A stretch of 64,000 bases of DNA from an uncultured Actinomycetes bacterium (GTDB taxonomy: Bacteria; Actinomycetota; Thermoleophilia; Gaiellales; JAICJC01): NCBI GenBank assembly GCA_963708725.1, contig CAVPTL010000008.1, forward strand, positions 733,697 through 797,696, given 5' to 3'. A program made the position numbers and the translations under genes. The notes under the pieces are model-generated. The model ran no database searches and had not been told where the DNA came from. It saw only the letters and a program-made list of their open reading frames with translations. Below are positions 1-64,000 of this stretch, one piece after another. How positions within the stretch are numbered: the stretch's first letter is position 1; each line of letters begins with the position of its first letter.

Positions 1-490
1 GCGCGTGATGGGGACGGTGCACCGGAAGCCCGAGGTCTTCAGCGATGGCCGAGAGCGCGCGCAGCTGTGGATCTGGGTGCTGCTGTTCGACCTCCCACAG
101 CCGATACAGCTGGGCGGTGTCGATCAGCGTGCGCGGTAGCCGAACGCCGAGCCCGCGCAGGGGCTTTGACAGGAACCCACGCTCGACCCACTCGGCATGC
201 GCGACCACCTCGGCACCGGTGAGAACCTCGGCCAGCGGCGCGAGCGCCTCGGGCGCCGCGGGTGCATCGCGCAAGTCCTGCTCTCGGATGCCGTGAATCA
301 GTATCGATTGCGCCGGCAGCTCGCGCTGCGGGTTGACCAGCCCGTACACCGACGCCCCCGCCACGATCCGGCCCCGCTCGATCGGTATCGCGCCGAACGA
401 GATCACGCGATCGGTACGGGGGTCGAGTCCCGTGGTCTCGATATCGACCGCAACCAGCCGTGCCTCACGCCACGATCCACGGCGTGTCAT
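1..490 (-). CDS. DEDDh 3'-5' exonuclease (DNA polymerase III epsilon-like); 3' end cut by the window edge
   Basis: Manual minus-strand translation from ATG 490..488 gives MTRRGSWREARLVAVDIETTGLDPRTDRVISFGAIPIE..., which contains the DIETTG Exo I motif. The ATG overlaps the upstream gene's stop (487-489) as ATGA. It is absent from the ORF track because no stop lies inside the window. Confidence 0.75.
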   Translation of the reverse strand, partial: MTRRGSWREARLVAVDIETTGLDPRTDRVISFGAIPIERGRIVAGASVYGLVNPQRELPAQSILIHGIREQDLRDAPAAPEALAPLAEVLTGAEVVAHAEWVERGFLSKPLRGLGVRLPRTLIDTAQLYRLWEVEQQHPDPQLRALSAIAEDLGLPVHRPHHA

Positions 491-2340
491 CGGTCGAGCG
501 CCAGCAGCGACTCGACGCCCCGCTGGATCCGGGCGACCGCGCGGAACGCCTCCTTGAGGTATGTCCGCGTGAGCGGCGAGAGCGCGCTGGGGGCGATGTG
601 GTCATCCAGCGGTTCTCCGGCGTCGAGCTGGGCGATCTGGTGTTCCATGCGGAGGTCGGCAAACAGCGTGAATGCGTCGCGCAGCACGGCAACATCTCTG
701 GCCGGCAGCGTTCCGGCCGCCTCGGCGGCATCGAGCCGAGCAGCGGTCGAGGCTGAGGCCACGCCGGCTTCCATTGCAGCCGCGCGCGCCAGATCGGTGA
801 TCGGGAGCAGGCCGCCGGTCTTGATGTCGAGCTGGCCCCGGTGTCGGCCATCATGCTCCACCACCAACCCCCTCACGAATCCCAGCGGGGGTCGGTTTGC
901 CAGCGCGAGCTGGCGCAGCAGCCGCAGCATCTGCGGGTGCCGACGGGCGTGAGTGAAGGTCGCGTTCAGGCGCGGCTCGGCCAGCTGCCCGTTCCACACT
1001 CCGCGGGCGTCGACGATCACGCTCAGCAGGATCACCGCCTTGGGCTGGCCCGGATTCTCGAGCCACGACTCGACGTCCTGATTCCATCGCGAGATCGACC
1101 GTCGAAACAGTCGGTTGGAAGCAGTCGCGCCCTTCCCGCACTCTGCGGTGCCTGCGGATACCTGGCCACTGGTCACGAGCGCGGCCAGCTGGGCGAGCCA
1201 GGCGTCTGCGGCTGGGTCGGCCTCATCCCCATCCCACGCGATCGCGGTATCGGCATCCGAGCCCGGGAACGCTTCGCCACGGGCGTAGCTTCCAAGTGCG
1301 AACCAGGTGTAGGGAACCGGGGGTGGGCCCAGCGCAGTCTCGGTCAGCTCGATCAGTCGTCGCGTGAGCGCGTCGTTGACCGTGGCCATCACCCGGCCAA
1401 TCGCGCTTGCCGTGGCGCCGGCCTTGTGCAGATCGGCGACCACCGGGCGGAGTCGGCGACCGGTCTCGATCAGCTGCTCGCGAGTGTCGGCGTTACGAAT
1501 CGCTGAGCGCAGGTGAAATGGCCAGCGGGCCTCGACTGCCATCAGGTCGGTGTCGGCCACGACTCCCACCAGGTTTCGCTTGGCATCCAACACCGGGAAG
1601 TGGCGAACTCCCCGGTCAAGCATCTCGAGCAGGACGTCACCCGCCGTGCGGTCGGCCGAAACGGTGCGGGCCGGCGCGGTCATGATTTCGCGCAGCTCCG
1701 TTTCGGGGCCGGCACCTGCCGCCACGACCCGGGTTCGAAGGTCACGGTCGGTCACGATCCCAAGCGAGTCGCCGAGATCGACCAGCACCGACGAGGAGCC
1801 CGCCGCGGCCATCTCGGTGGCCGCCCGCTGGACGGTGGTGGACGGTTCGCAGACGACCGCGGAGTGCGGTACGAGATCTCGCACGAGTCGCTGCCCGGGG
1901 TCGACCCGATCCGGGCTGCCGGTTCGGGAGTCACGCAGTTCGTAGCTGCCGCCGGCGGAGTGGACGAGGTATCGAAGCGCCGCCGGGCGGGCGAGCACCG
2001 GGCGGATGATTGCGCCCGGGAGCCTGTAGCAGAGCGTGTCTTCGACCGTGCGTACGGCCACGCCGAGCAGCTCGCCGGTGAGCAGCGTGTTGTGCCCGAA
2101 CATCTCGCCTTCGCCGAGCTGGTCGACCACGCGGTTATGGTCGACGAGTTCCACCAGCCCGCGGCGAACGATCCACACGTGCTCCGGGGGCTCGGCTGCC
2201 TGAAGCAGAATCGTGGTGCCGGCGGCATGAAACTCGATTTCGCAGGCGGCGGCCACGCGCTCGACCTCCTCGGGCTCCAGCGTGTCAAACGGTGGCGTCT
2301 TTGCGAGGAACTCGGCAATGTCGTGCATGTTTCGGATCAT
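487..2340 (-). CDS. cNMP-binding / tandem CBS / DUF294-type putative nucleotidyltransferase protein
   Basis: 617-aa ORF. The N-terminus has a cyclic-nucleotide-binding pattern (GEGEMFGHNTLL), the middle has CBS-pair-like segments, and the C-terminus has a nucleotidyltransferase-like part (GSYARGEAFPGSDAD). Confidence 0.8.
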   Translation of the reverse strand: MIRNMHDIAEFLAKTPPFDTLEPEEVERVAAACEIEFHAAGTTILLQAAEPPEHVWIVRRGLVELVDHNRVVDQLGEGEMFGHNTLLTGELLGVAVRTVEDTLCYRLPGAIIRPVLARPAALRYLVHSAGGSYELRDSRTGSPDRVDPGQRLVRDLVPHSAVVCEPSTTVQRAATEMAAAGSSSVLVDLGDSLGIVTDRDLRTRVVAAGAGPETELREIMTAPARTVSADRTAGDVLLEMLDRGVRHFPVLDAKRNLVGVVADTDLMAVEARWPFHLRSAIRNADTREQLIETGRRLRPVVADLHKAGATASAIGRVMATVNDALTRRLIELTETALGPPPVPYTWFALGSYARGEAFPGSDADTAIAWDGDEADPAADAWLAQLAALVTSGQVSAGTAECGKGATASNRLFRRSISRWNQDVESWLENPGQPKAVILLSVIVDARGVWNGQLAEPRLNATFTHARRHPQMLRLLRQLALANRPPLGFVRGLVVEHDGRHRGQLDIKTGGLLPITDLARAAAMEAGVASASTAARLDAAEAAGTLPARDVAVLRDAFTLFADLRMEHQIAQLDAGEPLDDHIAPSALSPLTRTYLKEAFRAVARIQRGVESLLALDR

Positions 2341-2354
2341 CCCACGCCTGCGGT

Positions 2355-2383
2355 TTGACGGCGAAGGAAGTGACTGCTAACTT
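2355..2383 (+). promoter_or_regulatory. Candidate sigma-70-type promoter, TTGACG-N17-TAACTT, 7 nt before the TetR ATG (leaderless)
   Basis: TTGACG lies at 2355-2360 and TAACTT at 2378-2383, with a 17-nt spacer. The start codon is at 2391 and no SD sequence precedes it. Confidence 0.5.
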
Positions 2384-2390
2384 AAGACGC

Positions 2391-2972
2391 ATGACGATCG
2401 AGAGTGAGATCAAGCAGGACGGACGGGCGGCCAGGATGCCCGCGGCGGAGCGGCGCGAGCAGATCGTGAAGGCCGCGGCGATCGAGTTCGCGGCGCGCGG
2501 CTTGCATGGCACCGCCACCGAGGACATCGCGAATCGAAGCGGGATCACCCAGCCGTATGTGTTTCGTCTGTTCGGCACCAAGAAGGCGCTCTTTCTCGCG
2601 GTCGTCGAGTATCACTTCGATGAGGTTCAGCGGCTGTTCCAGGCCGCCGTCGATTCGGTGCCGGACGCGAGTACCGAGCTGCGTCTCCGGGCGATGGGCG
2701 AGGCCTACGCGCTGCTACTGCGCGATCGCACGATGTTGCTGATGCAGATGCAGTGCTACGCGGCCTGCGGCGACGACGAGGTGCGCGCTGTGGTGCAGCG
2801 GCGGTATGGAGCGTTGTATCGCTGGGTGGAGGAGGTGACCGGTGCCGATGACCTGGAGATGCACCAGTTCTTCTCGACCGGGATGCTCATGAATGTTGCG
2901 GCGGCGGTGGATCTGGTCAGTGTCGCCGAGCCGTGGGTCGCCAACTGTCTCGCGGTTCCGAACCGGGCCTGA
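2391..2972 (+). CDS. TetR-family transcriptional regulator
   Basis: This is the in-frame ATG of ORF 2292..2972. The N-terminal HTH reads RREQIVKAAAIEFAARGLHGTATEDIANRSGITQPYVFRLFGTKKALF. Confidence 0.85.
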   Translation: MTIESEIKQDGRAARMPAAERREQIVKAAAIEFAARGLHGTATEDIANRSGITQPYVFRLFGTKKALFLAVVEYHFDEVQRLFQAAVDSVPDASTELRLRAMGEAYALLLRDRTMLLMQMQCYAACGDDEVRAVVQRRYGALYRWVEEVTGADDLEMHQFFSTGMLMNVAAAVDLVSVAEPWVANCLAVPNRA

Positions 2973-3034
2973 GGGTTCGAGTTTTTTTGATCCATGAAGT
3001 TAGTAACCACTTACAATCTTGGAGAGGGAAGGTA

Positions 3035-4447
3035 ATGACGCAAAGAACACAGGCAATCTGGACATTCGCGATCGTCTCGATCGCGCTGTTCATGACCACG
3101 CTCGACAATCTGGTCGTGACAACCGCACTGCCGACGATCCAGCGGGATCTGAACGCGTCGGTGTCCGAGCTCGAGTGGACGGTCAACGCATACACGCTGA
3201 CGTTCGCGGTGCTGCTGATGATGGGTGCAGCGCTGGGTGATCGGTTCGGTCGTAAGAAGCTCTTCCTGATCGGCCTCGTGATCTTCACCGGGGGCTCGGC
3301 GGCGGCGGCACTGGCGCCATCCATCAACGCGTTGATCGCGGCCCGCGCGATCCAGGGGGCCGGCGGGGCGATCGTCACTCCGCTCACCTTGACGCTCCTG
3401 TCGGCGGCGGTTCCGGCCGAAAAGCGTGGCGTCGCGCTGGGCGCGTGGGGTGGTATCTCCGGTCTCGGAGTCGCGCTTGGTCCGGTGATCGGCGGAGCCA
3501 TCGTGCAAGGCATCTCGTGGCAGTGGATCTTCTGGCTGAACGTGCCCATCGGCTTGATCGCTCTGCCGCTCGGGGCGCGCTTCCTGCGCGAGAGCTACGG
3601 GCCTGCCAAGTCACTCGATCTTGGTGGAGTCGCTCTTCTCACCGCGGGCATGTTCGGGATCGTGTTCGGTCTGGTACGCGGTAACAGCGTCGGCTGGTCG
3701 AGCCCGCAGATCATCGCATCGCTTGCGATCGGAGTGATCCTGACCGCGTTGTTCGTGGCCTGGGAGCTGCGCGCACGCGAGCCAATGCTGCCGATGGGCT
3801 TCTTCAAGAGCCGGGCCTTCAGCGCCGCGAACGCTTCGTCTCTGATGATGTTCTTCGGGATGTTCGGGTCGATCTTCCTGCTGACCCAGTACCTTCAGAA
3901 CGTCCAGGGCTACTCGGCCCTGAGCGCCGGCCTCCACATCCTGCCGTGGACGGGTATGCCGATGATCGTCGCGCCGATCGCCGGTGCGATGTCTGACCGC
4001 ATCGGCGGGCGGCCGTTGATCGCGACCGGGCTTGCGCTCCAGGCAATTGCCCTGGCGTGGCTGGCCGCGGTGCTGTCACCGACCGTGGCCTACAGCGCGA
4101 TCGTGATTCCGTTCATGCTGGCCGGCGTCGGGATGGCGCTCTTCTTCGCGCCGATGGCGGCGGTCGTGCTCGGCTCGGTCGGGCGCAGTCACGCCGGCCA
4201 GGCGTCGGGTGCCAACAATGCGATCCGCGAGCTCGGCGGCGTGTTCGGAGTTGCGGTGCTGGCCGCCATCTTCACGCACGCGGGTGGCTACGGCTCGGCG
4301 CAGAGCTTCACCGACGGAATCACCCCGGCCCTGTGGACGGGTGCCGCGGTGGTCGGCCTGGGAGCCGTCGCCGGTGCACTCATCCCCGGACGTCGCGGAA
4401 CCATCGGCGTCCAGGAGGCGAACTCGATCGCAGCCGAAGCCGCCTGA
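3035..4447 (+). CDS. MFS drug/H+ antiporter (DHA2/EmrB-like)
   Basis: In-frame ATG with a GGAGAGGGAAGG RBS. Motifs include LDNLVVTTALPTIQRDL and DRFGRKK (motif A), and there are many TM segments. Confidence 0.85.
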   Translation: MTQRTQAIWTFAIVSIALFMTTLDNLVVTTALPTIQRDLNASVSELEWTVNAYTLTFAVLLMMGAALGDRFGRKKLFLIGLVIFTGGSAAAALAPSINALIAARAIQGAGGAIVTPLTLTLLSAAVPAEKRGVALGAWGGISGLGVALGPVIGGAIVQGISWQWIFWLNVPIGLIALPLGARFLRESYGPAKSLDLGGVALLTAGMFGIVFGLVRGNSVGWSSPQIIASLAIGVILTALFVAWELRAREPMLPMGFFKSRAFSAANASSLMMFFGMFGSIFLLTQYLQNVQGYSALSAGLHILPWTGMPMIVAPIAGAMSDRIGGRPLIATGLALQAIALAWLAAVLSPTVAYSAIVIPFMLAGVGMALFFAPMAAVVLGSVGRSHAGQASGANNAIRELGGVFGVAVLAAIFTHAGGYGSAQSFTDGITPALWTGAAVVGLGAVAGALIPGRRGTIGVQEANSIAAEAA

Positions 4448-4463
4448 TCCGATCGGAAACTGG

Positions 4464-4496
4464 GTGAATAAATGGTGCCTGGCACCATTTATTCAC
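4464..4496. repeat. Palindromic intergenic repeat copy 1 (33 nt, perfect, centre T); putative bidirectional terminator
   Basis: Sequence gtgaataaatggtgccTggcaccatttattcac, between the MFS stop (4447) and the ftsH start. Confidence 0.85.
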
Positions 4497-4522
4497 CCGG
4501 TGGTTTGCCCGTCACGGAGCCG

Positions 4523-6505
4523 ATGAACCCGGGCCACTACACTTCGGCGATGGCGGATTCCAATCCTCGTGCCGCCCGGAGCTCGGGCCCCGATCCAAAG
4601 CCGCCGTCGCGCTGGCGAGTCGAAGGAGCATCCAAGGCCGCCGGTGGCGGCGGGCGCCGGTGGTTGCCGTTCGGCATCCTGATGGCCGTGCTGCTCGGCG
4701 TCAACTGGATCATCTCGTCGCACTTCAACGCCCCGCCGCCGCGACCGACCGTCTCCTACACCTTCTTCATCGAGCAGGTCAAGAAGGCGAACGTCTCTGA
4801 GATCAACACCACCGGGCTCACGGTGCAGGGCTCGTTCATCGGCTCCACGGCGCTTCCCAAGGGCACTTCAGACAGCCCGTCGACCCGCTTCCAGACCGAG
4901 ATCCCGACGTTTGTCGATAACGATGCGCTGAACGCGCTGCTCGACAAGGAGCACGTGATCATCAACGCCCACAGCGCCGACTCGGCGCCGCCGTTCTGGG
5001 AGCAGCTGCTGCTCGGATTTGGCCCCACGATCCTGCTTGTCGGTCTGTTCATCCTGATCTTCCGGCGGGCGAGTGCGGGGTCCGCCCTTGGTTCCTTTGG
5101 CCGATCGCGGGCCAAGCGCTACCAGGAAGGCGAGAAGCGGGTCACGTTTGCCGATGTCGCCGGTATCGACGAGGCCGAGGAAGAGCTGGCCGAGGTCGTC
5201 GACTTTCTCAAGACGCCGCAGAAGTACACCGCCCTGGGTGCCCGCGTCCCCAAGGGCGTGCTGCTCTCCGGGCCGCCGGGGACGGGCAAGACGCTGCTCG
5301 CCCGCGCGGTCGCCGGCGAGGCGGGCGTTCCGTTCTTCTCGATCTCGGCGTCGGAGTTCATCGAGGCGATCGTGGGTGTCGGTGCCAGCCGCGTGCGAGA
5401 CCTGTTCGTGCAGGCCAAGGAGACGGCGCCCGCCATCGTCTTCATCGACGAGCTCGATGCGATCGGACGCTCGCGCGGTGGGGGCGCATCGATTGGCGGC
5501 CACGATGAGCGCGAGCAGACGCTCAACCAGATCCTTACCGAGATGGACGGGTTTACGGGCACCGAGGGCGTGATCGTGATCGCTTCGACCAACCGGCCCG
5601 AGGTGCTCGACTCGGCGCTGCTGCGGCCCGGCCGCTTCGATCGCCGCGTCTCGGTCAGCCCGCCCGATCAGCTCGGCCGCGAGCAGATCCTTCAAGTGCA
5701 TACGCGCGGCGTTCCGGTCTCGCCAGACGTCGACCTCGGCGCCCTGGCGTCGAGCACCCCGGGGATGGTCGGAGCCGACCTTCAAAACCTCGTCAACGAG
5801 GCCGCGCTGACCGCTGCACGCCGGGGTCACAAGGCCGTCCAGACTGCTGATTTCACCGACTCGCTCGAGCGGATCGTGCTGGGTGCCGAACGCCGGATCA
5901 TGATCTCGCCCGAGGATCGCGAGCGCACCGCCTATCACGAGTCCGGCCACGCGCTGGTTGGAATGGTGATCCCCGGTGGCGATCCGGTGCGCAAGATCTC
6001 GATCATCCCGCGTGGGCGCGCGCTGGGCGTCACCTTCCAGAGCCCCGATGCCGATCGCTACGGATACACCGACGAGTTTCTTCGCGGCCGGTTAGCCGGC
6101 ATGCTCGGCGGCCGCGCCGCCGAAGAGGTCATCTACGGCGATCTGACGACGGGCGCCGAGTCAGACCTCGAGCAGGCGACCCGGATCGCTCGCCAGATGG
6201 TGGGCCGCTGGGGCATGTCCGAGCAGATCGGACTGGTGTCGGTGCTTCCTGGGCCCAACGATGAGCCGACGCTCTTCCCCGGTGGCAACGACGGTGTCTC
6301 TGAGCGGACTCGACAGATGGTCGACGACGAGGCCCGCCGCATCATCGAGGAGGCACACCGCACCGCGCTCGAAACCCTGGCCGCCCATCGCGACCAGCTC
6401 GAGGCCCTCGCGCGCGCTCTGCTCGAGCGCGAGACACTCGACGAGCTCGACGCCTACCGGATCGCCGGTATCCAGCGTGACCCGGTGCCCGAGCCGAGCC
6501 TTTGA
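4523..6505 (+). CDS. ftsH: ATP-dependent zinc metalloprotease FtsH
   Basis: Walker A GPPGTGKT, the AAA second region of homology, and the zinc motif HESGHAL. The start is placed at the in-frame ATG after ACGGAG, downstream of the palindrome; the ORF-track start at 4472 lies inside the palindrome. Confidence 0.93.
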
Positions 6506-6506
6506 G

Positions 6507-7277
6507 ATGGCGCGCACAGCGATCCCCGGGTTGGTGGTCGCGACGGACACGGCGGTCCCCGGCGGCCTGATCCGCGGGCAGGTGTCGGGAGGGCCGGAGG
6601 AGCTGCGCTTGATCCGGTTCGAGGGATCCCCGGCGGGAACGGCTCCGGTGGTTCTGGCCCGGGCGGCTCCTGACGCGGATGGCGGGTTCGAGTTGACGCT
6701 GCCCGAGAACTCGGCGCCGACGTTCAAGAGCACTCGCTGCTCGATTGCCTACGGGGTACGAGCGGGCTCCAAGCGCCGCACGCGCACCGATCCGGTGGTG
6801 CCGGTGGTGGTGGTGTCACCGCTCGAGCACGTGTCTCTGACCGAAAGCGGCCCGCTCCACGACCGCATGATCGCGCGGTTTGACGCGCGCCACTTTCACC
6901 TCGAGCTGTCGCATGCCGACGTTCAGGGTGGTGGCCGCATCAGCGGGCGGGTGCATCTCGACCGCGGCGATCCGCCGCCCGTGGTCACCGTGACCTCGCG
7001 GTGCGAAGAGGTCTGGAGGATCGATCGGATGTCGCTCAACATGAAGCGGCCGCCACTCTGGAACTACGAGGGGCTGTGGCAGGAGCGGCGGGAACTCGAA
7101 TGGCCGCTTGGGCAGCGCTGGTTGGGATTCGACTTCGCGCTGCCCGCGCACCTCCCACCGGCCGTCGAAGCCAGCTCGATCGCTTGGCGCTATGAGGTGG
7201 AGGTGTCGCGACCGACTCGCTTCGCGATGCAGGAGCGCGCTGTCGCCACGCCAATCGGCTTTGAAGTCGTCCTGTGA
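6507..7277 (+). CDS. Hypothetical two-domain beta-rich protein, possibly arrestin/Spo0M-like
   Basis: In-frame ATG one nt after the ftsH stop (TGAgATG). Two similar halves are visible (G.I.G.V...LP...P..F/.Y.V patterns). The family assignment is pattern-based only. Confidence 0.5.
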   Translation: MARTAIPGLVVATDTAVPGGLIRGQVSGGPEELRLIRFEGSPAGTAPVVLARAAPDADGGFELTLPENSAPTFKSTRCSIAYGVRAGSKRRTRTDPVVPVVVVSPLEHVSLTESGPLHDRMIARFDARHFHLELSHADVQGGGRISGRVHLDRGDPPPVVTVTSRCEEVWRIDRMSLNMKRPPLWNYEGLWQERRELEWPLGQRWLGFDFALPAHLPPAVEASSIAWRYEVEVSRPTRFAMQERAVATPIGFEVVL

Positions 7278-7304
7278 ATAACGGTGCCTGGCACCGTTAT
7301 TCAC
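7274..7304. repeat. Palindromic intergenic repeat copy 2 (31 nt, perfect, centre T; dyad extends to 7271-7307)
   Basis: Sequence cctGTGAATAACGGTGCCTGGCACCGTTATTCACagg. The TGA at 7275-7277 ends the plus-strand gene and the TCA at 7301-7303 ends the minus-strand gene. Confidence 0.9.
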
Positions 7305-9172
7305 AGGTGGCGGTCGAACCAGTCGCGCATTCGCGCCACCGCGTCGATCTGATGGTCACGCTCGTCCCAGCCGTGGCCCTCGCGGGGATAGATCACGAGT
7401 TCGGTGTCCACGCCCTCCGCGGCCAGCGCGTTGTAGAACTCCTGGCCCTGCGCCAGCGGCACGCACAGGTCGAGCTCACCGTGCATCACCAGGGTGGGAG
7501 TCTTCACCCGGCGCACATGCACCACCGGTGAGCGGCCGAAGTACTCACCGTCGGCGGCATAGGGATCGGCTTGGAGAAACAGCTCATCGAAGCGCGCGAT
7601 GTTCGACGTGTTGTGGAACGAGAGCCAATCGGTGACCGCCGCGATCGCCACCGCCGCGCCGAACCGGTCGGTCTGGGTCACCGCCCACGCGGCCATGAAC
7701 CCGCCGTAGCTTCCACCCATGATGCCCACCCGAGCGCCGTCGACCAGTCCGCGTTCGGCAAGGGCGTCGACGCCGCTGAGGATGTCACCGAGGTCACGGC
7801 CGCCCATGTCACCCAGGTTTGCCTCGGTGAACTCGCGGCCGCGGCCGATGCTGCCGCGCGGGTTGGGCAGAAACAGTGCGTAGCCGGCGGCGGCTTGCCA
7901 CGAGCCGAAATGACGCGGGTGGGCGGATCCGTAGGCGGCGGTTGGGCCGCCGTGCACGAGCACGATCAGCGGTGGCGGCTCGGTAACCCCTTGCGGCGTG
8001 ATCAGAAAGCCTTCGAGTTCGAGTCCGTCGCTCGCCGTCCAGGTCACCGCTGCTCGCACCGGCAGCTCGATCGCAGAGGCTGCGTTCACACGCGAAAGTG
8101 CCGTCCACGCCGATCCTGGCTGGTCGAGAGTGAGGGAGCGAAGCTCGGGCGGATGCTCCCACGACGAATGCGTCGCGACCAGCGATCGGCCGTCGGGGGA
8201 GAGCACCGCCAGCGGGAAGTTGTGGCTACCGAGATCGGCCGCACCCTGCCACAGCAGCGACACCGAACCCGCGAGGTTCACGGTCGCAACGGCGAACTCG
8301 AGGTGATGCATGCCGGTGCACACCAGCGTCTCGGGATCAACCCACCGAACCTCCGCCGCGTCGAACCCGACGCTGATCGTTTGGATGTCGCCAGAGCCGG
8401 TGACCACGGTGATGTCGCCATACAGCACACCGCGATCCGACGCCAGGGATTCGACCATCGCGATCGCGCCGGATTCGGGCTCGAGGCTGATCGACGCCGC
8501 CTGTAGCCGAGGGGTGTGGACGGTTGTCGCCTCGTCGCCGACGATGCGCACCACCCGCGCGTCGTACCACCCGTTCTCCGAGGGATCGTGTGAGACCAGG
8601 GCGGCGATGTCGCTTCCGTGCCAGTCGAACTCCCAGATGTTGAGCCCCGCCAGGGGCAGCTGTGTGGTCGCGCCGGTCGTGACGTCGATCCTCCACAGGC
8701 GGCGCCAGTGGCTTGCCGGCCGCACGATCCGCGGATCCTCCTTGACCTCGCCAACGGGGGTTGCGGACTCGGCTCCGGCCTGGTCGGCACCCACATCGGC
8801 GGCGAGTGCCAGCATGGTGGTCCCGTCGCTCGACCAACGGAGGTCTTCGACAGACCCCGCCACATCTCCGACTCGGCGGATCGAGCCGTCGGGGTCGAGC
8901 AGGTGGATCGCGCCCACCTTGGCCTGCTCACGATCCGACACGAACGCCAGTGTGCGCCCATCGGGCGACCACACAGGCAGCCGGTCGCTGCGAGGCCCGT
9001 CAGACACCCGATCGGCCCCCGAGCCGTCGGCCGCGGCGACCCAGATGCGGGCGGATCGGCCGACCTCGGGCAGGGTGTATGCCTGTTCGACGGTGAACGC
9101 CACGCGCGTGCCGTCGGGCGAGACCGCGGGTTGGCAGGGGTGTTCGAGATCGAGTAACCGGTCGAAGCTCAT
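7301..9172 (-). CDS. S9 family serine peptidase (prolyl oligopeptidase / acylaminoacyl-peptidase-like, beta-propeller plus alpha/beta hydrolase)
   Basis: Start placed at MSFDRLLDLEHP (ATG 9172..9170), an ATGA overlap with the upstream MFS stop. PDG/WSPDG propeller repeats are present, with the nucleophile motif GGSYGG. The 139 codons upstream in the ORF track are Arg/Gly-rich and implausible. Confidence 0.85.
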   Translation of the reverse strand: MSFDRLLDLEHPCQPAVSPDGTRVAFTVEQAYTLPEVGRSARIWVAAADGSGADRVSDGPRSDRLPVWSPDGRTLAFVSDREQAKVGAIHLLDPDGSIRRVGDVAGSVEDLRWSSDGTTMLALAADVGADQAGAESATPVGEVKEDPRIVRPASHWRRLWRIDVTTGATTQLPLAGLNIWEFDWHGSDIAALVSHDPSENGWYDARVVRIVGDEATTVHTPRLQAASISLEPESGAIAMVESLASDRGVLYGDITVVTGSGDIQTISVGFDAAEVRWVDPETLVCTGMHHLEFAVATVNLAGSVSLLWQGAADLGSHNFPLAVLSPDGRSLVATHSSWEHPPELRSLTLDQPGSAWTALSRVNAASAIELPVRAAVTWTASDGLELEGFLITPQGVTEPPPLIVLVHGGPTAAYGSAHPRHFGSWQAAAGYALFLPNPRGSIGRGREFTEANLGDMGGRDLGDILSGVDALAERGLVDGARVGIMGGSYGGFMAAWAVTQTDRFGAAVAIAAVTDWLSFHNTSNIARFDELFLQADPYAADGEYFGRSPVVHVRRVKTPTLVMHGELDLCVPLAQGQEFYNALAAEGVDTELVIYPREGHGWDERDHQIDAVARMRDWFDRHL

Positions 9173-10479
9173 TCCACTCCGATCGCGTCGGTGGACTCCG
9201 GAATGGGTGCACGGTAGCGCCACAGCGCCGGCATCGCGATTGCCGTGACGGCCACGCCCACGATGCACGCCAGCCCGCCCGAGACCAGCGAGAACCGCAC
9301 CGAGGTCAGCCCGGCGACTGCTCCGGACTCGACGTTTCCAAGCAGCGGGCCGGTCGAGTAGCTGACCTGCTCGATACCCGCCAGCCGGCCGCGCAGGTTG
9401 TCGGGGATCGACTGGTTCCAGATCGTCATCCGAAAGAGCCCCGAGACCATGTCGGCGCCGCCGGCGAACACCAGCCCAACCAGCGCAAGCCACAGGCTGT
9501 CCGACACGCCAAAGATCAGGATGCCGACTCCCCAGAACACCGCCGCGACGCACACCGCACGGCCGTGGCGACGAACCCGGCTCGTCCACCCACTGGTCGC
9601 CGTGACGATCAGCGACCCCGCCGCGGGAGCCGCGTACAGCAATCCGAGTACCCCCGGCCCGCCGAGATGGGTCGCCGCCGCGGGAAACAGCGCGTCGGGC
9701 ATGCCGAAGAACATGGCCACGATGTCGACCGCGTAGGTGCCCAGGATCACCTGGCGGCTGCGGGCGTAGTCCCAGCCCTCCCGGATCCGGCGCAACGAAG
9801 GGGCTGCGGCTTCGGGTGGGGGCGGCACGGCCCGCATCAGGCCCAGCGCGATCAGCGACACGACGAAGGTCACCAGGTCAACGGCGTAGGTCGACCCCAG
9901 GCCGATACCCGCAATCAGGAGTCCTCCCAGTGCCGGGCCGGCGACGCCTCCCACCGTGTAGCGGAGGGAGCTCAGCGCTGCCGCCGCGGGAACTTCATCT
10001 CGGTCGACGAGCCGGGGCACGAGCGCGTCGAGCGATGGGCGTTGCAGCCCGTCGAGGGCGGCTGCGACCCCCGCCACCACGAACAGCAGCCACACCTGTC
10101 CCAGAGCGACGTTTGCCAGCAGCACAGCGGAGAGCAGCGCGAAGGCCACCTCGGTCAGCAACACCATCCGGCGGCGGTCGAAGGCGTCGGCCATCGCGCC
10201 ACCGATCAACGCCGTGGTGACCAGCGGCACCAGCTCGACAACACCGAGCAGCCCGACCACGAGCGACGAGTGGGTTAGGTGATACGTCTGATAGGGAATC
10301 GCCACATATGTGACCGTCGACCCCAGGTACGTAACGCTCTGACCGATGAACAACAGGCGGAAATCCCGATGACGCCGGAGCGGCCCGATGTCAAGCGTTG
10401 CCGATCGAAGTTTGCCGCCGAACCCGCGCGGCGCTTGGGGCGGGTTGGGTCCGAGCCGATCGGGTTCGGGGAGACTCAT
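9169..10479 (-). CDS. MFS transporter
   Basis: Start placed at MSLPEPDRLG (ATG 10479). It has 12 TM-like hydrophobic segments. Confidence 0.8.
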   Translation of the reverse strand: MSLPEPDRLGPNPPQAPRGFGGKLRSATLDIGPLRRHRDFRLLFIGQSVTYLGSTVTYVAIPYQTYHLTHSSLVVGLLGVVELVPLVTTALIGGAMADAFDRRRMVLLTEVAFALLSAVLLANVALGQVWLLFVVAGVAAALDGLQRPSLDALVPRLVDRDEVPAAAALSSLRYTVGGVAGPALGGLLIAGIGLGSTYAVDLVTFVVSLIALGLMRAVPPPPEAAAPSLRRIREGWDYARSRQVILGTYAVDIVAMFFGMPDALFPAAATHLGGPGVLGLLYAAPAAGSLIVTATSGWTSRVRRHGRAVCVAAVFWGVGILIFGVSDSLWLALVGLVFAGGADMVSGLFRMTIWNQSIPDNLRGRLAGIEQVSYSTGPLLGNVESGAVAGLTSVRFSLVSGGLACIVGVAVTAIAMPALWRYRAPIPESTDAIGVE

Positions 10480-10528
10480 CGAGCGAGCATACGGATCCGT
10501 CGAGTGACCCGTCCCCCGTTTCGGGTAC

Positions 10529-10556
10529 TTGCGGCCCGGCGCCAGCCACGTAAGCT
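10529..10556 (+). promoter_or_regulatory. Candidate promoter, TTGCGG-N16-TAAGCT, 6 nt before the ATG (leaderless)
   Basis: Hexamers at 10529-10534 and 10551-10556; ATG at 10563. Confidence 0.35.
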
Positions 10557-10562
10557 CCAGGT

Positions 10563-11522
10563 ATGCGCAGAGTAATCGCCGCAGCGGCACTGTTCGCGGC
10601 GTGCGTAGCGGCGTCGCACCCCACGCCGGCTGAGAGCGCACCCGAGTGCAACTACAACAGTTCTTCTCGCACCGTTGAGATCGACCTCAGCGCCGGTGAT
10701 CCTTCAACGCGGATCGAGGTTGCCTCAGACGGTCGGCTCCGGGTCGGCGTTTCGAAGTGCGGTGCCGCCAGCGTCACCAACACCGACATCGTCAACGTGC
10801 TCGGAACGGGCGGCCCGGACACGTTTGACATCTCGCTGCGCGACGGCCTCTTTACCGGCATCGTGTTTCGCGTAAACCTCGCCGGTGGTCGGGACCTGCT
10901 GCGCGTGTTCGGAACCACCGGACCTGACCGGATCACCGTTGGCACCGCGGGCATCGATCTCGATCCGGCCACCCACCGTGGCCGTGACATCAAGCTCTCC
11001 AACGTCGAATCGATCCTGATCAACGGTCTCGCTGGCAAGGATGTGCTGTCCGGCCAGGGCGGTGGGGTCGACGGCGGCCCGACTCATATCCCGCTGAACC
11101 TGATCGGCGCCGGCGGTAACGACCGTCTCACCGGCGGGGCGGGCAACGATGTCCTGTCGGGGAGCGACAACACCGACGTGCTGGACGGCAAGGGCGGGAA
11201 CGACCTGCTGTTCGGAAACAAGGGCTCCGACACGATCCACGGCGGCACGGGGTTCGATGCGACCTTCTACCAGGGCCGATCGACGCCCGTGATCGTGACC
11301 GAGGATGGTCGCGCCAACGACGGCAGCCCGTCGTCGGGCGAGCGCGACAACATTTATCCCGACGTCGAGAAGATCGTGGGCGGGAATGCCGGAGATCACC
11401 TCACCGGTGGTCCCGGCCCCAACGTCCTGATCGGCGGCCCCGGCAACGACCATCTCGATGGCGGCGGCGGGCACAACCGTTGCAACGGCGGCCCGGGCAT
11501 CGACCACCTGGTTCACTGCTGA
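10563..11522 (+). CDS. Secreted calcium-binding protein with hemolysin-type (RTX) nonapeptide repeats
   Basis: Signal-peptide-like N-terminus MRRVIAAAALFAACVAASHP. Repeats include GGAGNDVLSGSDNTDVLDGKGGNDLLFGNKGSDTIHGG. Confidence 0.75.
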   Translation: MRRVIAAAALFAACVAASHPTPAESAPECNYNSSSRTVEIDLSAGDPSTRIEVASDGRLRVGVSKCGAASVTNTDIVNVLGTGGPDTFDISLRDGLFTGIVFRVNLAGGRDLLRVFGTTGPDRITVGTAGIDLDPATHRGRDIKLSNVESILINGLAGKDVLSGQGGGVDGGPTHIPLNLIGAGGNDRLTGGAGNDVLSGSDNTDVLDGKGGNDLLFGNKGSDTIHGGTGFDATFYQGRSTPVIVTEDGRANDGSPSSGERDNIYPDVEKIVGGNAGDHLTGGPGPNVLIGGPGNDHLDGGGGHNRCNGGPGIDHLVHC

Positions 11523-11554
11523 CCGCCGGGCGCTGAGCCGGTACGATCGCCGGG

Positions 11555-12328
11555 ATGAACGCCCCGGTGCCACCGGCCGACGACTCTGCCGGCACGATCG
11601 AGATCACGCGCACGGGCGCGATTGCGCTTGTTCGGATCAGCCGCGAGCGCAAACTGAACGCGCTCTCGTCACACATCGAGTCCGAGCTGAAACGAGCGCT
11701 TCTCACCGACGAGGTCACCACCAGCCGGGTGGTGGTGATCACCGGCGTGGCGCGGGCGTTCTCGGCGGGCGCAGACCTCTCCGAACTGCCGAACCCGACG
11801 TCCGAGCAGATCATGGAGTACTACAGGCGCACCGGCGACATGCATGAACGGTTCGCCGACCTGCCTCAGCCGACGATCGCAGCGATCTCGGGCTGGTGCC
11901 TGGGTGGGGGCTTCGAGCTGGCGCTGGCGGCCGACCTGCGGGTGGCGCACAGCGACGCGACCTTCGGACTGCCCGAGGTCGAGATCGGCATCATCCCCAG
12001 CTCTGGGGGAACGCTGCGACTGGTGCGTGCCGTCGGGCCTGCGCGGGCCAAGGAGCTGATGCTGCTGCGCACCCGGCTGACCGCGGTCGAGGCGCTCGAG
12101 TTGGGGCTCGTGACCGAGGTCGTCGAAGGTGACGTGGTGGCCCGCGCACTCGAGATGGCCGAGCAGTTGGCACAGCTGCCGCCGCTGGCCGCCTCGATCG
12201 CCAAACAGGCCTGCGACCGTCTACCCGAGGCGGGACGCGATGCTGGACTTCTGATCGAGCGGCTCGCCTACGCCGCATTGGCCAACACCGACGAGTCGCG
12301 GGCGAAGAGCGAGCGGTGGAGTAGCTAG
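11555..12328 (+). CDS. Enoyl-CoA hydratase/isomerase (crotonase) family
   Basis: 257 aa, with the motif GVARAFSAGADLSEL and oxyanion-hole context. Confidence 0.88.
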   Translation: MNAPVPPADDSAGTIEITRTGAIALVRISRERKLNALSSHIESELKRALLTDEVTTSRVVVITGVARAFSAGADLSELPNPTSEQIMEYYRRTGDMHERFADLPQPTIAAISGWCLGGGFELALAADLRVAHSDATFGLPEVEIGIIPSSGGTLRLVRAVGPARAKELMLLRTRLTAVEALELGLVTEVVEGDVVARALEMAEQLAQLPPLAASIAKQACDRLPEAGRDAGLLIERLAYAALANTDESRAKSERWSS

Positions 12329-14411
12329 GTGACCGCGCGCGACCCGCGTTTCGACGTGCTGTTCGAGCGGGTACAGATCGGCCCTGTGACGCTGCCCAAT
12401 CGCTTTTACCAGGTCCCCCACTGCACCGGGTTCGGCGTCGAGAAGCCGATGACCCAGGCGGCGCATCGCCGGATCAAGGCCGAAGGCGGCTGGGGCGGAG
12501 TGTGTACCGAGTACGCGGCGGTGTCGCGCGACTCCGACGAGACGCCCTACGTTTCGGTGCGGATGTGGGACGAGGGCGACGCGGAGGCGCTGCGGCTGAC
12601 AACCGCCGCGGTTCACGAGTACGGCGCCCTGGCGGGGATCGAGCTCTCCCACACCGGCGCACATGGCGAGAACTCCGAGTCGCGACTGCCGTCGATCGCA
12701 CCCTCGCAAGTCGCTGGGGATTTCGCGTTGGGGGCGGTGCCCAAGGCGATGACGATCGCCGACATCCGCCGCGTCCAGGATGACTGGGTGCGGGCGGCGG
12801 AGCTGAGCCGCGATGCGGGCTTCGACATCGTCTACGTCTACGGTGGCCACACCTATCTGCCGGGGCAGTTCCTGTCGCCGTACTACAACCGCCGGGATGA
12901 CGAGTACGGCGGCTCGCTTCGAAACCGGGCCCGGTTCTGGCTGGAGACGCTGGAGCGGGTTCGCGACGCGGTCGGCAACCGCTGCGCCGTCGCATGCCGA
13001 GTGGCGGTGTCGCGCGGTCAAGCCGAGGCCGGCATCGATCTCGACGAGGGGCTCGAGTTCGTGCGTATGGCCGACGACCTGGTCGACCTGTGGGATGTGA
13101 ATATCGGGTCAATCGCCGAGTGGTCACAGGACTCGGGGCCGTCGCGGTTCTTCGCCGAGGGCTGGCAGCTCGAGTACACCGGCCGGGTGCGCGAGGCGAC
13201 CGAAAAGCCGATCGTGGGTGTCGGCCGCATCACCGATCCCTACCTGATGGAGCGGATCGTACGAAGCGGTGCGTGGGACTTGATTGGGTCGGCCCGGCCG
13301 TCGATCGCCGATCCGTTTCTGCCGGTCAAGATCCGCGAGGGCCGGCTGGATGAGATCCGGGAATGCATCGGCTGCAACGTCTGTATCTCCAAGGCCGACA
13401 CCCGTCGCCACCTGGGCTGCACTCAGAATCCCACTGCCGGCGAGGAGTACCGCCGGGGCTGGCACCCCGAGCGGGTCGATCCGGTCGCGGCGCCTGACCG
13501 TGACGCCCTGGTAGTCGGGGCCGGCCCGGCGGGGATGGAGTGCGCGATCACCCTGGCAAAGCGGGGGCTGCGGCGCGTCCGCCTGGTCGATGCAGCCCAA
13601 CTCACCGGCGGACATCTGCGGTGGGTGACGCGTCTGCCCGGCCTGGGTGAGTGGGGACGGGTGGTGGCGTATCGCACCGTGCAGGCTCGCCGGCTGCCCA
13701 ATCTCGAGATCGAGCTGGGGATTCGCATGACTGCCGATGATGTGCGTGCCGCCGGTGCCGACATCGTGGTGGTTGCGACCGGATCGCACTGGGCCACCGA
13801 CGGACTCAACTCCGCCACTCGCGGCCCGATTCCCGGCGCCGATGCGGCACTCGCCCACGTGCTGACTCCGGAGCAGATCGTGCTCGAGGGCAAGCGGCCG
13901 CCGGGTGGCCGCGTCGTGGTGTACGACGCCGACGGGTACTACGCGGCGCCCGCGGTCGCCGAGCTGCTGGCAGCCGAAGGATTCGCGGTCGAGTTCGTCA
14001 CCTGTCACGACCAGGTGGCGCCGTTTGCCGCCGAGACGCTCGAGGATGCGCTCACGCGCGAGCAGCTCCACGCGGCCGGCGTGGCGCTTCGCAGAGCCAC
14101 AACGGTCACCGCGATCGACGAGGCCGGAGTGGATGCCGAGGACGAGTTTGGCGAGCCGGTGCGGATCGCCGCCGACGCGACCGTGCTCGTGACTCAACGC
14201 GTCTCCGACGATGCGTTGTGGAACTCGCTGGAGGGGCTCCCCGACCTGTATCGGATCGGCGATTGCGTTGCGCCGAGGCTGATGGCCGAGGCGATCTTCG
14301 ATGGCCATCGGTTGGCTCGCGAGCTCGAGAGCAGTGATCCCTCGGTGGCGTTGCCATATCTTCGTGAGCGTCCCGGCGATCCGCTTCGGCTGGGGCCGAA
14401 TCCGGGAGCGC
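12329..14411 (+). CDS. Trimethylamine/dimethylamine/histamine dehydrogenase-family flavoprotein (OYE-like FMN domain, 4Fe-4S, ADP-binding domains); 3' end unresolved
   Basis: Motifs: YQVPHCTGFG, CIGCNVCI, VVGAGPAGMECA, and the C-terminal region GDCVAPRLMAEAIFDGHRLARELESSDPSVALPYLRE. The frame has no stop until 15790, and after about 14380 its translation turns into Arg-rich nonsense. The end coordinate given here is arbitrary. Confidence 0.75.
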
Positions 14412-14864
14412 ATGCGCCTCGGTGGGGTGCCGCAGACGCCCCGGCGCCGCGAGGTCGAACTGGTGTCTGGCACGGCGGTGGAGATCGCCGCTCGGCTCGA
14501 CCCGTTGCTGCGCGCCGCCGGAGGCGACGTCGTGATCGCCGCCGGCCGTGGCGCGGGTTCGGATCTCGAGCCGTACCGGCGGCTGGCCGATCGCTACGGC
14601 GGCCGGTTCGTGGTCACACGGCCGCAGGTCGAGGCGGGACGGGCCACGCGGATGGAGCTGGTGGGCGCGTCCTCCGAGACGGTCACCCCGGCTGTGTACC
14701 TCGGTTTGGGAGTCAGTGGGTCGATCGCGCACGTCCTGGGGATGGCCGACAGCGACCGCGTGATCGCGGTCAACCTCGACCCCGACGCGCCGATTTTCGA
14801 GCACGCCGATCTCGGTGCGATCGCCGACGCCGCCGACGTGGCGCACGCGCTGGAGGCGGTGTGA
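14412..14864 (+). CDS. Electron-transfer-flavoprotein alpha-subunit C-terminal (FAD-binding) domain-like protein
   Basis: Lies in the +1 frame relative to 12329. Sequence: VVIAAGRGAGS..., PQVEAGRATRMELVGASSETVTPAVYLGLGVSGSIAHVLGMADSDRVIAVNLDPDAPIF. The start is uncertain, and the frame is open from at least 14301. Confidence 0.6.
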   Translation: MRLGGVPQTPRRREVELVSGTAVEIAARLDPLLRAAGGDVVIAAGRGAGSDLEPYRRLADRYGGRFVVTRPQVEAGRATRMELVGASSETVTPAVYLGLGVSGSIAHVLGMADSDRVIAVNLDPDAPIFEHADLGAIADAADVAHALEAV

Positions 14865-16184
14865 GCGCGCCTGTTGTCGTCCTCGGCGGAGGCTCGACCG
14901 GTGAGGCGTTCGCCGGCGCCTTGCGTGGCTTCGAGCCAGAAACGCCGATCACGCTGGTTGAGCGCGAGCTGGTCGGCGGGGAGTGCTCGTACTTTGCGTG
15001 CATGCCCTCCAAGGCGCTGCTGCGGCCGCCCGAAGCGCTTGCGGCGGCCCGTTTGGTGCCGGGTGCAGCCGAGGCGATCACCGGCCGGCCGGACATCGAC
15101 CGCATCTTTTGGCACCGCGACCAGGTCACCGATTCCGGAGACGACAGCGCTCAGGTCAAGTGGCTCGAGGACAAGGACGTCACCCTGGTTCGCGGCAACG
15201 CCCGCGTGGTTCGGCCCGGAGTGATCGGGGTTGGCGATCAGGAGATCGCATACGAGCGGCTCATGATTGCGACGGGGTCGGTGCCGTTCATCCCGCCGAT
15301 CGACGGCCTCAGCGACGTGGACTATTGGACGAGTCGCGAGGCGACCTCCAGCCACACGGTGCCCGCCAGCCTGATCGTGGTCGGGTCGGGGCCGGTCGGG
15401 TGCGAGTTGGCGCAGTTCTTTCGTCGCGTTGGCAGCGACGTCACCATCGTCGCCGCAGCCGACCGGCTGATCGAGCGTGATCACCCCGACGCGTCGAAGC
15501 TCTTGACCGACGCGTTCGAACAGGAAGGCATATCGCTGCGGCTCGCCGCGTCGATCGAACGGGTTGAGCCGGGCGTTCGTGTGCACCTGAGGGGTGGCGA
15601 GACGCTCGAGGCCGAACGGTTGCTGGTCGCCGCCGGCCGGCGTGCGAACGTGCACGATTTCGGGTTCGAGCAGCTCGGCGCTGACGATCTCGAAGCGCGG
15701 AATCGAGGTCGACGATCGAATGCGCGCCGCCGACGGCGTGTGGGCTGCGGGCGACGTCACCGGGATCGCCATGTTCACCCACGTGGGTAAGTACCAGGCC
15801 CGTGCTGCCGCCGCGGATGCCGCCGGCCGGCCCGCGCACGTCGATTACACGGCCATCCCCGCGGTCACCTTCACCGATCCCCAGGTCGGGTCGGTGGGCG
15901 ACACGTCGGGCAAGGGCACGCTCTCGGGCGAGCGCACATCCGTCGCGCGGCTCTCGACCTACGAGCGGCCGAAGCGCCCGATGCTCCTGAAAGTGTTCGC
16001 CGACCCCGAGCGACGTGTGTTGGTCGGAGCGGTCGCGGTCGGTCCGGAGGCTGGCGAGTGGCTGGGTCAGCTGACGCTCGCGATCCGCGCTCAGGTTCCG
16101 ATCGATGTGATCGCCGACACGATCCAGCCATATCCGACCTTCTCGGAGATGGTGCACTTCGCGGTCGACTCGATCAGCGAATAG
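14861..16184 (+). pseudogene. FAD-dependent pyridine nucleotide-disulfide oxidoreductase with a frame disruption near 15680
   Basis: GTG 14861 overlaps the upstream stop (GTGA). The N-terminal part (VVVLGGGSTGEAFA, GGECSYFACMPSK redox-active Cys context) is in one frame. The C-terminal part (GIEVDDRMRAADGVWAAGDVTG..., dimerisation domain) continues in the +1 frame as ORF 15594..16184. One extra base near 15680 explains the break. Confidence 0.75.
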
Positions 16185-17022
16185 CGATCCGGAAGGCCGC
16201 GGTGTGTGACTCCCCCGGCGCGAGCGTGTGCAGACCGGCTCCGGTCTTGAGCGCGTTCGTCGGGGCCGTCATCGGCTCGAAGCAGATCAGCTGACCGCCC
16301 GGCGGCGTATAGATCTGGGCATAGCTGTAGCCCTCCAGGAATGTGACGGTGATGGAGTGACCGCCATCCGAGACGCCGAACGTGATGCCGTCTTCCACCG
16401 GTCCGAAGGCGTCGTCGAAGCTGCGGTCGTCCAGCGGGCCGCTTTCAATGTCGCTGGGATGGCTGGTGCCCGTGGGCAGCAGGCGCGCGTCGAGCTCGAG
16501 CTGCGGCATGGCCGGCACGGTGATATCCCATTCTGAGCGATCGGCGCCGGGCGGGCTGAGATATGGGTGGTACCCGAACGCAACCGGCACCTGCTCCGCC
16601 AGCGCGTGCAGCGTGGTTCGGATCGTCAGCCCCGCCTCGTCGACGTCAGCCTCGACCACCAGCCGGTGCGGGTGGGGGAAGACCTCGAGCGCTTGTGGTG
16701 AGCGTTCGGTCGAGTACTCGCCGACGATCCGATCGGCGCGCTGGTCGAGCAGCTCGAACGGCAGCGCGGTGGGGATCACGCCGTGAATCGGGATGCCGTT
16801 TGGGTCGCCATGCAGGAGCGAGGATGTCAGCGGCACATCCAGTCGGTTCGCCCACGGGTGAAGCAGCGGGATCCCAAACGTGGAGGCATGGTCGCGGTAG
16901 CCGTCGACTCCACCGCGCTGGGTGAGCAGCTGCTTGCCTCGATACGTCAAGGACGCTCCCACCATCGCAAGTCGCGGGACGAATGTCGCCTCGAGCTCGC
17001 CCGCGGCAATGGAGACGCTCAT
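16174..17022 (-). CDS. Aldose 1-epimerase family protein
   Basis: Start placed at MSVSIAAGELEATF (ATG 17022), an ATGA overlap with the upstream stop. Motifs HPWANRL and HPYL are present. Confidence 0.7.
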   Translation of the reverse strand: MSVSIAAGELEATFVPRLAMVGASLTYRGKQLLTQRGGVDGYRDHASTFGIPLLHPWANRLDVPLTSSLLHGDPNGIPIHGVIPTALPFELLDQRADRIVGEYSTERSPQALEVFPHPHRLVVEADVDEAGLTIRTTLHALAEQVPVAFGYHPYLSPPGADRSEWDITVPAMPQLELDARLLPTGTSHPSDIESGPLDDRSFDDAFGPVEDGITFGVSDGGHSITVTFLEGYSYAQIYTPPGGQLICFEPMTAPTNALKTGAGLHTLAPGESHTAAFRIAIR

Positions 17023-18413
17023 CGCAGCCGCTCCGGGATGAGGTCGCGGGCGAACACCTCGTCGACCGTCTCGGGCCGCTTGATCCACTCGGCCTCGGCG
17101 CCGTGGACGAGCACGGTTCCGGGGCGCGGCAGAGCGTTCCAGTTGTTGGCGCACGCGTCCTGGTAGGCGCCGGTGTCGAGAAACGCGATCACGTCGTTGA
17201 CCTCCGCTCGTGGGAACTCGATCTGCTGGGCGAGCACGTCGAATCCGCAGGACTGGCCGACGATGTCGGTCGTACCAACCGTCGGCGCGTCGGCCCGCGA
17301 CACCAGCACCGGCCGGAAATATGCGTGTTCGATCAGCAGGTCGGCGAGAAACATCTCGGTGGTGTCGGTCTCGACCCACGCCCATGGGATCGGCTCGAGT
17401 TGGCGCTTGAGCCCTCGCACCGTTGTGAGATGCAGGCCAGCGTCGGCGTGCAGCGAGCGGCCGGGCTCAACTTCGAGTGCGACCCCCTCCGGGTCGAGTC
17501 CACCCTTCGTGAGCTCGGTGGCGAGCGTGCCCGCGATCGCCGTGGCGTAGTCCGCGATGGGCGCGGCATCGGAGCCGGTGGGAGATGTCGGGTCGTGCGG
17601 CGCGGGGAATCCGCCGCCGACATCGATCTCCTGCGGACGCCAGCCGCCCCATGCGGCGCTCAAGCGGGTGATCACCTCGGCAAAGCTGGCCGCCATCCCG
17701 CGCCAGACCTCGGGGTCGGCACTGTGGCGGCCGAGATGGGCCATCACTCCGGTCAGCTCGACGTGTCGGGAAGCGATCGCGGCCGCACCCACCTCCCGCG
17801 CCTGCTCGGTGGGGATGCCTGGCTTGTAGCGGTGGGCTGCGAGCCGCACGTCGACCTCGGGAAAGAAGTCCGAGCGGGTGGACAGGCCGTCGTAGTCCGG
17901 GCGCAGCCGCAGGCGCACCCGCGCCCGCGTGCCGTGGCGGGCGGCCGCTGCCTCGACGGCGGTCAGCTCGGGCGCACTGTCCAGCGTGATCCGTGCCCCA
18001 ACCTCGACCGCCCGATCGATCACCTCGGCGGTCTTGGTCGAACCGTTGACCGAGATCAGGCTGGGCGGGACTCCGGCGAGTAACGCCGCGTGCAGCTCGC
18101 CCGGCCCGAAGGTGTCACACCCCGCACCTGCGCGAGTCAGCGTGCGCCGCAGTGCGAGTGAAAGGTTGGCCTTGATCGAGGGCAGCACCCGCACCTCGCC
18201 GTGCGGCCACGCCGTCCGAAAGGCGGATCCGATCGACTCGAGGTTTCGCAGCAGCTGATCCTCGGAGATGACGTAGACAGGCGTCCCAAACCGTTCGGCG
18301 ATATCGACCAGATCGCACTGCTCCAGCCACAGATGTCCGCCGCGGATGCTCAGTCCAGCATCGATTGGTACCCCGGTCACCGACGCAGTGTACGCGTGTA
18401 CGCTGACCGGCAA
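17019..18413 (-). CDS. PLP-dependent decarboxylase, fold type III (diaminopimelate/ornithine decarboxylase family)
   Basis: Motifs FGTPVYVISEDQL, SIKAN (PLP lysine context), DVGGGF. The start is uncertain: TTG 18413 or GTG 18380. Confidence 0.82.
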   Translation of the reverse strand: MPVSVHAYTASVTGVPIDAGLSIRGGHLWLEQCDLVDIAERFGTPVYVISEDQLLRNLESIGSAFRTAWPHGEVRVLPSIKANLSLALRRTLTRAGAGCDTFGPGELHAALLAGVPPSLISVNGSTKTAEVIDRAVEVGARITLDSAPELTAVEAAAARHGTRARVRLRLRPDYDGLSTRSDFFPEVDVRLAAHRYKPGIPTEQAREVGAAAIASRHVELTGVMAHLGRHSADPEVWRGMAASFAEVITRLSAAWGGWRPQEIDVGGGFPAPHDPTSPTGSDAAPIADYATAIAGTLATELTKGGLDPEGVALEVEPGRSLHADAGLHLTTVRGLKRQLEPIPWAWVETDTTEMFLADLLIEHAYFRPVLVSRADAPTVGTTDIVGQSCGFDVLAQQIEFPRAEVNDVIAFLDTGAYQDACANNWNALPRPGTVLVHGAEAEWIKRPETVDEVFARDLIPERLR

Positions 18414-19580
18414 TGCGTCGCTCGGCTCTTGCCATTCTGGTACTCGTATTCGTGGAGGAGCTGACGTTGTTCGCGATCATCCCGATCGTGCCGTTGTACT
18501 CCTCTCAGCTCGGCCTCTCAAAGGTGCAGTCGGGTGCGGTGCTGTCGGCGGCGGCGTTCGCGGTCGTACTCAGCTCGATACCGGCGGGCATCCTTGCCGA
18601 TCGCGATTGGCGCGCGGCGCGTAACGATCGCCGCCGGTTGCCTGACGGTGGTCGCTTGCGTGCTCCAGGCGTATGCCGGTTCATTCGAGACGATCCTGAC
18701 CGCGCGGCTGTTGTTCGGGGTCAGCTCGGCGGTGGTGTGGTCGTCGGCGCTGTCGTGGCTGTCGGATGTGAGCACCGAGGACACCCGGGCGTCGGTGGTC
18801 GGTTTGACCGTGACGGCCGCGGGGGTGGGCAGCCTGGTCGGTCCGGCGTTCGCGGGTTACGTCGCCCAGCACTTCTCGATCGAGGCGGCGTTTCTGTCGA
18901 TCGCGGTCGCAACCGCGGTGATCACGGGGGCGCTGTTTTTTGTCGGCGAGGGTGTACCTCACGCCATCGAGACGACCTCGCTGCGTCAGGTTGCGGGGAT
19001 CGTGACCGGGAGCCCGCTGATCGTGGGGGCACTGCTGATGATGTTCGTCGCGGGTTTCGTGGACGGCATCGTCAATCTGCTGGCGCCTCTCGAGTTGGCG
19101 GCCGACGGTCTCTCGTCGGGTCCGGTCGGGCTGGTGTTCTCGATTGCCGCTGCGATCTTTATCGGTGTGAGTGGCGTCGTCTCGCGCGGCGGTTTGGCGG
19201 CGTCGCCGCGCGCGGCCGGGGCCGCGTGTCTGATCCAGGCGGTCACGATGGTGCCGGTGCTGTTCTCGCTCGCGACCGCGTCGGTGATCTTTGTGGTGCT
19301 CGCACGCGGGCCGACCACAGCCGTCGTGTACACGGTCGCGATGCCCGTCGCCGTCATGGCGTCACGGCGGCACGGCATCGGCACGGCCACGGTCGCCGGG
19401 GTGGTTGGGGCGACCTGGGGCTTTGCCAGTGCGATCGGGCCGCCGATCGCGGGACTGATCGCCGACTCGGCGAGCGACCAGGCCGCCTATGCACTGGGCG
19501 CCGTGATGCTCGTTGGCGCAGGTGTGTGGCTGCTGCGCGGGGCGGTGCAGCCGACTCCCGCACCGGAGCCCCTTGGGTGA
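18413..19580 (+). pseudogene. MFS transporter with a frame disruption near 18605
   Basis: TM1-2 (MRRSALAILVLVFVEELTLF...IPAGILADR) are in one frame. The remainder (IGARRVTIAAG... to PEPLG*) is in the +1 frame as ORF 18534..19580. Removing the g at about 18605 restores motif A, GILADRIGARR. Confidence 0.75.
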
Positions 19581-19607
19581 ATAACGGTGCCTGGCACCGT
19601 TATTCAC
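19577..19607. repeat. Palindromic intergenic repeat copy 3 (31 nt, perfect, centre T)
   Basis: Sequence gtgaataacggtgccTggcaccgttattcac. The TGA at 19578-19580 is the stop of the MFS gene. Confidence 0.9.
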
Positions 19608-19632
19608 TCGCCTCGGCTAGCGTTCGCCGGCC

Positions 19633-20823
19633 ATGGATTTTGAGCTCACTCCCGCGCAGCGCGAGCTGCGCGATCGCGCGGCCCGCTTCGTCGACGAGGA
19701 GTGCATTCCCCACGAGGTTGCGGCCGAGCTGAACCATGGGCCGCTCGACCCGGCCATTGTCAAGCGGATTCAGGAGCGTGCGCGTGACGCTCGGCTGACC
19801 GGCGGAAATCACGAGACCACGTACGGCGGCCAGGGCTGGAACGCGTTTGAGCAGGTGCTCGTGCAGGAGGAGCTCGGCCGCAACACCAACGGCATCTGGT
19901 GGGTGATCGGCGGCGGCTACAACGTGCTCTCGCGCGGCACCCCTGAGCAGATCGAGCGCTATCTGCTGCCGACCCTGCGCGGCGAGCGTGCCGACGCCTA
20001 CGCCGTCACCGAGGGTGGCTCGGGATCCGATCCGGGTGGGATCAGCACCACGGCCGAGCGCACCGCGGGCGGCTGGCGGATCAAGGGCGAGAAGTGGTTT
20101 GTGACCTCGGGCGACGTGTGCGACTTCGACATCGTCATGACCAACGTGATCGACGGCGATCGGCGCCTGCCGACGCTGTTTCTGGTCGACCGCGACCGGC
20201 CCGGCATCGAGATCGTCGACAACCCGCCGTTCACGCATAGCTATCCCCACGGCCACCCCACCGTCCGCTACGACGTCGAGGTCGCCGAGGATGCGGTGCT
20301 GGGGGGTCCCGACGCGATCGGTCGCGGTGACGAGATGCAGAATGAGTGGTTCGTCGAGGAGCGGATCCATATCGCCGCTCGGTGTGTCGGCGCGATGCGC
20401 CGGCTGCTGGCCGAATCGGTCGAGTGGGCGATGGAGCGCGAGCAGTTTGGCGAACGCATCTACGACTTCCAGGGCGTCAGTTTTCCGCTGGCCGATTCGG
20501 CTGCGGATTGTGCCGCGGCGCGCCTATTGACCTATCAGGTCGCTCAGATGGTTGACGACGGCGCCGATCCCAAGCTCATTCATGGCCGCGCCGCGATGGC
20601 CAAGCTGTTCGCCTCGGAGGCCGCCTACCGCTGTGCCGATCGGGCTGTGCAGACCTTTGGTGGCCGAGGCTATATGCGCACCTACACGGCCGAGCGTTTC
20701 CTGCGCGAGCTGCGGGTCGACCGGATCTGGGAGGGCACGTCCGAGATCCAGCGCCTGATCGTCGCCCGTGGGCTGGAGAAGCGCGGCGTGGAGCGCATGC
20801 TCTCGCCTCTGCGCGAGGTGTAA
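19633..20823 (+). CDS. Acyl-CoA dehydrogenase
   Basis: 396 aa with typical ACAD layout, ending in the C-terminal motif IWEGTSEIQRLIVAR. Confidence 0.88.
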   Translation: MDFELTPAQRELRDRAARFVDEECIPHEVAAELNHGPLDPAIVKRIQERARDARLTGGNHETTYGGQGWNAFEQVLVQEELGRNTNGIWWVIGGGYNVLSRGTPEQIERYLLPTLRGERADAYAVTEGGSGSDPGGISTTAERTAGGWRIKGEKWFVTSGDVCDFDIVMTNVIDGDRRLPTLFLVDRDRPGIEIVDNPPFTHSYPHGHPTVRYDVEVAEDAVLGGPDAIGRGDEMQNEWFVEERIHIAARCVGAMRRLLAESVEWAMEREQFGERIYDFQGVSFPLADSAADCAAARLLTYQVAQMVDDGADPKLIHGRAAMAKLFASEAAYRCADRAVQTFGGRGYMRTYTAERFLRELRVDRIWEGTSEIQRLIVARGLEKRGVERMLSPLREV

Positions 20824-20832
20824 CCGCGGCGG

Positions 20833-20861
20833 TTGATCGCCGACCGGCGATTGCGTACTGT
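20833..20861 (+). promoter_or_regulatory. Candidate promoter TTGATC-N17-TACTGT with the shared TACTGTATCCA motif (gntR-family gene)
   Basis: TTGATC lies at 20833-20838 and TACTGT at 20856-20861, followed by ATCCA. Confidence 0.5.
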
Positions 20862-20904
20862 ATCCATCATCCAACCGTCCGGTCGTCAGATTCAGATCGC
20901 AAGC

Positions 20905-21510
20905 GTGGTCGATCAGGTCCACGCCATCCTGCGGGAGCAGATCCTCAACGGAGAGTTGCCGCGTGGCTCGCGGCTGCCTCAGGAGACGATCGCCGCGGAG
21001 CTCGGCGTGTCACGCACGCCGTTGCGCGAGGCCTTGCGGCGGCTGGCGAGTGAGGGGCTGGTGACGCTTCAACCCAATCACGGCGCGACCGTGGCCGGCC
21101 TCGACTTCTCCGACCTGCATGACGCCTGGGTGGCGCGGCTGGCGATCGAGCCCTCGGCCGCGCGGCTGGCGGCTGAGCGCCGCGACCCGGACGAGCTCGA
21201 GCGGATGGCGGCGGCGATCGCATCCCAGCGGCGGGTGGGCGACGCGGCCTCGGGCCTCGACGCCAACCGCGAGTTTCACCTGGCGCTGGTCGCGGCCTCC
21301 GGAAACCGGCACTTCGATCACTTCGCCCACATGCTGTGGGTATCGCGAATCTCGGTCGCGATCTACACCGCCCAGGCCAGCGAATCGGCCGGCGTCGACG
21401 GCTGGGCGGACGAGCACGAAGCGATCCTGGCCGCGATCACGGCAGCCGACGGCGACCGCGCCGAACACCTCACCCGCGCCCACATCGAGCGCCACCCACC
21501 CCTCCGGTGA
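20905..21510 (+). CDS. GntR-family regulator (FadR/FCD-type C-terminal domain)
   Basis: The wHTH reads LPQETIAAELGVSRTPLREALRRLASEGLV. The start is moved to the in-frame GTG 20905 because the ORF-track start at 20833 coincides with the predicted -35 hexamer. Confidence 0.82.
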   Translation: MVDQVHAILREQILNGELPRGSRLPQETIAAELGVSRTPLREALRRLASEGLVTLQPNHGATVAGLDFSDLHDAWVARLAIEPSAARLAAERRDPDELERMAAAIASQRRVGDAASGLDANREFHLALVAASGNRHFDHFAHMLWVSRISVAIYTAQASESAGVDGWADEHEAILAAITAADGDRAEHLTRAHIERHPPLR

Positions 21511-21537
21511 ATAACGGTGCCAGGCACCGTTATTCAC
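21507..21537. repeat. Palindromic intergenic repeat copy 4 (31 nt, perfect, centre A; dyad extends to 21504-21540)
   Basis: Sequence ccgGTGAATAACGGTGCCAGGCACCGTTATTCACcgg. The TGA at 21508-21510 is the gntR stop. Confidence 0.9.
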
Positions 21538-21550
21538 CGGCGCTACAGGT

Positions 21551-23089
21551 CTAGATGGCGGTGTCCGGCGGGGCCGGCGTGAAGTCGAGGTTCTCGTCCA
21601 GTGGAGCGACGCCGCGATGTTCGGCGGCGTGCTGGGCGGCGTTCTTCACGTTGTCCGGTCGTGCGACCTTGACCACGACGAACCACACCAGTGCAATCAC
21701 GACCACCGCCAGCGCCCAGTAGAACGCGAGCCAGTTGTAGTTGGTTGTGTCGTGCGGAGCCGGCTTGAGTGCTCCGTAGAAGCCTTGCAGCGGAGTCAGC
21801 ACAGCCACCAGCACGATCAGGTACTGCCACCATTTGCCGCCGTGACGGGCGAGCAGTACCAGGCCACCGATGGCGAGCAGCAGGTACACGATCTCGATCG
21901 CGAACGAGCCCGCCGTCGCCGAAACGATGAAGGTCGAGAACTCCTTCGACCCGAAGATCGGCACGAACTTGTCCATCGTGCTGGTCGTCGACATGATCAG
22001 CAGGAACACACTGCCGACCACGATCACCAGGTTGCCCACCCATGGAGTGTTGTGCCGCGAGGTCTTGGCGAACACCTTGGGCAGCAGGCCGTCGCGGCCC
22101 AGCGCGAAGTAGCCGCGGCCGAGAGCCACGCACACCGCCAGTCCGAGTGCGGTCGCGTCGAGAATCACGACCAGGTCGATCAGGGTGCCCAGCCACGATC
22201 CCACGTACTGCTTGGCCATCGTGTCGAGCGCGGCCGGGTCGAGTGCCCACGCGCCCTTCTCGATCGCCGCTTTGCCGTAGCCGATCGTCATCGCGTAGGC
22301 CATGATCACGAAGAACACCGAGGAGGCTGCGATCGCCCCGAGCACGGCGCGGGGAATCGACTTGTACGGGTCGCTCGACTCCTCGCCGATCGATGCGGCG
22401 GCCTCGAATCCGACGAACAGCAAAATGCCGAGCAGGATGCCGCCGAGCACCCCGCCGCCGGTGACGCCGAACAGCGATGTCTGGCCGGGGTTGAACACCT
22501 GGAGCGTGTTACCGTCGGCGCCGCCCTGCGCGATGATCGCCACCGCGAGGATCAGCATCGGGATGAACGAGATCGCCGCGAACGCGAGCATCGCCCCGAT
22601 GGCCAGCCGCACGCCGAGGTAGTTGAGGATGAGCACGATCACCATCATGATCCCGCCGAGTACCCACCAGGCGGGCGCGTTTGACGCGTCGCCGATGTGG
22701 TTGACCCAGAAGCCGTTGAGCAGTACGCCGAGGCCGACGTAGATACCGCCGCCGCCGAGAAACAACGTGCCGACGAAGAAGATCCCGGCCGCGATGATGC
22801 CGACATAGGGATGCGTACCGTGGGTCAGGTACTCATAGACGGCGCCTGCGCCCGCGTACCGACGAGCGTGCAGCGACAGCGCGTATCCGATCGCGAGCAC
22901 ACCGAGGCCCGCGAGCAGCACCGCCAGGGCGGCGTTGAACCCCGCGCCTGTGGCGGGATTGGAGACTGCTCCGAGAACCAATGCGACCGAGAACATCGGC
23001 CCGATTGCAAGTGCCTGTGCGATCGCGTGGATCGTCGTCAGGTTGCGTTCACCCAGCTGGCCGCTGGGGGCGGGTGCGTCACTGGCCAT
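21551..23089 (-). CDS. APC-superfamily amino acid permease
   Basis: 512 aa with about 12 TM segments and typical APC composition. A GAAGGAG RBS precedes the ATG. Confidence 0.82.
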   Translation of the reverse strand: MASDAPAPSGQLGERNLTTIHAIAQALAIGPMFSVALVLGAVSNPATGAGFNAALAVLLAGLGVLAIGYALSLHARRYAGAGAVYEYLTHGTHPYVGIIAAGIFFVGTLFLGGGGIYVGLGVLLNGFWVNHIGDASNAPAWWVLGGIMMVIVLILNYLGVRLAIGAMLAFAAISFIPMLILAVAIIAQGGADGNTLQVFNPGQTSLFGVTGGGVLGGILLGILLFVGFEAAASIGEESSDPYKSIPRAVLGAIAASSVFFVIMAYAMTIGYGKAAIEKGAWALDPAALDTMAKQYVGSWLGTLIDLVVILDATALGLAVCVALGRGYFALGRDGLLPKVFAKTSRHNTPWVGNLVIVVGSVFLLIMSTTSTMDKFVPIFGSKEFSTFIVSATAGSFAIEIVYLLLAIGGLVLLARHGGKWWQYLIVLVAVLTPLQGFYGALKPAPHDTTNYNWLAFYWALAVVVIALVWFVVVKVARPDNVKNAAQHAAEHRGVAPLDENLDFTPAPPDTAI

Positions 23090-23151
23090 GTCGCCACTCC
23101 TTCGTACGGACGAAATGAGTACGCGCCGATCGGCGCGAGAGAAGAGTGGAT

Positions 23152-23180
23152 ACAGTATTCAGTTCGGTCGGCGCCGTCAA
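23152..23180 (-). promoter_or_regulatory. Candidate promoter TTGACG-N17-TACTGT with the TACTGTATCCA motif (permease gene)
   Basis: On the minus strand, TTGACG lies at 23180..23175 and TACTGT at 23157..23152, followed by ATCCA. The perfect 14-nt palindrome gcgccgatcggcgc lies in the 5' UTR. Confidence 0.5.
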
Positions 23181-23193
23181 GAGCGGCGGCGGG

Positions 23194-23628
23194 CTAGCAG
23201 CTCACGGGGCCGATAACTTGCGGCGCCGACATCGCGCTGTACGAGGACTCCGACGAGAATGTGGTGGCTACCTCGATATACAGGTGGCCGCTGGATATAG
23301 GGGAGTGCCAGTACCCGTTGGACGCCGGCAGCGCCACGACGCCCATGCTCGTGTACGGCCCTCCCGACGACGTTGCGTAGAACGCTGCGACGGAGTCGCC
23401 CCCCGAACCACCGGGGACAGTGAAGCTCACTTGAACAGTTGTTACACCGGCACCGAAGCAGCCGGCATAGCCGGCAGTGACGCTGGTTGGCGTCAAAAGC
23501 GGCAGGCCGCTGGTGAACGCGGTCGTGTCCGATGTGGTCGACGTCCAGGTGGCAAGCGCCGCACCCGTCGGCGCAGCGAGGATGGTCGCGACGGCGAGTA
23601 TCACCCAGAGCGTCCGCGACCGGGTCAC
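23194..23628 (-). CDS. Small secreted protein with a SipW-cognate-like signal peptide (accessory subunit candidate)
   Basis: GTG 23628 overlaps the signal-peptidase stop (GTGA). The N-terminus VTRSRTLWVILAVATILAAPTGAALATWTSTTS resembles the G-x-x-A-x-aromatic-T/S junction of the upstream paralogs. Confidence 0.55.
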   Translation of the reverse strand: MTRSRTLWVILAVATILAAPTGAALATWTSTTSDTTAFTSGLPLLTPTSVTAGYAGCFGAGVTTVQVSFTVPGGSGGDSVAAFYATSSGGPYTSMGVVALPASNGYWHSPISSGHLYIEVATTFSSESSYSAMSAPQVIGPVSC

Positions 23629-24143
23629 GTTTCCCACCAGACGTCGCTCTCTCGCCGGCGCCATTCACGCAGCGCGAGTTTGCCGACCGCAACCGCTGCG
23701 ACCAGCAGCCCCGCACCGGCCAGCGTCACCGGCGAGCGCACCGCCACGATCACGTATCCCGCCCAGGGTAGGTCCTGCTGGGCCACCCACACAGTGCGGT
23801 CGGCGAGCCGTGCCCGCCAGGGGTCGACCACTGGGTTGGCATCCCCGCGGGTGGTGATCACCGGTCGCGCTCCGGCCATCTGGATTTTCACCACGCGGTG
23901 CATGACGAGATGGTGGTCGAGCACGGGGATGTGGTAGACGACGACCTGGCCAACTCGCAGTGCGGAGATCGGCTCGGGTGTCACGAACGCGGCCGAGCCG
24001 GTGGGATAGGTCGGCGTCATGCTGCCCGAGAGCACCGGCAGCATCCGCACCCGCCCGCTGAGTTGGGCGGCGACGAGCGCCAGGGCAGCCACGGCGATGA
24101 TGCATGCCAACCCGGTCGTGAGCCGGCCCGCAAGCGTCCTCAT
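23625..24143 (-). CDS. Signal peptidase I, SipW/archaeal-eukaryal (Ser-His) type
   Basis: N-terminal TM, then LSGSMTPTYPTGS (catalytic Ser box), MHRVV (His box), TRGDANPVVD, and a C-terminal TM. Confidence 0.8.
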   Translation of the reverse strand: MRTLAGRLTTGLACIIAVAALALVAAQLSGRVRMLPVLSGSMTPTYPTGSAAFVTPEPISALRVGQVVVYHIPVLDHHLVMHRVVKIQMAGARPVITTRGDANPVVDPWRARLADRTVWVAQQDLPWAGYVIVAVRSPVTLAGAGLLVAAVAVGKLALREWRRRESDVWWET

Positions 24144-24165
24144 GATGTCTGACTCTTTAGCCTGA

Positions 24166-24762
24166 TCAGTGGCCGGTGAAGACGAGCCGGATGCCCGAGG
24201 TCTTGGCCTCGAACGAGTTGTCGGCGGTCGATGGCAGCGTGAAGGTGACCACCAGGTGGTCGGTATTGCCGCCGTCGACCGCGGTCAGGTTGTCGAGCGA
24301 GAGGTTCGACCCGATCACCGGTCGCGCGGCCAGGACGCTGTCGGTGGTTCCCGGGCAGGTGTAGGTGAAGTTCGGCGACGTCCCGCTCTCTGTCCATGAC
24401 GTCGAGCAGCGGTCGATCGTGAACTGCAGGCCGTCGGTGGTATCGGTGTCGAGAATCGAGCTGGGGCTCGCGGTCGTGGTCAGCGTGATCGAGGAGAGGT
24501 CGACCGAGCCGGAGTTGACCAGGTCGACGCTGCGCTGCACCGAGTCGCCCGGCGTCTCGTCGGTCGCGTCGACGTCGAGCCGGTTGCTCTGGCCACCGGT
24601 GGCGCCGACGTCCAGCGTGAGCGTCCCGGTCGAGAACGTGTGGGTCACCGCATTGGTGGAGCTGGTGAACCCGGCGTACACGCCGATACCGGCGATCAGG
24701 AGCGCGATCACGATCACCACCGGCAGGATGAAGAATCGTTTACGTCTGTCGTGAAAGCGCAT
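24166..24762 (-). CDS. TasA/camelysin-like secreted protein, paralog 1
   Basis: The signal anchor ends in GVYAGFTSST. Conserved blocks: GDS.QRSVDLVNSGSVDLSSITLTTTASPSSILDTDTTDGLQFTIDRCS...TYTC. Confidence 0.72.
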   Translation of the reverse strand: MRFHDRRKRFFILPVVIVIALLIAGIGVYAGFTSSTNAVTHTFSTGTLTLDVGATGGQSNRLDVDATDETPGDSVQRSVDLVNSGSVDLSSITLTTTASPSSILDTDTTDGLQFTIDRCSTSWTESGTSPNFTYTCPGTTDSVLAARPVIGSNLSLDNLTAVDGGNTDHLVVTFTLPSTADNSFEAKTSGIRLVFTGH

Positions 24763-24840
24763 CAGCGGTGCTCCGTTGCCGGTTGAAGGTCGTTCCAGGT
24801 CGCCCCAGTAGTCGGACGGGCGTGGCCCCGGTTGAGCGCG

Positions 24841-25554
24841 TCACTTGTCGGTGGCCGCGCGCTGGGTGCCGGTGAAGGCGTAGGTGATCGTCGAGCTGAG
24901 ACCCTGGGTGGAGTTCGATGTGCCCGACGGCAGGGTCAGCGTGACCCGCAGGTGGTTGCTCGCGCCGGCTGTGAGCGTGAGGTTCGAAAGCGTCAGGTTC
25001 GACCCGATCACCGCGCGCGATGCCAGCACACTGGTGGTGGTGCCGCTGCAGGTGTAGGTGAAGGCCGGCGAGGTACCCGCCTCGGTCCAAGCCACCGAGC
25101 ACTTGTCGATCACCATCTGGAGGCCGTTGGTGGTGTCGGTGTCGAGCAGCGAGCTGGGGCTGGCGGTGGTGGTCAGCGTGATCGAGGCGAGGTCGATCGC
25201 GCCGGAGTTGTTGAGATCGACACTGCGCTGCATGGTGTCGCCTGCGACGATGCCGCTGGCGTTGATGTTCAGGCGGTTGGTCGACGCCCCGGTGGCTCCC
25301 AGGGCCACGGTGATCGTGCCCGAGCCGATCGTGTTCGACTGCGAGGCGGTGCTGGTGTAGGTCGCGTACACCCCGGCTCCACCGAGCGAGGCCGCGAGTG
25401 CGATGCCCCCTAGCGCGACTGGCCTGATGGCGACCCCTGCTCCCTGCCTACCGGAGAAGAACAGTGGATAGGTCGCTGTGAACCGGAACAGTCGCAGCGA
25501 GACGATCATCGCGGCAAACACGATCACGGTCAGATCGGTGGCGAGGGGGTGCAT
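24841..25554 (-). CDS. TasA/camelysin-like secreted protein, paralog 2 (start uncertain)
   Basis: Same conserved blocks as paralog 1, and very close to paralog 3. The ORF has a longer hydrophobic N-terminus, so the true start may be internal. Confidence 0.7.
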   Translation of the reverse strand: MHPLATDLTVIVFAAMIVSLRLFRFTATYPLFFSGRQGAGVAIRPVALGGIALAASLGGAGVYATYTSTASQSNTIGSGTITVALGATGASTNRLNINASGIVAGDTMQRSVDLNNSGAIDLASITLTTTASPSSLLDTDTTNGLQMVIDKCSVAWTEAGTSPAFTYTCSGTTTSVLASRAVIGSNLTLSNLTLTAGASNHLRVTLTLPSGTSNSTQGLSSTITYAFTGTQRAATDK

Positions 25555-25583
25555 CAGCTCGATCCCGCGGCCCGGCCTCGGGC

Positions 25584-26204
25584 CTACTCGTTGGTGGCGG
25601 CGCGCTGGCTGCCGATGAAGGCGCAGGAGATCGTCGAGGACAGCCCCTGGAGCGTGTTCGGGGCGGTCGCCGGCAGCGCCAGCGTCACCCGCAGGTGGTT
25701 GCTGGCGCCGGCAGTCACGGTCATGTTGGAGAGCGCGATGGCCGAGCCGATCACGGCCTGGGACGCCAGCACGCTCGAGCTGGAGCCGCTGCAGGTGTAG
25801 GTGTACGCCGGCGATGTGCCGGCTTCAGTCCACGGCACCGAGCATTTGTCGATCGTGATCTGAAGGCCGTTGGTGGCGTCGGTGTCGAGCAACGAGCTGG
25901 GGCTGGCCGTCGTGGTCAGGGTGATCGAGCCGAGGTCGGTCGAGCCGGTGTTGTTGACATCGACGCTGCGCTGCATCGTGTCGCCGGCGACGATCCCGCT
26001 GGCGTTCACGTTCAGGCGGTTGGTCGAGGCGCCAGTCGCTCCCAGGGCGATCGTGACAGTGCCCGACGACACCGTGATCGATTGCGTAGCGCTGGCGGTG
26101 AAGGTCGCATACACGCCGACTCCGCCGGCGAGGGCGACCAGCAGCACCACGCCGACGACGGCGGCAAGAAAGCGGGGACGGCGGATTCGGGCTGAAGTCC
26201 TCAT
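25584..26204 (-). CDS. TasA/camelysin-like secreted protein, paralog 3
   Basis: MRTSARIRRPRFLAAVVGVVLLVALAGGVGVYATFTASAT..., with the same conserved blocks and Cys pair. Confidence 0.72.
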   Translation of the reverse strand: MRTSARIRRPRFLAAVVGVVLLVALAGGVGVYATFTASATQSITVSSGTVTIALGATGASTNRLNVNASGIVAGDTMQRSVDVNNTGSTDLGSITLTTTASPSSLLDTDATNGLQITIDKCSVPWTEAGTSPAYTYTCSGSSSSVLASQAVIGSAIALSNMTVTAGASNHLRVTLALPATAPNTLQGLSSTISCAFIGSQRAATNE

Positions 26205-26242
26205 CGCCCCGGTAGTCGGACACCCTCAGCCCGTCTTGAGAG

Positions 26243-26839
26243 CTAGTGGTTTCCCGCGGCCCGCTGCGTGGCGTTGAACGTCCAGGTGCAGGTGGACGTG
26301 AGGTAGAGCATCGAGGTCGAGGGGCCGGGGAGGTTGACAGAAAGCCTCAGATGGTTACTCGCACCCCCGGTGAGCGTGAGGTTCGAGAGCGCGATGCCGG
26401 TGCCGGCAATCGCGCGGGAGGCGAGCACCGAGGTTGTCGTTCCACCGCAGGTGTAGGTGTAGTTGGGGCTGGTGCCCGACTCGGTCCATGCCACCGAGCA
26501 CTTGTCGATCACGATGTGCAGGCCGTTGGTGGTGTCGGTGTTGAGGGCGGAGCTTGGGCTGAAGCTGGTCGTGAGCGTCACCGATGCCAGGTCGGCGGTT
26601 CCCGACACGTTCAGATCGAAGCTGCGATAGATCGTGTTGCCGATGACCATGCTCGGCGCCGCCACGGAGAGCCGGTTGGTCGAGGCGCCGCCGGCACCAA
26701 GCGCAACCGTGACGGTGGCCGACGACACCGACTGGGCCTGCGATGTCACCCCCGTGTACCCGGCGTACACACCGAATCCGGCGAGCGCCGCGGCGATCGC
26801 GATCACGGCGATGCCGGTTGCTCCCAGATGGCGCATCAC
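26243..26839 (-). CDS. TasA/camelysin-like secreted protein, paralog 4
   Basis: The most divergent paralog (GVYAGYTGVTS...LTTSFSPSSALNTDTTNGLHIVIDKCS...TYTC). Confidence 0.7.
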   Translation of the reverse strand: MMRHLGATGIAVIAIAAALAGFGVYAGYTGVTSQAQSVSSATVTVALGAGGASTNRLSVAAPSMVIGNTIYRSFDLNVSGTADLASVTLTTSFSPSSALNTDTTNGLHIVIDKCSVAWTESGTSPNYTYTCGGTTTSVLASRAIAGTGIALSNLTLTGGASNHLRLSVNLPGPSTSMLYLTSTCTWTFNATQRAAGNH

Positions 26840-26892
26840 GCCCGGGAAATCGGCGTGAATCCTTTCGAGTTAAGACCGCGCGGAGGGCGACC

Positions 26893-27726
26893 TCAGCGTT
26901 CGAACTGCACCGGATTTCGCAGCGTGCCCACGCCGGGAACAGTGATCTCGACCACTTCGCCGTCGCGCAGATACCGCGGCGGCGTCCGCGAGTCGCCCAC
27001 CCCGGCCGGTGTGCCGGTGGCAATCACATCGCCGGGCTCGAGGGTCATCCCCTGCGAGACGTACTGGATCAACTCGACGATCGAGAAGATCAGATGCTTG
27101 GTGTTGGAGCTCTGCATCGTCTCGCCGTCGACCGTGGTGGAGATGGCGATGTCGTCGAACTCGAACCCGTCGGCCGAGGCGACGCAGGGGCCAAACGGCG
27201 CGAAGGTGTCGAAGCTCTTGCCCAGCGTGAACTGCCGCAGCGGAGTTTCGAGCTGCGCACGACGGCCCGAGACGTCGTGCATGATCGAGATCCCGCCGAC
27301 CGCGTCGCGAGCGACCAGCTCGTCGGCCCGGTAGGTGCGACGACCGATCACGACCGCGACCTCGCCCTCCCAGTCGGGCCGGGTCTCCTCACGCGGGATC
27401 ACGATCGCCGCGTCGGGGCCGATCAGGGCCGAGGGGAACTTGGCGAAGACGACCGGTACGTCGGGCATCTCGAGCTTGGACTCCTCCGCGTGGTCGCGGT
27501 AGTTGAGCCCAATGGCGACGATCTTCTCGGGTACCGTCGGATGCAGCAGCGTGACGTCGGCGACGGCGAATGTCTCGCCGGCAGCCGATTCGAGGGCGCC
27601 CCAGTTCTCGATCGAGGGGATGAAGCCGTGCACGTCGCTGCCGCCGGCATCGACGATTGTGTCGCCCTCCAAGCGCCCGATCCGGGGAGCTCCCTCGGCG
27701 CCGACGCGATACCTCACTGCTTTCAT
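26893..27726 (-). CDS. Fumarylacetoacetate hydrolase (FAH) family protein
   Basis: 277 aa. The C-terminal FAH block reads GDVIATGTPAGVG. The ATG overlaps the upstream stop (ATGA). Confidence 0.82.
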   Translation of the reverse strand: MKAVRYRVGAEGAPRIGRLEGDTIVDAGGSDVHGFIPSIENWGALESAAGETFAVADVTLLHPTVPEKIVAIGLNYRDHAEESKLEMPDVPVVFAKFPSALIGPDAAIVIPREETRPDWEGEVAVVIGRRTYRADELVARDAVGGISIMHDVSGRRAQLETPLRQFTLGKSFDTFAPFGPCVASADGFEFDDIAISTTVDGETMQSSNTKHLIFSIVELIQYVSQGMTLEPGDVIATGTPAGVGDSRTPPRYLRDGEVVEITVPGVGTLRNPVQFER

Positions 27727-28088
27727 CGACCTTCCTCCGTCCTCAACACTTTGAGCGCGTTGATCGCGCGTGGAACGCCAGCATACGGTGTTGTCTGAAG
27801 AATCGTCTCTTCTATGTCACTCACCGGTACATCGATTGCCCGCAGCGCCTGGATGTGAGCGGCCACCTGGGGTTCGCAGCCGCCGAGCGTCACCAGACAC
27901 GCCAGGATGATCAACTCCCGGTCGCGCGCTCCCAGCCCGGGTCGGGTGTGTACCTCGCCGAATGTCCAATCCACCAGCCAATCGGCCATGGGGCTACCCA
28001 TCCGCTCGAGGAACGCCTCACCACCGGGGTGATCCCCCAGCTCGGCGAGCCTCGCGAGGCCGCGTTCGTGCCGTCCTTCGGGGTCCAT
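27723..28088 (-). CDS. Carboxymuconolactone decarboxylase (AhpD-like) family protein
   Basis: Start placed at MDPEGRHERGLARL (ATG 28088) after a GGAAGGAG RBS. Motif RELIILACLVTLGG. The ORF-track N-terminal extension overlaps the divergent gene and is implausible. Confidence 0.72.
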   Translation of the reverse strand: MDPEGRHERGLARLAELGDHPGGEAFLERMGSPMADWLVDWTFGEVHTRPGLGARDRELIILACLVTLGGCEPQVAAHIQALRAIDVPVSDIEETILQTTPYAGVPRAINALKVLRTEEGR

Positions 28089-28100
28089 CTGACTCCTTCC

Positions 28101-28129
28101 TTGACCGCTCGGCGCGGATCGCATACTGT
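28101..28129 (+). promoter_or_regulatory. Candidate promoter TTGACC-N17-TACTGT with the TACTGTATCCA motif, 8 nt before GTG 28138 (leaderless)
   Basis: TTGACC lies at 28101-28106 and TACTGT at 28124-28129, followed by ATCCA. Confidence 0.55.
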
Positions 28130-28137
28130 ATCCAATC

Positions 28138-28986
28138 GTGGCAAAGGGACGTGTTCGCGTGCAGATCGACGGTGGCCCCCAGTGGGGCCAAATCGACGCT
28201 GACCGAATCACGCTCGACTCCGGGGAGCATCTCGATGCGGCCACCGCGCAGTTCCTTGCACCGGTCGAGCCAACGAAGATCATCGCCACCCATCTCACCT
28301 ACCGTAGCCGGGTGGAGGAGTACGCCGCCCGGGTGCCGCCCTACCCCTCGTACTTCATGAAGCCGCCGACGACCCTCAACGGCCACGGCGGGATTCTGCG
28401 GAGGCCGTCCGGCTGCCGGTTTTTGAACTACGAGGGCGAGGTCGCGGTGGTGATCGGCAAACCGATGCACGGCGTGCCCGAGGATCAGGTGCTGGACTAC
28501 GTCGCGGGGTATGCGCCGTGTAACGATGTCGGCCTGCACGACTTTCGCCATGCCGACCGCGGCTCGATGCTGCGGGTCAAGGGCCAGGACGGTTTCTGCC
28601 CGATCGGACCCGCGCTCGTGCCAGCCGCCGACTTCGACCCGACCGATTTCACGCTTCGCACCTATCTCAACGGCGAGGTGGTGCAGGAAGGCGGCGCCGG
28701 CGATCTGATCTGGCCGATCTCCTACCTGCTCGCCGACCTGTGCCGGTTGATCACGCTCGAGCCGGGCGACATCGTGCTCTCGGGCACGCCGGCCAACTCG
28801 CGGCCGATGGAGCCGGGCGACGTCGTCGAGGTCGAGGTCTCGGGCCTCGGCCGGCTGTCCAACACGGTGGAAGAGTGGGACGTCGACCTCTCGGGGCCGG
28901 GCGATCAGCCCGAGGTCTCGGCCAACACGCTGCACGTCGCGCTGGCGATGCCCGAGGACGAAGCCGAGCGCACGGTGGGCGGATGA
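28138..28986 (+). CDS. FAH-family isomerase/decarboxylase (HpaG-like)
   Basis: 282 aa with NYEGEVAVVIGK and GDIVLSGTPANS blocks. It is the first gene of a translationally coupled plus-strand operon. Confidence 0.8.
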   Translation: MAKGRVRVQIDGGPQWGQIDADRITLDSGEHLDAATAQFLAPVEPTKIIATHLTYRSRVEEYAARVPPYPSYFMKPPTTLNGHGGILRRPSGCRFLNYEGEVAVVIGKPMHGVPEDQVLDYVAGYAPCNDVGLHDFRHADRGSMLRVKGQDGFCPIGPALVPAADFDPTDFTLRTYLNGEVVQEGGAGDLIWPISYLLADLCRLITLEPGDIVLSGTPANSRPMEPGDVVEVEVSGLGRLSNTVEEWDVDLSGPGDQPEVSANTLHVALAMPEDEAERTVGG

Positions 28987-29903
28987 TCGCGATTCGCCGC
29001 ATCGATCACGTGTGCCTGCGAGTGGCCGACGTGGACGAGGCGGCCGCGCGCTGGGGCGTGCAGTTTGGGCTGACGCTCACCGAACGAACCGCCGATCGCG
29101 CCTACCTTCGCTGTGGCTATGAGCCGTACAGCCTCGAACTGGTGGCCGGCGAGCCGGGCCACGATCACACCGGCTTTGAGCTGCGCCGAGGTGTCTCGCT
29201 CGACGATGCCGCCGCCCACCTGACGGGCACAGGGGTCGCCCACGAGCGCGACGGCGACCGGATCTGGCTCGGCGACGCCGAGGGAAACCGGATCGAGCTG
29301 ATGCCCTTTCGCCACGACGGCGACCGCCGCCCCGACATCGCCCGCTCGACCAGCGTCCTGCCGGGCTTTCGGCCGCGCAAACTCGGCCACGTCAACTTCC
29401 TGACCGGCGACCTGGCCGCCCAGACCGCCTTCTACACCGACGTGCTCGGCATGGGAGTGTCAGACCGGCTCGGCACCGGCGGTGCGTGGTTTCATGTGAA
29501 CTCCGAGCATCATGCGGTGGCGTTCGTCAACCAGGGCCACCGGCATCTGCACCACCTGGCGTTCGACATGGTCGATTGGAGCGGCCTGCGGGTCGCCTTC
29601 GATCACCTCGGCCAGCACGGACGCTGGCTCGGCTGGGGGCCGGTACGTCACGGCATCGCCCAGAACATCTGCGGGTACGTGCGGATCACCGAGGAGCCCA
29701 TGTTCGTCGAGCTCTACTGCGACATGGAACAGCTCGAACCCGACCACGAGCCACGCGACTGGCCCGACGACCGGCATTCGTCCAACACCTGGGGGCCGCT
29801 GCCGCCGCGTTCGTATTTCCGATTCGACCCGGAGGCCGTTCGCTACGAGCGCGACAGCCTCGAGATGCTGGGCGAGAAGCTGCCCCCGCTGGAGGTGACC
29901 TAG
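28983..29903 (+). CDS. Type I extradiol ring-cleavage dioxygenase (VOC superfamily; homoprotocatechuate/catechol 2,3-dioxygenase-like)
   Basis: ATGA overlap at 28983. It has two VOC modules (IDHVCLRV..., LGHVNFLT..., HHLAF). Confidence 0.78.
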   Translation: MIAIRRIDHVCLRVADVDEAAARWGVQFGLTLTERTADRAYLRCGYEPYSLELVAGEPGHDHTGFELRRGVSLDDAAAHLTGTGVAHERDGDRIWLGDAEGNRIELMPFRHDGDRRPDIARSTSVLPGFRPRKLGHVNFLTGDLAAQTAFYTDVLGMGVSDRLGTGGAWFHVNSEHHAVAFVNQGHRHLHHLAFDMVDWSGLRVAFDHLGQHGRWLGWGPVRHGIAQNICGYVRITEEPMFVELYCDMEQLEPDHEPRDWPDDRHSSNTWGPLPPRSYFRFDPEAVRYERDSLEMLGEKLPPLEVT

Positions 29904-31367
29904 ATGGCGACGACCAAGCCCGCGGTGGCTGCGCGCACCGGCCAGGAGTTCCTGGACGGACTGCGCGGCGATGCGCGCGAGATCTGGCTGAACGGCGAGA
30001 AGATCACCCACCCGCTCGATCATCCCGAGCTGGAGGCAGCGGCACGATCACTCGCGCGCGTGTACGACCTCCAGCACGAGCACGCCGACGAGATGCTCGC
30101 CCCCTCACCGGATGACGGACGGCTCGTGAACGTGTCGCATCTGATTCCTCGCTCGCGCGAGGATCTCGTGCGCCGCCGCCGTGCGATCGAGCTGACTGCC
30201 GCCGCCACCGCCGGCATGATGGGCCGCACCCCCGACTACCTCAACGTGACGTTTGCGTGCTTTGCCGGTCGCTCCGACGTGTGGGCGCGCCGCGACAACG
30301 AGCAGGGCGCCGCCAACATCGTGGCCTACCAGCGTGAGATGCGCGATCGCGACCTCTCGACCACCCACTCGATCATGAACCCGCAGGTCGACCGCACCAA
30401 GCCCGAGGCCGAACAGGCGGCAGGTGAGGTGGCGCTGCACAAGATCGGCGAGACCGAGAACCACATCACCGTCCGCGGCGCGCGCATGCTCGCGACCCTT
30501 GCGCCGTACGCCGACGAGCTCACGATCTATCCGGGCTCCGACATCCGTCCACAGGACGGCAGCTACGCGCTCTCGTTTGCGATCCCGATGGCCACGCCCG
30601 GCCTCAAGTTCATCTGCCGCGACTCGTATTCCAAGCAGCGTGACCCGTTCGACTACCCGCTCTCGTCGCGGTTTGACGAGATGGATGCGGTCGCCATCTT
30701 CGACGACGTCGAGGTGCCGAAGAGCCGCGTCTTTCTGGACGGCGACACGGTCGGGTATTCCGAGGTGATCTCCGACACCGGCTGGCGCGGGCACATCATG
30801 CAGCAGGCCTTCACCCGCGCCTACGTCAAGCTGTCATTCGCCTTCGGGCTGGGCCATCTGCTCGCCAATACCACCGGCGTCGTGCGCTTCGATCACATTC
30901 AGGAGAAGCTCGGCCGGATCTCGAACATGGTCGAGCTGACCCGCTCGGGGCTCGTGTCGGCCGAAGCCGGGTCGTTCCTGGACGAGGGCGGGGTGTGGTA
31001 TCCCGATGACCGCCCGTTCCTGGCGCTGCGCGGAGAGATGCCGCGGTGGCTGCCGAGCATCAACGAGCTGCTCCAGCTGATCGGCGGCGGCGGGTTCATG
31101 GCCACACCCTCGCGAGCCGACCTCGACGGCCCGCTGCGCGACGATATCGATCGCTACTACCAGTCGGCCGGTGCCGATGCCGAGCGCCGGATTCAGCTGT
31201 TCCGGCTCGCGTGGGATTACATCGGGTCAGATCTCGGCAGTCGCGGAGAGCTGTACGAGCGGTTCTACCTGTCAGACTCCTGGAGGATGACCGCGCTTGC
31301 CTACAAGCTCGCCGACAAGGGCTTCCCCGAGTCGCTGGTCGAGCAGTTCCTGGGAGGCACCGCATGA
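29904..31367 (+). CDS. hpaB: 4-hydroxyphenylacetate 3-monooxygenase, oxygenase component (HpaB family)
   Basis: 487 aa with typical HpaB-family length and blocks (TPDYLNV, HSIMNPQVDR, GGGGFMATPS). Confidence 0.8.
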   Translation: MATTKPAVAARTGQEFLDGLRGDAREIWLNGEKITHPLDHPELEAAARSLARVYDLQHEHADEMLAPSPDDGRLVNVSHLIPRSREDLVRRRRAIELTAAATAGMMGRTPDYLNVTFACFAGRSDVWARRDNEQGAANIVAYQREMRDRDLSTTHSIMNPQVDRTKPEAEQAAGEVALHKIGETENHITVRGARMLATLAPYADELTIYPGSDIRPQDGSYALSFAIPMATPGLKFICRDSYSKQRDPFDYPLSSRFDEMDAVAIFDDVEVPKSRVFLDGDTVGYSEVISDTGWRGHIMQQAFTRAYVKLSFAFGLGHLLANTTGVVRFDHIQEKLGRISNMVELTRSGLVSAEAGSFLDEGGVWYPDDRPFLALRGEMPRWLPSINELLQLIGGGGFMATPSRADLDGPLRDDIDRYYQSAGADAERRIQLFRLAWDYIGSDLGSRGELYERFYLSDSWRMTALAYKLADKGFPESLVEQFLGGTA

Positions 31368-32143
31368 TCGGCGGCTACTCGCTGCCGCTGTCGCCCGCCG
31401 GCAAGGCCTCGCTGGTACCCGCGCCGCCATGGCACTACGTCGGCGACTTTCTGGTGATCGAGTACTGGGCGGATCCCGCCGCGGTGGCCGCGGCGCTGCC
31501 GCCGGGGCTCGTGCCCTATCCCGACGATCCCGGCCGGGCGGCCGCGCTGTTCGTCGATTGGCAGTCGTGCTCGGACTCCGGCGAGGAGCTGCTCGATCCG
31601 ATCCGCGGGCAGTACAAGGAGTTCTTCATCGTGGTGAGCGCGATGCTCGGCGACGAGCTGGTCACGACCTGCCCCTACATCTGGGTCGATCGCGACTTTG
31701 CCCTCGTCCGCGGCTGGATTCAAGGCTTTCCCAAGAAGCTCGCGTCGATTCAGATGACGCGGAGCTTCGGGCTCGACTGCAAGGCGGAGGGCCGCACCTT
31801 TGCCGGTACCGTGCAGGCGGGCGACCGCCGGATTGCAGAGGGCACGGTAACGCCCGAGCGTGTCGCCGAATCTGGCCCCACGCACAACGATCCACCGCTG
31901 ATCAACCATCGCCATTTTCCCCGGCTGGCCGCCGGCCGCCATGCCGATCCGGCGGTCGACGAGCTGGTGCGGGCGCGTAGCAGCGACCGCTCGATCTCAA
32001 CCATCCACGAAGGGCGGGCGACGCTCGACCTGCTGCCCTCGCCGGGTGACGAGCACACCGCCCTTGCGCCCGTGCGGATGGGCAAGGGCTTCCGGTTCCA
32101 GTTCGCCTATACCGTCGACGACCTCGAGACGGTGGCCGGATGA
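31364..32143 (+). CDS. Acetoacetate decarboxylase (ADC)-family protein
   Basis: ATGA overlap at 31364. The N-terminus MIGGYSLPLSPAGKASLVPAPPWHYVGDFLVIEYWADP is typical of ADC-like enzymes. Confidence 0.7.
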   Translation: MIGGYSLPLSPAGKASLVPAPPWHYVGDFLVIEYWADPAAVAAALPPGLVPYPDDPGRAAALFVDWQSCSDSGEELLDPIRGQYKEFFIVVSAMLGDELVTTCPYIWVDRDFALVRGWIQGFPKKLASIQMTRSFGLDCKAEGRTFAGTVQAGDRRIAEGTVTPERVAESGPTHNDPPLINHRHFPRLAAGRHADPAVDELVRARSSDRSISTIHEGRATLDLLPSPGDEHTALAPVRMGKGFRFQFAYTVDDLETVAG

Positions 32144-33591
32144 GCACGCTCGTCGCCGGCGTGGATGTCTCCCCTGAGCATCTGATCGGTGGGCGGCGGG
32201 TGGGCTCGGCCGAGACCTTCACCGACATCTCGCCGATCGACCAGTCGGTGATCGCCGAGGTGGCCCGCGGTGGCCCGACCGAGACCGAGATGGCGGTTGC
32301 CGCCGCCCGCGATGCGTTCCCGGGTTGGGCTGCGCTCGGGCCGGCTGGCCGGGCGCCGTATCTGCGCCGGCTGGCCGATCTGATCGACGCCTCGATCGAC
32401 CGGATCGCGATGGTGGAGTGTCTCGACATGGCGATGTTGCAGCGCTCGCTCCAGGCGCGCGTGATCGGCCGCGGGGCTCGCAACTTCCGAAGCTATGCCG
32501 AGCTGGCCGAAGGCTATTCCGAGCGTGTGTGGTCGTCGGGTTCGACCGACAACCGAGTGATCCGGATGCCGTCGGGGCCGGCGGCGGTGATCACCCCCTG
32601 GAACGCCCCGTTCATGCTCTCGACGTGGAAGACCGCGCCCGCGCTGGCGGCCGGATCGACGGTGATCCTGAAGCCGCCCGAGTGGGCGCCGCTGTCGTGC
32701 TCGATCCTGGCGGGGCTGACCGTCGAAGCCGGGTTCCCGCCGGGCGTCTTCAATATCGTGCAGGGAATCGGCGAGGAAGCGGGCGCCGCGCTCGTCGCCA
32801 ACCCCGGGTTGCGCCGGATCAGCTTCACCGGCTCGCCCGAGACGGGCCGCTCGATCGGCGCGTCGGCCGCAGCCAACATCGTTCCGTTCACCGCCGAGCT
32901 CGGCGGCAAGGGGCCGCTGATCGTGTTCGAGGACGCCGACATCGACGCCGCCGCGGCCAAGGCCGCCGGGCAGTACGACGATGCCGGTCAGGTGTGTTTG
33001 GCCGGCACCCGGCTGCTGGTGCAGGAGTCGGTCGCCGGCGCCTTCCTCGAACGGTTCCACGCCGGGGTTGACGCCCAGGTGCTCGGCGATCCCCGTGAGG
33101 ATTCGACCACGATCTCGCCGTTGATCCATCCCGACCACCTGGCTCGGGTCGAGGGTTTCGTCGAGCGCGCTCGGGCAAACGGCGACCGCATCGTCCGCGG
33201 CGGCAAGCGTTCCGATCTCGGCGGCCTGTGGTATGAGCCGACGCTGATCGAGCCGCGCTCCAACGACTCCGAGATCATCCAGCGTGAGGTGTTCGGGCCG
33301 GTGCTGACCTATCAGACGTTCCGCGACGAGGATGAGGCGGTGGCACTCGCCAACTCGACCGCCTACGGCCTTTCGGCGATCATCTACACCGGCACCGAGG
33401 AGCGAGCGGAGCGAGTCGGCCGGGCGGTGCGGGCAGGCACCGTGTGGGTCAATACCTTTCTCGTTCGTGATCTGACCGCGCCGTTTGGCGGCACCGGCAT
33501 CTCGGGCATCGGCCGCGAGGGCGGCGATCACGCGCTCGACTTCTACTCCGATCTCAAGACGCTCCAGATCTCGCAGGGAACGACGACGTGA
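32140..33591 (+). CDS. NAD-dependent aldehyde dehydrogenase (5-carboxymethyl-2-hydroxymuconate semialdehyde dehydrogenase-like)
   Basis: ATGA overlap at 32140. Motifs ELGGKGP and the catalytic Cys context GQVCLAGTR. Confidence 0.85.
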   Translation: MSTLVAGVDVSPEHLIGGRRVGSAETFTDISPIDQSVIAEVARGGPTETEMAVAAARDAFPGWAALGPAGRAPYLRRLADLIDASIDRIAMVECLDMAMLQRSLQARVIGRGARNFRSYAELAEGYSERVWSSGSTDNRVIRMPSGPAAVITPWNAPFMLSTWKTAPALAAGSTVILKPPEWAPLSCSILAGLTVEAGFPPGVFNIVQGIGEEAGAALVANPGLRRISFTGSPETGRSIGASAAANIVPFTAELGGKGPLIVFEDADIDAAAAKAAGQYDDAGQVCLAGTRLLVQESVAGAFLERFHAGVDAQVLGDPREDSTTISPLIHPDHLARVEGFVERARANGDRIVRGGKRSDLGGLWYEPTLIEPRSNDSEIIQREVFGPVLTYQTFRDEDEAVALANSTAYGLSAIIYTGTEERAERVGRAVRAGTVWVNTFLVRDLTAPFGGTGISGIGREGGDHALDFYSDLKTLQISQGTTT

Positions 33592-34835
33592 CCATCTCGC
33601 CGGCGGATGTCCACCTCGATAACGACGCGTTTTCGCAGCGCGTCCCTCACGAGCTGTTCGCGCGCATGCGCGACGAGGCGCCGGTGCTCTGGTACGACTG
33701 GCCCTACGGCCGCGGCTTCTGGTCGGTGACGCGATACGACGACATCGTGACGGTGCTGAAGGATTGGCGCACGTACTCGTCCGAGGTGGGTGGCACCGCG
33801 CTCGAGGATCTCGATCCCGACCAGGTCGAGGCCCGCAAGTCGATGCTCGACGCCGACCCGCCCGAACATTCCAGCCTGCGCGCGATCGTCAACAAGGGGT
33901 TCACGCCACGCGCCGTCGCCGCCTACGAAGATCTGCTGCGGAACCTGACCCGCACGATCCTCGACGACGCCCTGCCCAGGGGCGAGTTCGACTTCATCGA
34001 GGAGGTCGCCAAGCAGCTGCCGATCCAGGTGCTGTGCCGGATCCTCGGCGTGCCGCTGGTCGACGACGAGAAGATGATCGACCTCGGTGACCGCATGATC
34101 GGAAATACCGATCCCGACTCGGGCGGGCTGCACCCGGGTAGTCCCGAGAGCGATCAGTACCGGCTGCTGCCGTTTCGCAGCCCGTACGCGAAGGAGCTGT
34201 TTGACTATGGCCACGACCTGGCGGCCAAGCGGCGGGAGGATCCCCGCGATGACCTGGTGTCCAAGCTCGTGGCCTGGGAGGACGACGACGGCCGCCGCCT
34301 GACCGAGCAGGAGTTCGACACGATGTTCCTGCTGCTGGTGGTTGCGGGCAACGAGACCACGCGCCAGTCGATCGCTCACGGGCTCGCGGCGCTGGTGGAG
34401 CACCCCGACGCGATGCAGCGGATGCGCTCCGACCCGGAGGTGATGAAGACCGCGGTCGAAGAGATCATGCGCTGGTCGTCGCCCGTGATCCATTTCCGTC
34501 GCACCGCGACCACCGACACCGAGCTGAACGGCGTCTCGATCAAGGCGGGCGACAAGGTGGTCGTGTGGTTGATCTCGGGGAACTTCGACGAGCGCCAGTT
34601 CGAGCAGCCATACACGTTTGACATCACTCGCAAGCCCAACCGCCACGTCACCTTCGGGCGGGGCGGGCCGCACTTCTGCCTGGGCGCGCATCTCGCGGTG
34701 CTCGAGACGCGGGTGATGTTCGAAGAGCTTTTGCCGCGCGTCGGTTCGGTGGAGCTGACCGCGCCGCCCAGGCGCCTGGAATCGAACTTCACCAACGCGT
34801 TCAAGTCGATGCCGGTGCGCGTCACACCCGCGTAA
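33588..34835 (+). CDS. Cytochrome P450
   Basis: GTGA overlap at 33588. Motifs AGNETT (I-helix), EIMRW (ExxR) and FGRGGPHFCLGAHLA (heme Cys loop). Confidence 0.9.
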   Translation: MTISPADVHLDNDAFSQRVPHELFARMRDEAPVLWYDWPYGRGFWSVTRYDDIVTVLKDWRTYSSEVGGTALEDLDPDQVEARKSMLDADPPEHSSLRAIVNKGFTPRAVAAYEDLLRNLTRTILDDALPRGEFDFIEEVAKQLPIQVLCRILGVPLVDDEKMIDLGDRMIGNTDPDSGGLHPGSPESDQYRLLPFRSPYAKELFDYGHDLAAKRREDPRDDLVSKLVAWEDDDGRRLTEQEFDTMFLLLVVAGNETTRQSIAHGLAALVEHPDAMQRMRSDPEVMKTAVEEIMRWSSPVIHFRRTATTDTELNGVSIKAGDKVVVWLISGNFDERQFEQPYTFDITRKPNRHVTFGRGGPHFCLGAHLAVLETRVMFEELLPRVGSVELTAPPRRLESNFTNAFKSMPVRVTPA

Positions 34836-34871
34836 GATCTTCCCAAATCGTGTCCGAAAGAAGGATCGCCG

Positions 34872-36203
34872 ATGTCCAATTCCGCGCTTGAGCTGCTGAT
34901 CGAGGAGGGGGTCACCACGGTTCGGCTGGCCTATTCCGACCTGCACGGGATCGCCCGCGGCAAGGAGTTCCCCGCCGACTACTTCCAGCACCTGATGCAC
35001 GACGGGGCGCCGCACTGCGAGGCCATCATGACCGTCGACCTCCAGCACAACGTGATCTCGGGCTTCGAGCACGGCTTTCAGGACATCGTCGCCCGTCCCG
35101 ACGAGTCGACGCTGGCGCGGCTGCCGTGGGATCCCGAGGTCGCATGGCTGCTCGGTGATCTCGAGCGAATGGACGGCTCGCCGTACGGCGTTGATTCCCG
35201 CGCGGTGCTGAAACAGGCGGTCGCGCGGTTCAACGAGCGCGGACTCTCGCCCGTGATGGGGCCCGAGCTCGAGTTCTATCTGTGCGAGCCGGATCCCTCG
35301 CGACCGCAGGGCTACCGTCGCTATGTCGACAACCCCAGTCATGTGTACACGGTGGGGTCGGTGGCCGATCCGCGCGGGATCCTGCGGCGGATGTTGCACG
35401 CCGCGGTCGACCTCGACCTGGGGGCGTTTGCGGCCAACCACGAGTATGGGCGATCCCAGTTCGAGATCAACCTGACCCATAGCGACGCGCTGGACGCCGC
35501 CGACCGCGCGTTCATGTTCAAGGCGATGGTCAAGGAGATGGCCGCCGCCGAGGGCCTTTTGGCGACGTTCATCGGTAAGCCCTGGAATGACGACGAGGGG
35601 TCGGGCTTCCACCTGCACTTCTCGCTGGTGGACGGCGACGGCGTCAACCTCCTGGCGGACGAGAACGGGCCGGACGGACTGTCGGAGCTCGCGCGCCAGT
35701 TTCTCGCCGGCGTTCTGGAGCACGGCCAGGCGCTGATGGCCTTCCTCAACCCCACCACCAACGCCTATCGCCGGATCACCGAGATGGCCCAGGTGCCGAC
35801 GCTGGTCAGCTGGGGCCACGACAACCGGCTGTGCATGGTGCGCGTGCCGCGCGAGCGTGGCGCCGCCACCCGGCTCGAGGTGCGTGTGGCCGACGGTGCC
35901 TCCAACCCGTACCTGGCGACGGCCGCGGTGCTGATGGCAGGTCTTGACGGGATCGATCGCAAGCTGGAGCCGCCGCCGCCGCTGGAGGGTTTGATCTACG
36001 AGCAGCCCGGAGTGGAGAACTGTCCGCCGCTCCCGCGCTCGTTCGACGCTGCCATCGCGCACCTGGCGGAGGATGCGTATCTGAACGAGGCGATGGGCGA
36101 GGAGCTGGTTCGCGTCTTCCTCGAGATCAAGGGGGCCGAGCTGGCACGGGCCAACGCCTACACCACGGACTGGGAGTTCAACGAGTACACCCACCACCTC
36201 TGA
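34872..36203 (+). CDS. Glutamine synthetase-family ligase (type I/III-like; gamma-glutamyl-amine synthetase candidate)
   Basis: 443 aa with GS catalytic-domain blocks (GPELEFYL, EINL, GSGFHLHFSL, NAYRR). Confidence 0.8.
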   Translation: MSNSALELLIEEGVTTVRLAYSDLHGIARGKEFPADYFQHLMHDGAPHCEAIMTVDLQHNVISGFEHGFQDIVARPDESTLARLPWDPEVAWLLGDLERMDGSPYGVDSRAVLKQAVARFNERGLSPVMGPELEFYLCEPDPSRPQGYRRYVDNPSHVYTVGSVADPRGILRRMLHAAVDLDLGAFAANHEYGRSQFEINLTHSDALDAADRAFMFKAMVKEMAAAEGLLATFIGKPWNDDEGSGFHLHFSLVDGDGVNLLADENGPDGLSELARQFLAGVLEHGQALMAFLNPTTNAYRRITEMAQVPTLVSWGHDNRLCMVRVPRERGAATRLEVRVADGASNPYLATAAVLMAGLDGIDRKLEPPPPLEGLIYEQPGVENCPPLPRSFDAAIAHLAEDAYLNEAMGEELVRVFLEIKGAELARANAYTTDWEFNEYTHHL

Positions 36204-36275
36204 GGCTGGTCCGTTGGGTCTGCCGCTCCGCTCACCACTCGATCCTTGCCACAGACCCAACGGCCTGCGCCTCAG
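36200..36275. repeat. B-type hairpin element B1 (nested inverted repeats around a core shared with 61669-61697)
   Basis: ctgaggc (36200-36206) pairs with gcctcag (36269-36275). ccgttgggtctg (36211-36222) pairs with cagacccaacgg (36252-36263). The core gctccgctcaccactcgatccttgccaca lies at 36225-36253. Confidence 0.7.
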
Positions 36276-36289
36276 GCGCCGGTCGCATT

Positions 36290-36321
36290 TGAATAAATGG
36301 TGCCAGGCACCATTTATTCAC
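36290..36321. repeat. Palindromic intergenic repeat copy 5 (16-nt arms, centre A, first base degenerate)
   Basis: Sequence tgaataaatggtgccAggcaccatttattcac, between convergent gene ends (36203 and 36351). Confidence 0.85.
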
Positions 36322-36350
36322 GTGACAGAGCTGACACGGAGTTGTGACAG

Positions 36351-37208
36351 TTAGCCTGTGGGGACGGTGAACTGGCCGTCGCCGACGATGACGGCGTGGC
36401 CGCTTACTTTGACCGCAGTGATGGCGTCGGGTGAGCTACCTTCGACCTTGGCGTAGAGCGTGCTGGGGCGACCGATCTCGGCGCCCTGGGAGATCGTGAT
36501 CTCGGTTCCGATCGGCACCAATCCGTGGCGAACCGCATGGCAGGCAAGCGGACCGGCCGCCGACCCGGTCGCCGGATCCTCGCCGCTGATCTGGGCGGGT
36601 GCGAACATCCGCGTCTTCCACTCCGTACCCGACCCGCCGAAGCAGTTGAAGCCCGAACCCTCGTTCCCGGTCGAGAGTTGCAGCCGGGCAAGGGCCGCGA
36701 TGTCGGGATCGAGTGCCGCCACCGCCTCGCGTGAATCCAGCACGACGTAGACATGCGCCATACCGTTGTCGTACACCTCGACCGGCAGCTCGGAGCGCTC
36801 GACGCCGAGGATCGCAAGCAGCTCGTCCGCGTATGCAAACGGCTCCACCGTGGGAATCGGCTGTGCCATGGTCGCGTAGTTGCCCTCGACCAGTACCTCC
36901 ACCGGCCCGGCCCCGGTCTCGAGCACCAGCCGGTTGAGGCCGCGCTGACCGGCGAGCACAACCGCGGTGCCGATCACGGGATGGCCGGCAAACGGGATCT
37001 CGGCCGTCGGGACGTAGATCCGGATCCGCGCGGTGTTCTCGGGGTCGTCCGGCGGATAGACGTACACCGTCTCGGAGAAGTTGATCTCTCGCGCGAGCCG
37101 CTGCTGGAGTGAGTCAGAAACCGCGGCGCCGTCGTCGAACACCGCGAGCTGATTGCCCTCGAGCGGCCGGTCGGTAAAGACATCACAGATCGTGAACTGC
37201 ATGGCCAT
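36351..37208 (-). CDS. PhzF-family isomerase/epimerase
   Basis: 285 aa. The N-terminus MAMQFTICDVFTDRPLEGNQLAVF is typical of PhzF/YddE proteins. Confidence 0.82.
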   Translation of the reverse strand: MAMQFTICDVFTDRPLEGNQLAVFDDGAAVSDSLQQRLAREINFSETVYVYPPDDPENTARIRIYVPTAEIPFAGHPVIGTAVVLAGQRGLNRLVLETGAGPVEVLVEGNYATMAQPIPTVEPFAYADELLAILGVERSELPVEVYDNGMAHVYVVLDSREAVAALDPDIAALARLQLSTGNEGSGFNCFGGSGTEWKTRMFAPAQISGEDPATGSAAGPLACHAVRHGLVPIGTEITISQGAEIGRPSTLYAKVEGSSPDAITAVKVSGHAVIVGDGQFTVPTG

Positions 37209-37341
37209 GGTCCGAAACGTAACAGTTTTGTGACGTTTTCAGGCTCAGGCTGGCTCCTGGTTTCCGGATCGCGAGACCGTGGTCTGGCTGGTTGGTTCAT
37301 CGCTTTGGCTTGCGCTCGCCGTGAGGCGCCGTCGCCAGCTT

Positions 37342-38479
37342 TCAGCGTCCTGACAGCCCCCATGCGGCGTCGTACGCACCGCGCACGTCAGCCTCGCTCC
37401 AGTCGAGCGGATCCATGCTGAGGCAGTAGTCATCCAGCGCGGCGGGCACCATCGCCTCGATCAGATCGGCATCGAGTCCGAGCGAACCACACGTGGGAAA
37501 CTCGACCGCCGCGAGGATCCGCCGCACAGCGCTCACTGCCCGTGAACCGTCCGCCGCTCCTCCGGCCGGCTCGCCCAGTGCGTCGGCCGACTCGCTCGAG
37601 CAGCGGCGCACACACGCGGCGGTTGGTATCCAGCGCCTCGGCAAGGAACAGCCCGACGGTGAGACCGTGCGGCAGGTGTGCAAGCCCGCCCAGCGCGTGA
37701 CCCAGGCCATGATCGGCTCCGCAGTCAGAGAGATTCATCGAGAGCCCGGCCATCAGGCTGCCGAGGCTGGTCTGCGTACGGGCTTCACGGTCGTGCCCGT
37801 CGCTGACGGCCGCGGGAAGGCCCTGCGCGAGGTACCGACATGCCTCGAGCCCGAGTGCGATCGAGCCAGGATTGCGGTTGCGGACGATCACTCCGCCGAT
37901 CGCCTGGGCGAGGGCATCGACTCCACATTCGCGGGTGGGCGCGGTCGGCAGGTCGAGCGTCAGCAGCGGATCAACCAGGGCATGCTGGGCGCGCATCAGC
38001 GGGTGGGCGGCACCGCGCTTGCGGGTGCCGACGGTCACCACCGCGCCGCCGGAGACTTCCGACCCGGTGCCCGAAGTCGTGGGCACGGTGACAAGTGGCA
38101 GCCGGGGCGCCGTGACCTCGACCTCGAATCGGGTGAATCGTTCGAACGGCTCGCCTTGACCGAACTCGAGCCGCGCGGCCTTGGCGAGATCCATCGTGGA
38201 TCCGCCACCGATGGCCACGATCGCGTCGGCGTTTTGCGCATGCAGCGCACCGGTCAGCTCGGAGATCATCTCGAAGGTCGGCTCACCGCCAGGCTTCAGG
38301 TGGAAGCCGGCGCACGCCTCGATCGCCTCCGCCACCGCGGGGATCGCGGCCACCGGCTGCTCGGTGACCACCAACGCGTTGGTCGATCCCAGCTCCTCCA
38401 GTACCGCCGTCAGGTTCCCCACCGATCCGGCGCCAAAGGCGATCCGGACCGGCAGGTGGAACCCAAACGGCTCGATCAC
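37342..38479 (-). pseudogene. Iron-containing (group III) alcohol dehydrogenase with a frame disruption near 37588
   Basis: The N-terminal 297 codons are in the frame of ORF 37430..38479 (GGGSTMDLAKA, HALGGLAHLPHG). The plausible C-terminus (ADALGEPAGG...NP-like tail...AAWG) is in the neighbouring frame as ORF 37342..37710. One extra base at about 37588 explains the break. Confidence 0.75.
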
Positions 38480-39954
38480 GCGGAGGCGGACACCGGCTCG
38501 GGGGCTTCGCCTTCGGTCAACGCGTACTCGGGATCGTCGGCACGCGGGATGAAGAGCAGCGTCAGCACAAACCCGATGGCCGAGATCAGCGCCCCGACCA
38601 GGAAGGCGATCGAGTAGCCGTGAACCGACCCTTGCAGCGTCACGATGACGGTGGGCGCGCCGGTTGTCGCATGATCCTTGATGTAGTCAAAGGCCTCGGT
38701 AAACGCGACCGTCGAGAGGATCGCCGTGCCGAGTGCGCCGCCGATCTGCTGCGACGTATTGAGGATGCCCGAAGCGATGCCCGCCTCGTTGGGCTTGACT
38801 CCGACCAGAGCTGCGATCGATACCGGCACGAACGAGAAGCCGAGGCCGATGCCGGTCAGGATGAACCCGGGCGTGAGGTCGATCAGGTACGAGCCGCCGA
38901 CCGAGATCTGACTGAAGTACACCAGGCCCAGCGCCGTCAGGCCCATTCCCACGGCGAGCACTGTGCGCACCCCGACCCTGGTCACGAGCGCCTGCGACGC
39001 GCCGGCCGAAACGATGATCATGCCCGACACCAGCAGGTAGCCGACACCGGTCTTGAGCGGCGAATAGCCCAGCACCTGCTGCATGTAGAGGGTCAACAGG
39101 AAGAACATCGAGAAGATCGACGCTCCCAGCATCAGCGCGACGCCGTTGGCTGCCGACAGCGAGCGGTTTCGGAAGATTCCCAGCGGCATCAGCGGTGCCT
39201 TCACGCGACTTTCGGTCGCGATAAAGCCCGCCAACATTGCGAACGCGGCCACGAACAGCCCGATCGTGCGTGGCGCGCTCCAGGAATGATCGACCGTTTG
39301 TACGAGGGCGTACACCAGTACCGACATGCCACCGGTTGCGAGGATTGCGCCGAGCAGGTCGAACGAGCGTGTGCCACCTTCGATCTTGCTCTCTTGCAGG
39401 TACTTCGGAGCCGCGGCGATGACCGCCAGGCCGACCGGGACGTTGATGAAGAAGATCCATGACCAGTTCAGCTCCTGGGTCAGGATGCCACCGAGAAGCA
39501 CGCCGGCAGCGCCGCCCGAGCCTGCGATTGCGCCCCAGATACCCAGTGCTTTGTTGCGCTCGGGGCCTTCCTCGAAGGTCGTGATCAGAATCGACAGTGC
39601 GGCCGGCGACACCATCGCCGCGCCGACGCCCTGGATCGCGCGGGCAATGATCAGGGTGGTGTCAGAGTTTGCAAAACCGCATGCGCCTGACGCCACCGAG
39701 AACAGCAAAAGGCCCGCGATGAAGATCCGGCGCCGTCCCAGCAGGTCGCCTGCGCGACCGCCGAGCAAGAGCAGCCCGCCGAATGTGAGTGTGTAGGCGT
39801 TGATGACCCATGAAAGATTGGTCTCGCTGAAGTGCAGCGAGTTTTGAATCGACGGCAGCGCGACATTGACGATCGCGATGTCGAGCACCACCATGAACTG
39901 CACCAAGCACAGCAAAAACAGTGCCATGCCCTTATGCTCGTTTGAGTCCGGCAT
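38476..39954 (-). CDS. MFS drug/H+ antiporter, 14-TMS DHA2 (EmrB/QacA) family
   Basis: 492 aa with LDIAIVNVALPSIQ and GDLLGRRR motifs. A GGAGGGGG RBS precedes the ATG at 39954. Confidence 0.85.
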   Translation of the reverse strand: MPDSNEHKGMALFLLCLVQFMVVLDIAIVNVALPSIQNSLHFSETNLSWVINAYTLTFGGLLLLGGRAGDLLGRRRIFIAGLLLFSVASGACGFANSDTTLIIARAIQGVGAAMVSPAALSILITTFEEGPERNKALGIWGAIAGSGGAAGVLLGGILTQELNWSWIFFINVPVGLAVIAAAPKYLQESKIEGGTRSFDLLGAILATGGMSVLVYALVQTVDHSWSAPRTIGLFVAAFAMLAGFIATESRVKAPLMPLGIFRNRSLSAANGVALMLGASIFSMFFLLTLYMQQVLGYSPLKTGVGYLLVSGMIIVSAGASQALVTRVGVRTVLAVGMGLTALGLVYFSQISVGGSYLIDLTPGFILTGIGLGFSFVPVSIAALVGVKPNEAGIASGILNTSQQIGGALGTAILSTVAFTEAFDYIKDHATTGAPTVIVTLQGSVHGYSIAFLVGALISAIGFVLTLLFIPRADDPEYALTEGEAPEPVSASA

Positions 39955-40011
39955 CCCCGTCCCCCTCCTGCCTCTTTTTCGATACGAGACTGTGGTGTAT
40001 CATTAGTCCCG

Positions 40012-40602
40012 ATGGATGTCAAACCTGAACAGCGACCGCGAGGCCGCCCTCGAAATCCCGATTCCGATCAGCTGATCGTGGCTGCGACGCTGCGGCTTTT
40101 GGCTGCCCACGGCTACGACCGTTGCTCGATCGAAGCGGTCGCCGACGAGGCCGGTGTGACCCGCGCGACCGTCTACCGTCGCTACCCCACCAAGGCCGAT
40201 CTGGTGACCCAAGCCGTCTGTGCAATGGAAAACATGCCGGAGGGCGACCTCCTGGGCGATCCGCGCAGTTGCCTGATCTGGATGATGACCCAGTTTCGTG
40301 AGGGCATATCGGCCGCCGACGGCGTCTCGATCGCGTCATCGCTGTACGTGCAGCGGCGGGAGTATCCCGACATGCTTGCCCGCTTCCGCGACACGGTGAT
40401 GGTGCCGGGCCGCGAAAAATTTCTCGCCGCTCTCCAGGCTGGGGTCGACCAGGGTCACCTGCGTCCCGACGCCGACCTCGAACTCGCCGTCGACCAGCTG
40501 GTCGGCGCGTATCTGAGTCGCACGTTCGTCGGGTACGAGTTCGAAAAAGATTGGGCCGAGCGGATCGTCGATCAGGTGTGGTCCGGCCTCGAAGCTGCTT
40601 GA
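40012..40602 (+). CDS. TetR-family transcriptional regulator
   Basis: HTH reads AATLRLLAAHGYDRCSIEAVADEAGVTRATVYRRYPTKADL. It is divergent from the MFS gene. TATCAT lies at 39998-40003, 8 nt before the ATG. Confidence 0.85.
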   Translation: MDVKPEQRPRGRPRNPDSDQLIVAATLRLLAAHGYDRCSIEAVADEAGVTRATVYRRYPTKADLVTQAVCAMENMPEGDLLGDPRSCLIWMMTQFREGISAADGVSIASSLYVQRREYPDMLARFRDTVMVPGREKFLAALQAGVDQGHLRPDADLELAVDQLVGAYLSRTFVGYEFEKDWAERIVDQVWSGLEAA

Positions 40603-40611
40603 ATACGGGGC

Positions 40612-40893
40612 ATGTGCAGAAACATCCATACCCTGTATAACTTCGAGCCGGTTGCGACTCCTGAAGAGATCCACGCTTCCTCGCTCCAGTACGTGCGCAA
40701 GGTCAGCGGGTTCACGAAGCCGTCGCAGGCCAACCAGGCGGCGTTCGATCTCGCGGTCGAGGCGGTTACGCGGGCAACCGCCGAGCTGCTTGACTCGCTC
40801 GTGACCACGGCGGCGCCGAAGGATCGCGAAGTCGAGGCCGCTCGGGCGCGCGAGCGGGCCGCCAAGCGCTACGGCACCCCTCAGGTCGCCTAG
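40612..40893 (+). CDS. DUF2277-family small protein
   Basis: MCRNIHTLYNFEPVATPEEIHASSLQYVRKVSGFTKPSQAN... matches my recollection of DUF2277. Confidence 0.7.
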   Translation: MCRNIHTLYNFEPVATPEEIHASSLQYVRKVSGFTKPSQANQAAFDLAVEAVTRATAELLDSLVTTAAPKDREVEAARARERAAKRYGTPQVA

Positions 40894-40895
40894 CC

Positions 40896-41312
40896 TCAGG
40901 CCGGCTCGGCCGCCATCTGCTGGAGGATTCTCGCGAGCGTTCGCTGATCCTCGGGCGAGAGCCGGGAGAATTCAGCCGGCGGCTCGGCCATGCGCTGGAG
41001 CATCGTCGCGCGCAGGCGCTCGCCTTCGCGGGTGATCACCAGCACCTTGACCCGGCGATCGCTGGCGCCCGGCCGGCGCTCGATCAGACCGCGGGCTTCG
41101 AGCCGGTCGACGATCCCGGTCACATTGGACGCATCGCAGGCAAGGCCACGGGCAAGCCTCCCCATGGGCACGCCCTCACCGGGCTCGATCATGCGCAGGC
41201 AATAGGCCTGCACCGGCGATAACTCGAACTCCGCCGCGATCGCGGGGACGCGTGCCCGCTGCGACATCAGCAGGTCGAAGAGACACTCCCAGGAACTCAT
41301 GAGCCCAATCAT
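40896..41312 (-). CDS. MarR-family transcriptional regulator
   Basis: 138 aa with wHTH RLARGLACDASNVTGIVDRLEARGLIERRP..DRRV. Confidence 0.85.
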   Translation of the reverse strand: MIGLMSSWECLFDLLMSQRARVPAIAAEFELSPVQAYCLRMIEPGEGVPMGRLARGLACDASNVTGIVDRLEARGLIERRPGASDRRVKVLVITREGERLRATMLQRMAEPPAEFSRLSPEDQRTLARILQQMAAEPA

Positions 41313-41367
41313 AGTCGATCTTCTAGATATTTGACAACCTCAACTATCTGGTGCAACAATACGACGC

Positions 41368-43659
41368 ATGGCTAACACACTGCTTCTCATCCCACTGGAC
41401 GACACGGTCGTCTTCCCGAATATGTCTGTAACCCTGCCGATCGACGTCGGCACCGAGGAGCGAGTGCTGCTCGTTCCCCGGCACGAAAACGAGTTCGCCA
41501 AGGTCGGCGTTGTGGCCTCGGTGGACGAGCACGTGCGGCTTCCGCGCGGGCTCCAGGCGGTCTCTCTGACCGCTCTTCATCGCGCGACCATCGGCGCTGC
41601 CCAGACGGGCACCGACGGTGAGCTGCGCGTCACCGTCGAGGAGAACCCCGACGAGCTGCCCGCGCCGGTCAAGACCCGCGAGCTCGAGCGCGAGTATCGC
41701 GCCGTGGTCGAGGAGAAGCTGGAGCTGCGTGGCGACGACGGGCGCGTTTCGGCCTTCCTTCGCTCGATCAGTGATCCGGGCGCCCTGGCCGACACGTGTG
41801 GGTATTCGCCCGACGTGAGTTTCGAAAACAAGGTGGAGCTGCTCCAGACCCTCGAGGTGATCGAGCGGCTGACGCTGGCCCTCAAGTTGCAGCGTGAATC
41901 GCTGGCCGAGGCCCAGGTGCGTCAGCGCATCCGCGACGACGTCGAGTCTGGCACCCAGAAGCAGCAGCGCGAGTACTTCCTGCGAAAGCAGATGGACTCG
42001 ATCCGCAAGGAGCTGGGCGAGGACGACGCGTCGATCGTCGATGAGTACCGCAAGAAGATCGACGAGGCCGGTATGCCCGACGAGGTGCGTGAGCAGGCCG
42101 AGCGCGAGCTCAGCCGGCTCGAGCGGATGGGCGAATCGACGGGCGAGTCCTCCATGATTCGCACCTACATCGACTGGCTGATCGCTGTGCCGTGGTCGAA
42201 GCGCTCGGACGAGCGTCTGGATCCGGTGCACGCGCGAGAGGTGCTGGACGCCGATCACGCGGGCCTCGAGGACGTCAAGGATCGGATCACCGAGTACCTG
42301 GCCGTTCGCAAGCTGCGGGCCGACCGTGGCGTTGCCGACGACCGTCGCTCGGGAGTGATCCTCACGCTGATCGGGCCTCCGGGTACCGGCAAGACCTCGA
42401 TCGGCGAATCGATTGCGCGGGCCACCGGCCGCGAGTTCGTTCGCATGTCGCTCGGCGGCGTGCGGGACGAGGCCGAGATCCGCGGTCATCGCCGCACCTA
42501 CATCGGGGCCCTTCCGGGGCGACTGGTGCGGGCGCTGCGAGACGCTGGGACGATGAACCCGGTGATCATGCTGGACGAGGTCGACAAGGTCGGCGCCGAC
42601 TGGCGTGGTGACCCATCCTCGGCCCTGCTCGAGGTGCTCGATCCGGCTCAGAACCACTCGTTCCGCGACCACTACCTCGACGTTGAGCTCGACCTCTCGC
42701 AGGTCTTGTTCATCGCAACGGCAAACGTCGCGGACTCGATTCCTGGGCCGCTGCTCGACCGCATGGAAGTGATTCGTTTCGACGGCTACACGACCGAGGA
42801 GAAGGTCGCGATCGCCGACGGCTATCTGTGGCCGCGGCAGGTCGAGCGAAACGGCCTTCTGCCAGAGGAGGTCTCGATCTCCGACGACGTGGTGCGCTCG
42901 GTGATCACGGAGTACACCCGCGAGGCGGGTGTGCGACAGCTCGAGCGCGAGCTGGGATCGGTGCTGCGAAAGACCGCGACCAAGATCGCGTCGGCCAAGG
43001 TCGAGCCGCCGGTGACGGTGGATCTCGAGGCGGTTCGTGACGCTCTCGGCAAGCAGAGGTTCTTCCAGGAGGCCGCTATCCGCACCGCTGTTGCGGGCGT
43101 GGCGACCGGCCTCGCGGTGACCGGGACGGGCGGCGACGTGCTGTTCGTCGAGGCAACCGCGGTTCCGGGTGGCAAGGATCTCGAGCTGACCGGACAGCTG
43201 GGCGACGTGATGAAGGAGTCGGCCAAGATCGCGCTGAGCTATGTGCGCGGCCACGCCGATCAGCTCGGTATCGAGCCCGAAGCGTTCGAGAACAAGGGCT
43301 TCCATGTGCACGTACCCGCGGGAGCGATCCCCAAGGACGGGCCGAGTGCGGGTGTCACGATGGTGTCCGCTCTCGCGTCGCTTTTGTCAGGACGAAAGGT
43401 GCGTCACACCGTCGGCATGACGGGTGAGGTCACCTTGCAGGGACGGGTGCTGCCGATCGGCGGCCTCAAGCAGAAGGTGCTCGCGGCCCATGCGGCCGGG
43501 CTCACCGATGTGATCCTGCCGGAGCGAAACCGCGCCGATCTCGAGGATGTCCCCGAGGATGTGCGTGAGCAGATGAAGTTCCACCCGGTGATGACAATCG
43601 ACGAGGTGCTTGCCCTGGCTCTGGAGCCGGCGCACGCATCCAACGTGGCGGCGGCCTGA
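41368..43659 (+). CDS. lon: ATP-dependent Lon protease (LonA)
   Basis: N-terminal LON domain, Walker [10 protein letters not shown], and the protease Ser context KDGPSAGV. Confidence 0.93.
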   Translation: MANTLLLIPLDDTVVFPNMSVTLPIDVGTEERVLLVPRHENEFAKVGVVASVDEHVRLPRGLQAVSLTALHRATIGAAQTGTDGELRVTVEENPDELPAPVKTRELEREYRAVVEEKLELRGDDGRVSAFLRSISDPGALADTCGYSPDVSFENKVELLQTLEVIERLTLALKLQRESLAEAQVRQRIRDDVESGTQKQQREYFLRKQMDSIRKELGEDDASIVDEYRKKIDEAGMPDEVREQAERELSRLERMGESTGESSMIRTYIDWLIAVPWSKRSDERLDPVHAREVLDADHAGLEDVKDRITEYLAVRKLRADRGVADDRRSGVILTLIGPPGTGKTSIGESIARATGREFVRMSLGGVRDEAEIRGHRRTYIGALPGRLVRALRDAGTMNPVIMLDEVDKVGADWRGDPSSALLEVLDPAQNHSFRDHYLDVELDLSQVLFIATANVADSIPGPLLDRMEVIRFDGYTTEEKVAIADGYLWPRQVERNGLLPEEVSISDDVVRSVITEYTREAGVRQLERELGSVLRKTATKIASAKVEPPVTVDLEAVRDALGKQRFFQEAAIRTAVAGVATGLAVTGTGGDVLFVEATAVPGGKDLELTGQLGDVMKESAKIALSYVRGHADQLGIEPEAFENKGFHVHVPAGAIPKDGPSAGVTMVSALASLLSGRKVRHTVGMTGEVTLQGRVLPIGGLKQKVLAAHAAGLTDVILPERNRADLEDVPEDVREQMKFHPVMTIDEVLALALEPAHASNVAAA

Positions 43660-43730
43660 CCGCCTCGCCAGACGTCTCGCGCTACCTCGAGCGCATCGGC
43701 TACGCCGGTGCGCTCGAGCCGTCTCTACAG

Positions 43731-44432
43731 GTGCTCTCAGACCTGCAGTGGGCGCACATGATGACGGTGCCGTTCGAGAACCTGACGATTCATCTCGGCG
43801 GGCGAAACGTGCTCGACCCGAAGCGGAACTACGAGAAGATCGTGGTCGAGCATCGGGGAGGCTGGTGCTTCGAGCTCAATGGGACGTTTGCCTGGCTGCT
43901 GGCCGAGCTCGGCTTCGACGTCACGGTGCTGAGCGGCGGTGTGCATATGGGCACGGAGTTCTCAAACGAGCTCGACCACATGGTGCTGCGGGTCGACCTC
44001 GGCGAGCCGTGGCTGGTGGACGTCGGCTTCGGTGAGAACTTCACCACGCCGCTTCGGCTGGTAACCGGCATCGACCAGCCGCGCGACCGGCGCGTCTACC
44101 GGCTCGAGCCGGATGGTGAGGCGCTGATCCTCAGCCACGACGGTGAGCCGGACATCCGCTTCTCGCTCACTGCTCGGACGCTCGAACAGTTCCAGCCGAA
44201 CTCCGACTTCCTCCAGACACACGAGACGCCGTTCACCCGCCAGCCCAGCTGCTCGATGGCCACGCCGGACGGTCGCATAACGCTCTCGGGCATGCGGGTG
44301 ATCGAGACACGCGACGGCGAGCGCACCGAGTGGGTGCTCGACGACGATGCTGCGCGGCTGGCGTTTCTGCGCGATCGCTTTGGAGTGGTGGTCGCTGGGC
44401 CGTTCATCGCGCCAGTTGTGACTCATTTGTAA
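43731..44432 (+). CDS. Arylamine N-acetyltransferase (NAT); true start probably upstream
   Basis: Motifs VPFENL and GGWCFELN (catalytic Cys). The NAT-like N-terminal sequence (DVSRYLERIGY) continues in frame upstream of GTG 43731, where no ATG or GTG is available. Confidence 0.78.
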   Translation: MLSDLQWAHMMTVPFENLTIHLGGRNVLDPKRNYEKIVVEHRGGWCFELNGTFAWLLAELGFDVTVLSGGVHMGTEFSNELDHMVLRVDLGEPWLVDVGFGENFTTPLRLVTGIDQPRDRRVYRLEPDGEALILSHDGEPDIRFSLTARTLEQFQPNSDFLQTHETPFTRQPSCSMATPDGRITLSGMRVIETRDGERTEWVLDDDAARLAFLRDRFGVVVAGPFIAPVVTHL

Positions 44433-44489
44433 CTGATCGTTGACGTAAATATCGGCCTGTGGTTCGAGTCCGATGTTAGGTTATCGATT

Positions 44490-45434
44490 ATGACTTCGAA
44501 TCCACTAACCCGCACGCTCCTGTCAGCCGCAGCTCTATCAATTTCCGCCATCCTCTTCACTGGCACGCACGCATTCGCGGACGCGTCCCCGGCGACCTCC
44601 TCCCAGGTTCAACAGGACGTGTCCGCTGCCGTCTCTTCCCAAGGCGTCAGCCCGGCAGCCGCCGTTACCACCAGCGACGGTTCGTTTTCCTCGCACGAAA
44701 ATGGAAATGTCGTTGATATCCCGCGAGACTCTTCGGATCCGGCGACCATCGCAAACGGCGGCGTGTCGATCGCGGTTGACCTGCCTTCTGACGATCCGGC
44801 CGGGACCCGTGTCGGATCGACGATCGTCTATGAGGGCGAAGCCGGTTCGAGTGCCGTCGCGGTTCAAGCCATTCCCGACGGCCTCCGAGCCTTCGTCACG
44901 ATCGACGACTCCTCCGCGGCCCATAGCTATCCGTTCCCACTGTCAGGCGACGTCGCAAGAGTCGACGAGGACACCGACGGAGGTTTGATTCTTTACGACG
45001 CCGCGGGTGCCGAGATTGGCAGCGTCGGCGTTCCGTGGGCGACCGATGCGAACGGCGCGTCTGTCCCGACGCATTTCAACGTCGTCGGAACCACTGTCAC
45101 GCAAGTCGTCGAGTTTGAAACGGACACCGCTTTCCCGGTCGTCGCCGATCCGGCGGTCCATCTCCACTGGACGACGTTCACGGTTGAGCTCTACCCGAAG
45201 GATCAGAGAGTTTTGGCGGCCGGCGCGATAGCTGTCGGAGTGCCCGCCATCGTGGCAGCCGTATGTTCGCCACTTCCAGTCACTGAACCCGTGTGTGCGG
45301 GGGCGGGTAGAGGGCTGGCCGCTACGCTCGCCACGTACGTCGCTCTGAGTTTCCATCCTCATTGTCACCTCAATCTGAGCTTCTACTACGTCCCCTTTCA
45401 TTTCGATCGGTGGTGGACGAGCCAGTGCTCGTGA
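44490..45434 (+). CDS. Secreted hypothetical protein with a hydrophobic, Cys/His/Trp-rich C-terminus
   Basis: Signal-peptide-like N-terminus (LLSAAALSISAILFTGTHAFA). It lies in a locally low-G+C stretch, and I recognise no family. Confidence 0.55.
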   Translation: MTSNPLTRTLLSAAALSISAILFTGTHAFADASPATSSQVQQDVSAAVSSQGVSPAAAVTTSDGSFSSHENGNVVDIPRDSSDPATIANGGVSIAVDLPSDDPAGTRVGSTIVYEGEAGSSAVAVQAIPDGLRAFVTIDDSSAAHSYPFPLSGDVARVDEDTDGGLILYDAAGAEIGSVGVPWATDANGASVPTHFNVVGTTVTQVVEFETDTAFPVVADPAVHLHWTTFTVELYPKDQRVLAAGAIAVGVPAIVAAVCSPLPVTEPVCAGAGRGLAATLATYVALSFHPHCHLNLSFYYVPFHFDRWWTSQCS

Positions 45435-45676
45435 GTCGGCGTTCCCGCATCTGGCAATGGGTGTGTGACGTGCACACCGGTGTCTCGCCTTGGAAGTGGT
45501 TGGTGTCTCCGATCGAAGCTGCCGCGTTAGTGCTAGGAGTGACATTTGTCATTGGCAGATCGCTTCCCTGGTCGCTGTTTGTTCTCGTTGTGGGGATCAC
45601 CGGGATCCCGCCGGATGTGTACGTGCGGGGATCGAAGCGCCTCAGGGGCCAGCGTGCCACTCGCGATCGGGATTGA
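45431..45676 (+). CDS. Small membrane protein, translationally coupled (GTGA) to the preceding gene
   Basis: GTG 45431 overlaps the stop at 45432-45434. Two hydrophobic segments are present (VSPIEAAALVLGVTFVIG, WSLFVLVVGITGI). Confidence 0.4.
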   Translation: MSRRSRIWQWVCDVHTGVSPWKWLVSPIEAAALVLGVTFVIGRSLPWSLFVLVVGITGIPPDVYVRGSKRLRGQRATRDRD

Positions 45677-45796
45677 AGGACTGCCTCGTCAGGTGCAGCA
45701 CTGATTCTTGACGCGGGGCGCCCTTGCGGCTCATTACGGGGGGAGTGAGAGCGCCTCTGTACCGATGGCGCACGTCACGACGCCGCGCCGACTCCC

Positions 45797-46591
45797 TCAG
45801 GCAGGCTGAGCGGAGCTGATCTCGGGGATCAGATCGGCCACCGAGTCGATCACACGCGACGGTCGGTAGGGGAACCGATCGATCATGTCCGACGAGGTGA
45901 TCCCCGACAGCACCAGAATCGTCTGGAGGCCGGCTTCCAACCCCGCCACCATATCGGTGTCCATGCGATCGCCGATCATGGCGGTCGACTCCGAGTGTGC
46001 ATCGATCGCGCGCAGCGCCTCGCGCATCATCAGCGGGTTTGGCTTGCCGATGAAGTACGGCTCGACGCCGGTCGCCTTCGAGATCAGCGCAGCCACCGAT
46101 CCGGTGGCCGGCAGCACCCCATCGGGGCTCGGGCCGGTCACGTCGGGGTTGGCCGCGATAAAACGCGCTCCCCCGTTGATCAGCCGGATCGCGTGGGTGA
46201 TGCGCTCAAAGCTGTAGAGCCGGGTCTCACCGAGCACCACATAGTCCGGATCACGCTCGGCCAGCACGTACCCAGCCTCGTGCAGTGCGGTGGTCAGTCC
46301 CGCCTCGCCGATGACGTAGGCGCTGCCGCCCGGCCGCTGCTGATCGAGGAAGCGCGCCGTTGCCAGTGCTGCCGTCCAGATCGACCCGGGCGGTACCTGC
46401 AGACCACTCGCCGCGAGCCGCACTGCGAGATCGCGCGGCGTGTACACCGAGTTGTTGGTGAGCAGCAAGAACCCAAAGCCCGCATCCTGGAGCGCCCGGA
46501 TGAAATCGGCCGCGCCGGGAATTGCCCGCTCCTCGTGCACGAGCACGCCGTCCATATCGATCAGGTAGTTGGTGACTTCGCGTTGAGTCAT
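45797..46591 (-). CDS. HAD-superfamily hydrolase, subfamily IIA (NagD-like phosphatase)
   Basis: Motifs YLIDMDGVL (motif I DxD), LLTNNS and GDRMDTD (motif IV). Confidence 0.82.
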   Translation of the reverse strand: MTQREVTNYLIDMDGVLVHEERAIPGAADFIRALQDAGFGFLLLTNNSVYTPRDLAVRLAASGLQVPPGSIWTAALATARFLDQQRPGGSAYVIGEAGLTTALHEAGYVLAERDPDYVVLGETRLYSFERITHAIRLINGGARFIAANPDVTGPSPDGVLPATGSVAALISKATGVEPYFIGKPNPLMMREALRAIDAHSESTAMIGDRMDTDMVAGLEAGLQTILVLSGITSSDMIDRFPYRPSRVIDSVADLIPEISSAQPA

Positions 46592-46621
46592 GCGGGACCG
46601 GATGATAACCGCCGATCCCGC

Positions 46622-47611
46622 TCAGCCGGGCGGTGGGGCGCGATTCGGCTCTGACTCCGACTTGGGGAAGTGCGGCGGCCACGGTGCATCCTGGAGGCCC
46701 GATGCCTCGTCGGCCCGCGCCAGCTCCAGCAGGCTCTCGATCGAGCCCGCGTGGGCGTCGATGCCGGCCGACGGATCGCCTCGGCGAGCAACCAGTTGCG
46801 GCACGGTATCGAGTCGCAGTTCTTCGGGTTCGACATCGGGAACCTCGTCCCACTCAAGCGGGCACGACACCCGCGCGTCGGCCACCGGACGCACCGAGTA
46901 GGCCGACGCCACCGTCCGGTCGCGAGCGTTTTGGTTGTAGTCGAGGAACACCCCATGGCGCTCCTTCTTCCACCATTTGCTGGTGGCCAGGCCCTCGCCG
47001 CGGCGCTCGATCTCGCGCGCGATCGCAAGCGCCGCCCGGCGCACCTCGACAAACCCGTGCTCGGGGATGATCCGCACATTGATGTGGATGCCGCGCGATC
47101 CGGAGGTCTTCGGAAACCCGGTGAGGCCGTGTTCCTCCAGCAACTCCTTGACCATCATCGCCACCGTACGCACGTCGGCGAAGGGGATTCCCGGCGTCGG
47201 GTCGAGGTCGATGCGAAGCTCGTCGGGATGGTCGAGATCGGCCCGCCGCACCGGCCAGGGGTTGAAGTCGATCACGCCCAGGTTCACCGCCCAGGCGAGA
47301 TGGGCCGCGTCGTTTGCGACCAGTTCCTCGGCGCTGCGGCCGCTGGGGAAGTGCACGACGGCAGTCTGCAGCCAGTCGGGAGCCCCCTTTGGCACCCGTT
47401 TTTGGAAGAAGAACTTGCCCGCCGCCCCATCCACGAACCGCTTCAGCGTGGTGGGCCGCTCCTGGAGGTGGTTCACGACCTGATCGGCCATCGTCACGTA
47501 GTACTGGACGACCTCGCGCTTGGTGAATCCGGCCTCCGGAAAGTAGACCTTCTGTGGATTCGAAACGCGGATCATGCGGCCCGCCGCCTCGAGTTCGATC
47601 GCTTCAGCCAT
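46622..47611 (-). CDS. Stand-alone NHEJ polymerase/primase (LigD polymerase-domain-like)
   Basis: Motifs RVSNPQKVYFPEAGFTKREVVQYY, DELRIDLDP and KTSGSRGIHI are characteristic of the LigD PolDom. Confidence 0.8.
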   Translation of the reverse strand: MAEAIELEAAGRMIRVSNPQKVYFPEAGFTKREVVQYYVTMADQVVNHLQERPTTLKRFVDGAAGKFFFQKRVPKGAPDWLQTAVVHFPSGRSAEELVANDAAHLAWAVNLGVIDFNPWPVRRADLDHPDELRIDLDPTPGIPFADVRTVAMMVKELLEEHGLTGFPKTSGSRGIHINVRIIPEHGFVEVRRAALAIAREIERRGEGLATSKWWKKERHGVFLDYNQNARDRTVASAYSVRPVADARVSCPLEWDEVPDVEPEELRLDTVPQLVARRGDPSAGIDAHAGSIESLLELARADEASGLQDAPWPPHFPKSESEPNRAPPPG

Positions 47612-47632
47612 GGGGTTGAAGTCTAGGGTGGG

Positions 47633-49459
47633 GTGTCAACTCCCTGCGCGGGGCTCATGTGGCGTACGGCACACGCCGATGGAGTCCTCATGGCGTTGGA
47701 TCCGTCAGGGCTGCCTCCGGCTGGGACCGGAGGGTCGAACAACACTGTCGACGTGCTGCGGCGCGTCGCGGCGACCGCGGCCGTCCACATCTACGAGATG
47801 GAGTACCTCGAGGATGGGCGGTACGTGTGCAACGAGTTCATCGGGGAGGGCCTCGAGAGCCTGCTCGGCCCGCTCCCCGAAGGCCATGACGAGGAGGAGG
47901 CCTGGGAGAACGCCGTGCATCCCGACGATCACGCCGCCTATCTCGCCTTCAACGAGGCCCTCCGCCAGGGCCGTCCCATGGAGCTCGAATACCGGCTGGT
48001 CGGCTTCGACCGCCGCACGCGCTGGGTGTGGGATCGAGCCCGCCCGCGATTTACCCAGGGCCGTCTCCTGGTCGAGGGCATCGTCACCGACGTGACCGAC
48101 CGGCACGAGGCTGGTGAAGCGCTGGCCGACGCTCAGCGAAAGCTCGCCCACCTCGCCTACCACGACCCGCTCACCGATCTGCCGAACCGGCTCAAATTCT
48201 CCGAGCAGCTCGAGCGCACCCTCGCAGAGGCGGAGCGCAACGACGCCGCTGCCGCCGTGCTGTTCGTCGATGTGGATGACTTCAAACTGGTCAACGACAG
48301 CCTCGGCCATGCCGTCGGCGACGAGCTTCTCCGTACGCTGGCAGGACGGCTGCAACAGGCCGTCAGGCAGGGCGACATGGTCGCCCGGCTCGGCGGCGAC
48401 GAGTTCCTGGTGCTGCTCTCGATGCCCGGCGAGAGCGACACCAGCATCGTGCGTTCGGCCGCCGAGGAGACCGCCGCACGGATCCGTGCCATCGTGTCGC
48501 GACCCGCCGAGGCCGGTGGCGTGGAGGTGTTCGTGTCGGCCAGTGTCGGCATTGCCCTGTTCCCGCAGGACGCCACGGTGGGCGAGGAGTTGCTGAAACA
48601 CGCCGACATCGAGATGTACCGAGCCAAGCAGGTTGGCCGTGAGAGCCAGCGAGCCGCCGTTCGCGACTCGGACGAGGCCACCGATCGGCTGGCGGTCGCA
48701 GGCCGCCTGCGTGGGGCGGTCGAACGCGGCGAGATGGTGCTCAACTATCAGCCGATCGTTGCCCTCGATTCCGGAGCGATCATGGGCGTCGAGGCGCTGA
48801 TCCGCTGGAACGATCCCGTGCGCGGCCTGGTGCAGCCGGCCGACTTCATCCCCGTTGCCGAGCGCACCGGCGCGATCGGTGGCATCTCCGACTGGGTGGT
48901 CGAAACCGCCCTGGTACAGGAACGGGCATGGCGAGCCGCTGGAATGGATCTGTTCGTCTCGGTCAACCTGCCGCCGATCCTGTGGCGGCCAAAGGCGATG
49001 CGGCGTGTGATCGACACGATCGAAAGCTACGGACTCGACCCCAGCCGGCTGATGATCGAGATCACCGAGACCGCCGCCACCGCCGATTCGGAAGGTGTCG
49101 AGCCGATGTTGGCCGATCTCCAGCGGCGAGGCCTTGGTATCGCGATCGACGATTTTGGCACCGGCCACTCGTCGCTCGGGCGGCTCAACCACATTTCAGT
49201 GACGACGATCAAGATCGATCGCTCGTTCGTGACCGGGCTGCCGGCGGATCCAAGCTCGGTGGCGGTCGTCGACAGCGTCATCAAACTCTCTCGGAACCTC
49301 GGTCTCACACCGCTGGCAGAGGGAGTCGAAACCGAGGGCCAGCGCCGATTCCTCTCCGCGCATGGGTGTGCACTGGGCCAGGGCTTTCTGTTCAGCCCTG
49401 CGGTGCCCGCCGATCAGATCGAACTGCTGGTACGGCGTCAGCGCCCGATGGCCGCCTGA
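47633..49459 (+). CDS. PAS-GGDEF-EAL signalling protein
   Basis: A PAS block (ELEYRLVGFDRRTRWVWDR), GGDEF (RLGGDEFLVLL), and EAL (EALIRW, DDFGTGHSSL). The start is uncertain (47633 or 47690). Confidence 0.88.
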   Translation: MSTPCAGLMWRTAHADGVLMALDPSGLPPAGTGGSNNTVDVLRRVAATAAVHIYEMEYLEDGRYVCNEFIGEGLESLLGPLPEGHDEEEAWENAVHPDDHAAYLAFNEALRQGRPMELEYRLVGFDRRTRWVWDRARPRFTQGRLLVEGIVTDVTDRHEAGEALADAQRKLAHLAYHDPLTDLPNRLKFSEQLERTLAEAERNDAAAAVLFVDVDDFKLVNDSLGHAVGDELLRTLAGRLQQAVRQGDMVARLGGDEFLVLLSMPGESDTSIVRSAAEETAARIRAIVSRPAEAGGVEVFVSASVGIALFPQDATVGEELLKHADIEMYRAKQVGRESQRAAVRDSDEATDRLAVAGRLRGAVERGEMVLNYQPIVALDSGAIMGVEALIRWNDPVRGLVQPADFIPVAERTGAIGGISDWVVETALVQERAWRAAGMDLFVSVNLPPILWRPKAMRRVIDTIESYGLDPSRLMIEITETAATADSEGVEPMLADLQRRGLGIAIDDFGTGHSSLGRLNHISVTTIKIDRSFVTGLPADPSSVAVVDSVIKLSRNLGLTPLAEGVETEGQRRFLSAHGCALGQGFLFSPAVPADQIELLVRRQRPMAA

Positions 49460-49460
49460 G

Positions 49461-51404
49461 TCAGCGGCTGCGCGGCGGGCAGTGCTTGGTGAGGAACTTC
49501 GTGACCCGCGCCAGCCGGTGCTCGCGCCGGTCGGGACGCATGGTCGCCATCATCACGTGCTTGCCACCCGGGTAGAGCACCATCTCCACGTCGTGGCCGC
49601 GCTCGCGCAGGGCGACAAACAGCTGCTGGTTATCGTCGAGCGGGCACACTCGATCGGCCTCGCCCTGGAGCATGAGCACCGGCGCGGTGATCGCGTTTGC
49701 AAGCCTCAGCGGAGATGAGCGCCACAGCTCCTTCTGACGCGTGATCACCGGCCCGTAGCCGATGGCGCGGTCATAGCCGGGGCCGATGCTGGATGTCCCG
49801 TGCGCGCTCGACATGCTCGCCACGCCGTTCTCCGACACGATCGCGCAGAACCGTTCGGGCGCGGCACCGGCCAGCCAATTGACCGCCCAGCCACCGTAGG
49901 AGAGCCCCATCGCGGCGACCCGCTTGGGGTCGGCGATACCGGCGTCGATCGCCCAGTCGAGGCTGGTGACCAGGTCGTCGGCGTCGGGGCCGCCCCACTT
50001 GCCCTGAATTGGCTTGATCCACTCTCGACCGTACCCGCACGAGCCCCGGATGTTGGGGAGCAGGACGCGATAGCCGAGCTCGACCAGCGCCCAACCGTCC
50101 AGCTCGGGAGTGGGCCCGTGAGCGCCGTACGGTCCGCCGTGGGGAGACAGCACCATCGCGCCCGGGCCGCGCGCGTTGGCCGGTTCGAGCACGAACGACG
50201 GGATCCCGCCGGCGTCGACCTCGGTGATCCGCGGCGCGGCATACCGGCGCAGCCACGCGCCGCCGTTTCGCGTGAGCTTTCGCAGGCCGTCGGGTTCGAC
50301 GGCGAACACCTCGGGCGGGTAGGCGTCGTCGCAGGCGGTGGTGACGACGCGGCCTCCACCGGCGGCGATCCCCGTGATGGTGGTGTCGCCTTCCGAGAGC
50401 GGCGCGGCATCGCCGTCGACCGTCACGCGCCAGACCTCGTCTCGCCCGCGACGGTTGATGACCACGACAAGCGACTCGTCGTTCTCCCAGATCGGCCCGC
50501 CGCTCGATTCGACCCGCCAGTCGTGAAGGTCGGAGCAAAACGCGATCGTGACAGGCAGGTCGAGCTTGCCCGTGAGGCTGCGTAGCTCCCCGCCACTGGT
50601 TCGCAGATACAGCTCCGGCTCGGCGTAGTCAGGCGCGTACTGCGTGTCGACGCCGACGAACGCGAGCGTGCGCCCGTCGGGTGACCAGGTGGGAGAGGAT
50701 GCGGTACCGGCCAGCTTCACCAACTCACGCACGCGGCCGCCCTTCACGCTGACCTGGTGGATCGAGGCGTTTGGGTCGACGTCTGGCAACGGCCCCGTGG
50801 CCGCCACGAACACGAGTTTTTGACCCGACGGATGCCAGGCGGCGGCGGAGACGTCGTAGTCGCCCCTGGTGAGTTCTCGGGCGCGGGCGCCGGGTCGCGC
50901 GGCCACCACGTACAGGTGGTAGCGATAGTCGAGCACGCCGCTGTCGTCGCGCCAATCGATGGCACGGATCTCGCGGGCGACCTCGTCCTTTGGGTTCCCG
51001 GCGAGAAACCGCGGGTCGCCGGCCGCTGCGATGAATGCGATCGACCGTCCGTCGGGAGAGAACACCGGCGATGACATCGACTCGTGGCGACCGCCGCACA
51101 CCAACTCCGCCTCGCCACCGTCGATGCGCATCACGTACAGGTGATCCTCCTCGTCGGGGCCGCGATCCGAAAAGAACGCGATCGTGCGCGAGTCGGGTGC
51201 AAATACCGGAGAGGAGTCCTCCCACAGGCCGTGGGTGAGCTGTCGGGCCCGGCCGCCGCGATACGGCACCAGCCACAGATTTGTCTGGTAGCGGTTGGCG
51301 GCGACCGTCCTTCGGGTGTAGACCACCCACTCGCCGTCGGGCGAGACGATCGAGCCGCCGATCGCGACCTGTCGGCGCACGATGTTGGATCCCAGCTTTG
51401 TCAC
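49461..51404 (-). CDS. S9 family serine peptidase with N-terminal beta-propeller
   Basis: Start placed at GTG 51404 (VTKLGSNIV...). SPDG propeller repeats are present with the nucleophile motif GLSYGGW. The ORF-track extension would overlap the divergent nfu-like gene. Confidence 0.82.
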   Translation of the reverse strand: MTKLGSNIVRRQVAIGGSIVSPDGEWVVYTRRTVAANRYQTNLWLVPYRGGRARQLTHGLWEDSSPVFAPDSRTIAFFSDRGPDEEDHLYVMRIDGGEAELVCGGRHESMSSPVFSPDGRSIAFIAAAGDPRFLAGNPKDEVAREIRAIDWRDDSGVLDYRYHLYVVAARPGARARELTRGDYDVSAAAWHPSGQKLVFVAATGPLPDVDPNASIHQVSVKGGRVRELVKLAGTASSPTWSPDGRTLAFVGVDTQYAPDYAEPELYLRTSGGELRSLTGKLDLPVTIAFCSDLHDWRVESSGGPIWENDESLVVVINRRGRDEVWRVTVDGDAAPLSEGDTTITGIAAGGGRVVTTACDDAYPPEVFAVEPDGLRKLTRNGGAWLRRYAAPRITEVDAGGIPSFVLEPANARGPGAMVLSPHGGPYGAHGPTPELDGWALVELGYRVLLPNIRGSCGYGREWIKPIQGKWGGPDADDLVTSLDWAIDAGIADPKRVAAMGLSYGGWAVNWLAGAAPERFCAIVSENGVASMSSAHGTSSIGPGYDRAIGYGPVITRQKELWRSSPLRLANAITAPVLMLQGEADRVCPLDDNQQLFVALRERGHDVEMVLYPGGKHVMMATMRPDRREHRLARVTKFLTKHCPPRSR

Positions 51405-51458
51405 GGACGCGGATGCTACCGATCCGGAGGGGGCCTCTGCGTTCGCTACCGTACGTGT

Positions 51459-52085
51459 ATGGACACGGTTCTGACTGTCACCGACGAAGCTGTCGAGAAG
51501 ATCCTGCTGGTGCGCGACCGCGAGGACGACGCCGGCGATCTGTCGCTGTGGATCGAGGTGACCGGCGTCGATGCGTTCGGCAAGTTCGGCTACGACCTGT
51601 GGCTCGCTCCCGCCAGCGATGCTGTCGAAGGTGACGCGATCGAGTCCCACGGCGGGGTCAAGTTCACGATCCCGCGCGCCAGCGTCGAGGCTCTCCGCGG
51701 CGCAACTCTTGATCGTCAGGGCGATCTGGCCACCGGCGGGCTGGTGATCCAGCCGGCGCACCCGCTCGGCGCGGGCACCGAGGGCGTCGCTCCTCCCGCC
51801 GAGCTCGACGGCGACACCGCAGCGCGGGTCGGGTGGGTGCTCGATCACCACATCAATCCCGCGATCGCCGCACACGGCGGCACCGCTCGGCTCGACCGGG
51901 TCGAGGGCACTGTCGCCTATCTCCAGCTGGGCGGGGCGTGTCAGGGATGCGGCATGGTGGCGGCGACGCTGGGCGACGGTGTGCGAGCCGCGCTACGAGA
52001 TCTCGTACCAGAAATCACAGAGATCGCGGACGTGACCGATCACGCGTCGGGTACCAACCCGTACTACGACCCCACGCACGCGTAG
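51459..52085 (+). CDS. Fe-S cluster assembly protein (HesB/IscA-like N-domain fused to an Nfu/NifU C-terminal domain)
   Basis: The in-frame ATG 51459 gives MDTVLTVTDEAVEKIL... The C-terminal motif is GGACQGCGM. Confidence 0.75.
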   Translation: MDTVLTVTDEAVEKILLVRDREDDAGDLSLWIEVTGVDAFGKFGYDLWLAPASDAVEGDAIESHGGVKFTIPRASVEALRGATLDRQGDLATGGLVIQPAHPLGAGTEGVAPPAELDGDTAARVGWVLDHHINPAIAAHGGTARLDRVEGTVAYLQLGGACQGCGMVAATLGDGVRAALRDLVPEITEIADVTDHASGTNPYYDPTHA

Positions 52086-52129
52086 TCCCAAACCGGACGT
52101 TCAGTTAAAGAACTGGCGCCGCGCCGCCG

Positions 52130-54664
52130 ATGCGACTGGGGAAATGCGTTCCCACCATCGCTCCAAAGCGCTGTTCGAGCTCGCCCGCGCGCTGCAAATC
52201 CGTGCGCGACCCGGCCGCCGTCGCTGCCGTGTTCGGCGCTCGTGCCCATCAGTTTTCGAACGGCCGGATGTCGCTCTGGCATTGGGATTGTGAACGCGGC
52301 GTATTGCGCGAGCGGGGAAATCAGTACGAGACCGAGCGCGTGGTCGATCAGTTTCCCAACCGATCGCGGGCGCTCGAGTCTGGCCGCCCGCTGCGGTCGG
52401 ACGGGCTGCTCCTGCTGCCGCTCTCAAGTGGCGGACAGGTGAAGGGCCTGATCGAGGTCGAAGGGGCTTCGGACGGCGAGATCGCCTCGGGCGGTATGCA
52501 GCCCTGGCACGCGCTTGCAAGCGTGGTTGCGGCCTCGCTCGAGAACGCCGAGCAGTTTGAGCGGCTCCAGCAGACGGAATCGCGGTTTCGCTCGCTGGTC
52601 GAGCAGACGCCCGCGGTCACCTACCTCGACACCGCGATCACCGGTGAGCCGGTGTACGTCAGCCCGCAGCTGGAAGAGCTGTTTTCGGTGCCGGTGGAGG
52701 AGTGGCTCGAGGGCAACGACGGCTGGGGAAAGCGAGTCCACCCGGATGATCGCGAGGCGACCACGACCGGATACCAGCAGGCTGTCGCGAGCGGCGATCC
52801 CTACCGATGTGAATACCGGCTGATCGGCACCGACGGTGTGGAGCGGTGGCTGCGCGACGAGGCGGTTACCGTCGTCGACGATCGCGGCGAGCCGTCGCTC
52901 GTGCAGGGCGTGATCTACGACGTGACCGAGCGAAAGCTTGCTGAGCAACGCTATCTCGAGGCCGAGGAGCGCTATCGGATCCTGGTCGAGCAGCTGCCGC
53001 TTGCGATCTATATCGATGCGCTCGACGAGAAGGCGACGTCGATCTACAACAGCCCCCAGAACGCCGAGATCAGCGGGTACTCCCACGAGCAGTGGCAGTC
53101 CGATCCCGACCTGTTCGAAAAGACGCTCCACCCCGACGATCGAGCCTGGGTGATGGAGGGCTTCGAACGCGCCCGCGTCTCGGGAGAACCGTTCGTCGCC
53201 GACTATCGGATCGTGCGGCCCGACGGGACGATCGTGTGGCTCCACGACGAGTCGGTGGTGGTCGCAGGGCATGACGGCGAGCCCGGCTACCGGCAGGGGT
53301 ATCTGCTCGATATCTCTCGCAGCAAGGAGGCCGAGGAGCGGCTTTCGCACCTGGCCTACCACGACGCCCTCACCAACCTTCCCAACCGCGCGATGTTCCG
53401 CGAGCACCTCGAGATCGCACTGGCCCGCGCCGAGCGATCCGGACGCGGGGTCGCCGTGCTGTTCGTCGACCTCGACGACTTCAAGCTCGTCAACGACAGC
53501 TTCGGGCATGGCGCCGGGGATGAGCTCTTGATCGAGGTGGCCGATCGCCTGCGAACCGCCACCCGCGACACCGACGTGGTCGCACGGCAGGGCGGCGACG
53601 AGTTCCTGATCCTCGTGGCCGACCTCACCGTCGGTGGCGCCGACGAGGAGTTCGACATCGCCGAGCTGGCGCTCTCGGTCGCCGAGCAGCTGCGGCTTGC
53701 GCTGGCCCAGCCCTTCCACCTGGCCGACACTGAGATCTACTGCTCGGGATCGGTCGGGATCAGCCTGTTCCCGGTGGACGCCGCCGACGGTGAGAGCCTT
53801 TTGAAGCACGCCGACATCGCGATGTACCGCGCGAAGGAGCGCGGGCGCGACGGCCACCACCTGTACCAGCGCGAAGGCGGCGACGCGATGGCGCGGTTGT
53901 CGATGGCCGGACGCCTGCGACGCGCGATCGACCGCGAGCAGTTCGTGCTCTACTACCAGCCGCTGGTCGACCTCACGACCAACGACGTGGTCGGCGTCGA
54001 GGCGCTGATCAGGTGGGCCGACGGTGAGCGCGGCATGGTCATGCCCAACTCGTTCATCCCGCTGGCCGAGCGCACCGGCATGATCGCCCCGATCTCGGAA
54101 TGGGTCATCAACGAGGCCTGCCGTCAGGGCGCAGTGTGGCGCAACATGGGGCTCGACCTGTACGTCTCGGTCAACCTCCCGCCCGTGTTCTGGCAGCCGA
54201 CCGCGATGCGCACGGTGCTCGAGACGATCGAGTCGTTCGGACTCTCGCCTGACCGCATGATGGTGGAGCTGACGGAGTCGGCGGTGATGCAAAACCATCG
54301 CGCTTCTGAGCCGATCATCGCCGAGCTGCACGAGCGCGGCCTGCGGCTGGCGATCGACGATTTCGGCACCGGGCACTCGTCTCTCGGCCGTCTGCATCAG
54401 ATGGCGGTGACCACGCTCAAGATCGACCGCTCGTTCATCTTCGACCTGCCGCACGATCACAGCGCCGATGTGCTGGTGTCGACCATGATCGCGCTCGCCG
54501 ACGGGTTGGGATTGCAGGCGCTCGCCGAGGGCATCGAGACCGACGCCCAGCGGCGCTGGCTGGTCGATCACGGCTGCCCGCTGGGGCAGGGATTCTTCTT
54601 CTCACGCCCCGTACCGGCCGACCAGATCGCCGGCCTCTACCACCGTTTCAGCGACGCAGCCTGA
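52130..54664 (+). CDS. GAF-PAS-PAS-GGDEF-EAL signalling protein; the N-terminus is probably in the neighbouring frame
   Basis: GGDEF (RQGGDEFLILV) and EAL (EALIRW, DDFGTGHSSL). A plausible N-terminus MRSHHRSKALFELARALQIRA starts at ATG 52144 in the -1 frame and joins DPAAVAAVFGARAH... if one base near 52207 is removed. Confidence 0.85.
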   Translation: MRLGKCVPTIAPKRCSSSPARCKSVRDPAAVAAVFGARAHQFSNGRMSLWHWDCERGVLRERGNQYETERVVDQFPNRSRALESGRPLRSDGLLLLPLSSGGQVKGLIEVEGASDGEIASGGMQPWHALASVVAASLENAEQFERLQQTESRFRSLVEQTPAVTYLDTAITGEPVYVSPQLEELFSVPVEEWLEGNDGWGKRVHPDDREATTTGYQQAVASGDPYRCEYRLIGTDGVERWLRDEAVTVVDDRGEPSLVQGVIYDVTERKLAEQRYLEAEERYRILVEQLPLAIYIDALDEKATSIYNSPQNAEISGYSHEQWQSDPDLFEKTLHPDDRAWVMEGFERARVSGEPFVADYRIVRPDGTIVWLHDESVVVAGHDGEPGYRQGYLLDISRSKEAEERLSHLAYHDALTNLPNRAMFREHLEIALARAERSGRGVAVLFVDLDDFKLVNDSFGHGAGDELLIEVADRLRTATRDTDVVARQGGDEFLILVADLTVGGADEEFDIAELALSVAEQLRLALAQPFHLADTEIYCSGSVGISLFPVDAADGESLLKHADIAMYRAKERGRDGHHLYQREGGDAMARLSMAGRLRRAIDREQFVLYYQPLVDLTTNDVVGVEALIRWADGERGMVMPNSFIPLAERTGMIAPISEWVINEACRQGAVWRNMGLDLYVSVNLPPVFWQPTAMRTVLETIESFGLSPDRMMVELTESAVMQNHRASEPIIAELHERGLRLAIDDFGTGHSSLGRLHQMAVTTLKIDRSFIFDLPHDHSADVLVSTMIALADGLGLQALAEGIETDAQRRWLVDHGCPLGQGFFFSRPVPADQIAGLYHRFSDAA

Positions 54665-56434
54665 TCACACCGGCAGTGCGGCGTCGCGCTCGACCAAAGC
54701 GGCGTAGCGGCCGCCCGCGGCCACCAGATCGGTATGCGTGCCGCGCTCCACGATCCGGCCCTTGTCCAGCACCAGGATCAGATCGGCCTCACGTACGGTC
54801 GAGAGCCGGTGGGCGATGGTGATGGTGGTACGACCACGGCTGAGGGTCTCGAGTGCGTCCTGGACTGCTCGCTCGGTCTGGACATCGAGAGCGCTGGTGG
54901 CCTCGTCCAACACCAGCACCGGCGGGTCGCGCAGGATCGCCCGAGTGATCGCAAGTCGCTGTTTCTCGCCGCCCGAGAAGCGGTAGCCGCGCTCCCCGAC
55001 GATCGTGTCGTAGCCATTTTCGAGCGACACCATGTGGTCGTGGATGCGGGCGGCCTTGGCGGCGGCCTCGATCTCCTCCTGGGTGGCACCGGGCTTGGCG
55101 AACTCGAGGTTCTCGCGCACCGTGCCGTGGAACAGGTAGGTCTCCTGAGAGACCACGCCCACGACGCTTCGCAGCGAGTCGAAGGTCAGGTCACGGATGT
55201 CGGTGCCATCGATCCGGATCGAGCCCTCGGTGACGTCGTAGAGCCGCGCGGTCAGGTACCCGAGCGTGGTCTTACCTGATCCGGTCTCTCCCACCACCGC
55301 GACGGAGGCGCCCGGTTCGGCCACGAACGAGATGTTCTGGAGCGTCGGGTGGCCCTCCTCGTAGGCGAAGGACACGTCCTCGAACACGACCTCGCCCGTC
55401 ACCCGCTCACGGTCGAGGGCGATTGCGTCGGGCTTCTCGTCGATGTCGATCGGGAGGTCGAGGTACTCGAACACGCGGTCAAACAGCGCAAGTGACGTCT
55501 GCACGTCGGTCTGGACGCTCAGGAGCGACGACACCGGAAAGAACAGCCTGGTCTGGAGGGTCGTGAAGGCCACCAGCGTGCCGATCGAGATCGCGCTCGA
55601 GCCGCTGGCGAGCAGGTGGCCGGCGATGCCGTAGACGATCGCGGGCATGACCGCGAAGGTGGTCTGGATCGAGGCCATCGCCCAACGGCCGGCCATCCGC
55701 TGCCGTAGCTCGAGGTCGGCCAGGCGGGACGACTCGGTGCCGAACCGCTCGGTCAGCTCACCGGTGCGCCCCATCGTCTTTGCCAGCAGCACTCCCGACA
55801 CCGACAGCGACTCTTCGACGAGTGCGGAGATGTCGGCCAGTGAGCTCTGGGTTGTGGCGGCCAGTGCGCGGCGCAATCGGCCGACCCGGCGGGTGATCAG
55901 CACGAACACCGGCAGCAGCGCGAACGCGGCCGCCGCGAGCTCCCAGTTCAGCAGGATCATCGCCACCGATGTGGCGATCACTGTGGTCAGGTTCGAGACG
56001 ATCGACGTGGCGGTGGTCGTGACCACGCTCTGCACGCCGCCGATGTCGTTGGAGATGCGCGACTGCACCTCGCCGGTGCGGGTGCGCGTGAAAAACGCGA
56101 GTGAGAGTCGCTGGAGGTGGCGATAGACCGCGGTTCGCAGGTCGTGCATCACCTGCTGGCCGACGAGATTTGACTGCCACGTCTGGGCGACACCGATCGC
56201 GCCGGTCACGATCGGGATCACGATCATGCCGGCCACGAGCAGGTTCAGCTCGGTGACGTTCAGGTTCTTGCCCTGGCTGAGGACGTTGTTCAGCAGATCC
56301 TGGAGCAGGAAGGCGGGGATGATCCCGAGCGCGGCGGCCAGGATGATCAGCGCGAACAGCCCCAGCAGCCGTTTCTTGTACGGAGAGAACAGCCGCAGGA
56401 TGCGGCGGCCGTTCTTTGGGGTGCGATTACTCAC
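54665..56434 (-). CDS. ABC exporter, fused permease/ATPase (MsbA/MdlB-like)
   Basis: Six N-terminal TM segments, Walker A GETGSGKTT, signature FSGGEKQRLAI, Walker B VLVLDEATSALD. GTG start at 56434. Confidence 0.9.
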   Translation of the reverse strand: MSNRTPKNGRRILRLFSPYKKRLLGLFALIILAAALGIIPAFLLQDLLNNVLSQGKNLNVTELNLLVAGMIVIPIVTGAIGVAQTWQSNLVGQQVMHDLRTAVYRHLQRLSLAFFTRTRTGEVQSRISNDIGGVQSVVTTTATSIVSNLTTVIATSVAMILLNWELAAAAFALLPVFVLITRRVGRLRRALAATTQSSLADISALVEESLSVSGVLLAKTMGRTGELTERFGTESSRLADLELRQRMAGRWAMASIQTTFAVMPAIVYGIAGHLLASGSSAISIGTLVAFTTLQTRLFFPVSSLLSVQTDVQTSLALFDRVFEYLDLPIDIDEKPDAIALDRERVTGEVVFEDVSFAYEEGHPTLQNISFVAEPGASVAVVGETGSGKTTLGYLTARLYDVTEGSIRIDGTDIRDLTFDSLRSVVGVVSQETYLFHGTVRENLEFAKPGATQEEIEAAAKAARIHDHMVSLENGYDTIVGERGYRFSGGEKQRLAITRAILRDPPVLVLDEATSALDVQTERAVQDALETLSRGRTTITIAHRLSTVREADLILVLDKGRIVERGTHTDLVAAGGRYAALVERDAALPV

Positions 56435-56497
56435 AAAGATTTAAACGCGGTCGAGGGCGAGATTACTCCCATGTCGCAAAGTGCGGGAATTTCGTGG

Positions 56498-56526
56498 TTG
56501 CACGGGCTGGGCGGCTGCCCTACTGT
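56498..56526 (+). promoter_or_regulatory. Candidate promoter TTGCAC-N17-TACTGT in front of structured RNA copy 1
   Basis: TTGCAC lies at 56498-56503 and TACTGT at 56521-56526. Copy 2 has TTGCAG-N17-TAACTT at the homologous position, although the spacer sequence differs. Confidence 0.5.
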
Positions 56527-56533
56527 CACTTCT

Positions 56534-56641
56534 GCGCCGCCCAAGGTAACCAAGTAGGACGAAACCGGGCGGAGGGATTGTAGAGGCGACTCGAACGTTC
56601 CTTCGGCCGGCGGACGAAAGGTCAACCAGGGCGGCGAATCC
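56534..56641 (+). ncRNA. Unclassified conserved structured RNA, copy 1 (strand not settled)
   Basis: Closing helix 56535-56542 pairs with 56629-56636. A second helix pairs 56545-56547 with 56625-56627. A hairpin spans 56600-56621 with the invariant loop GCCGGCGGA. Identity with 61451-61558 is about 80 percent, with two compensatory pair changes. Confidence 0.5.
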
Positions 56642-56649
56642 TGTTAAAC

Positions 56650-56680
56650 GTGAATACCAGTGCCAGGCACCGTTATTCAC
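56650..56680. repeat. Palindromic intergenic repeat copy 6 (31 nt, 2 arm mismatches, centre A)
   Basis: Sequence gtgaataccagtgccAggcaccgttattcac, 9 nt after structured RNA copy 1. Confidence 0.8.
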
Positions 56681-56725
56681 AGGTGTGAGCAGGTGGACAG
56701 GCGGGTAGGGAGAAGTCATGCCCCG

Positions 56726-56887
56726 ATGGACACCTCAGACATGCTGATCGTCGTGCTCGCCGTTGTGTCGGCTCTGGTCTGCGTGATGTGCTGCGCCGCG
56801 CGATTCGGATTGAGCAGTCAGGCAATCATCGCCGAGCGCGAGCAGCTCGACACGGATCACCGCGACTCCGAGGACATCGCCGCTTAG
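56726..56887 (+). CDS. Possible 53-aa single-TM peptide
   Basis: An in-frame ATG about 11 nt after GGGAGAAG gives MDTSDMLIVVLAVVSALVCVMCCAARFG.... Its TAG overlaps the TAA of the convergent cgl-like gene (TTAG). There is no homology support. Confidence 0.3.
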   Translation: MDTSDMLIVVLAVVSALVCVMCCAARFGLSSQAIIAEREQLDTDHRDSEDIAA

Positions 56888-58014
56888 CTCAGCGCTTGAT
56901 CGAGGTCGGCGATCAGGTCGCCGGCGGACTCGATTCCGACCGACAATCGCACCAATGTGCGCGGGGTCGCAAACGGCGCGTCCGCCGTCGAAGCATGAGT
57001 CATCTGTGCGGGATGCTCGATCAGGCTCTCGACTCCTCCGAGGCTCTCGGCCAGAGACCACACCGTGGTGCGAGCGACGAGCGCGACGGCTTCGTCTTCG
57101 GATGAACTCAGAAACGAGATCATCCCTCCGAAGCCGTCCATCTGGCGTGCGGCGATCTCGTGGCCGGGATGACCGCTCAGCCCGGGGTAGAGCACCCGCT
57201 CGACTCTGGGATGGCCGCTGAGGAACTCGACCACGGCAGCCGCGTTGTCGCAGTGTGCGCGCATCCGCACCGCCAGCGTCTTCAACCCCCGCAGCACGAG
57301 CCAGGCGTCGAACGGCCCGGGGATCGCGCCCAGCGAGTTTTGAAGAAACCGCAGCTGTTCGGCCAGGCCGTCGTCGCTGGTCGCGGCGAACCCGCCGACC
57401 AGGTCGGAGTGCCCGCCGAGGTACTTCGTGGTCGAGTGCAGCACGATGTCGGCACCAAGCTCGACCGGCCGCTGGAGGTACGGCGAGGCGAAGGTGTTGT
57501 CGACCACCAGCAGGGCGCCGGCGGCATGCGCGGCCTCCGCCGCTGCGCGGATATCGACGACGTTCAGGAGCGGGTTGGTGGGAGTCTCGATCCACACCAG
57601 CCGCGTGTCGGCGTCCAAATGGGCTGCGAGATCGGTGTTGCAGGTCTCGGCGTCGAGAAACTCGAACCGCACACCGCGCGGCTCGTACACCTTTGAGAAC
57701 AGCCGGTAGGTGCCGCCGTACACGTCGTTGACAGCCACCACCCGATCGCCGGGGCTCACGAGGTGCATGACGGTCGTCGCCGCGGCCATGCCGGAGGCAA
57801 AGGCCACTCCGTGGGTGCTCGACTCGAGGTCTGCCAGGCACTCCTCGAGCGCGCGCCGAGTCGGGTTCGCGGTGCGCGAGTAGTCGTAGCCGCCCTTGAG
57901 CTGACCGACAGCCTCCTGCACGTAGGTCGAGGTCTGGTAGATCGGGACGGTCACCGCGCCGGTCGACGGATCGGGTTCCTGGCCCGCGTGGATCGCACGT
58001 GTCTCGAAATCCAT
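56884..58014 (-). CDS. Cystathionine gamma-lyase/gamma-synthase family PLP enzyme
   Basis: Start placed at MDFETRAIHAGQ (ATG 58014). The PLP-lysine block is HSTTKYLGGHSD. The ORF-track upstream extension is Arg-rich. Confidence 0.88.
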   Translation of the reverse strand: MDFETRAIHAGQEPDPSTGAVTVPIYQTSTYVQEAVGQLKGGYDYSRTANPTRRALEECLADLESSTHGVAFASGMAAATTVMHLVSPGDRVVAVNDVYGGTYRLFSKVYEPRGVRFEFLDAETCNTDLAAHLDADTRLVWIETPTNPLLNVVDIRAAAEAAHAAGALLVVDNTFASPYLQRPVELGADIVLHSTTKYLGGHSDLVGGFAATSDDGLAEQLRFLQNSLGAIPGPFDAWLVLRGLKTLAVRMRAHCDNAAAVVEFLSGHPRVERVLYPGLSGHPGHEIAARQMDGFGGMISFLSSSEDEAVALVARTTVWSLAESLGGVESLIEHPAQMTHASTADAPFATPRTLVRLSVGIESAGDLIADLDQALS

Positions 58015-58034
58015 GCGGGCCAGTCTACCGGGGG

Positions 58035-59144
58035 TCAGGCGACGGCCAGACCGAGCGTGCGAGCGAGCCGGTCGAGCGCTCGCTCCAGCGGCTGGGAGCT
58101 TCGGAAGCCGCGTTCCGGGTGATAGGCGACGACGCGCAGGTGACCGGCCTTGCGGTCGGCCTTCAGGTCGGCGCGGCCAACGATGCGATCGCCCGACACC
58201 AACGGAAGCACGTAGTAGCCGTACTGCCGCTGCGGAGCGGGCTTGTAGACCTCGATCAGGTGGTCGAACCCGACCACTCGGCGGGCGAACGGGCGATCCC
58301 AAAGCAGGTTGTCGAACGGTGAGATCAGGACGGTGGCGGTGGGGCTCGCATCGAAGCTCGTCCCGGCCGGAACCAGCACGGGGGCCCCGCCGTCGTCGAC
58401 GTCGTGGCGATCCAGCAGACCCTCGCGCACGAGCGCGTCGGAGTGTGGCTGGAGTCGCGCGACGCCGCCCTTCAGCCGCGCGTGCTCGCACACCCCCCGC
58501 TCGGTCAGTGCTCCGCGGGTGGTCACCGCCCACAGTGTCACCGCGCGCAGAAACTCGGTCTCGGTGGGAATCGGCGCCTCCAGATACGCAGCCGGGATCA
58601 CGCGTTCGCTGAGGTCGTACAACCGCTGGAATCCCTGGCGCCCGGCGATCGCCAGATCACCCGAGCTCCACAGCGCCTCGAGCATGATCTTTGCCGGCTT
58701 CCGATTCCACATCCCGCCGGATCCCTTGCCCTCGAAATGACGCGAGCCCAGCGCACCGCGCTCGCGAATCTCACCGAGCACCTGGTCGGCCAGCCGCGGA
58801 TCCTTGGCGATCACCGCCCCGTGCCACGGGTGGATTCGAAACTCGTCCATTCGGCGCTTCCACATCGGCCAGTTGTCGGTCGTCATCAGGCAGGCCTCGT
58901 GCGCCCAGTACTCGAACACCCGACCCTCACCGAGCAGCTTTGAGATCGTGCCCTTGGGGTAGACACCGATGCGGGCACCGAGCGTGAGCCGGTGGCTTCG
59001 GTCCACCGTCGAGATGGAGTCGAGCTGCACCGCGCCCAGCCGGCGAATCGTGGCCTCGACATCGTCGGCGTTCGAGTTCAGACGCCGACCCGCATACCCC
59101 TGCGCCGCGATCACGTGGCGGCGGAGGGCGTTCACCGAGATCAT
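58035..59144 (-). CDS. Winged-helix YcaQ/AlkZ-family protein (DUF1006; interstrand-crosslink DNA glycosylase family)
   Basis: 369 aa with blocks RRLGAVQLDSISTVDRSHRLTLGARIG and FEYWAHEACL. The ATG overlaps the cbs stop (ATGA). Confidence 0.7.
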   Translation of the reverse strand: MISVNALRRHVIAAQGYAGRRLNSNADDVEATIRRLGAVQLDSISTVDRSHRLTLGARIGVYPKGTISKLLGEGRVFEYWAHEACLMTTDNWPMWKRRMDEFRIHPWHGAVIAKDPRLADQVLGEIRERGALGSRHFEGKGSGGMWNRKPAKIMLEALWSSGDLAIAGRQGFQRLYDLSERVIPAAYLEAPIPTETEFLRAVTLWAVTTRGALTERGVCEHARLKGGVARLQPHSDALVREGLLDRHDVDDGGAPVLVPAGTSFDASPTATVLISPFDNLLWDRPFARRVVGFDHLIEVYKPAPQRQYGYYVLPLVSGDRIVGRADLKADRKAGHLRVVAYHPERGFRSSQPLERALDRLARTLGLAVA

Positions 59145-60544
59145 CGAGCGCCGGGCTCCCGTTGGGCGGCCAGATACTCGAGCAGGTCAGAGCGGGTCAG
59201 CACGCCCGCGGGCCGTCCCCCGTCGGCCACGACGACCGCGGGGCTGCCGCCGGTGAGGTCGGCGAACACGCGGTCGATCGATTCGCCGGCGTCGACAACG
59301 TGCAGCGGCGGCTGCATCGCCTCGGCCACCTCATGCTCGAGCGCGGTGGGGTCTTTGAACACGCGGTCGAGCAGTCCGCGCTCGTGCAGCGAGCCCACCA
59401 CGTCGTCGAGCTCCGCGGGGTCTCGACGCACCACCGGGAGCTGCGAGATCGAGTAGCGCTGCATCAGCGCGATCGCGTCGCCCACCCGACGGTGGGTTTC
59501 GATTACCACCAGCTCGGGGACGCCGGTTTGGCTGCTTCGGTGGTACTGCAGCACCTCCCCCACCGTCGGCGTGGCGGTGCTGCCCCGTTCGAGCAGGCCA
59601 TGTTCCAGCATGTAGTTGTCGTCGTAGAACTTGCTCAGGTATGCACGGCCGCTGTCGGGGATGAGCGTGACCACGGTGGCGTCGGGGCCAAGGCCGCGTG
59701 CCGTCTCGACGGCCGCGAACACCGCGGTGCCGCCCGATCCGCCAACCAGCAGCCCCTCTTCTCGGGCCATCCTTCTGGCCATCACGAACGAGTCGCGGTC
59801 AGAGACGGTGATGAAGCGGTCGATCAGTGAGAGATTCATGGTCGCCGGGTAGAAGTCCTCGCCAATGCCCTCGACCAGATAGGGGTGGACATCGTCGGGC
59901 TGCGAGTAGATCGAGCCCTCGGGGTCTGCGCCGACGACCACCAGGTCGGGCTTTTGCTCCTTCAGGTAGCGCGAGATGCCCGACACGGTGCCACCCGTCC
60001 CCAGCGCGATCACCAGGGCGTCGATCTCGCCGCCAGTCTGCTCCCAGATCTCGGGGCCGGTGGTGTCGTAGTGGGCCTGCGGATTGGCCATGTTGGCGTA
60101 TTGATTGGGCTTGAAACCGCCCGGGATCTCCTCGGCGAGCCGGTCAGACACCGAGTAGTAACTCTCGGGTGACTCAGGCTCGACCGCGGTCGGGCAGATC
60201 ACGACCTCGGCACCGTAGGCCCGCAGCAGCGAGATCTTCTCGCGGCTCATCTTGTCGGGCATCACGAAGATGCAGCGATACCCCTTGATCGCAGCGGCGA
60301 TGGCCAGGCCGACGCCGGTGTTGCCCGAGGTGGGCTCGACGATCGTGCCACCCGGCTTGAGGCTGCCGTCGCGCTCGGCGGCCTCGATCATCCTGATCCC
60401 GATCCGATCCTTGACCGAGCCGCCGGGGTTGAGGTACTCGAGCTTGGCGACGACCGTCGCCGGCACGTCTCGGGTGACCGCTTGCAGCCGCACCAGCGGG
60501 GTGCCCCCGATCAGCTCGACGACGGTGGGGTACGTGCGGGTCAC
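59141..60544 (-). CDS. cbs: Cystathionine beta-synthase (PLP domain plus C-terminal CBS pair)
   Basis: GTG 60544 overlaps the upstream stop (GTGA). The PLP lysine block is NPGGSVKDRIG. The C-terminus has tandem CBS-like segments. Confidence 0.85.
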   Translation of the reverse strand: MTRTYPTVVELIGGTPLVRLQAVTRDVPATVVAKLEYLNPGGSVKDRIGIRMIEAAERDGSLKPGGTIVEPTSGNTGVGLAIAAAIKGYRCIFVMPDKMSREKISLLRAYGAEVVICPTAVEPESPESYYSVSDRLAEEIPGGFKPNQYANMANPQAHYDTTGPEIWEQTGGEIDALVIALGTGGTVSGISRYLKEQKPDLVVVGADPEGSIYSQPDDVHPYLVEGIGEDFYPATMNLSLIDRFITVSDRDSFVMARRMAREEGLLVGGSGGTAVFAAVETARGLGPDATVVTLIPDSGRAYLSKFYDDNYMLEHGLLERGSTATPTVGEVLQYHRSSQTGVPELVVIETHRRVGDAIALMQRYSISQLPVVRRDPAELDDVVGSLHERGLLDRVFKDPTALEHEVAEAMQPPLHVVDAGESIDRVFADLTGGSPAVVVADGGRPAGVLTRSDLLEYLAAQREPGAR

Positions 60545-61368
60545 TCCGGCCAGACGTGGGAGTGGAAGAAGCCTTTCCAGGCCGACCACCAGTCATCGCC
60601 ACGCGAGATCAGAAGGCGCGAGTCGCGGATCTCGACGTCGGGCCGGTAGCGGTACTGCTCGGCATGGTCGGAGCTGGCAAGCTCGACCGCGATTTCGCAG
60701 GGGTGCCCAGGGTCGTACGGCGCGACCGCGGTGAGGTCGGCGAGTGCCTTGCGGGCGCCATCCTCGACCATTGTGCGCGCGACGGTGGGGGACTTGTGGC
60801 GAGCGCTGTACCGACCCAGGCTCTGCTTGACCGCCACGGTCGAGAGGCCCTGGCCGAGCAGCTCGGTCGATTCGCGGCATACGGCTTCGTCACCGGTGAC
60901 CAGCAGCACCGGGCAGCCCCACGTGCCGCAGAGCGCGGCGTTGATACCGACCTCGCCAACCTCCACCCCGTTGAAGCTGACCGAGCGCCAATGGGTGCTC
61001 GAAACTGTGTGGTTGAGGCCGCCGTCGGGAGTCCCGGCGCGGGCGTGCTGGCCGATGAAGAGCGCGGCATCGCACCCCTGTTCGAGAAACTCGGTGTAGT
61101 CGGTCCACTCACGCTGAACGACGAACTCGCAGCGGGGATCGAGCTCGTCGGGAATCAGGGAGTTGAACGTCCAGCCGTTACCGGCGCCGTGGCAGTCCAT
61201 CACCACGACCTCGGTGGCCCCGGCGGAGAAGCTTCCGCGCACCGCGGCGTTGATCTCCTCGGTGTAGAGCTTGCGGGCCTCGAAGTACTGCGGCGTACCA
61301 CCGTCGACCTGATCCCAGGTGGTGATTCCGGCCACGCCTTCCATGTCACTGATGATGAAGACCCGCAT
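60541..61368 (-). CDS. Peptidase M55 (DppA-type D-aminopeptidase) family
   Basis: MRVFIISDMEGVAGI... is the typical M55 N-terminus. 275 aa. Confidence 0.8.
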   Translation of the reverse strand: MRVFIISDMEGVAGITTWDQVDGGTPQYFEARKLYTEEINAAVRGSFSAGATEVVVMDCHGAGNGWTFNSLIPDELDPRCEFVVQREWTDYTEFLEQGCDAALFIGQHARAGTPDGGLNHTVSSTHWRSVSFNGVEVGEVGINAALCGTWGCPVLLVTGDEAVCRESTELLGQGLSTVAVKQSLGRYSARHKSPTVARTMVEDGARKALADLTAVAPYDPGHPCEIAVELASSDHAEQYRYRPDVEIRDSRLLISRGDDWWSAWKGFFHSHVWPE

Positions 61369-61414
61369 GCGCCGCGCACTCTATCGAAGTCCGCAAACTG
61401 CGCGAAATTCGTGG

Positions 61415-61443
61415 TTGCAGACCGGGCCTACATCCCTTAACTT
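61415..61443 (+). promoter_or_regulatory. Candidate promoter TTGCAG-N17-TAACTT in front of structured RNA copy 2
   Basis: TTGCAG lies at 61415-61420 and TAACTT at 61438-61443, homologous in position to 56498-56526. Confidence 0.5.
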
Positions 61444-61450
61444 GACTCCT

Positions 61451-61558
61451 GCGCCGCTGAGGGCAGCCAAGTAGGTTGAAACCGGGCGGAGGGATCGTAG
61501 GGGCGACTCGAAAATCCTTTCGGCCGGCGGACGAAAGGCAAGCCGGAGCGGCGAATCC
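61451..61558 (+). ncRNA. Unclassified conserved structured RNA, copy 2 (strand not settled)
   Basis: Closing helix 61452-61458 pairs with 61547-61553. A second helix pairs 61462-61464 with 61542-61544. A hairpin spans 61516-61538 with the loop GCCGGCGGA. Confidence 0.5.
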
Positions 61559-61565
61559 TTTTAAT

Positions 61566-61746
61566 ACGGGGGGCGCTTGGGTGGGGTTCTGTTGCGGCTG
61601 GTTCGCGCCGGCTGTGGCTGCGTCCCACGCGACGTGCGGTGCTCAACGTGGCCGCTGGCCACGCCTGCGCTCCGCTCGCCGCTCGATCCTTGCCACAACC
61701 ACCGCGCCCTGCGCCTCACGACGAACCCCACCCAAGCGCCCCCCGT
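61566..61746. repeat. B-type hairpin element B2: 181 nt bounded by a perfect 24-bp inverted repeat
   Basis: acggggggcgcttgggtggggttc (61566-61589) pairs with gaaccccacccaagcgccccccgt (61723-61746). An internal hairpin gtggcc-gct-ggccac is present. The core at 61669-61697 is shared with 36225-36253. Confidence 0.75.
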
Positions 61747-61749
61747 GTG

Positions 61750-61782
61750 GTGAATAAATGGTGCCAGGCACCTTTTATTCAT
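61750..61782. repeat. Palindromic intergenic repeat copy 7 (33 nt, 2 arm mismatches, centre A)
   Basis: Sequence gtgaataaatggtgccAggcaccttttattcat. Confidence 0.8.
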
Positions 61783-61793
61783 GGGGCGCTTTT

Positions 61794-61822
61794 GTGACGG
61801 AATCGTTGCATTCACCTATACT
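61794..61822 (+). promoter_or_regulatory. Candidate promoter GTGACG-N17-TATACT, 9 nt before ATG 61832 (leaderless or near-leaderless)
   Basis: Hexamers at 61794-61799 and 61817-61822. Confidence 0.45.
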
Positions 61823-61831
61823 CGGCTCGCG

Positions 61832-62938
61832 ATGAAGATGCGAGCTGCGGTGTTGGAGGAGTTTGGGGCGCCGTTGGTGGTGCAGGAGATCGATCTTGCC
61901 GATCCCGCCCCCGGCGAGGTGCTCGTGCGTTTGGTCGCCTGCGGCGTCTGCCACACAGATCTCTACACCGCCTCTGGAGCCGATCCGTCGGGGTACGCCC
62001 CCACTGTGCTGGGCCACGAGGGTGCGGGCGTGGTCGAGGCGGTCGGCGAGGGAGTCTCGCTGGTTGCGGTTGGCGATCATGTGGTCACCCTGTTTTCGCC
62101 CCAGTGCGGCAAGTGCATCCACTGCCTGAGCCCCAAGACCAACCTGTGCCTGGCGATCCGCGAGCAGCAGAACCTGGGGTACCTGCCCAACGGCACCGCT
62201 CGGCTGTCACGCGACGGCGAGCCGATCCGGCACTTCATGGGCACCTCGACATTTGCGGAGTACACCGTGATGCCCGAGATCGCTCTGGCCAAGATCTCGC
62301 CAGAGGCACCGCTCGAGGGGGCTTGCCTGTTTGCCTGCGGGCTCTCGACCGGACTGGGCGCGGCAATCAACACCGCCAAGGTCGAGCCGGGATCGACGTG
62401 CGTGGTGTTCGGCGCCGGCATGGTCGGGCTCGGCGCCGTCGCGGGCTGCCGGTTACAGGGCGCCGAGCGGATCGTGTGCGTGGACATGTCGCAGGAGCGG
62501 CTTGAACTGGCCCGTGGCCAGGGGGCGACCGAGTTGATGATCGGCGGCGACGACGCCGTCGAGCGGATCGTCGAGATGACCGGCGGCTTCGGGGCGGACT
62601 ACACCTTCGAGGCCACCGGCAACGTGCGCGTCATGCGCCAGGCGGTCGAGTCGGCGCGGATGGGCTGGGGCCTCGCCACCGTCGCCGGCGTCGCGGGCCG
62701 GGGAGAGGTGCTTGAGGTGATCCCCCGTTTTCTGATCACCGGTCGGCGAATCGCCGGCTCGTCGTTCGGCGGGGTCAAGGGGCGAGAAGGCGTGCCGAAG
62801 CTGATTCAGCGCTGGCTGGACGGCGAGATCGACGTCGACCCGTTCCTCTCGCACAGGATCACGCTCGACGAGGTCAATCGCGGATTTGAGCTGATGGAAG
62901 CCCAGGACGGCATCCGCAGCGTCATCGAGTTCGGCTAG
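61832..62938 (+). CDS. Zinc-dependent alcohol dehydrogenase, class III-like (thiol-dependent formaldehyde dehydrogenase family)
   Basis: Start placed at MKMRAAVLEEFG. Motifs CGVCHTD, GHEGAGVVEAVG, structural-zinc Cys cluster CGKCIHCLSPKTNLC, and GAGMVGLG. Confidence 0.85.
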   Translation: MKMRAAVLEEFGAPLVVQEIDLADPAPGEVLVRLVACGVCHTDLYTASGADPSGYAPTVLGHEGAGVVEAVGEGVSLVAVGDHVVTLFSPQCGKCIHCLSPKTNLCLAIREQQNLGYLPNGTARLSRDGEPIRHFMGTSTFAEYTVMPEIALAKISPEAPLEGACLFACGLSTGLGAAINTAKVEPGSTCVVFGAGMVGLGAVAGCRLQGAERIVCVDMSQERLELARGQGATELMIGGDDAVERIVEMTGGFGADYTFEATGNVRVMRQAVESARMGWGLATVAGVAGRGEVLEVIPRFLITGRRIAGSSFGGVKGREGVPKLIQRWLDGEIDVDPFLSHRITLDEVNRGFELMEAQDGIRSVIEFG

Positions 62939-62950
62939 AGCCGCCGACCG

Positions 62951-63694
62951 CTACGAACTGCGTCGGAAGACCCGGCGCCATCCGCCGCGGCCGTCGTCTT
63001 CGATCGCTGCGACACCCACCGCTCCGCGAAGGTCGTTCACGTCGAGGGGAGTGTCGGCCTCGGTGGCCCGCCGGCCGCCGTTGAGGATGTGCTGGATCCG
63101 CTGGCGGTTGATGCCGTCGACCAGGATGAAGCGGGCTCCGACGATCGTGCGCCCGGGCTGGGGGCTCTCACGGAGCGAAGCGATCCGCACCTCCGCATCG
63201 ACCTCCTCGGAGAAGAACCGGCCGTGGAACATCAGCTCGTCGCCGACCCGAAGCACGCGGTTGGTGGCGAACCCGACGCCGGTGAGCGAGAGGTCGGTCA
63301 TGGTGCCGTCGACGCGGTCGCCGTCAACGACGTCACGACAGCTGAGCGCGGTCAGCCAGGCGATGCCGCCGGCCGGCTGGCGCACCGTCGTTCGCCTGGT
63401 CGTGTCGAGGCCGACGCGTTGGGCCCGCAGTTCGACCCGCGCCAGCGCTTTGGAGTGAAACTCGGCGGATTCGACGCGCAGTGCAACCATCCACGGGCGC
63501 TCGTCCTCGTCGATCACACGGCCGATCAGCGCCATCCCCGTGGAGACGCGCAGACGCGGTGCAAGCGCGACGGCCCGGGTGCGGTCGACCGCGGTCACGT
63601 TGAGCTTTATCGGCGCCCCGCCCTCGACCTCCAACTCGACCTCAGGGGCCGAGAAAAGCCGTGCAATGGCCAGGGTTGGAGTGAGCCGGGGCAT
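62951..63694 (-). CDS. PilZ-domain protein (c-di-GMP receptor candidate)
   Basis: The RRTTVRQ ... DLSLTGVG pattern fits RxxxR / D-x-S-x-x-G. The start is moved to ATG 63694 because the ORF-track start at 63802 would overlap the divergent gene. Confidence 0.6.
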   Translation of the reverse strand: MPRLTPTLAIARLFSAPEVELEVEGGAPIKLNVTAVDRTRAVALAPRLRVSTGMALIGRVIDEDERPWMVALRVESAEFHSKALARVELRAQRVGLDTTRRTTVRQPAGGIAWLTALSCRDVVDGDRVDGTMTDLSLTGVGFATNRVLRVGDELMFHGRFFSEEVDAEVRIASLRESPQPGRTIVGARFILVDGINRQRIQHILNGGRRATEADTPLDVNDLRGAVGVAAIEDDGRGGWRRVFRRSS

Positions 63695-63795
63695 TGCGAT
63701 GTTATCGGCACATTCCGACCGCAACTGTACTATCGGGTCAACCGGTCGATGACCGGGCCGTGCGGCGGGGGTCGCCGCAGTGGTCTTACCAAAAT

Positions 63796-64000
63796 ATGGC
63801 AACGATCGACATCACATTCCGCGCGATCGAGGAGCTCGAGCCCGGGGTCAAGTGGCAGGGGCTGTTCGACGCCCTGTGGCCGAGCTACCGCCGCTGGTTC
63901 CTCCAGGCCGGGGACGCGGCCCGCCCCGCCTATGCCGATTCGGTGCGGATGCTCCGCCGGCACATGCCCGAGCTGGTTGACACCTACGACCGGCTGGTCG
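63796..64000 (+). CDS. Peptidase C45 / acyl-CoA:6-APA acyltransferase-like protein; 5' part only (window edge)
   Basis: Manual translation from ATG 63796 gives MATIDITFRAIEELEPGVKWQGLFDALWPSYRRWFLQAGDAARPAYADSVRMLRRHMPELVDTYDRLV, open to the window end. The family call is from memory of C45 N-termini. Confidence 0.5.
   Translation, partial: MATIDITFRAIEELEPGVKWQGLFDALWPSYRRWFLQAGDAARPAYADSVRMLRRHMPELVDTYDRLV

Follow-up and report, generated by a model that had tools for sequence, protein, structure and literature searches.

The closest described counterparts of the repeats analysed here are the REP and BIME elements of Proteobacteria and their RAYT enzymes, exemplified by TnpA-REP (YafM; PDB 4ER8) of E. 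coli and by the systems of Pseudomonas and Stenotrophomonas (Nunvar et al., 2010, PMC2817692), in which extragenic palindromes of 20-40 nt are present in many copies, carry complementary mutations that preserve the stem, and form two subtypes in regularly spaced clusters, and in which the RAYT bears HUH and tyrosine motifs and occupies a conserved chromosomal position. REPINs (Bertels and Rainey, 2011, PMC3116915; Bertels et al., 2017, PMC5581495) likewise pair a population of short repeats with one RAYT gene that is single-copy and inherited vertically, and they show long persistence at orthologous sites and short-spacer doublets. Two further comparisons concern transcription. TRIT, the Tuberculosis Rho-independent terminator motif (RNIE, PMC3152330), is a sequence-conserved, palindromic, bidirectional hairpin of a high-GC actinobacterium, found in more than 100 copies that are narrowly placed over the stop codon (about -8); it is reportedly restricted to Mycobacterium and no associated transposase is mentioned for it (PMC3152330). 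Bidirectional intrinsic terminators in general have an AAUAA-stem-UUAUU layout, are symmetric on both strands and lie between convergent genes.

The window examined here, a 64-kb stretch of DNA from an uncultured Gaiellales-related actinobacterial clade, contains seven palindromes with likenesses to all of these, the likeness to TRIT being one of description only. We consider them very probably REP elements, that is, short non-autonomous DNA partners of a RAYT encoded elsewhere in the genome. REP-RAYT is a known kind of system and the host group is undescribed for it: characterisation has so far been almost entirely in Proteobacteria, three papers on such systems name no actinobacterial example (PMC2817692, PMC3733652, PMC5581495), and a text search of the papers available for searching gave no match to the palindrome motif. 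Unlike REPs with an unpaired GT(A/G)G head, the elements here are perfect dyads with a paired GTGA start; unlike known REPs, they have AT-rich outer arms containing TGA and TAA in a genome of 67% GC, and unlike known RAYTs, the enzyme has an extra C-terminal HTH.

The seven sites had been picked out by a sequence-only reading of the window, and their coordinates and sequences are as it gave them. The pattern GTGAATAA-N13-17-TTATTCAC matches the window four times as against 0.00 times in 100 shuffles, the core GGTGCCWGGCACC occurs six times exactly and once with one mismatch, and an nhmmer profile built on 35 distinct palindrome variants returned the same seven sites (E 1e-12 to 7e-8) and no further copy above noise. 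The palindromes are real, with a chance expectation of nil. The two length classes described in that reading (31 and 33 nt) are borne out, its mismatch counts and centre bases agree with those listed below, and the spurious peptide it pointed out, NNGA(W/R)HRYS, belongs to the sole stop-free frame of the arm, VNNGA(W/R)HRYS, and is indeed present in ORF translations. Its account of gene context also stands: by crude GC3 heuristic gene calls combined with Pfam, the neighbouring genes are convergent at three copies, co-directional at another three, and called as divergent at the one at 61750. The putative REP copies, all unstranded, are as follows.

4464-4496: copy 1, a perfect dyad of the 33-nt subtype (AT/AT where the arms covary), centre T; 16 nt past the stop of an MFS transporter gene (3092-4447, plus strand), with ftsH (about 4505-6505, plus strand) downstream
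7274-7304: copy 2, 31-nt subtype, perfect, centre T, with convergent genes on either side; the TGA of each arm is the stop of an arrestin-like ORF (6261-7277, plus strand) or an S9 peptidase gene (7301-9172, minus strand)
19577-19607: copy 3, 31-nt subtype, perfect, centre T; provides the TGA stop of an MFS gene (18594-19580, plus strand), with the start of an acyl-CoA dehydrogenase gene 25 nt downstream
21507-21537: copy 4, 31-nt subtype, perfect, centre A; provides the TGA stop of a GntR/FCD regulator gene (20905-21510, plus strand), and on its other side a convergent amino-acid permease gene (21551-22996, minus strand) ends 13 nt away
36290-36321: copy 5, 33-nt subtype (AT/AT), T in place of the first, outer G, centre A; between a glutamine-synthetase-like gene (34872-36203, plus strand) and a convergent PhzF-like gene (36351-37208, minus strand)
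56650-56680: copy 6, degenerate 31-nt subtype, two mismatches in the left arm, centre A; two co-directional minus-strand genes, for a Cys/Met PLP enzyme and an ABC transporter, each lie about 200 nt away
61750-61782: copy 7, 33-nt subtype (AT/TT), two arm mismatches, centre A; directly after a non-coding 185-nt long-hairpin repeat (61564-61748) and followed by GGGGCGCTTTT

In the window the TGA of the repeat thus serves four gene ends, on both sides of copy 2 and upstream of copies 3 and 4. A tabulation against stop codons and gene orientation, as the sequence-only reading had proposed, extends this picture to the 168 copies in the window and in 103 8-kb loci of four sister MAGs. All but three of these copies (165/168) lie outside called genes. 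A copy occupies 72 of 161 convergent intergenic regions (45%), 42 of 505 co-directional ones (8%) and 10 of 158 divergent ones (6%; chi-square p ~1e-30), figures that rest on the crude GC3 heuristic gene calls and on MAG loci picked for an exact 31-mer, which biases occupancy and subtype ratios upward. Within co-directional spacers the median distance is 13 nt to the upstream stop as against 90 nt to the next start, and of 249 gene 3' ends facing a copy, 82 (one third) have their stop codon inside the repeat, 56 as TGA and 26 as TAA. The centre base had been taken as a mark of element orientation; this part of the earlier reading holds at the flanks of the RAYT gene and within doublets (see below), but the centre base has no association with the orientation of neighbouring genes.

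That copies are strongly enriched where convergent genes end and near stop codons, with an A-tract/GC-stem/U-rich layout that is identical on both strands, also speaks for another reading, a form of which the sequence-only reading had offered. In it the palindromes are primarily bidirectional intrinsic (Rho-independent) terminators, RNA polymerase from either side transcribing a CGGUGC-CWG-GCACCG hairpin and then UUAUUCAC and releasing the transcript, and they are numerous because a genome short of canonical terminators needs them. Over the first 20 kb of the window, canonical terminator-like sites show no enrichment (4 found, 6.0 expected), and mycobacterial RNAP with NusG can reportedly use suboptimal U-tracts (PMC3993855). 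A terminator role is plausible, the position of the copies and their A-tract/GC-stem/UUAUU layout being in keeping with it. However, no copy is called by a terminator scan that requires at least 5 T in 8, because their tail has 4 in 8; the hairpin formed by the core only is weak (-8.0 kcal/mol), and the full hairpin sequesters the U-rich tail in its stem and places a GC-rich flank next to it. Unlike ordinary bidirectional terminators, the repeats have a short, interrupted U-tract and a sequence conserved across sites, and termination needs no near-identical sequence at hundreds of sites and across species. The TRIT motif of Mycobacterium, taken with the other predicted terminator classes, overlapped only 2-4% of Term-seq 3' ends (bioRxiv 10.1101/2022.06.01.494293). 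Termination as the primary role is possible but somewhat doubtful in our judgement, and the same holds for a copy number set by the need for it.

The REP reading would account for conservation of the palindrome itself. When the window copies are folded as RNA, six give a hairpin, with energies from -25 to -36 kcal/mol and z from -4.3 to -8.7, and that of copy 6 is no longer stable (z -0.6). The element has arms of 14-15 bp, with an MFE of -21 kcal/mol when bare and of -25 to -34 kcal/mol (z -5.8 to -8.7) when flanks are included. The variable arm positions covary and the dyad is kept: the complementary variants C/G, TT/AA, AA/TT, AT/AT, CC/GG, CA/TG and AC/GT are all seen, and 39 of the 45 33-nt copies in the window and the MAG loci have perfectly complementary arms. 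The outer half-sites, TGAATA...TATTCA, are invariant across lineages. Such invariance, the near-perfect dyad symmetry and a Cro/HipB-like HTH conserved in the RAYT of all lineages are what might be expected of double-stranded operator sites for a dimeric DNA-binding protein, be it the C-terminal helix-turn-helix of the RAYT or a nucleoid-associated protein, with the palindromes serving chromosome organisation or regulation and not hairpin formation. This is improbable: independent recognition of half-sites does not predict arms that change jointly in at least six complementary combinations, the copies are depleted in divergent (promoter) regions and concentrated at 3' ends, and in one RAYT lineage (that of locus L198) the arms have a 4-nt internal mismatch and yet keep the outline of the hairpin.

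In keeping with the REP/BIME-like family suggested in the earlier reading, the two subtypes often form BIME-like doublets. There are 25 31+33 pairs, 22 of them with a linker of 13-16 nt and a weak consensus CACCnACGCnCTGG. Centre bases are concordant in 20 of the 24 informative doublets (one more has a G centre), which indicates direct orientation of the units, unlike BIMEs, in which orientation alternates. The same concordance separates them from a REPIN, in which two inverted REPs make one long hairpin; here each unit is already a complete palindrome and 114 of the 168 copies are singletons. No doublet lies within the window. A GT(A/G)G (or CGTC) head outside the stem is absent, and the ends, GTGA...TCAC, are paired with each other; there is no single tagged end because the element is symmetric. 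The flanks show only a preference for G(-1)/C(+1), and pairing slightly above expectation at offset 2; with so little extension of the palindrome, insertion into pre-existing hairpins is not general. Termination would not explain the 31+33 doublets.

At least five related soil Actinomycetota, all uncultured and with Gaiellales as their nearest named relatives, have the family throughout their genomes. This upholds the dispersed family that had been proposed from the window (seven copies per 64 kb), for which a scan of related genomes had been suggested. Exact 31-mers are found in at least 103 8-kb loci of four sister MAGs, one of which (CAVSNF) has at least 84 copies in 58 such loci alone, and copies of the family are present at 86 more loci of soil metagenomes, amounting to hundreds of copies; viral contigs have none. 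At orthologous sites the palindrome is kept while the flanks are unalignable, and the subtype may differ between species: the site of copy 1 has the 31-nt subtype in sister MAGs (L011, L043), that of copy 5 a 33+31 doublet in a MAG (L047), and those of copy 7 31+33 doublets (L058, L066). Within the species the copies are fixed in five strains; copy 3 is found in 5/5 ENA strains of the window's species, and copies 3, 4 and 5 showed no polymorphism among 4-5 strains.

Both genomes have a copy at most orthologous sites, and no clean pair of a filled and an empty site was found. At two window sites, 44432 and 46622, the copy is absent although MAGs have one; both border a replaced 2.2-kb segment, so that only one junction can be compared at each. 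At 46622 the gene's own TCA lines up with that of the REP. Target-site duplications of 2-8 bp do not exceed the shuffled expectation, which agrees with what is expected of Y1 elements. Short, abundant, intergenic sequences with terminal inverted symmetry might otherwise be classical MITEs of a cut-and-paste DDE transposase, or paired DNA-uptake sequences, but the lack of duplications beyond chance, the structure of the element (one hairpin without internal sequence) and its association with a Y1/HUH RAYT and no DDE enzyme argue against the former, and the freedom of the motif from orientation argues against the latter; we consider both very improbable.

The reading as a dispersed REP/BIME-like family is strongly supported by the copy number, by the doublets and by a RAYT gene that these palindromes flank. 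A RAYT of the kind that the sequence-only reading had recommended looking for does exist. The gene was first found by tblastn with an E. coli RAYT sequence, and the matches were verified independently. No RAYT lies within the 64-kb window, and by eye none of the ORFs between close copies (L027, L084, L062, L035, L007, L044) is RAYT-like. The ORF at L062 looks like an acetyltransferase. The relevant loci are listed here.

Sister-MAG locus L061, 3509-4201: RAYT homologue, with exact 31-nt copies at 3346, 3406 and 4194
Loci L201-L203: further RAYT homologues, from ENA samples that also contain the window's species
Loci L061, L201-L203, L129, L163 and L196-L200: the 11 loci, of four RAYT lineages, with inverted flanking copies

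The product of L129 (309-941) passes the 80-bit cutoff of the NCBIfam model for 'REP-associated tyrosine transposase' (NF047646) with 95.7 bits, matches Pfam Y1_Tnp (4.9e-10), and matches TnpArep in PDB 4ER8 (3.5e-4) with the HUH (HMH/HYH) and Tyr115 positions aligned. Across the RAYT lineages the NF047646 scores are 95.7, 87.5, 79.7 and 67.1 bits, the last being that of the window lineage, below the cutoff with an E of 1.4e-18; H60, H62 and Y119 are invariant, and all lineages have the conserved Cro/HipB-like HTH at residues ~195-229. Read on the RAYT coding strand, the centre base is A upstream of the gene and T downstream of it in each of the 11 loci where both flanking copies are present, an inverted orientation, and at L198 the flanking REPs, which are asymmetric, are exact reverse complements of each other. 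Termination does not explain why copies flank the RAYT gene. Gene order around the RAYT is conserved: the window lineage has leuC-leuD-RAYT-DUF8230, and four lineages of Gaiellales type have M20 peptidase-RAYT-metH. L201 has a GC of 0.66 and 82% identity to L061, and the link between RAYT and the window's genome consists of co-occurrence in three samples with matching GC and divergence, without a shared contig.

By analogy with E. coli TnpA-REP and IS608, the RAYT, as a putatively single-copy HUH/Y1 enzyme of the IS200/IS605 superfamily, would keep the high-copy REP family by recognising the hairpin extruded in single-stranded DNA, cleaving it and rejoining it, and so copying or homogenising the elements. 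Homogenisation of this kind would explain a sequence conserved across sites and species while flanks diverge. Copies may persist at gene 3' ends because insertions are tolerated there; on either strand the arm TGAATAA closes two of the three frames with a stop codon, so that an insertion at or just inside the end of a gene truncates it cleanly. When transcribed, a copy is predicted to fold to a hairpin of -21 to -34 kcal/mol, which probably serves transcripts from both directions as a 3'-end element, be it by blocking exonucleases, as a weak hairpin-UUAUU terminator or both; this role at the RNA level is the least certain step of the proposed mechanism.

A further, rather speculative and not very probable extension is that the REP, a perfect dyad with TGA and TAA in its arms and a very stable transcript hairpin, may have become an orientation-free 'stop-and-fold' module and the main gene-end punctuation of its host, its population being maintained by a domesticated RAYT with an acquired HTH, in which translation stop and bidirectional formation of transcript 3' ends would be combined in a genome poor in canonical terminators. 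If this were so, nearly half of convergent gene pairs would depend on a transposase-maintained repeat for the definition of their ends. The clean pair of REP and RAYT described here, from an abundant uncultured Gaiellales-related soil lineage, has an unusually symmetric REP, which provides the stop codon for one in three of the gene 3' ends that face it, and it is well suited to the question of whether REPs work as terminators in genomes with few canonical ones. In annotation, the motif gives rise to spurious ORF extensions (VNNGAWHRYS) and marks gene ends and synteny breakpoints, and it could serve as a lineage marker in soil metagenomes.

In the window, Rfam gave no match at gathering thresholds and a tRNA scan found no tRNA. 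A resemblance of the repeat to sigma-54 promoters (TGGCAC-N5-TTCA) was rejected by inspection, the -12 GC being missing, and Actinobacteria are not known to have RpoN. A permissive Rfam search of 61400-61900, around the long-hairpin repeat, gave only weak miRNA-precursor-like matches of the sort usual for any long hairpin. A truncated copy of a long-hairpin repeat precedes copy 5, and copy 7, unlike the general pattern, looks like an insertion into a pre-existing hairpin.

The seven palindromes of the window, starting at 4464, 7274, 19577, 21507, 36290, 56650 and 61750, lie exactly where the sequence-only reading had placed them, with the sequences it gave. The strict pattern GTGAATAA-N13-17-TTATTCAC finds four matches in the window and none in 100 shuffles, the core GGTGCCWGGCACC is present in six exact matches and one with a single mismatch, and a profile search based on 35 distinct variants returned the same seven sites and no others in the window. 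Because the window is 63-70% G+C, the AT-rich arms are conspicuous. The predicted hairpins of six of the seven copies have energies of -25 to -36 kcal/mol (z -4.3 to -8.7); the copy at 56650 is decayed (folding z -0.6). Using crude GC3-based gene calls, with the neighbouring genes checked against Pfam, we found all seven outside coding sequence, and the TGA of the repeat serves as the stop for four gene ends, in agreement with the earlier description of the copies as intergenic or straddling a stop codon. The recurrent peptide in the ORF track likewise traces to the repeat, whose single stop-free arm frame reads VNNGA(W/R)HRYS. We also note that the palindrome centre (e.g., window 4478-4482) is CCWGG, a Dcm/EcoRII-type site in which W is the degenerate centre base, and that the arms GGTGCC/GGCACC fit GGYRCC; both may be coincidence.

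At least 103 stretches, from four MAGs of uncultured actinomycetes in Danish soils, contain the exact 31-mer, and a degenerate pattern recovered 86 further contigs from soil and rhizosphere metagenomes, so that the suspected dispersed, genome-wide REP/BIME-like family is indeed not confined to the window. The genome of the window is not among the four MAGs; it shares synteny with them, at 80-86% nucleotide identity, and contigs of five ENA assemblies are 98.5-99.6% identical to the window. The closest named relatives of the window FtsH are from Gaiellales and Thermoleophilia MAGs (~70-74% identity). The degenerate pattern found zero copies in viral contigs, an Rfam search of the window gave no match, and the motif does not occur in the literature searched.

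A fuzzy search brought the family to 168 copies in the window and 103 loci. The outer TGAATAA...TTATTCA and the core GGTGCC-W-GGCACC are invariant, and the arm positions between them vary jointly in both arms:

31-nt type: C/G
33-nt type: TT/AA (n = 26), AA/TT (n = 11) and AT/AT (n = 2), with only 6 non-complementary
Metagenome lineage: CC/GG (n = 66), and also CA/TG and AC/GT

Such joint variation is expected of a selected hairpin rather than of two half-sites read independently. The dominant arm variant differs between lineages, which indicates copying or homogenisation inside genomes. Copies are stable at orthologous sites while their flanks diverge, and subtypes can differ at such sites (33-nt AT in the window versus 31-nt in locus L011; 31-nt in locus L073 versus 33-nt TT in locus L062); taken with the lineage-specific dominant variants, these differences fit re-copying better than point mutation. 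No target-site duplication was found at the copies, and the flanks contribute just G at -1 and C at +1. Neighbouring 31- and 33-nt units make up 25 doublets, with a linker of 13-16 nt in 22 of them (weak consensus CACCnACGCnCTGG). Their centre bases are concordant in 20 of 24 informative cases (p = 0.0015), one more doublet having a G centre, which points to a direct, not alternating, orientation of the units. The window copies are all singletons; the sites at 36290 and 61750 are doublets in sister genomes.

The sequence-only reading had proposed looking for a RAYT/IS200-like transposase elsewhere in the genome, and a palindrome-flanked RAYT was found outside the window. A tblastn search, with an E. 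coli RAYT sequence as query, gave a hit flanked by two palindrome copies on L129, a 2.3-kb contig from soil. The 210-aa ORF scores 95.7 bits on NCBIfam NF047646 'REP-associated tyrosine transposase' (cutoff 80), matches Pfam Y1_Tnp, and aligns with the solved E. coli TnpA-REP (4ER8) over the HUH motif and Tyr115. Used as a query in turn, it identified a 230-aa homologue in a sister MAG (locus L061, 3509-4201), preceded by two exact 31-nt copies and with a third at its stop codon. A protein 73% identical to the latter, P0122, is encoded on ENA ERZ25039457:contig_16455, where the gene order leuC-leuD-RAYT-DUF8230 is that of L061 and 31-nt copies flank the RAYT. Given the G+C of this contig (0.66), its 82% identity to L061, which is the divergence that the window shows from that MAG, and the presence of its cluster mates in two more samples in which the species of the window also occurs, P0122 is very likely the RAYT of the window genome itself. 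The RAYT of the CC/GG lineage has an M20 peptidase gene on one side and metH on the other in four sub-lineages, and copies flank it in every case.

Wherever both flanks are present (11 loci), the copy upstream of the RAYT has centre A on the coding strand and the downstream copy centre T, and in L198, a locus with an asymmetric REP, each flanking copy is the exact reverse complement of the other. Inverted copies around the gene are the defining REP-RAYT-REP arrangement (PMC2817692). The proposal that the centre base marks orientation therefore holds for the RAYT flanks, but not for neighbouring genes, as T and A centres are equally numerous and bear no relation to gene direction. Residues H60, H62 and Y119 are invariant, and RAYTs of all lineages have a Cro/HipB-like helix-turn-helix at the C-terminus, absent from the E. 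coli enzyme (consensus TQAEIAAAFGVSQATVSRR in L061, L201-L203, L129, L198 and L199, all outside the window). Many soil-metagenome RAYT homologues likewise give helix-turn-helix Pfam matches.

The palindromes thus form an extragenic hairpin family of high copy number, whose arms covary and which is tied to a RAYT that is conserved, intact and flanked by inverted copies; this supports the REP/BIME interpretation. Among known systems, the proteobacterial REP/BIME-RAYT system comes closest, and most of its defining features are found here; however, the unpaired GT(A/G)G head is absent, the ends being paired GTGA/TCAC, and the doublets seem not to alternate in orientation. The REP-RAYT literature searched does not mention such a system in this host clade, and the perfect dyad, built-in stop codons and RAYT with an added helix-turn-helix are unusual.

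Copies occupy 72 of 161 convergent, 42 of 505 co-directional and 10 of 158 divergent spacers (chi-square p ~1e-30). The median length of convergent spacers lacking a copy is 5 nt, and hence most of those with room hold one. Among 249 gene 3' ends facing a copy, 56 stop at the TGA (repeat positions 2-4), 26 at the TAA (positions 6-8), and a further 54 lie at most 20 nt away; copies never overlap a gene start. Between co-directional genes, copies lie a median of 13 nt after the upstream stop and 90 nt before the next start. Stop codons supplied by REPs have been reported for GTAG REPs (PMC3733652).

This placement, together with the AAUAA-stem-UUAUU layout, is suggestive of bidirectional terminators, and the first 20 kb of the window show no enrichment of canonical terminator-like sites (4 found versus 6.0 expected). 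Yet the palindromes do not look like canonical intrinsic terminators: the U-rich tail UUAUUCAC has only 4 U in 8, a terminator scan calls none of the copies, the full hairpin hides that tail within its stem, and the core alone folds at -8.0 kcal/mol. Weak U-tracts can be used by mycobacterial RNAP with NusG (PMC3993855), and TRIT, the palindromic terminator motif of Mycobacterium, is a conceptual analogue in being palindromic, bidirectional and stop-overlapping. On the other hand, predicted terminators of all classes, including TRIT, overlap only 2-4% of mapped M. tuberculosis 3' ends (bioRxiv 10.1101/2022.06.01.494293), and termination needs no sequence identity over hundreds of sites. A terminator or stabiliser role is plausible, but as a secondary function and not as what the element is. 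An intrinsic terminator of canonical appearance (CGGGCCTGAGGGTTCG then AGTTTTTTTG) at 2964-2989, overlapping the stop codon of a gene that ends at 2972, indicates that some ordinary terminators exist in this genome besides REPs.

On the model of E. coli and IS608, the RAYT would recognise the hairpin in single-stranded DNA and cut and rejoin it, allowing copies to spread or homogenise. Judging from their positions, insertions would survive at gene ends, where arm stops in two frames could terminate translation cleanly for an insertion at or just inside the end. Least certain is the final step, in which the transcribed hairpin may serve as a 3'-end element.

A second repeat family, a long imperfect hairpin of ~130-185 nt with the motif CTCGATCCTTGCCAC and compensatory changes in seven predicted pairs, accompanies the REPs:

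61564-61748: long-hairpin repeat, full
36200-36285: long-hairpin repeat, truncated
Outside the window: long-hairpin repeats in loci L002, L047, L058, L066, L071, L074 and L090

The repeat begins at or near a stop codon and a REP always follows within ~5-40 nt; in L071, L090 and L081, REPs lie on both sides. A strain of the window species (L105) retains more of the 36200 copy than other strains do. The repeat matches no Rfam family except weak miRNA-precursor-like ones, and could be a MITE-like element or a small RNA gene. Around copy 7 (61725-61800), AAGCGCCCC and GGGGCGCTTTTGTG pair into a hairpin that, with its U-tract, looks like a canonical terminator and carries the REP in the loop; the GC-rich segment there also pairs with 61566-61586, the base of the long hairpin, so that alternative structures are possible.

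REPs seem to be located at synteny breakpoints. Locus L043 carries an extra 3.7 kb at window position 4498. At 44432-46622, the window has a 2.2-kb segment of lower G+C (0.63) in place of a different two-gene segment, which in MAG CAVSFZ (L032, 1385-3428) has a REP at each end; no REP is present at the window junctions, 44432 and 46622. The window segment contains a HAD hydrolase gene and the following:

44490-45434: ORF, no Pfam match

Short strings resembling tRNA T-arms (GGTTCGAGTCC, CTTCGAATCC) occur at ~44450-44500, where ARAGORN reports no tRNA. The segment may be the remnant of an integrated element. Elsewhere, at 23600-27000 (13500-17200 in L204-L208), four to five small minus-strand genes matching Pfam Peptidase_M73 (camelysin/TasA-like) lie downstream of an amino-acid permease gene, in a region where the GC3 gene calls are poor.

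Follow-up and report, generated by a model that had tools for sequence, protein, structure and literature searches.

A Six-Gene Cassette of an Uncultured Soil Actinobacterium Probably Encodes a TasA-Superfamily Extracellular Fibre System

Do soil Actinomycetota carry the genes for an extracellular fibre of the TasA type and, if so, from which subunits might it be built and how might it be controlled? This question is raised by a cassette of six co-oriented ORFs on the minus strand (23194-26839) of a 64-kb window, i.e., the whole stretch of DNA that was analysed, from an uncultured soil actinobacterium. TasA-type fibres are a principal scaffold in Bacillus biofilms and in archaeal bundling pili. 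In line with the statement of an earlier, sequence-only reading that such clusters are uncharacterised in Actinomycetota, no experimental study of a TasA-type fibre system in this group was found in the literature searched; surveys had already recorded the family PF12389 there. We conclude that the cassette probably encodes a TasA-superfamily extracellular fibre system.

An ORF check of the window recovered all six minus-strand genes that the sequence-only reading had delimited, in the order p1-p2-p3-p4, followed by a signal peptidase and a small secreted protein, X:

26243-26839, minus strand: p1, 198 aa from the GTG at 26839 (197 aa if started at the ATG at 26836), diverged TasA-family subunit
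25584-26204, minus strand: p2, 206 aa from the ATG at 26204, canonical-type TasA-family subunit
25562-25583, minus strand: GC-rich hairpin directly 3' of the p2 stop codon
24841-25554, minus strand: p3, 237 aa, canonical-type TasA-family subunit
24166-24762, minus strand: p4, 198 aa from the ATG at 24762, diverged TasA-family subunit
23625-24143, minus strand: signal peptidase, 172 aa, ER/archaeal-type SPase I, SipW-like
23194-23637, minus strand: X, 147 aa (144 aa if started at the GTG at 23628)

The GC3 of the six called frames was between 0.80 and 0.91, and the longest ORF for X comprised 156 aa. All intergenic spacers were short (22-78 nt), and both the 22-nt gap between p4 and the peptidase gene and the GTGA overlap coupling the latter to X were present as described before. 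The hairpin has a counterpart at the equivalent position of L012 and L013, two loci in which the six-gene order is repeated in a different genomic context; its energy was no better than that of shuffled sequence (z -0.3 to -1.3), and it is regarded as a possible, weakly supported attenuator. A wall anchor, a sortase gene, an SLH domain or an LPXTG motif was not present at the cassette.

Homologs were very common in soil metagenomes, with 3,885 matches in one search and at least 298 confirmed loci in a metagenome scan. A core of subunit, peptidase and Fn3 protein was found in many loci. In almost every related locus, the peptidase gene was followed by one for an X-type protein, and a single subunit gene sufficed in most of them.

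PF12389 (Peptidase_M73, TasA/camelysin) detected all four paralogs above its gathering score of 22.5 bits (p1, 26.7; p2, 35.0; p3, 45.3; p4, 38.4 bits), confirming their assignment as TasA/camelysin-like, with the match being full-length in p3 only. For the B. subtilis TasA equivalog NF046066, the best paralog score was 22.1 bits compared to a cut-off of 450, and p1-p4 are, therefore, distant family members and not TasA orthologs; likeness to the B. subtilis TasA sequence itself was weak (profile E 0.5). The SipW-cognate signal models, which had been suggested for an HMM check, both stayed below their cut-offs, with 15.8 bits for p3 in TIGR04088 (cut-off 19 bits) and 12.1 bits for p4 in TIGR04089 (cut-off 60), and gave no match with the other proteins. 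JGI labels some homologs as TIGR04088.

A TasA-like structure, as had been anticipated, was found upon AlphaFold modelling of the monomer. The AF2 model of p2 (core pLDDT ~80) revealed the TasA fibre 8aur_A as the top PDB match in Foldseek (E 7.5e-4, probability 1.0) at a TM of 0.43-0.48; TasA monomers 5of1/5of2 were matched with a probability of 0.99, and the donor-strand filaments 7ueg, 7pnb and 9hdi were among the matches as well. The monomer model left residues 28-63 of p2, the equivalent of the TasA donor strand, disordered; this agrees with donor-strand exchange but does not prove it.

The signal junction G-V-Y-A↓x-(F/Y)-T (the arrow marking the predicted cut) was evident in 4/4 paralogs and the conserved Cys pair was invariant over 74 homologs, both as previously noted, while the sequence blocks quoted as shared applied only in part, with p1 deviating from several of them. 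Paralogs 2 and 3 are the most similar pair; calling them nearly identical was an overstatement, given 74% protein identity. The divergence ascribed to p4 is seen for p4 (53-59% identity to the other three) but extends to p1 (53-66%).

A distinct signature marks each of the four paralog positions and is conserved across three or more lineages. In p1, the pair Cys114/Cys131 is accompanied by an odd Cys184, and p2 has a position-specific third Cys (C194) that is kept in p2 of L012 and L013. Hydropathy analysis of p3 revealed an additional N-terminal hydrophobic segment before the signal peptide, an extension that is kept in p3 of the same two loci; among the four paralogs, p3 also comes closest to the "primary" subunits at other loci. 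The C-terminal QRAATN tail is missing from p4, which shares 69-71% identity with p4 of L012 and L013 versus 52-59% with other paralogs. This conservation of position-specific signatures indicates specialised roles of the four paralogs, where the canonical p2 and p3 would probably be major subunits, and the conserved but diverged p1 and p4 minor or adaptor subunits.

The peptidase scored 74.8 bits with TIGR02228 (archaeal/ER-type SPase I, S26B; cut-off 51.85 bits) and contains two hydrophobic membrane segments, N- and C-terminal, according to hydropathy. The SGSM, HRVV and GDAN motifs on which its description as a Ser/His-type signal peptidase had been based were present, and alignment with the human SEC11A motifs SGSM, HR and GDNN..DD placed not only the catalytic residues Ser41 and His82 but also Asp101 and Asp107. 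With the Bacillus SipW equivalog NF046067, 42.8 bits were obtained at a cut-off of 190; judged by these profiles, the enzyme is of SipW's type but not a SipW ortholog. The proposed family calls for the subunits and the peptidase hold, and the operon logic resembles that of tapA-sipW-tasA.

In the mechanism we propose, p1-p4 and X would be exported via unusual signal peptides, and the co-encoded ER/archaeal-type peptidase would cut after (V/A)-x-A, leaving mature N-termini whose second residue is aromatic. Once free, the N-terminal strand of one subunit would complete the beta-sandwich of the next subunit by donor-strand exchange, resulting in a fibre.

For X, the earlier description as a small cognate-signal protein was correct for the signal part but too narrow, as the Fn3 domain makes it a TapA-like candidate initiator. 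In the protein, a subunit-like signal peptide and the junction ALA↓TWT precede a flexible N-terminal strand, which leads into a complete Fn3 domain containing Cys60 and the C-terminal Cys147; the junction sequence GAALA↓TWT conforms with the G-A-L-A-T-W-T type noted before. Its AF2 model gave Fn3 matches at probability 1.0, with residues 48-147 forming a confident Fn3 domain and pLDDT values below 50 to residue 30 and of ~79 by residues 41-50. When all PDB chains were searched by profile, the Fn3-like protein 3mpc was found (E 6e-7); up to an E of 10, the matches were confined to Fn3 proteins, and none bore the name TapA. Pfam and NCBIfam gave no match.

The subunit N-terminal HMM matched one further ORF in the window, namely X (E 0.002), and in hhalign against the subunit family (P 4.9e-6) the match was limited to X residues 1-44, the likeness being restricted to the signal peptide and ~15 mature residues. 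An HMM from the mature subunit N-terminus alone failed to detect X proteins, so that the putative donor-strand mimicry depends on a small number of residues and their register; S-G at +14/+15 and the aromatic P2' residue line up in register with TasA AFNDIKSKDATFASGT. X is not a TasA paralog but an Fn3 domain behind a subunit-like N-terminus. Because this fold is closed and a TasA-type acceptor domain is missing, X could only donate a strand and would, therefore, be located at one fibre end, as a candidate initiator, cap or adhesin, by analogy with TapA in Bacillus (PMC10151520, PMC9674648).

The least unlikely of the alternatives is a fibre system in which the subunits form separate homopolymers, each for its own condition or surface, and X is a mere substrate of the peptidase (e.g., a wall-associated adhesin) outside the fibre. 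It would agree with one subunit gene being enough in most related loci, with the missing link between X and the subunits in mature-N-terminus HMMs, and with the presence of three separate promoter-like elements in the cassette; these are, however, of one type, and co-expression is thus expected. The position signatures (odd Cys of p2, missing tail of p4, extension of p3) are kept across lineages and the X-type gene is almost always peptidase-coupled, with a common junction and register, which argues against this alternative.

The promoter-like elements are as follows:

26847-26874, minus strand: P1, CTTA-N16-GCCGATTT, 3' end 7 nt before the GTG at 26839
26213-26240, minus strand: P2, CTCA-N16-TCCGACTA, 8 nt before the ATG at 26204
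24809-24836, minus strand: P4, CTCA-N16-TCCGACTA, 46 nt before the ATG at 24762

From the position of P1 immediately before the GTG, a leaderless p1 mRNA is predicted; P4 is followed by a conserved CAACCGGCAACGGAGC block with a GGAG ribosome-binding site. A 17-mer reported as retained twice indeed has exactly two occurrences (26205-26221 at P2 and 24801-24817 at P4) versus 0.08 expected by chance, but it represents, rather than a duplication scar, the -10 half of a bipartite and conserved promoter-like element that matches the published actinobacterial WhiG/FliA (sigma-28) consensus. This bipartite motif, a pattern derived partly from the cassette's own sites, occurs three times in the 64 kb, before p1, p2 and p4, with 0.04 sites expected.

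The WhiG/FliA consensus is CTCA-N16-17-GCCGA or T(A/C)AA-N16-GCCGA, where sites are to be intergenic and at most 200 bp from the start codon, with an intact CGA core and at most one mismatch at positions 1-2 of the -10 half (PMC12871210). P2 and P4 satisfy these criteria with one mismatch each, having T and not G at the first position of the -10 half, while P1 has a perfect -10 half but fails the strict rule because of one mismatch in the -35 half. The loose published WhiG query is matched often in DNA as GC-rich as this, with 21 mostly intragenic matches in the window versus ~8 in shuffles.

P2 is conserved at the orthologous p1-p2 spacer of L012 and L013, and P4 in L012, L013 and a further locus, L017; the half-sites and the 16-nt spacing are kept and the spacer letters vary across lineages with proteins of 55-75% identity. 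In 80 metagenome loci, the element was found upstream of 41/88 TasA-like genes compared to 6/87 control genes (Fisher p = 1.6e-9, about 12-fold enrichment), and in independent loci the consensus precedes single-copy homologs at a constant distance. From these patterns, the cassette appears to be switched on by the sigma-28/WhiG/FliA family, with three putative promoters before p1, before p2(-p3) and before p4-peptidase-X. Elsewhere, this family controls flagella and pili, and the predicted promoters would join the fibre to a regulon that in other Actinomycetota comprises flagella, chemotaxis, type IV pili and c-di-GMP enzymes. A whiG/fliA gene was not found within the 64-kb window. Both PAS-GGDEF-EAL genes of the window bear WhiG/FliA-type motifs.

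It is unlikely as well that the conserved intergenic element is no promoter but a duplication scar, a site for the processing or stability of RNA or an operator for some unknown regulator, with one transcript reading through from the upstream FAH-family gene. The short spacers, the frequency of the loose WhiG consensus by chance, the share of the cassette sites in building the pattern and the fact that a sigma-70-like promoter or terminator was not found at the cassette would fit this explanation, but the retention of half-sites and spacing amid changing spacer letters, the fixed distance before single-copy homologs, the enrichment over control genes and the match to a consensus experimentally defined in Actinomycetota argue for promoters. 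Finally, it is very improbable that the paralogs are secreted camelysin-like enzymes (e.g., metalloproteases) or soluble exoproteins that the dedicated peptidase processes but that form no polymer; camelysin, after which the Pfam family is named, is a reported metalloendopeptidase, and polymerisation of p1-p4 is something we infer, but the invariant and near-invariant columns of the 74 homologs contain no His, an HExxH-type motif is absent, the best fold matches are TasA, which forms fibres, and further donor-strand filaments, the monomer model shows the N-terminal strand without structure, and the accessory protein X has a TapA-like layout.

Beyond the preferred reading as a TasA-superfamily fibre system, we tentatively suggest, with more doubt than confidence, that soil Actinomycetota possess a third class of sigma-28/WhiG-controlled surface filament beside flagella and type IV pili, namely a TasA-type donor-strand heteropolymer with position-specific subunits and a minimal Fn3 start or tip protein mimicking the subunit donor strand, which might be c-di-GMP-gated via WhiG. 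In Bacillus, motility and matrix production are mutually exclusive, and the regulatory logic would, if this suggestion were true, be opposite. With six genes and three putative promoters, the cassette is a compact model, in which X is a candidate minimal initiator, and it provides the regulatory hypothesis that matrix fibres are linked to the WhiG/FliA and c-di-GMP circuitry of actinobacterial development, motility and pili. Confirmation would extend the known WhiG regulon and explain how donor-strand fibres can be ordered without a chaperone-usher machine.

Among known systems, the B. subtilis tapA-sipW-tasA operon (8AUR, 5OF1) shares with the cassette the PF12389 beta-sandwich subunits, the dedicated ER/archaeal-type signal peptidase in the same cluster, the aromatic P2' at the signal junction and an accessory protein with a subunit-like N-terminal strand before a complete Ig-like domain. 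In contrast to the Bacillus operon, the cassette has the order subunits-peptidase-accessory, four specialised subunit paralogs with an invariant Cys pair, and, in X, a 147-aa Fn3 protein unrelated to TapA, with which it has the layout in common. The subunits and the peptidase fell short of the Bacillus equivalog models (22 bits vs 450 and 43 vs 190, respectively), and regulation is predicted to be sigma-28-type, whereas the Bacillus operon is repressed by SinR (PMC9674648).

The archaeal and bacterial TasA-superfamily filaments with accessory genes (AbpA/AbpB bundling pili, AbpX loci and haloarchaeal Tafi) are donor-strand filaments with a jelly-roll core and an aromatic "clamp" at mature position 2, and their loci combine major and minor subunits, a tip/anchor protein and often an SPase I. 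These families form sequence clusters separate from the cassette subunits, the AbpX-linked peptidase has ten TM helices versus the two hydrophobic segments of the cassette enzyme, and none of the loci has been reported with WhiG-type promoters.

The WhiG/FliA-controlled type IV pilus cluster of Rubrobacter radiotolerans, also a set of genes for a surface filament, is split into three transcription units, every one of which has its own sigma-28-type promoter, and DGC/PDE genes there have the same promoter type, comparable to the PAS-GGDEF-EAL genes of the window; its machinery is, however, entirely unlike secreted donor-strand subunits, and the promoters are mapped there but predicted for the cassette. 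Although they show no sequence kinship and depend on a chaperone in the periplasm and an usher in the outer membrane, both absent from the cassette, the chaperone-usher pili of Gram-negative bacteria (Fim/Pap), as ordered heteropolymers of paralogous Ig-like subunits with N-terminal donor strands and a tip adhesin, provide the working analogy for p1-p4 and X.

The minus strand of the window contains six open reading frames in tandem, with GC3 values in the called frames (0.80-0.91) that were the same as those of the neighbouring genes:

26243-26839, minus strand, subunit gene p1
25584-26204, minus strand, subunit gene p2
24841-25554, minus strand, subunit gene p3
24166-24762, minus strand, subunit gene p4
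23625-24143, minus strand, peptidase gene
23194-23637, minus strand, gene of the small secreted protein X, overlapping the end of the peptidase gene

The intergenic gaps from p1 through the peptidase gene measure 38, 29, 78 and 22 nt. When X is started at GTG 23628, the GTGA coupling to the peptidase gene that had been read from the sequence does exist; a start at GTG 23637, the choice of public gene callers, gives a 13-nt overlap. The motifs quoted for the paralogs in this sequence-only reading were present, with p1 deviating from several of the blocks, and p2 and p3, described there as nearly identical, were revealed to be the most similar pair but to share 74% identity. A hypervariable cassette was ruled out by the 98.7-100% identity among four related assemblies. 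Searches for Rfam families and tRNA genes in the window gave no matches.

The proposed TasA/camelysin kinship was borne out by the score of all four paralogs with PF12389, which was above the Pfam gathering score, and we regard the assignment at family level as close to certain. The B. subtilis TasA equivalog model was matched by p1-p4 at scores far below its cut-off, and the cut-offs of the curated SipW-signal models TIGR04088 and TIGR04089 were likewise far from reached. By these profile scores, p1-p4 are distant members of the TasA/camelysin family and no TasA orthologs. Homologs of the subunits are abundant, with 3,885 matches in one search, many of which are named by JGI "spore coat-associated protein N" or peptide "with SipW-like signal peptide"; a metagenome scan confirmed at least 298 loci.

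The p2 protein was modelled with AlphaFold2 from 74 homologs, and the model had a core pLDDT of ~80 and a disordered N-terminal segment (residues 28-63). Its best PDB match was the TasA fibre 8AUR (E 7.5e-4, probability 1.0), the TasA monomers 5OF1 and 5OF2 were matched with a probability of 0.99, and other donor-strand filaments were found further down the match list. With the subunit-family profile, TasA was the sole PDB match, a weak one, where the "SSGT" segment of the subunits was aligned on "ASGT" of TasA together with the C-terminal strand; phmmer of p3 against the PDB gave no match. The Cys pair was invariant in 74/74 subunit homologs, among which a conserved His or metalloprotease motif was absent. 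The stretch LDTD(A/T)T(N/D)GL, containing Asp107 and Asp109 (window 24444-24476, 25119-25151 and 25887-25919, minus strand), is nearly invariant in the family and forms a short helix or loop in the model. A metal-binding (calcium) role is conceivable, by analogy with the sites reported for AbpX and cannulae.

The peptidase scored 74.8 bits with TIGR02228, the archaeal/ER-type SPase I model (cut-off 51.85). Alignment with human SEC11A placed Ser41, His82, Asp101 and Asp107 on the catalytic motifs, confirming the Ser/His assignment made earlier, and hydrophobic segments are present at both protein ends. A peptidase search on contigs of Actinomycetota MAGs retrieved only distant relatives of 34-45% identity, with no close subunit homologs nearby.

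For X, a fifth paralog was ruled out by the predicted fold, in which residues 48-147 are confidently modelled as an Fn3 domain (many Fn3 structures matched with a probability of 1.0); the X family profile matched the Fn3-like protein 3MPC (E 6e-7). A word-index search for homologs returned X itself only, and an exhaustive search revealed seven relatives. Profile-profile comparison of X with the subunit family using hhalign gave one local match, X residues 1-44 against subunit residues 4-48 (P 4.9e-6), spanning the signal peptide, the cleavage junction and ~15 mature residues, and X was the sole other ORF within the window matched by an HMM of the subunit N-terminus. Cleavage is predicted at ALA|TWT...AFTSG, so that mature X carries an aromatic residue at position 2 and S-G at positions 14-15, in the register of the paralogs and TasA (AFNDIKSKDATFASGT); its relatives have AFNSSSAAVSQSIATGTL and similar sequences. 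According to PMC10269814, it is the aromatic P2' residue through which TasA is poorly processed by LepB and becomes a client of SipW; in donor strands, an aromatic residue here also acts as the "aromatic clamp".

The same layout is known from TapA, which has a SipW-processed signal peptide, an unstructured N-terminus nearly identical to that of TasA and a complete Ig fold unable to accept a strand (PMC10151520, PMC9674648), and which is restricted to the filament start because of this closed fold. Likewise, X combines a subunit-type signal peptide, an N-terminal strand and a complete domain, but Pfam, NCBIfam and PDB profile searches revealed no sequence relationship to TapA; X is, thus, treated as a putative functional analogue. 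When the HMM was restricted to the mature N-terminus of the subunits, it did not retrieve the X proteins, and donor-strand mimicry by X is therefore an inferred role.

The 17-mer that had been taken for a duplication scar does occur in exactly two copies, placed where that reading had put them (0.08 expected by chance). The scar interpretation did not hold up once spacers were aligned among lineages whose proteins share only 55-75% identity: CTCAA(C/G) and (T/G)CCGA(C/A)TA were fixed at constant spacing with variable sequence between, and the 17-mer is half of this element. The two-block pattern occurs three times in the 64-kb window, on the coding strand before p1, p2 and p4 (elements P1, P2 and P4; 0.04 expected by chance), and in other loci at the corresponding places only. 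It agrees with the consensus reported for the actinobacterial sigma-28 family, which is CTCA-N16-17-GCCGAACT for WhiG1 and T(A/C)AA-N16-GCCGATAA for WhiG2, the central CGA being most conserved (PMC12871210; PMC8325347):

P2 and P4, CTCA-N16-TCCGACTA, one mismatch, which is allowed
P1, CTTA-N16-GCCGATTT, perfect -10 and one -35 mismatch

A reading of the element as an ECF-sigma promoter (AAC...CGAC) was rejected, as the related locus L017 has GAATAC there and the sigma-28 consensus gives the better fit. Among 80 metagenome loci, some of them near-duplicates, 41 of 88 subunit genes had a match at most 160 nt upstream (29 perfect), at tightly clustered positions, compared with 6/87 control genes of the same loci (Fisher p = 1.6e-9). 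The loose published WhiG query gave 21 matches in the window, mostly intragenic, and is common in GC-rich DNA. We conclude that the 17-mer belongs to a sigma-28-type promoter-like element of predicted activity. The start codons of p1 and p2 follow the -10 element by 7-8 nt, which predicts leaderless mRNAs; the leader of p4 is 46 nt long and contains a conserved GGAG. A sigma-70 promoter scan and an intrinsic-terminator scan found none. A GC-rich hairpin after the p2 stop (window 25562-25583, minus strand) was no more stable than shuffled sequence; a hairpin of differing sequence occupies the same place in the related loci L012 and L013. The significance of the p2 hairpin is doubtful.

Perfect WhiG/FliA-type motifs are also present at the 5' ends of both PAS-GGDEF-EAL (c-di-GMP turnover) genes of the window; among the WhiG targets predicted in the literature, DGC/PDE genes are the most widespread.

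47654-47679, plus strand, CTCA-N17-GCCGATGG, first gene, 7 nt before the in-frame ATG 47690
52106-52130, plus strand, TAAA-N16-GCCGATGC, second gene, in the 254-nt spacer before the 52130 ORF

The six-gene order recurs in two other lineages, L012 and L013 (products of 200, 206, 231, 198, 172 and 137-144 aa), where the surroundings differ and chemoreceptor genes directly precede the cassette; it recurs partially in L017 and L018. A protoglobin-MCP chemoreceptor gene with its own sigma-28-type motif was found in L012 (4789-4813 and 4873-6965) and L013 (4801-4825 and 4878-6965), the match being perfect in L012 and having one -10 mismatch in L013. The cassette starts only 2-6 nt past this gene, so that, judged from spacing and motif, p1 looks co-transcribed with a chemotaxis gene in both loci. 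In the 80 metagenome loci used for the motif count, the usual core was one subunit gene, the peptidase gene and an overlapping secreted-protein gene, sometimes followed by one or two extra subunit genes, the four-subunit form being rarer. The third core protein fell into size classes of ~141-162 aa (Fn3, X family), ~291 aa and ~375-400 aa. Two tandem copies of the Fn3-protein gene follow the peptidase gene in L017 (1306-2203) and L018 (691-1588).

Each paralog position carries its own conserved mark. Two of these marks, and an odd Cys of p1 in the window, lie at:

25447-25554, minus strand, extra hydrophobic N-terminal segment of p3 (residues 1-36) before the normal signal peptide, kept in the orthologs of L012 (7655-7760) and L013 (7656-7761)
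25623-25625, minus strand, Cys194 of p2, unpaired, in the last strand (STISCAF)
26288-26290, minus strand, Cys184, the odd Cys of the window's p1

The p3 segment may span the membrane a second time or act as a regulatory leader. Cys194 is common to the p2 orthologs, with exactly two Cys being present in 93/103 homologs, and it may form an intermolecular disulfide, as may Cys184 of p1. The p4 orthologs share 69-71% mutual identity and are without the C-terminal QRAATN tail. To the "primary" subunits of single-subunit loci, p2 and p3 are nearest (median identity 63-67%) and p1 and p4 farther (55%). These conserved features suggest that selection has maintained specialised roles, in keeping with a putative heteropolymer of major and minor subunits.

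Directly upstream of the cassette lies an unrelated aromatic-acid catabolic cluster (window 26893-34835) encoding two FAH-family hydrolases, a CMD-family protein, an extradiol dioxygenase/glyoxalase, HpaB, an ADC-family decarboxylase, an aldehyde dehydrogenase and a P450, with only 53 nt between a FAH gene and the first fibre gene. The related assembly L001 is 99-100% identical to the window over the cassette and upstream genes, and its identity falls to ~95% in the permease and acyl-CoA dehydrogenase genes that follow immediately downstream (window ~23090-23190), which suggests a recombination boundary at the 3' end of the cassette.

In the proposed mechanism, which as a whole we consider somewhat favoured, the cassette would be expressed from three sigma-28-type promoters, and its five substrates would be exported through the Sec pathway and cleaved by the dedicated peptidase. 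Outside the cell, subunits would polymerise via donor-strand exchange, p2 and p3 forming the fibre bulk and p1 and p4 serving as adaptors, and X would give the first strand or cap one end, displaying its Fn3 domain.

PF12389 was already recorded in Actinobacteriota by a survey (PMC9245690), and the AbpX preprint placed Actinomycetota sequences in the TasA cluster; for AbpX, minor and tip subunits have been described as part of the loci. In the literature searched, no actinobacterial TasA-type system was found to have been studied experimentally or in detail, and the preprint on the WhiG regulon (PMC12871210) does not mention TasA-like genes in its main text. The cluster itself is a sound, unsurprising annotation; what deserves follow-up is the regulatory link, together with the candidate minimal initiator. 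The closest known system is tapA-sipW-tasA, from which the cassette differs in gene order, in its four specialised subunits with an invariant Cys pair, in the unrelated Fn3 protein as accessory and in its predicted sigma-28 control.

Follow-up and report, generated by a model that had tools for sequence, protein, structure and literature searches.

Two copies of one cassette

Alignment of the window (i.e., the whole 64,000-nt stretch of DNA analyzed here) showed that positions 56473-56649 (copy a) and 61390-61566 (copy b) are two copies of one cassette. In each of them a small DNA dyad (CGCAAAnnGCG) is followed by a sigma-70-type promoter (TTGCAN, 17 nt, TAnnnT) and then by an indel-free block of 121 nt. 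The RNA parts of the two copies aligned without gaps, with a mean column identity of 80% over 284 aligned columns, unrelated flanks included. A covariance model matched the 64 kb at these two sites only (142.6 bits for copy a and 143.2 bits for copy b), and no third copy was detected in the window with filters either on or off. The two-copy cassette of the original prediction was thus borne out, although the extent of the RNA within it had to be revised. The RNA, previously put at ~105 nt, is indeed structured but has a predicted length of ~111 nt, starting near 56534 and 61451; likewise, the cassette is a conserved unit, but not all of it is RNA, its 5′ third consisting of the promoter and the DNA dyad.

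The dyad of copy a (CGCAAAGTGCG; 56475-56485, unstranded) is a presumed regulator site ~50-60 bp 5′ of the predicted start. It precedes a plus-strand promoter at 56498-56526, made up of a -35 element (TTGCAC, 56498-56503), a 17-nt spacer and a -10 element (TACTGT, 56521-56526). The RNA itself (~111 nt, + strand) was placed at 56534-56644, corresponding to positions 8-118 of the alignment frame (frame position i equals window position 56526+i); the covariance model match spans 56527-56647, and the U-rich tail lies at 56637-56647. Directly 3′ of the RNA and outside the conserved part is a dispersed, unstranded palindrome (GTGAATACCAGTGCCAGGCACCGTTATTCAC; 56650-56680), and farther downstream is a small ORF with a Shine-Dalgarno sequence that encodes 53 aa with a hydrophobic N-terminus (56726-56887, + strand). 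Copy b has the same layout, with the dyad (CGCAAACTGCG, unstranded) at 61392-61402, the plus-strand promoter at 61415-61443 (-35 TTGCAG, 61415-61420; 17-nt spacer; -10 TAACTT, 61438-61443) and the ~111-nt RNA at 61451-61561 on the + strand (frame position i equals 61443+i; covariance match, 61444-61564). Downstream of it, a promoter-like motif of a class III alcohol dehydrogenase gene (TATACT, 9 nt, ATG) occupies 61817-61834 on the + strand; a promoter scan marked the TATACT ending at 61822, and the true start of the gene is 61832, not the listed 61781. For both RNAs, the 5′ end was inferred from the position of the -10 element and the 3′ end from the closing stem (P1) plus the tail. Both copies lie in divergent intergenic regions, the divergent neighbors being an ABC exporter gene and an M55 peptidase/cystathionine operon. 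No tRNA or tmRNA gene was found in the window by ARAGORN.

Fold and covariation

Comparison of the aligned copies firmly supports a predicted fold in which the RNA forms an irregular rod composed of P1, P2a/b, P3a/b/c and a GNRA tetraloop. P1 pairs frame positions 9-16 with 103-110 (56535-42/56629-36 in copy a; 61452-58/61547-53 in copy b), P2a pairs 19-21 with 99-101 (56545-47/56625-27; 61462-64/61542-44) and P2b pairs 23-25 with 94-96 (56549-51/56620-22; 61466-68/61537-39). Beyond a tentative P2c (34-35 with 89-90), the rod continues with P3a (39-42 with 81-84; 56565-68/56607-10 and 61482-85/61524-27), P3b (44-52 with 71-79; 56570-78/56597-605 and 61487-95/61514-22) and P3c (57-59 with 64-66; 56583-85/56590-92 and 61500-02/61507-09), and is capped by the tetraloop at frame 60-63, which is GCGA in both copies (56586-89 and 61503-06). 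RNAalifold independently recovered P1, P2a, P2b, P3a, P3b and P3c, but not the tentative P2c. All helix coordinates given in the original prediction were correct, and so were its descriptions of the seventh pair of P1 (C-G in copy a, U-A in copy b), of P2a (GGT/ACC in copy a, GGC/GCC in copy b) and of a 45-nt core that is near-identical between the copies. Comparison of the two copies further revealed a compensatory change in P2b (ACC/GGT in copy a versus GCC/GGC in copy b) and G-C/G-U exchanges in the 9-bp helix. A hairpin also put forward there, CCUUUCG/CGAAAGG with the 9-nt loop GCCGGCGGA (frame 73-79/89-95), was rejected. It is perfect in copy b only; across the family it was 88.8% paired and showed no covariation, and 9 of 14 distinct sequences break pair 75-93. 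The 5′ arm of this hairpin is taken up by P3b, where its partner is CGGAGGGAU.

The case for compensatory base changes, made at first from two copies, was extended by 28 further copies that add covariation. Among the 22 distinct sequences, standard pairs accounted for 99.4% of 698 pair cells, and nine pairs showed double compensatory changes, i.e., changes on both sides. None of 500 shuffled controls reached any of the five observed measures, and sliding the 3′ partners by 1-3 columns reduced pairing to 27-48%. Compensatory events recurred across several separate groups of copies: in several groups pair 15-104 is C-G in some copies and U-A in others, pair 14-105 is U-A in L086b and L105, pair 16-103 is G-C in L028 and L086b, pairs 21-99 and 23-96 are altered in copy a and L069, and pairs 44-79 and 49-74 are altered in L111. 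The nine pairs of P3b contain a single unpaired cell and two double compensatory changes. Pair 58-65 occurs as A-U, G-U or G-C, and the apical loop reads GCGA, GUGA or GAGA, remaining GNRA in every copy.

The internal loop YGUA/GAAM (frame 53-56 with 67-70), which adjoins the GNRA-capped helix, is invariant. It may resemble the bulged-G (sarcin-ricin/loop E) module of rRNA; the 5′-GUA-3′ opposite 5′-GAA-3′, together with the GNRA-capped helix (frame 53-70), presumably parallels the AGUA/GAA and GAGA loop of 23S rRNA. Unlike the sarcin-ricin loop, the module is separated from the apical loop by 3 bp rather than 1 bp and has a pyrimidine in place of the first A; the likeness is that of a local motif only. 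The central internal loop is A/G-rich and carries GGACGAAA on both strands (frame 31-38 and 86-93). It sets 13 nt opposite 9 nt and, as pair 34-90 covaries, probably holds pairs.

Coding strand of the RNA

The predicted free energy of the + strand fold was -53.1 kcal/mol for copy a (z = -3.95), with a corresponding value of -49.9 kcal/mol for copy b (z = -2.29), whereas the - strand folds were no better than shuffled sequence (z = -0.71 and +0.28). G-U or U-G pairs made up 89 of the 698 pair cells, and pair 46-77 was G-U in 22 of 22 sequences. Invariant G-U pairs fix the + strand, since they would become C-A mismatches on the other one. These observations bear on the idea that the product of the conserved sequence is encoded on the other strand, forming the 5′ UTR of either the divergent ABC exporter gene or the M55 peptidase/cystathionine operon, or that it is a DNA-only element such as a duplicated promoter cassette or a mobile element. 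The position of both window copies next to those genes in divergent intergenic regions would fit such an idea, as would the presence of identical RNA and promoter copies in two contexts of one metagenome (L098 and L103), which shows that the cassette duplicates or undergoes gene conversion. On the opposite strand, however, all 89 G-U and U-G cells turn into mismatches and the covariance score falls from 143 to 15 bits. In L029 and L073, moreover, the upstream gene is co-oriented and ends just 5′ of the dyad, which leaves no divergent gene to serve; in the L029 group this gene is NifU-like and itself follows a GGDEF-EAL gene. A DNA-only element would not be expected to show compensatory changes or to keep a GNRA loop, and the cassette has no terminal repeats and no matches in plasmid or phage collections. 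We therefore regard either version of this idea as very improbable. An origin from a plasmid, phage or virus was rejected, as searches of plasmid, phage and viral collections gave no matches.

Distribution and sequence conservation

To find relatives of the two copies, 185,579 species genomes were scanned for the exact 17-mer GAAACCGGGCGGAGGGA, which gave 92 loci. BLASTN and the covariance model identified 14 copies in 11 of these 92 loci as true homologs, all in metagenome-assembled genomes (MAGs) labeled uncultured Actinomycetes, Gaiellales or Acidimicrobiales. JGI metagenomes, scanned with a degenerate pattern, yielded 12 additional copies, and tracing of dehydrogenase orthologs (86-90% identical, often named Gaiellales by NCBI) revealed a clearly more divergent copy in L111/L112 and another copy in L118. 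Divergent members of the L111 kind escape scans for exact patterns. The collection comprises 30 copies, 22 of them distinct, from soil MAGs and metagenome contigs, some labeled Gaiellales; the 64-kb window itself matches ENA soil assemblies. The RNA was missing beside many close dehydrogenase orthologs of the same 86-90% identity (L110, L113-117 and L119-125), and at these loci just ~30-55 nt lie between the divergent gene and the dehydrogenase gene. The host range of the RNA is narrow.

Across the 30 copies, the 121 aligned columns contain no indels. Mean pairwise identity was 0.89 within the RNA (frame 8-118), as against 0.42 in the promoter spacer of 17 nt and 0.31 in the 40 nt immediately downstream. 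The flanks have thus become about as dissimilar as unrelated GC-rich sequences, whereas the block was retained. Variable columns numbered 14 of 38 at unpaired positions and 26 of 64 at paired positions; unpaired nucleotides are thus about as constrained as paired ones. The distribution of variable columns over the three codon phases (14/14/12) marks the block as non-coding. A coding peptide was rejected for this lack of codon phasing; the sole ORF running through copy b uses a TTG start codon, and copy a has ACG at this place. The block is firmly established as a real RNA family under strong purifying selection, encoded, by all sequence-based criteria, on the + strand.

Promoter and upstream dyad

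The region 5′ of the RNA was compared among 27 distinct upstream sequences. A -35 element (TTGCA, TTGAC or a near variant) and a -10 element (TAnnnT) recurred in them, the spacer was 17 nt in almost all, and the -10 ended immediately 5′ of frame position 1 in every copy. Conserved hexamers, a constant spacer length and a variable spacer sequence together form the pattern of a real sigma-70-type promoter, and the comparison firmly supports the prediction that the RNA has its own promoter at a fixed distance. The predicted transcription start is an invariant G (frame position 8; 56534 and 61451), the base 5′ of P1. The dyad CGCAAAnnGCG was found ~50-60 bp upstream in nearly all copies. Its inner bases are reverse-complemented in L069 and L095, which argues for a DNA site for a regulator rather than for RNA. 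The dyad motif matched the 64-kb window four times, twice at the RNA copies and twice at chance level. It was rejected as a regulon marker within the window, where it marks only the RNA-linked sites besides those two chance-level matches.

The 3′ end and downstream genes

On the 3′ side of P1, an invariant AAUC is followed by a pyrimidine/U-rich run, and P1 with the AAUCCUUUU tail is conserved. P1 encloses a 94-nt interior, so P1 and the tail do not make a canonical intrinsic terminator, and the AAUC stands between P1 and the U-run. No sequence conservation was seen past frame position 121 when the copies were compared. In most loci a strong hairpin occurs within 0-15 nt 3′ of the RNA; its sequence depends on the lineage, and it is absent from L104, L118 and L096. 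Copy a is followed by the palindrome mentioned above, seven copies of which were found in the window, all intergenic and two of them between convergent genes. It also follows the RNA in L013, L027, L056, L057 and L089, but not in L029, L073, L069 or L111. The palindrome may act as the terminator hairpin of the copy a transcript. It was rejected as a riboswitch expression platform because several lineages lack it and because it is a dispersed element that occurs seven times in 64 kb.

The genes downstream of the RNA varied with lineage. In the copy a type (window, L013, L027 and L056), the palindrome is followed by a Shine-Dalgarno sequence and the 53-aa hydrophobic ORF, which is conserved. The ORF matched no Pfam or NCBIfam model and has no recognizable promoter of its own downstream of copy a; it is therefore probably co-transcribed with the RNA. 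In the copy b type (window, L027, L056, L057, L042, L086, L098 and L111/L112), the downstream gene encodes a class III alcohol dehydrogenase and lies at a variable distance. This protein, the commonest co-oriented neighbor, is nearest to class III ADH/S-(hydroxymethyl)glutathione dehydrogenase (NCBIfam) but scores below the curated cut-off. The RNA is co-oriented upstream of the dehydrogenase gene in loci from five of about seven sequence/context groups. The motif TAnACT-N9-ATG at the start of the dehydrogenase gene is conserved in orthologs both with and without the RNA, and in L111 the RNA is set apart from this -10 by a perfect hairpin of 19 bp. L103, and probably L089 too, have a response-regulator gene downstream with its own TACCAT-N9-ATG. 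In L029, L073, L093, L097 and L100, two GC-rich hairpins are followed by the end of a convergent amino-acid permease gene ~60 nt off. A convergent Na+/H+ exchanger gene overlaps the 3′ end of the RNA in L069 and L094, and the downstream sequence of the partial contig L095 matches this arrangement and is probably the same.

A different picture emerged in L104, L118 and L096, where an ATG lies 4-7 nt 3′ of the block and the -10 motif of the dehydrogenase gene itself is gone, so that in these loci the RNA must be a 5′ leader. A rival reading of the family as a whole is accordingly that of a cis-acting leader, either a riboswitch or an attenuator that depends on a protein. The rod would be stabilized by a ligand or protein so that P1 and the U-rich tail terminate transcription; otherwise, transcription would read through into the co-oriented gene, be it that for the class III dehydrogenase, the small membrane ORF or the response regulator, or continue in antisense orientation through the gene of a convergent transporter. 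Several observations would suit a leader: the co-orientation of the RNA directly 5′ of the dehydrogenase gene (in L104 and L118 as well as in the copy b type loci), the small ORF after copy a with its Shine-Dalgarno sequence and no promoter, the invariant unpaired nucleotides, which are typical of binding pockets, and the ability of copy b to form the alternative 7-bp hairpin at frame 73-79/89-95. Against these stand the breaks in that alternative hairpin in most members and the absence of any conserved expression platform, conservation stopping at frame position 121. Between 4 and ~270 nt separate the block from the next start codon, and this interval is filled by unrelated inserts (a 19-bp terminator, the dispersed palindrome and a 181-bp element that has inverted ends of 24 nt), and the downstream genes usually carry their own -10 motif, which they have in common with RNA-less orthologs. 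Furthermore, several loci lack a co-oriented gene, the L029 group, L069 and L094 having only a convergent gene downstream, and no Rfam riboswitch model matched. On this evidence a cis-acting leader is possible, but we give it only minority weight.

A more specific form of this proposal is doubtful in our estimation. Here the rod would be the aptamer of a new riboswitch or attenuator class that senses a metabolite related to aldehydes or thiols, either directly or as the cargo of a protein, and would gate read-through from its own regulated promoter into the class III alcohol/formaldehyde dehydrogenase gene and other stress genes, in some genomes antisense to transporter genes. Sensing of sulfur amino acids, SAM or SAH, at which the original prediction had hinted, found no support. 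The cystathionine beta-synthase/gamma-lyase-type genes (NCBIfam) near the RNA are divergent or convergent to it and never lie downstream on the RNA strand.

Comparison with known RNAs

A search of the whole window with Rfam 15 (4227 models) returned no matches at gathering thresholds, in agreement with the earlier failure to recognize a known family. At E <= 10, the two regions gave only mir-BART1 on the neighboring palindrome and a snoRNA in the flank, neither of which is relevant. In the literature searched, we found no description of the motif, nor any paper on small RNAs from this group of uncultured soil Actinomycetota, some of them labeled Gaiellales. As judged from these comparisons, the RNA is a new family absent from Rfam that falls within the known category of bacterial structured small RNAs.

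The predicted rod does, nevertheless, share features with several known RNAs. As in small SRP RNA (4.5S RNA, Bacteria_small_SRP), a single irregular hairpin of ~110 nt with paired ends carries a GNRA tetraloop beside invariant internal loops, which are protein-binding in SRP RNA, and sequence conservation is very high. Unlike SRP RNA, it lacks the domain IV loop sequences and gave no Rfam SRP match even at E <= 10; its presence in 1-3 copies per genome and its absence from close relatives further indicate that it is not a housekeeping RNA. A rod made up of a closing stem, a central internal loop and a terminal stem, with its own promoter, is also reminiscent of 6S RNA and Ms1, and the RNA is a candidate protein-sequestering RNA. 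It is, however, ~111 nt long, compared with ~180 nt for 6S RNA and ~300 nt for Ms1, and the covariation of pair 34-90 indicates that its central loop probably contains pairs and is not an open bubble as in 6S RNA. An assignment as 6S RNA was rejected on the grounds of this length, the lack of an Rfam match and the covarying pair in the central loop. Y RNA is encoded next to an rsr (Ro/TROVE) gene and has a Ro-binding stem; for the present RNA, no TROVE protein was present among the annotated neighbors in ~20 loci, and there was no Rfam Y_RNA match.

Two further comparisons concern the question of cis versus trans action. The raiA motif is an orphan structured RNA of Actinobacteria that often, though not always, precedes particular genes and for which action in cis or in trans is equally conceivable (Weinberg et al., 2017; PMC5737381), as it is for the RNA described here. 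The raiA motif, however, is ~200 nt long, multi-stemmed and in Rfam, and its sequence and fold are unrelated to those of our RNA, which gave no match to it. Riboswitches with rod-shaped aptamers (e.g., NAD+-I nadA, xanthine NMT1 and Li+ nhaA-I) likewise consist of helices and internal loops with invariant nucleotides and are sometimes found directly 5′ of a coding region. The present RNA differs from them in matching no model, in having no conserved expression platform and an inconsistent gene context, and in the fixed distance between its promoter and P1.

A promoter of its own and terminal hairpins would also be expected of a classical base-pairing small RNA acting in trans through a short exposed seed, for example the pyrimidine-rich tail or the GGACGAAA loops. 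The tail AAUCCUUUU and a CCUUC stretch are complementary to Shine-Dalgarno sequences, and a 9-nt complement (UUUCGUCCG) occurs, near chance level, in the 5′ UTR of the permease gene at 21551-23089 (- strand). The CCUUC stretch, however, is buried in P3b. When four exposed segments were compared with the 43 translation-initiation regions in the window, neighbors showed no enrichment and the best matches were in the range of chance. Base-pairing small RNAs, moreover, usually keep only the seed and terminator, whereas here the whole molecule, stems included, is conserved without an indel. Regulation by such a seed is therefore decidedly unlikely.

A proposed stand-alone structured small RNA

The reading we favor, with a probability of about one half, is that each cassette is an independently transcribed, regulator-controlled small RNA gene whose product would function as a folded particle, with a protein as its most likely binding partner. 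It is favored by the fixed promoter geometry, the hairpins and convergent genes immediately 3′ of the RNA, the presence of separate promoters for the genes downstream, the absence of a conserved expression platform and the conservation of the whole molecule. A sigma-70/SigA-type promoter would start transcription ~7 nt 3′ of the -10, with the G leading into P1 (~56534 and 61451), and a DNA-binding regulator would probably control this promoter through the dyad CGCAAAnnGCG ~50-60 bp upstream. The ~111-nt transcript would fold into an irregular rod with P1/P2a/P2b as its closing stem, continuing through the A/G-rich central loop with GGACGAAA on both strands into P3a/P3b, and ending in a tip formed by the invariant YGUA/GAAM internal loop, a 3-bp helix and the GNRA tetraloop. 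Its 3′ end would be formed either by P1 with the AAUCCUUUU tail or by the usual downstream hairpin. Loops that are about as variable as stems, and the lack of an indel in any copy, suggest a protein-binding particle with a sequestering or scaffolding role and not an RNA that acts through a short antisense seed. Our analysis found no candidate partner protein, which counts against this reading. Also counted against a stand-alone RNA were the leader arrangement in L104, L118 and L096, the small ORF with no promoter, the co-orientation with the dehydrogenase gene and the non-canonical terminator.

The stand-alone reading also offers a possible history of the gene. Ancestrally, the RNA would have stood directly 5′ of a gene for a class III alcohol/formaldehyde-type dehydrogenase, which in one lineage has come to use the promoter of the RNA. 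The takeover of dehydrogenase expression by the RNA promoter in that lineage would imply, weakly, that both respond to the same induction, i.e., aldehyde or thiol stress, and thus hints that the RNA may belong to an aldehyde or thiol stress response.

Taken as a whole, this work adds a well-supported structured RNA family, missing from Rfam, from uncultured soil Actinomycetota. An indel-free block in which unpaired positions are as constrained as paired ones, set in diverged non-coding DNA, suggests that the folded molecule as a whole is needed for its function. The promoter and dyad, both conserved, provide an experimental handle on the inducer of the RNA, and the recurrent adjacency of the class III dehydrogenase gene provides a testable physiological hypothesis. 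If the RNA binds a protein, it would represent a new small ribonucleoprotein, and if it senses a ligand, a new riboswitch class. Should the proposal of an aldehyde or thiol aptamer hold true, it would be the first RNA sensor tied to the detoxification of formaldehyde or thiol adducts, and it would stem from an abundant group of uncultured soil Actinomycetota.

Neighbouring Genes and a Permease 5′ UTR

An operon-like run of genes on the reverse strand (56884-61368) is bracketed by the two copies of the structured RNA, with copy a reading towards its 3′ end and copy b diverging from its 5′ end. In order of transcription, the run begins with an M55 (DppA-like) peptidase and cystathionine beta-synthase and ends with an AlkZ-like DNA glycosylase and a cystathionine gamma-synthase/lyase-type enzyme. 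A DNA-repair glycosylase is unusual within a transsulfuration cluster, and the arrangement is kept in the relatives. The last of these genes is met head-on by the end of a small conserved ORF of 51-53 aa located 3′ of the copy-a type RNA (56726-56887, forward strand; 1487-1642 of locus L094). Its product (MDTSDMLIVVLAVVSALVCVMCCAARFG...), in which the N-terminal helix is hydrophobic and the tail charged, had no match in Pfam or NCBIfam.

Downstream of copy b, the class III alcohol dehydrogenase gene is preceded by a conserved TAnACT motif placed 9 nt from the ATG, both in the window (61817-61834) and at the loci of its orthologs (L110-L125). This spacing implies that the dehydrogenase mRNA is leaderless or nearly so. 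The true start is at 61832 (MKMRAAVLEE...), the mechanically called ORF start at 61781 being ~17 codons too long. Identical geometry (TACCAT-N9-ATG) was found at the response-regulator gene of the metagenome locus L103.

A further sequence was noted in the 5′ UTR (23050-23129, reverse strand) of the permease gene 21551-23089. Immediately 5′ of the permease Shine-Dalgarno sequence is UUUCGUCCG, a perfect 9-nt complement of CGGACGAAA in the RNA (positions 85-93 of the cassette frame), a match that is near chance level.

Repeats and Insertions

A perfect, dispersed palindrome of 31-33 bp, GTGAATAA(nn)GGTGCCAGGCACC(nn)TTATTCAC, occurs seven times in the 64-kb window, at approximately 4457-4503, 7266-7312, 19569-19615, 21499-21545, 36282-36328, 56650-56680, and 61750-61781. 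All seven copies are intergenic, two of them between convergent gene pairs. Where the inner bases vary, both arms change together, so that palindromic symmetry is kept. The same palindrome was found in related MAGs, including tandem copies at L089. The element has the look of a REP-like repeat or of a shared terminator.

The last palindrome copy is separated from RNA copy b by a 181-bp insert (61566-61746) whose ends are perfect 24-nt inverted repeats (ACGGGGGGCGCTTGGGTGGGGTTC / GAACCCCACCCAAGCGCCCCCCGT). A similar insert is carried by L027; the closest relatives, L056 and L057, have none, and there the palindrome lies directly 3′ of the RNA. The insert resembles a MITE or a long-hairpin insertion.

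Recent copying was suggested for the whole cassette (upstream DNA dyad, promoter, and 121-nt RNA block). In two loci of metagenome Ga0307372, L098 (846-966) and L103 (207-327), the RNA is identical and the promoter and dyad are nearly so, yet the gene contexts differ, the RNA standing 5′ of the dehydrogenase in L098 and 5′ of the response regulator in L103. By contrast, the two RNA copies in the window differ at 20 of 121 positions. The near-identity of the L098 and L103 cassettes points to a recent duplication or gene conversion.
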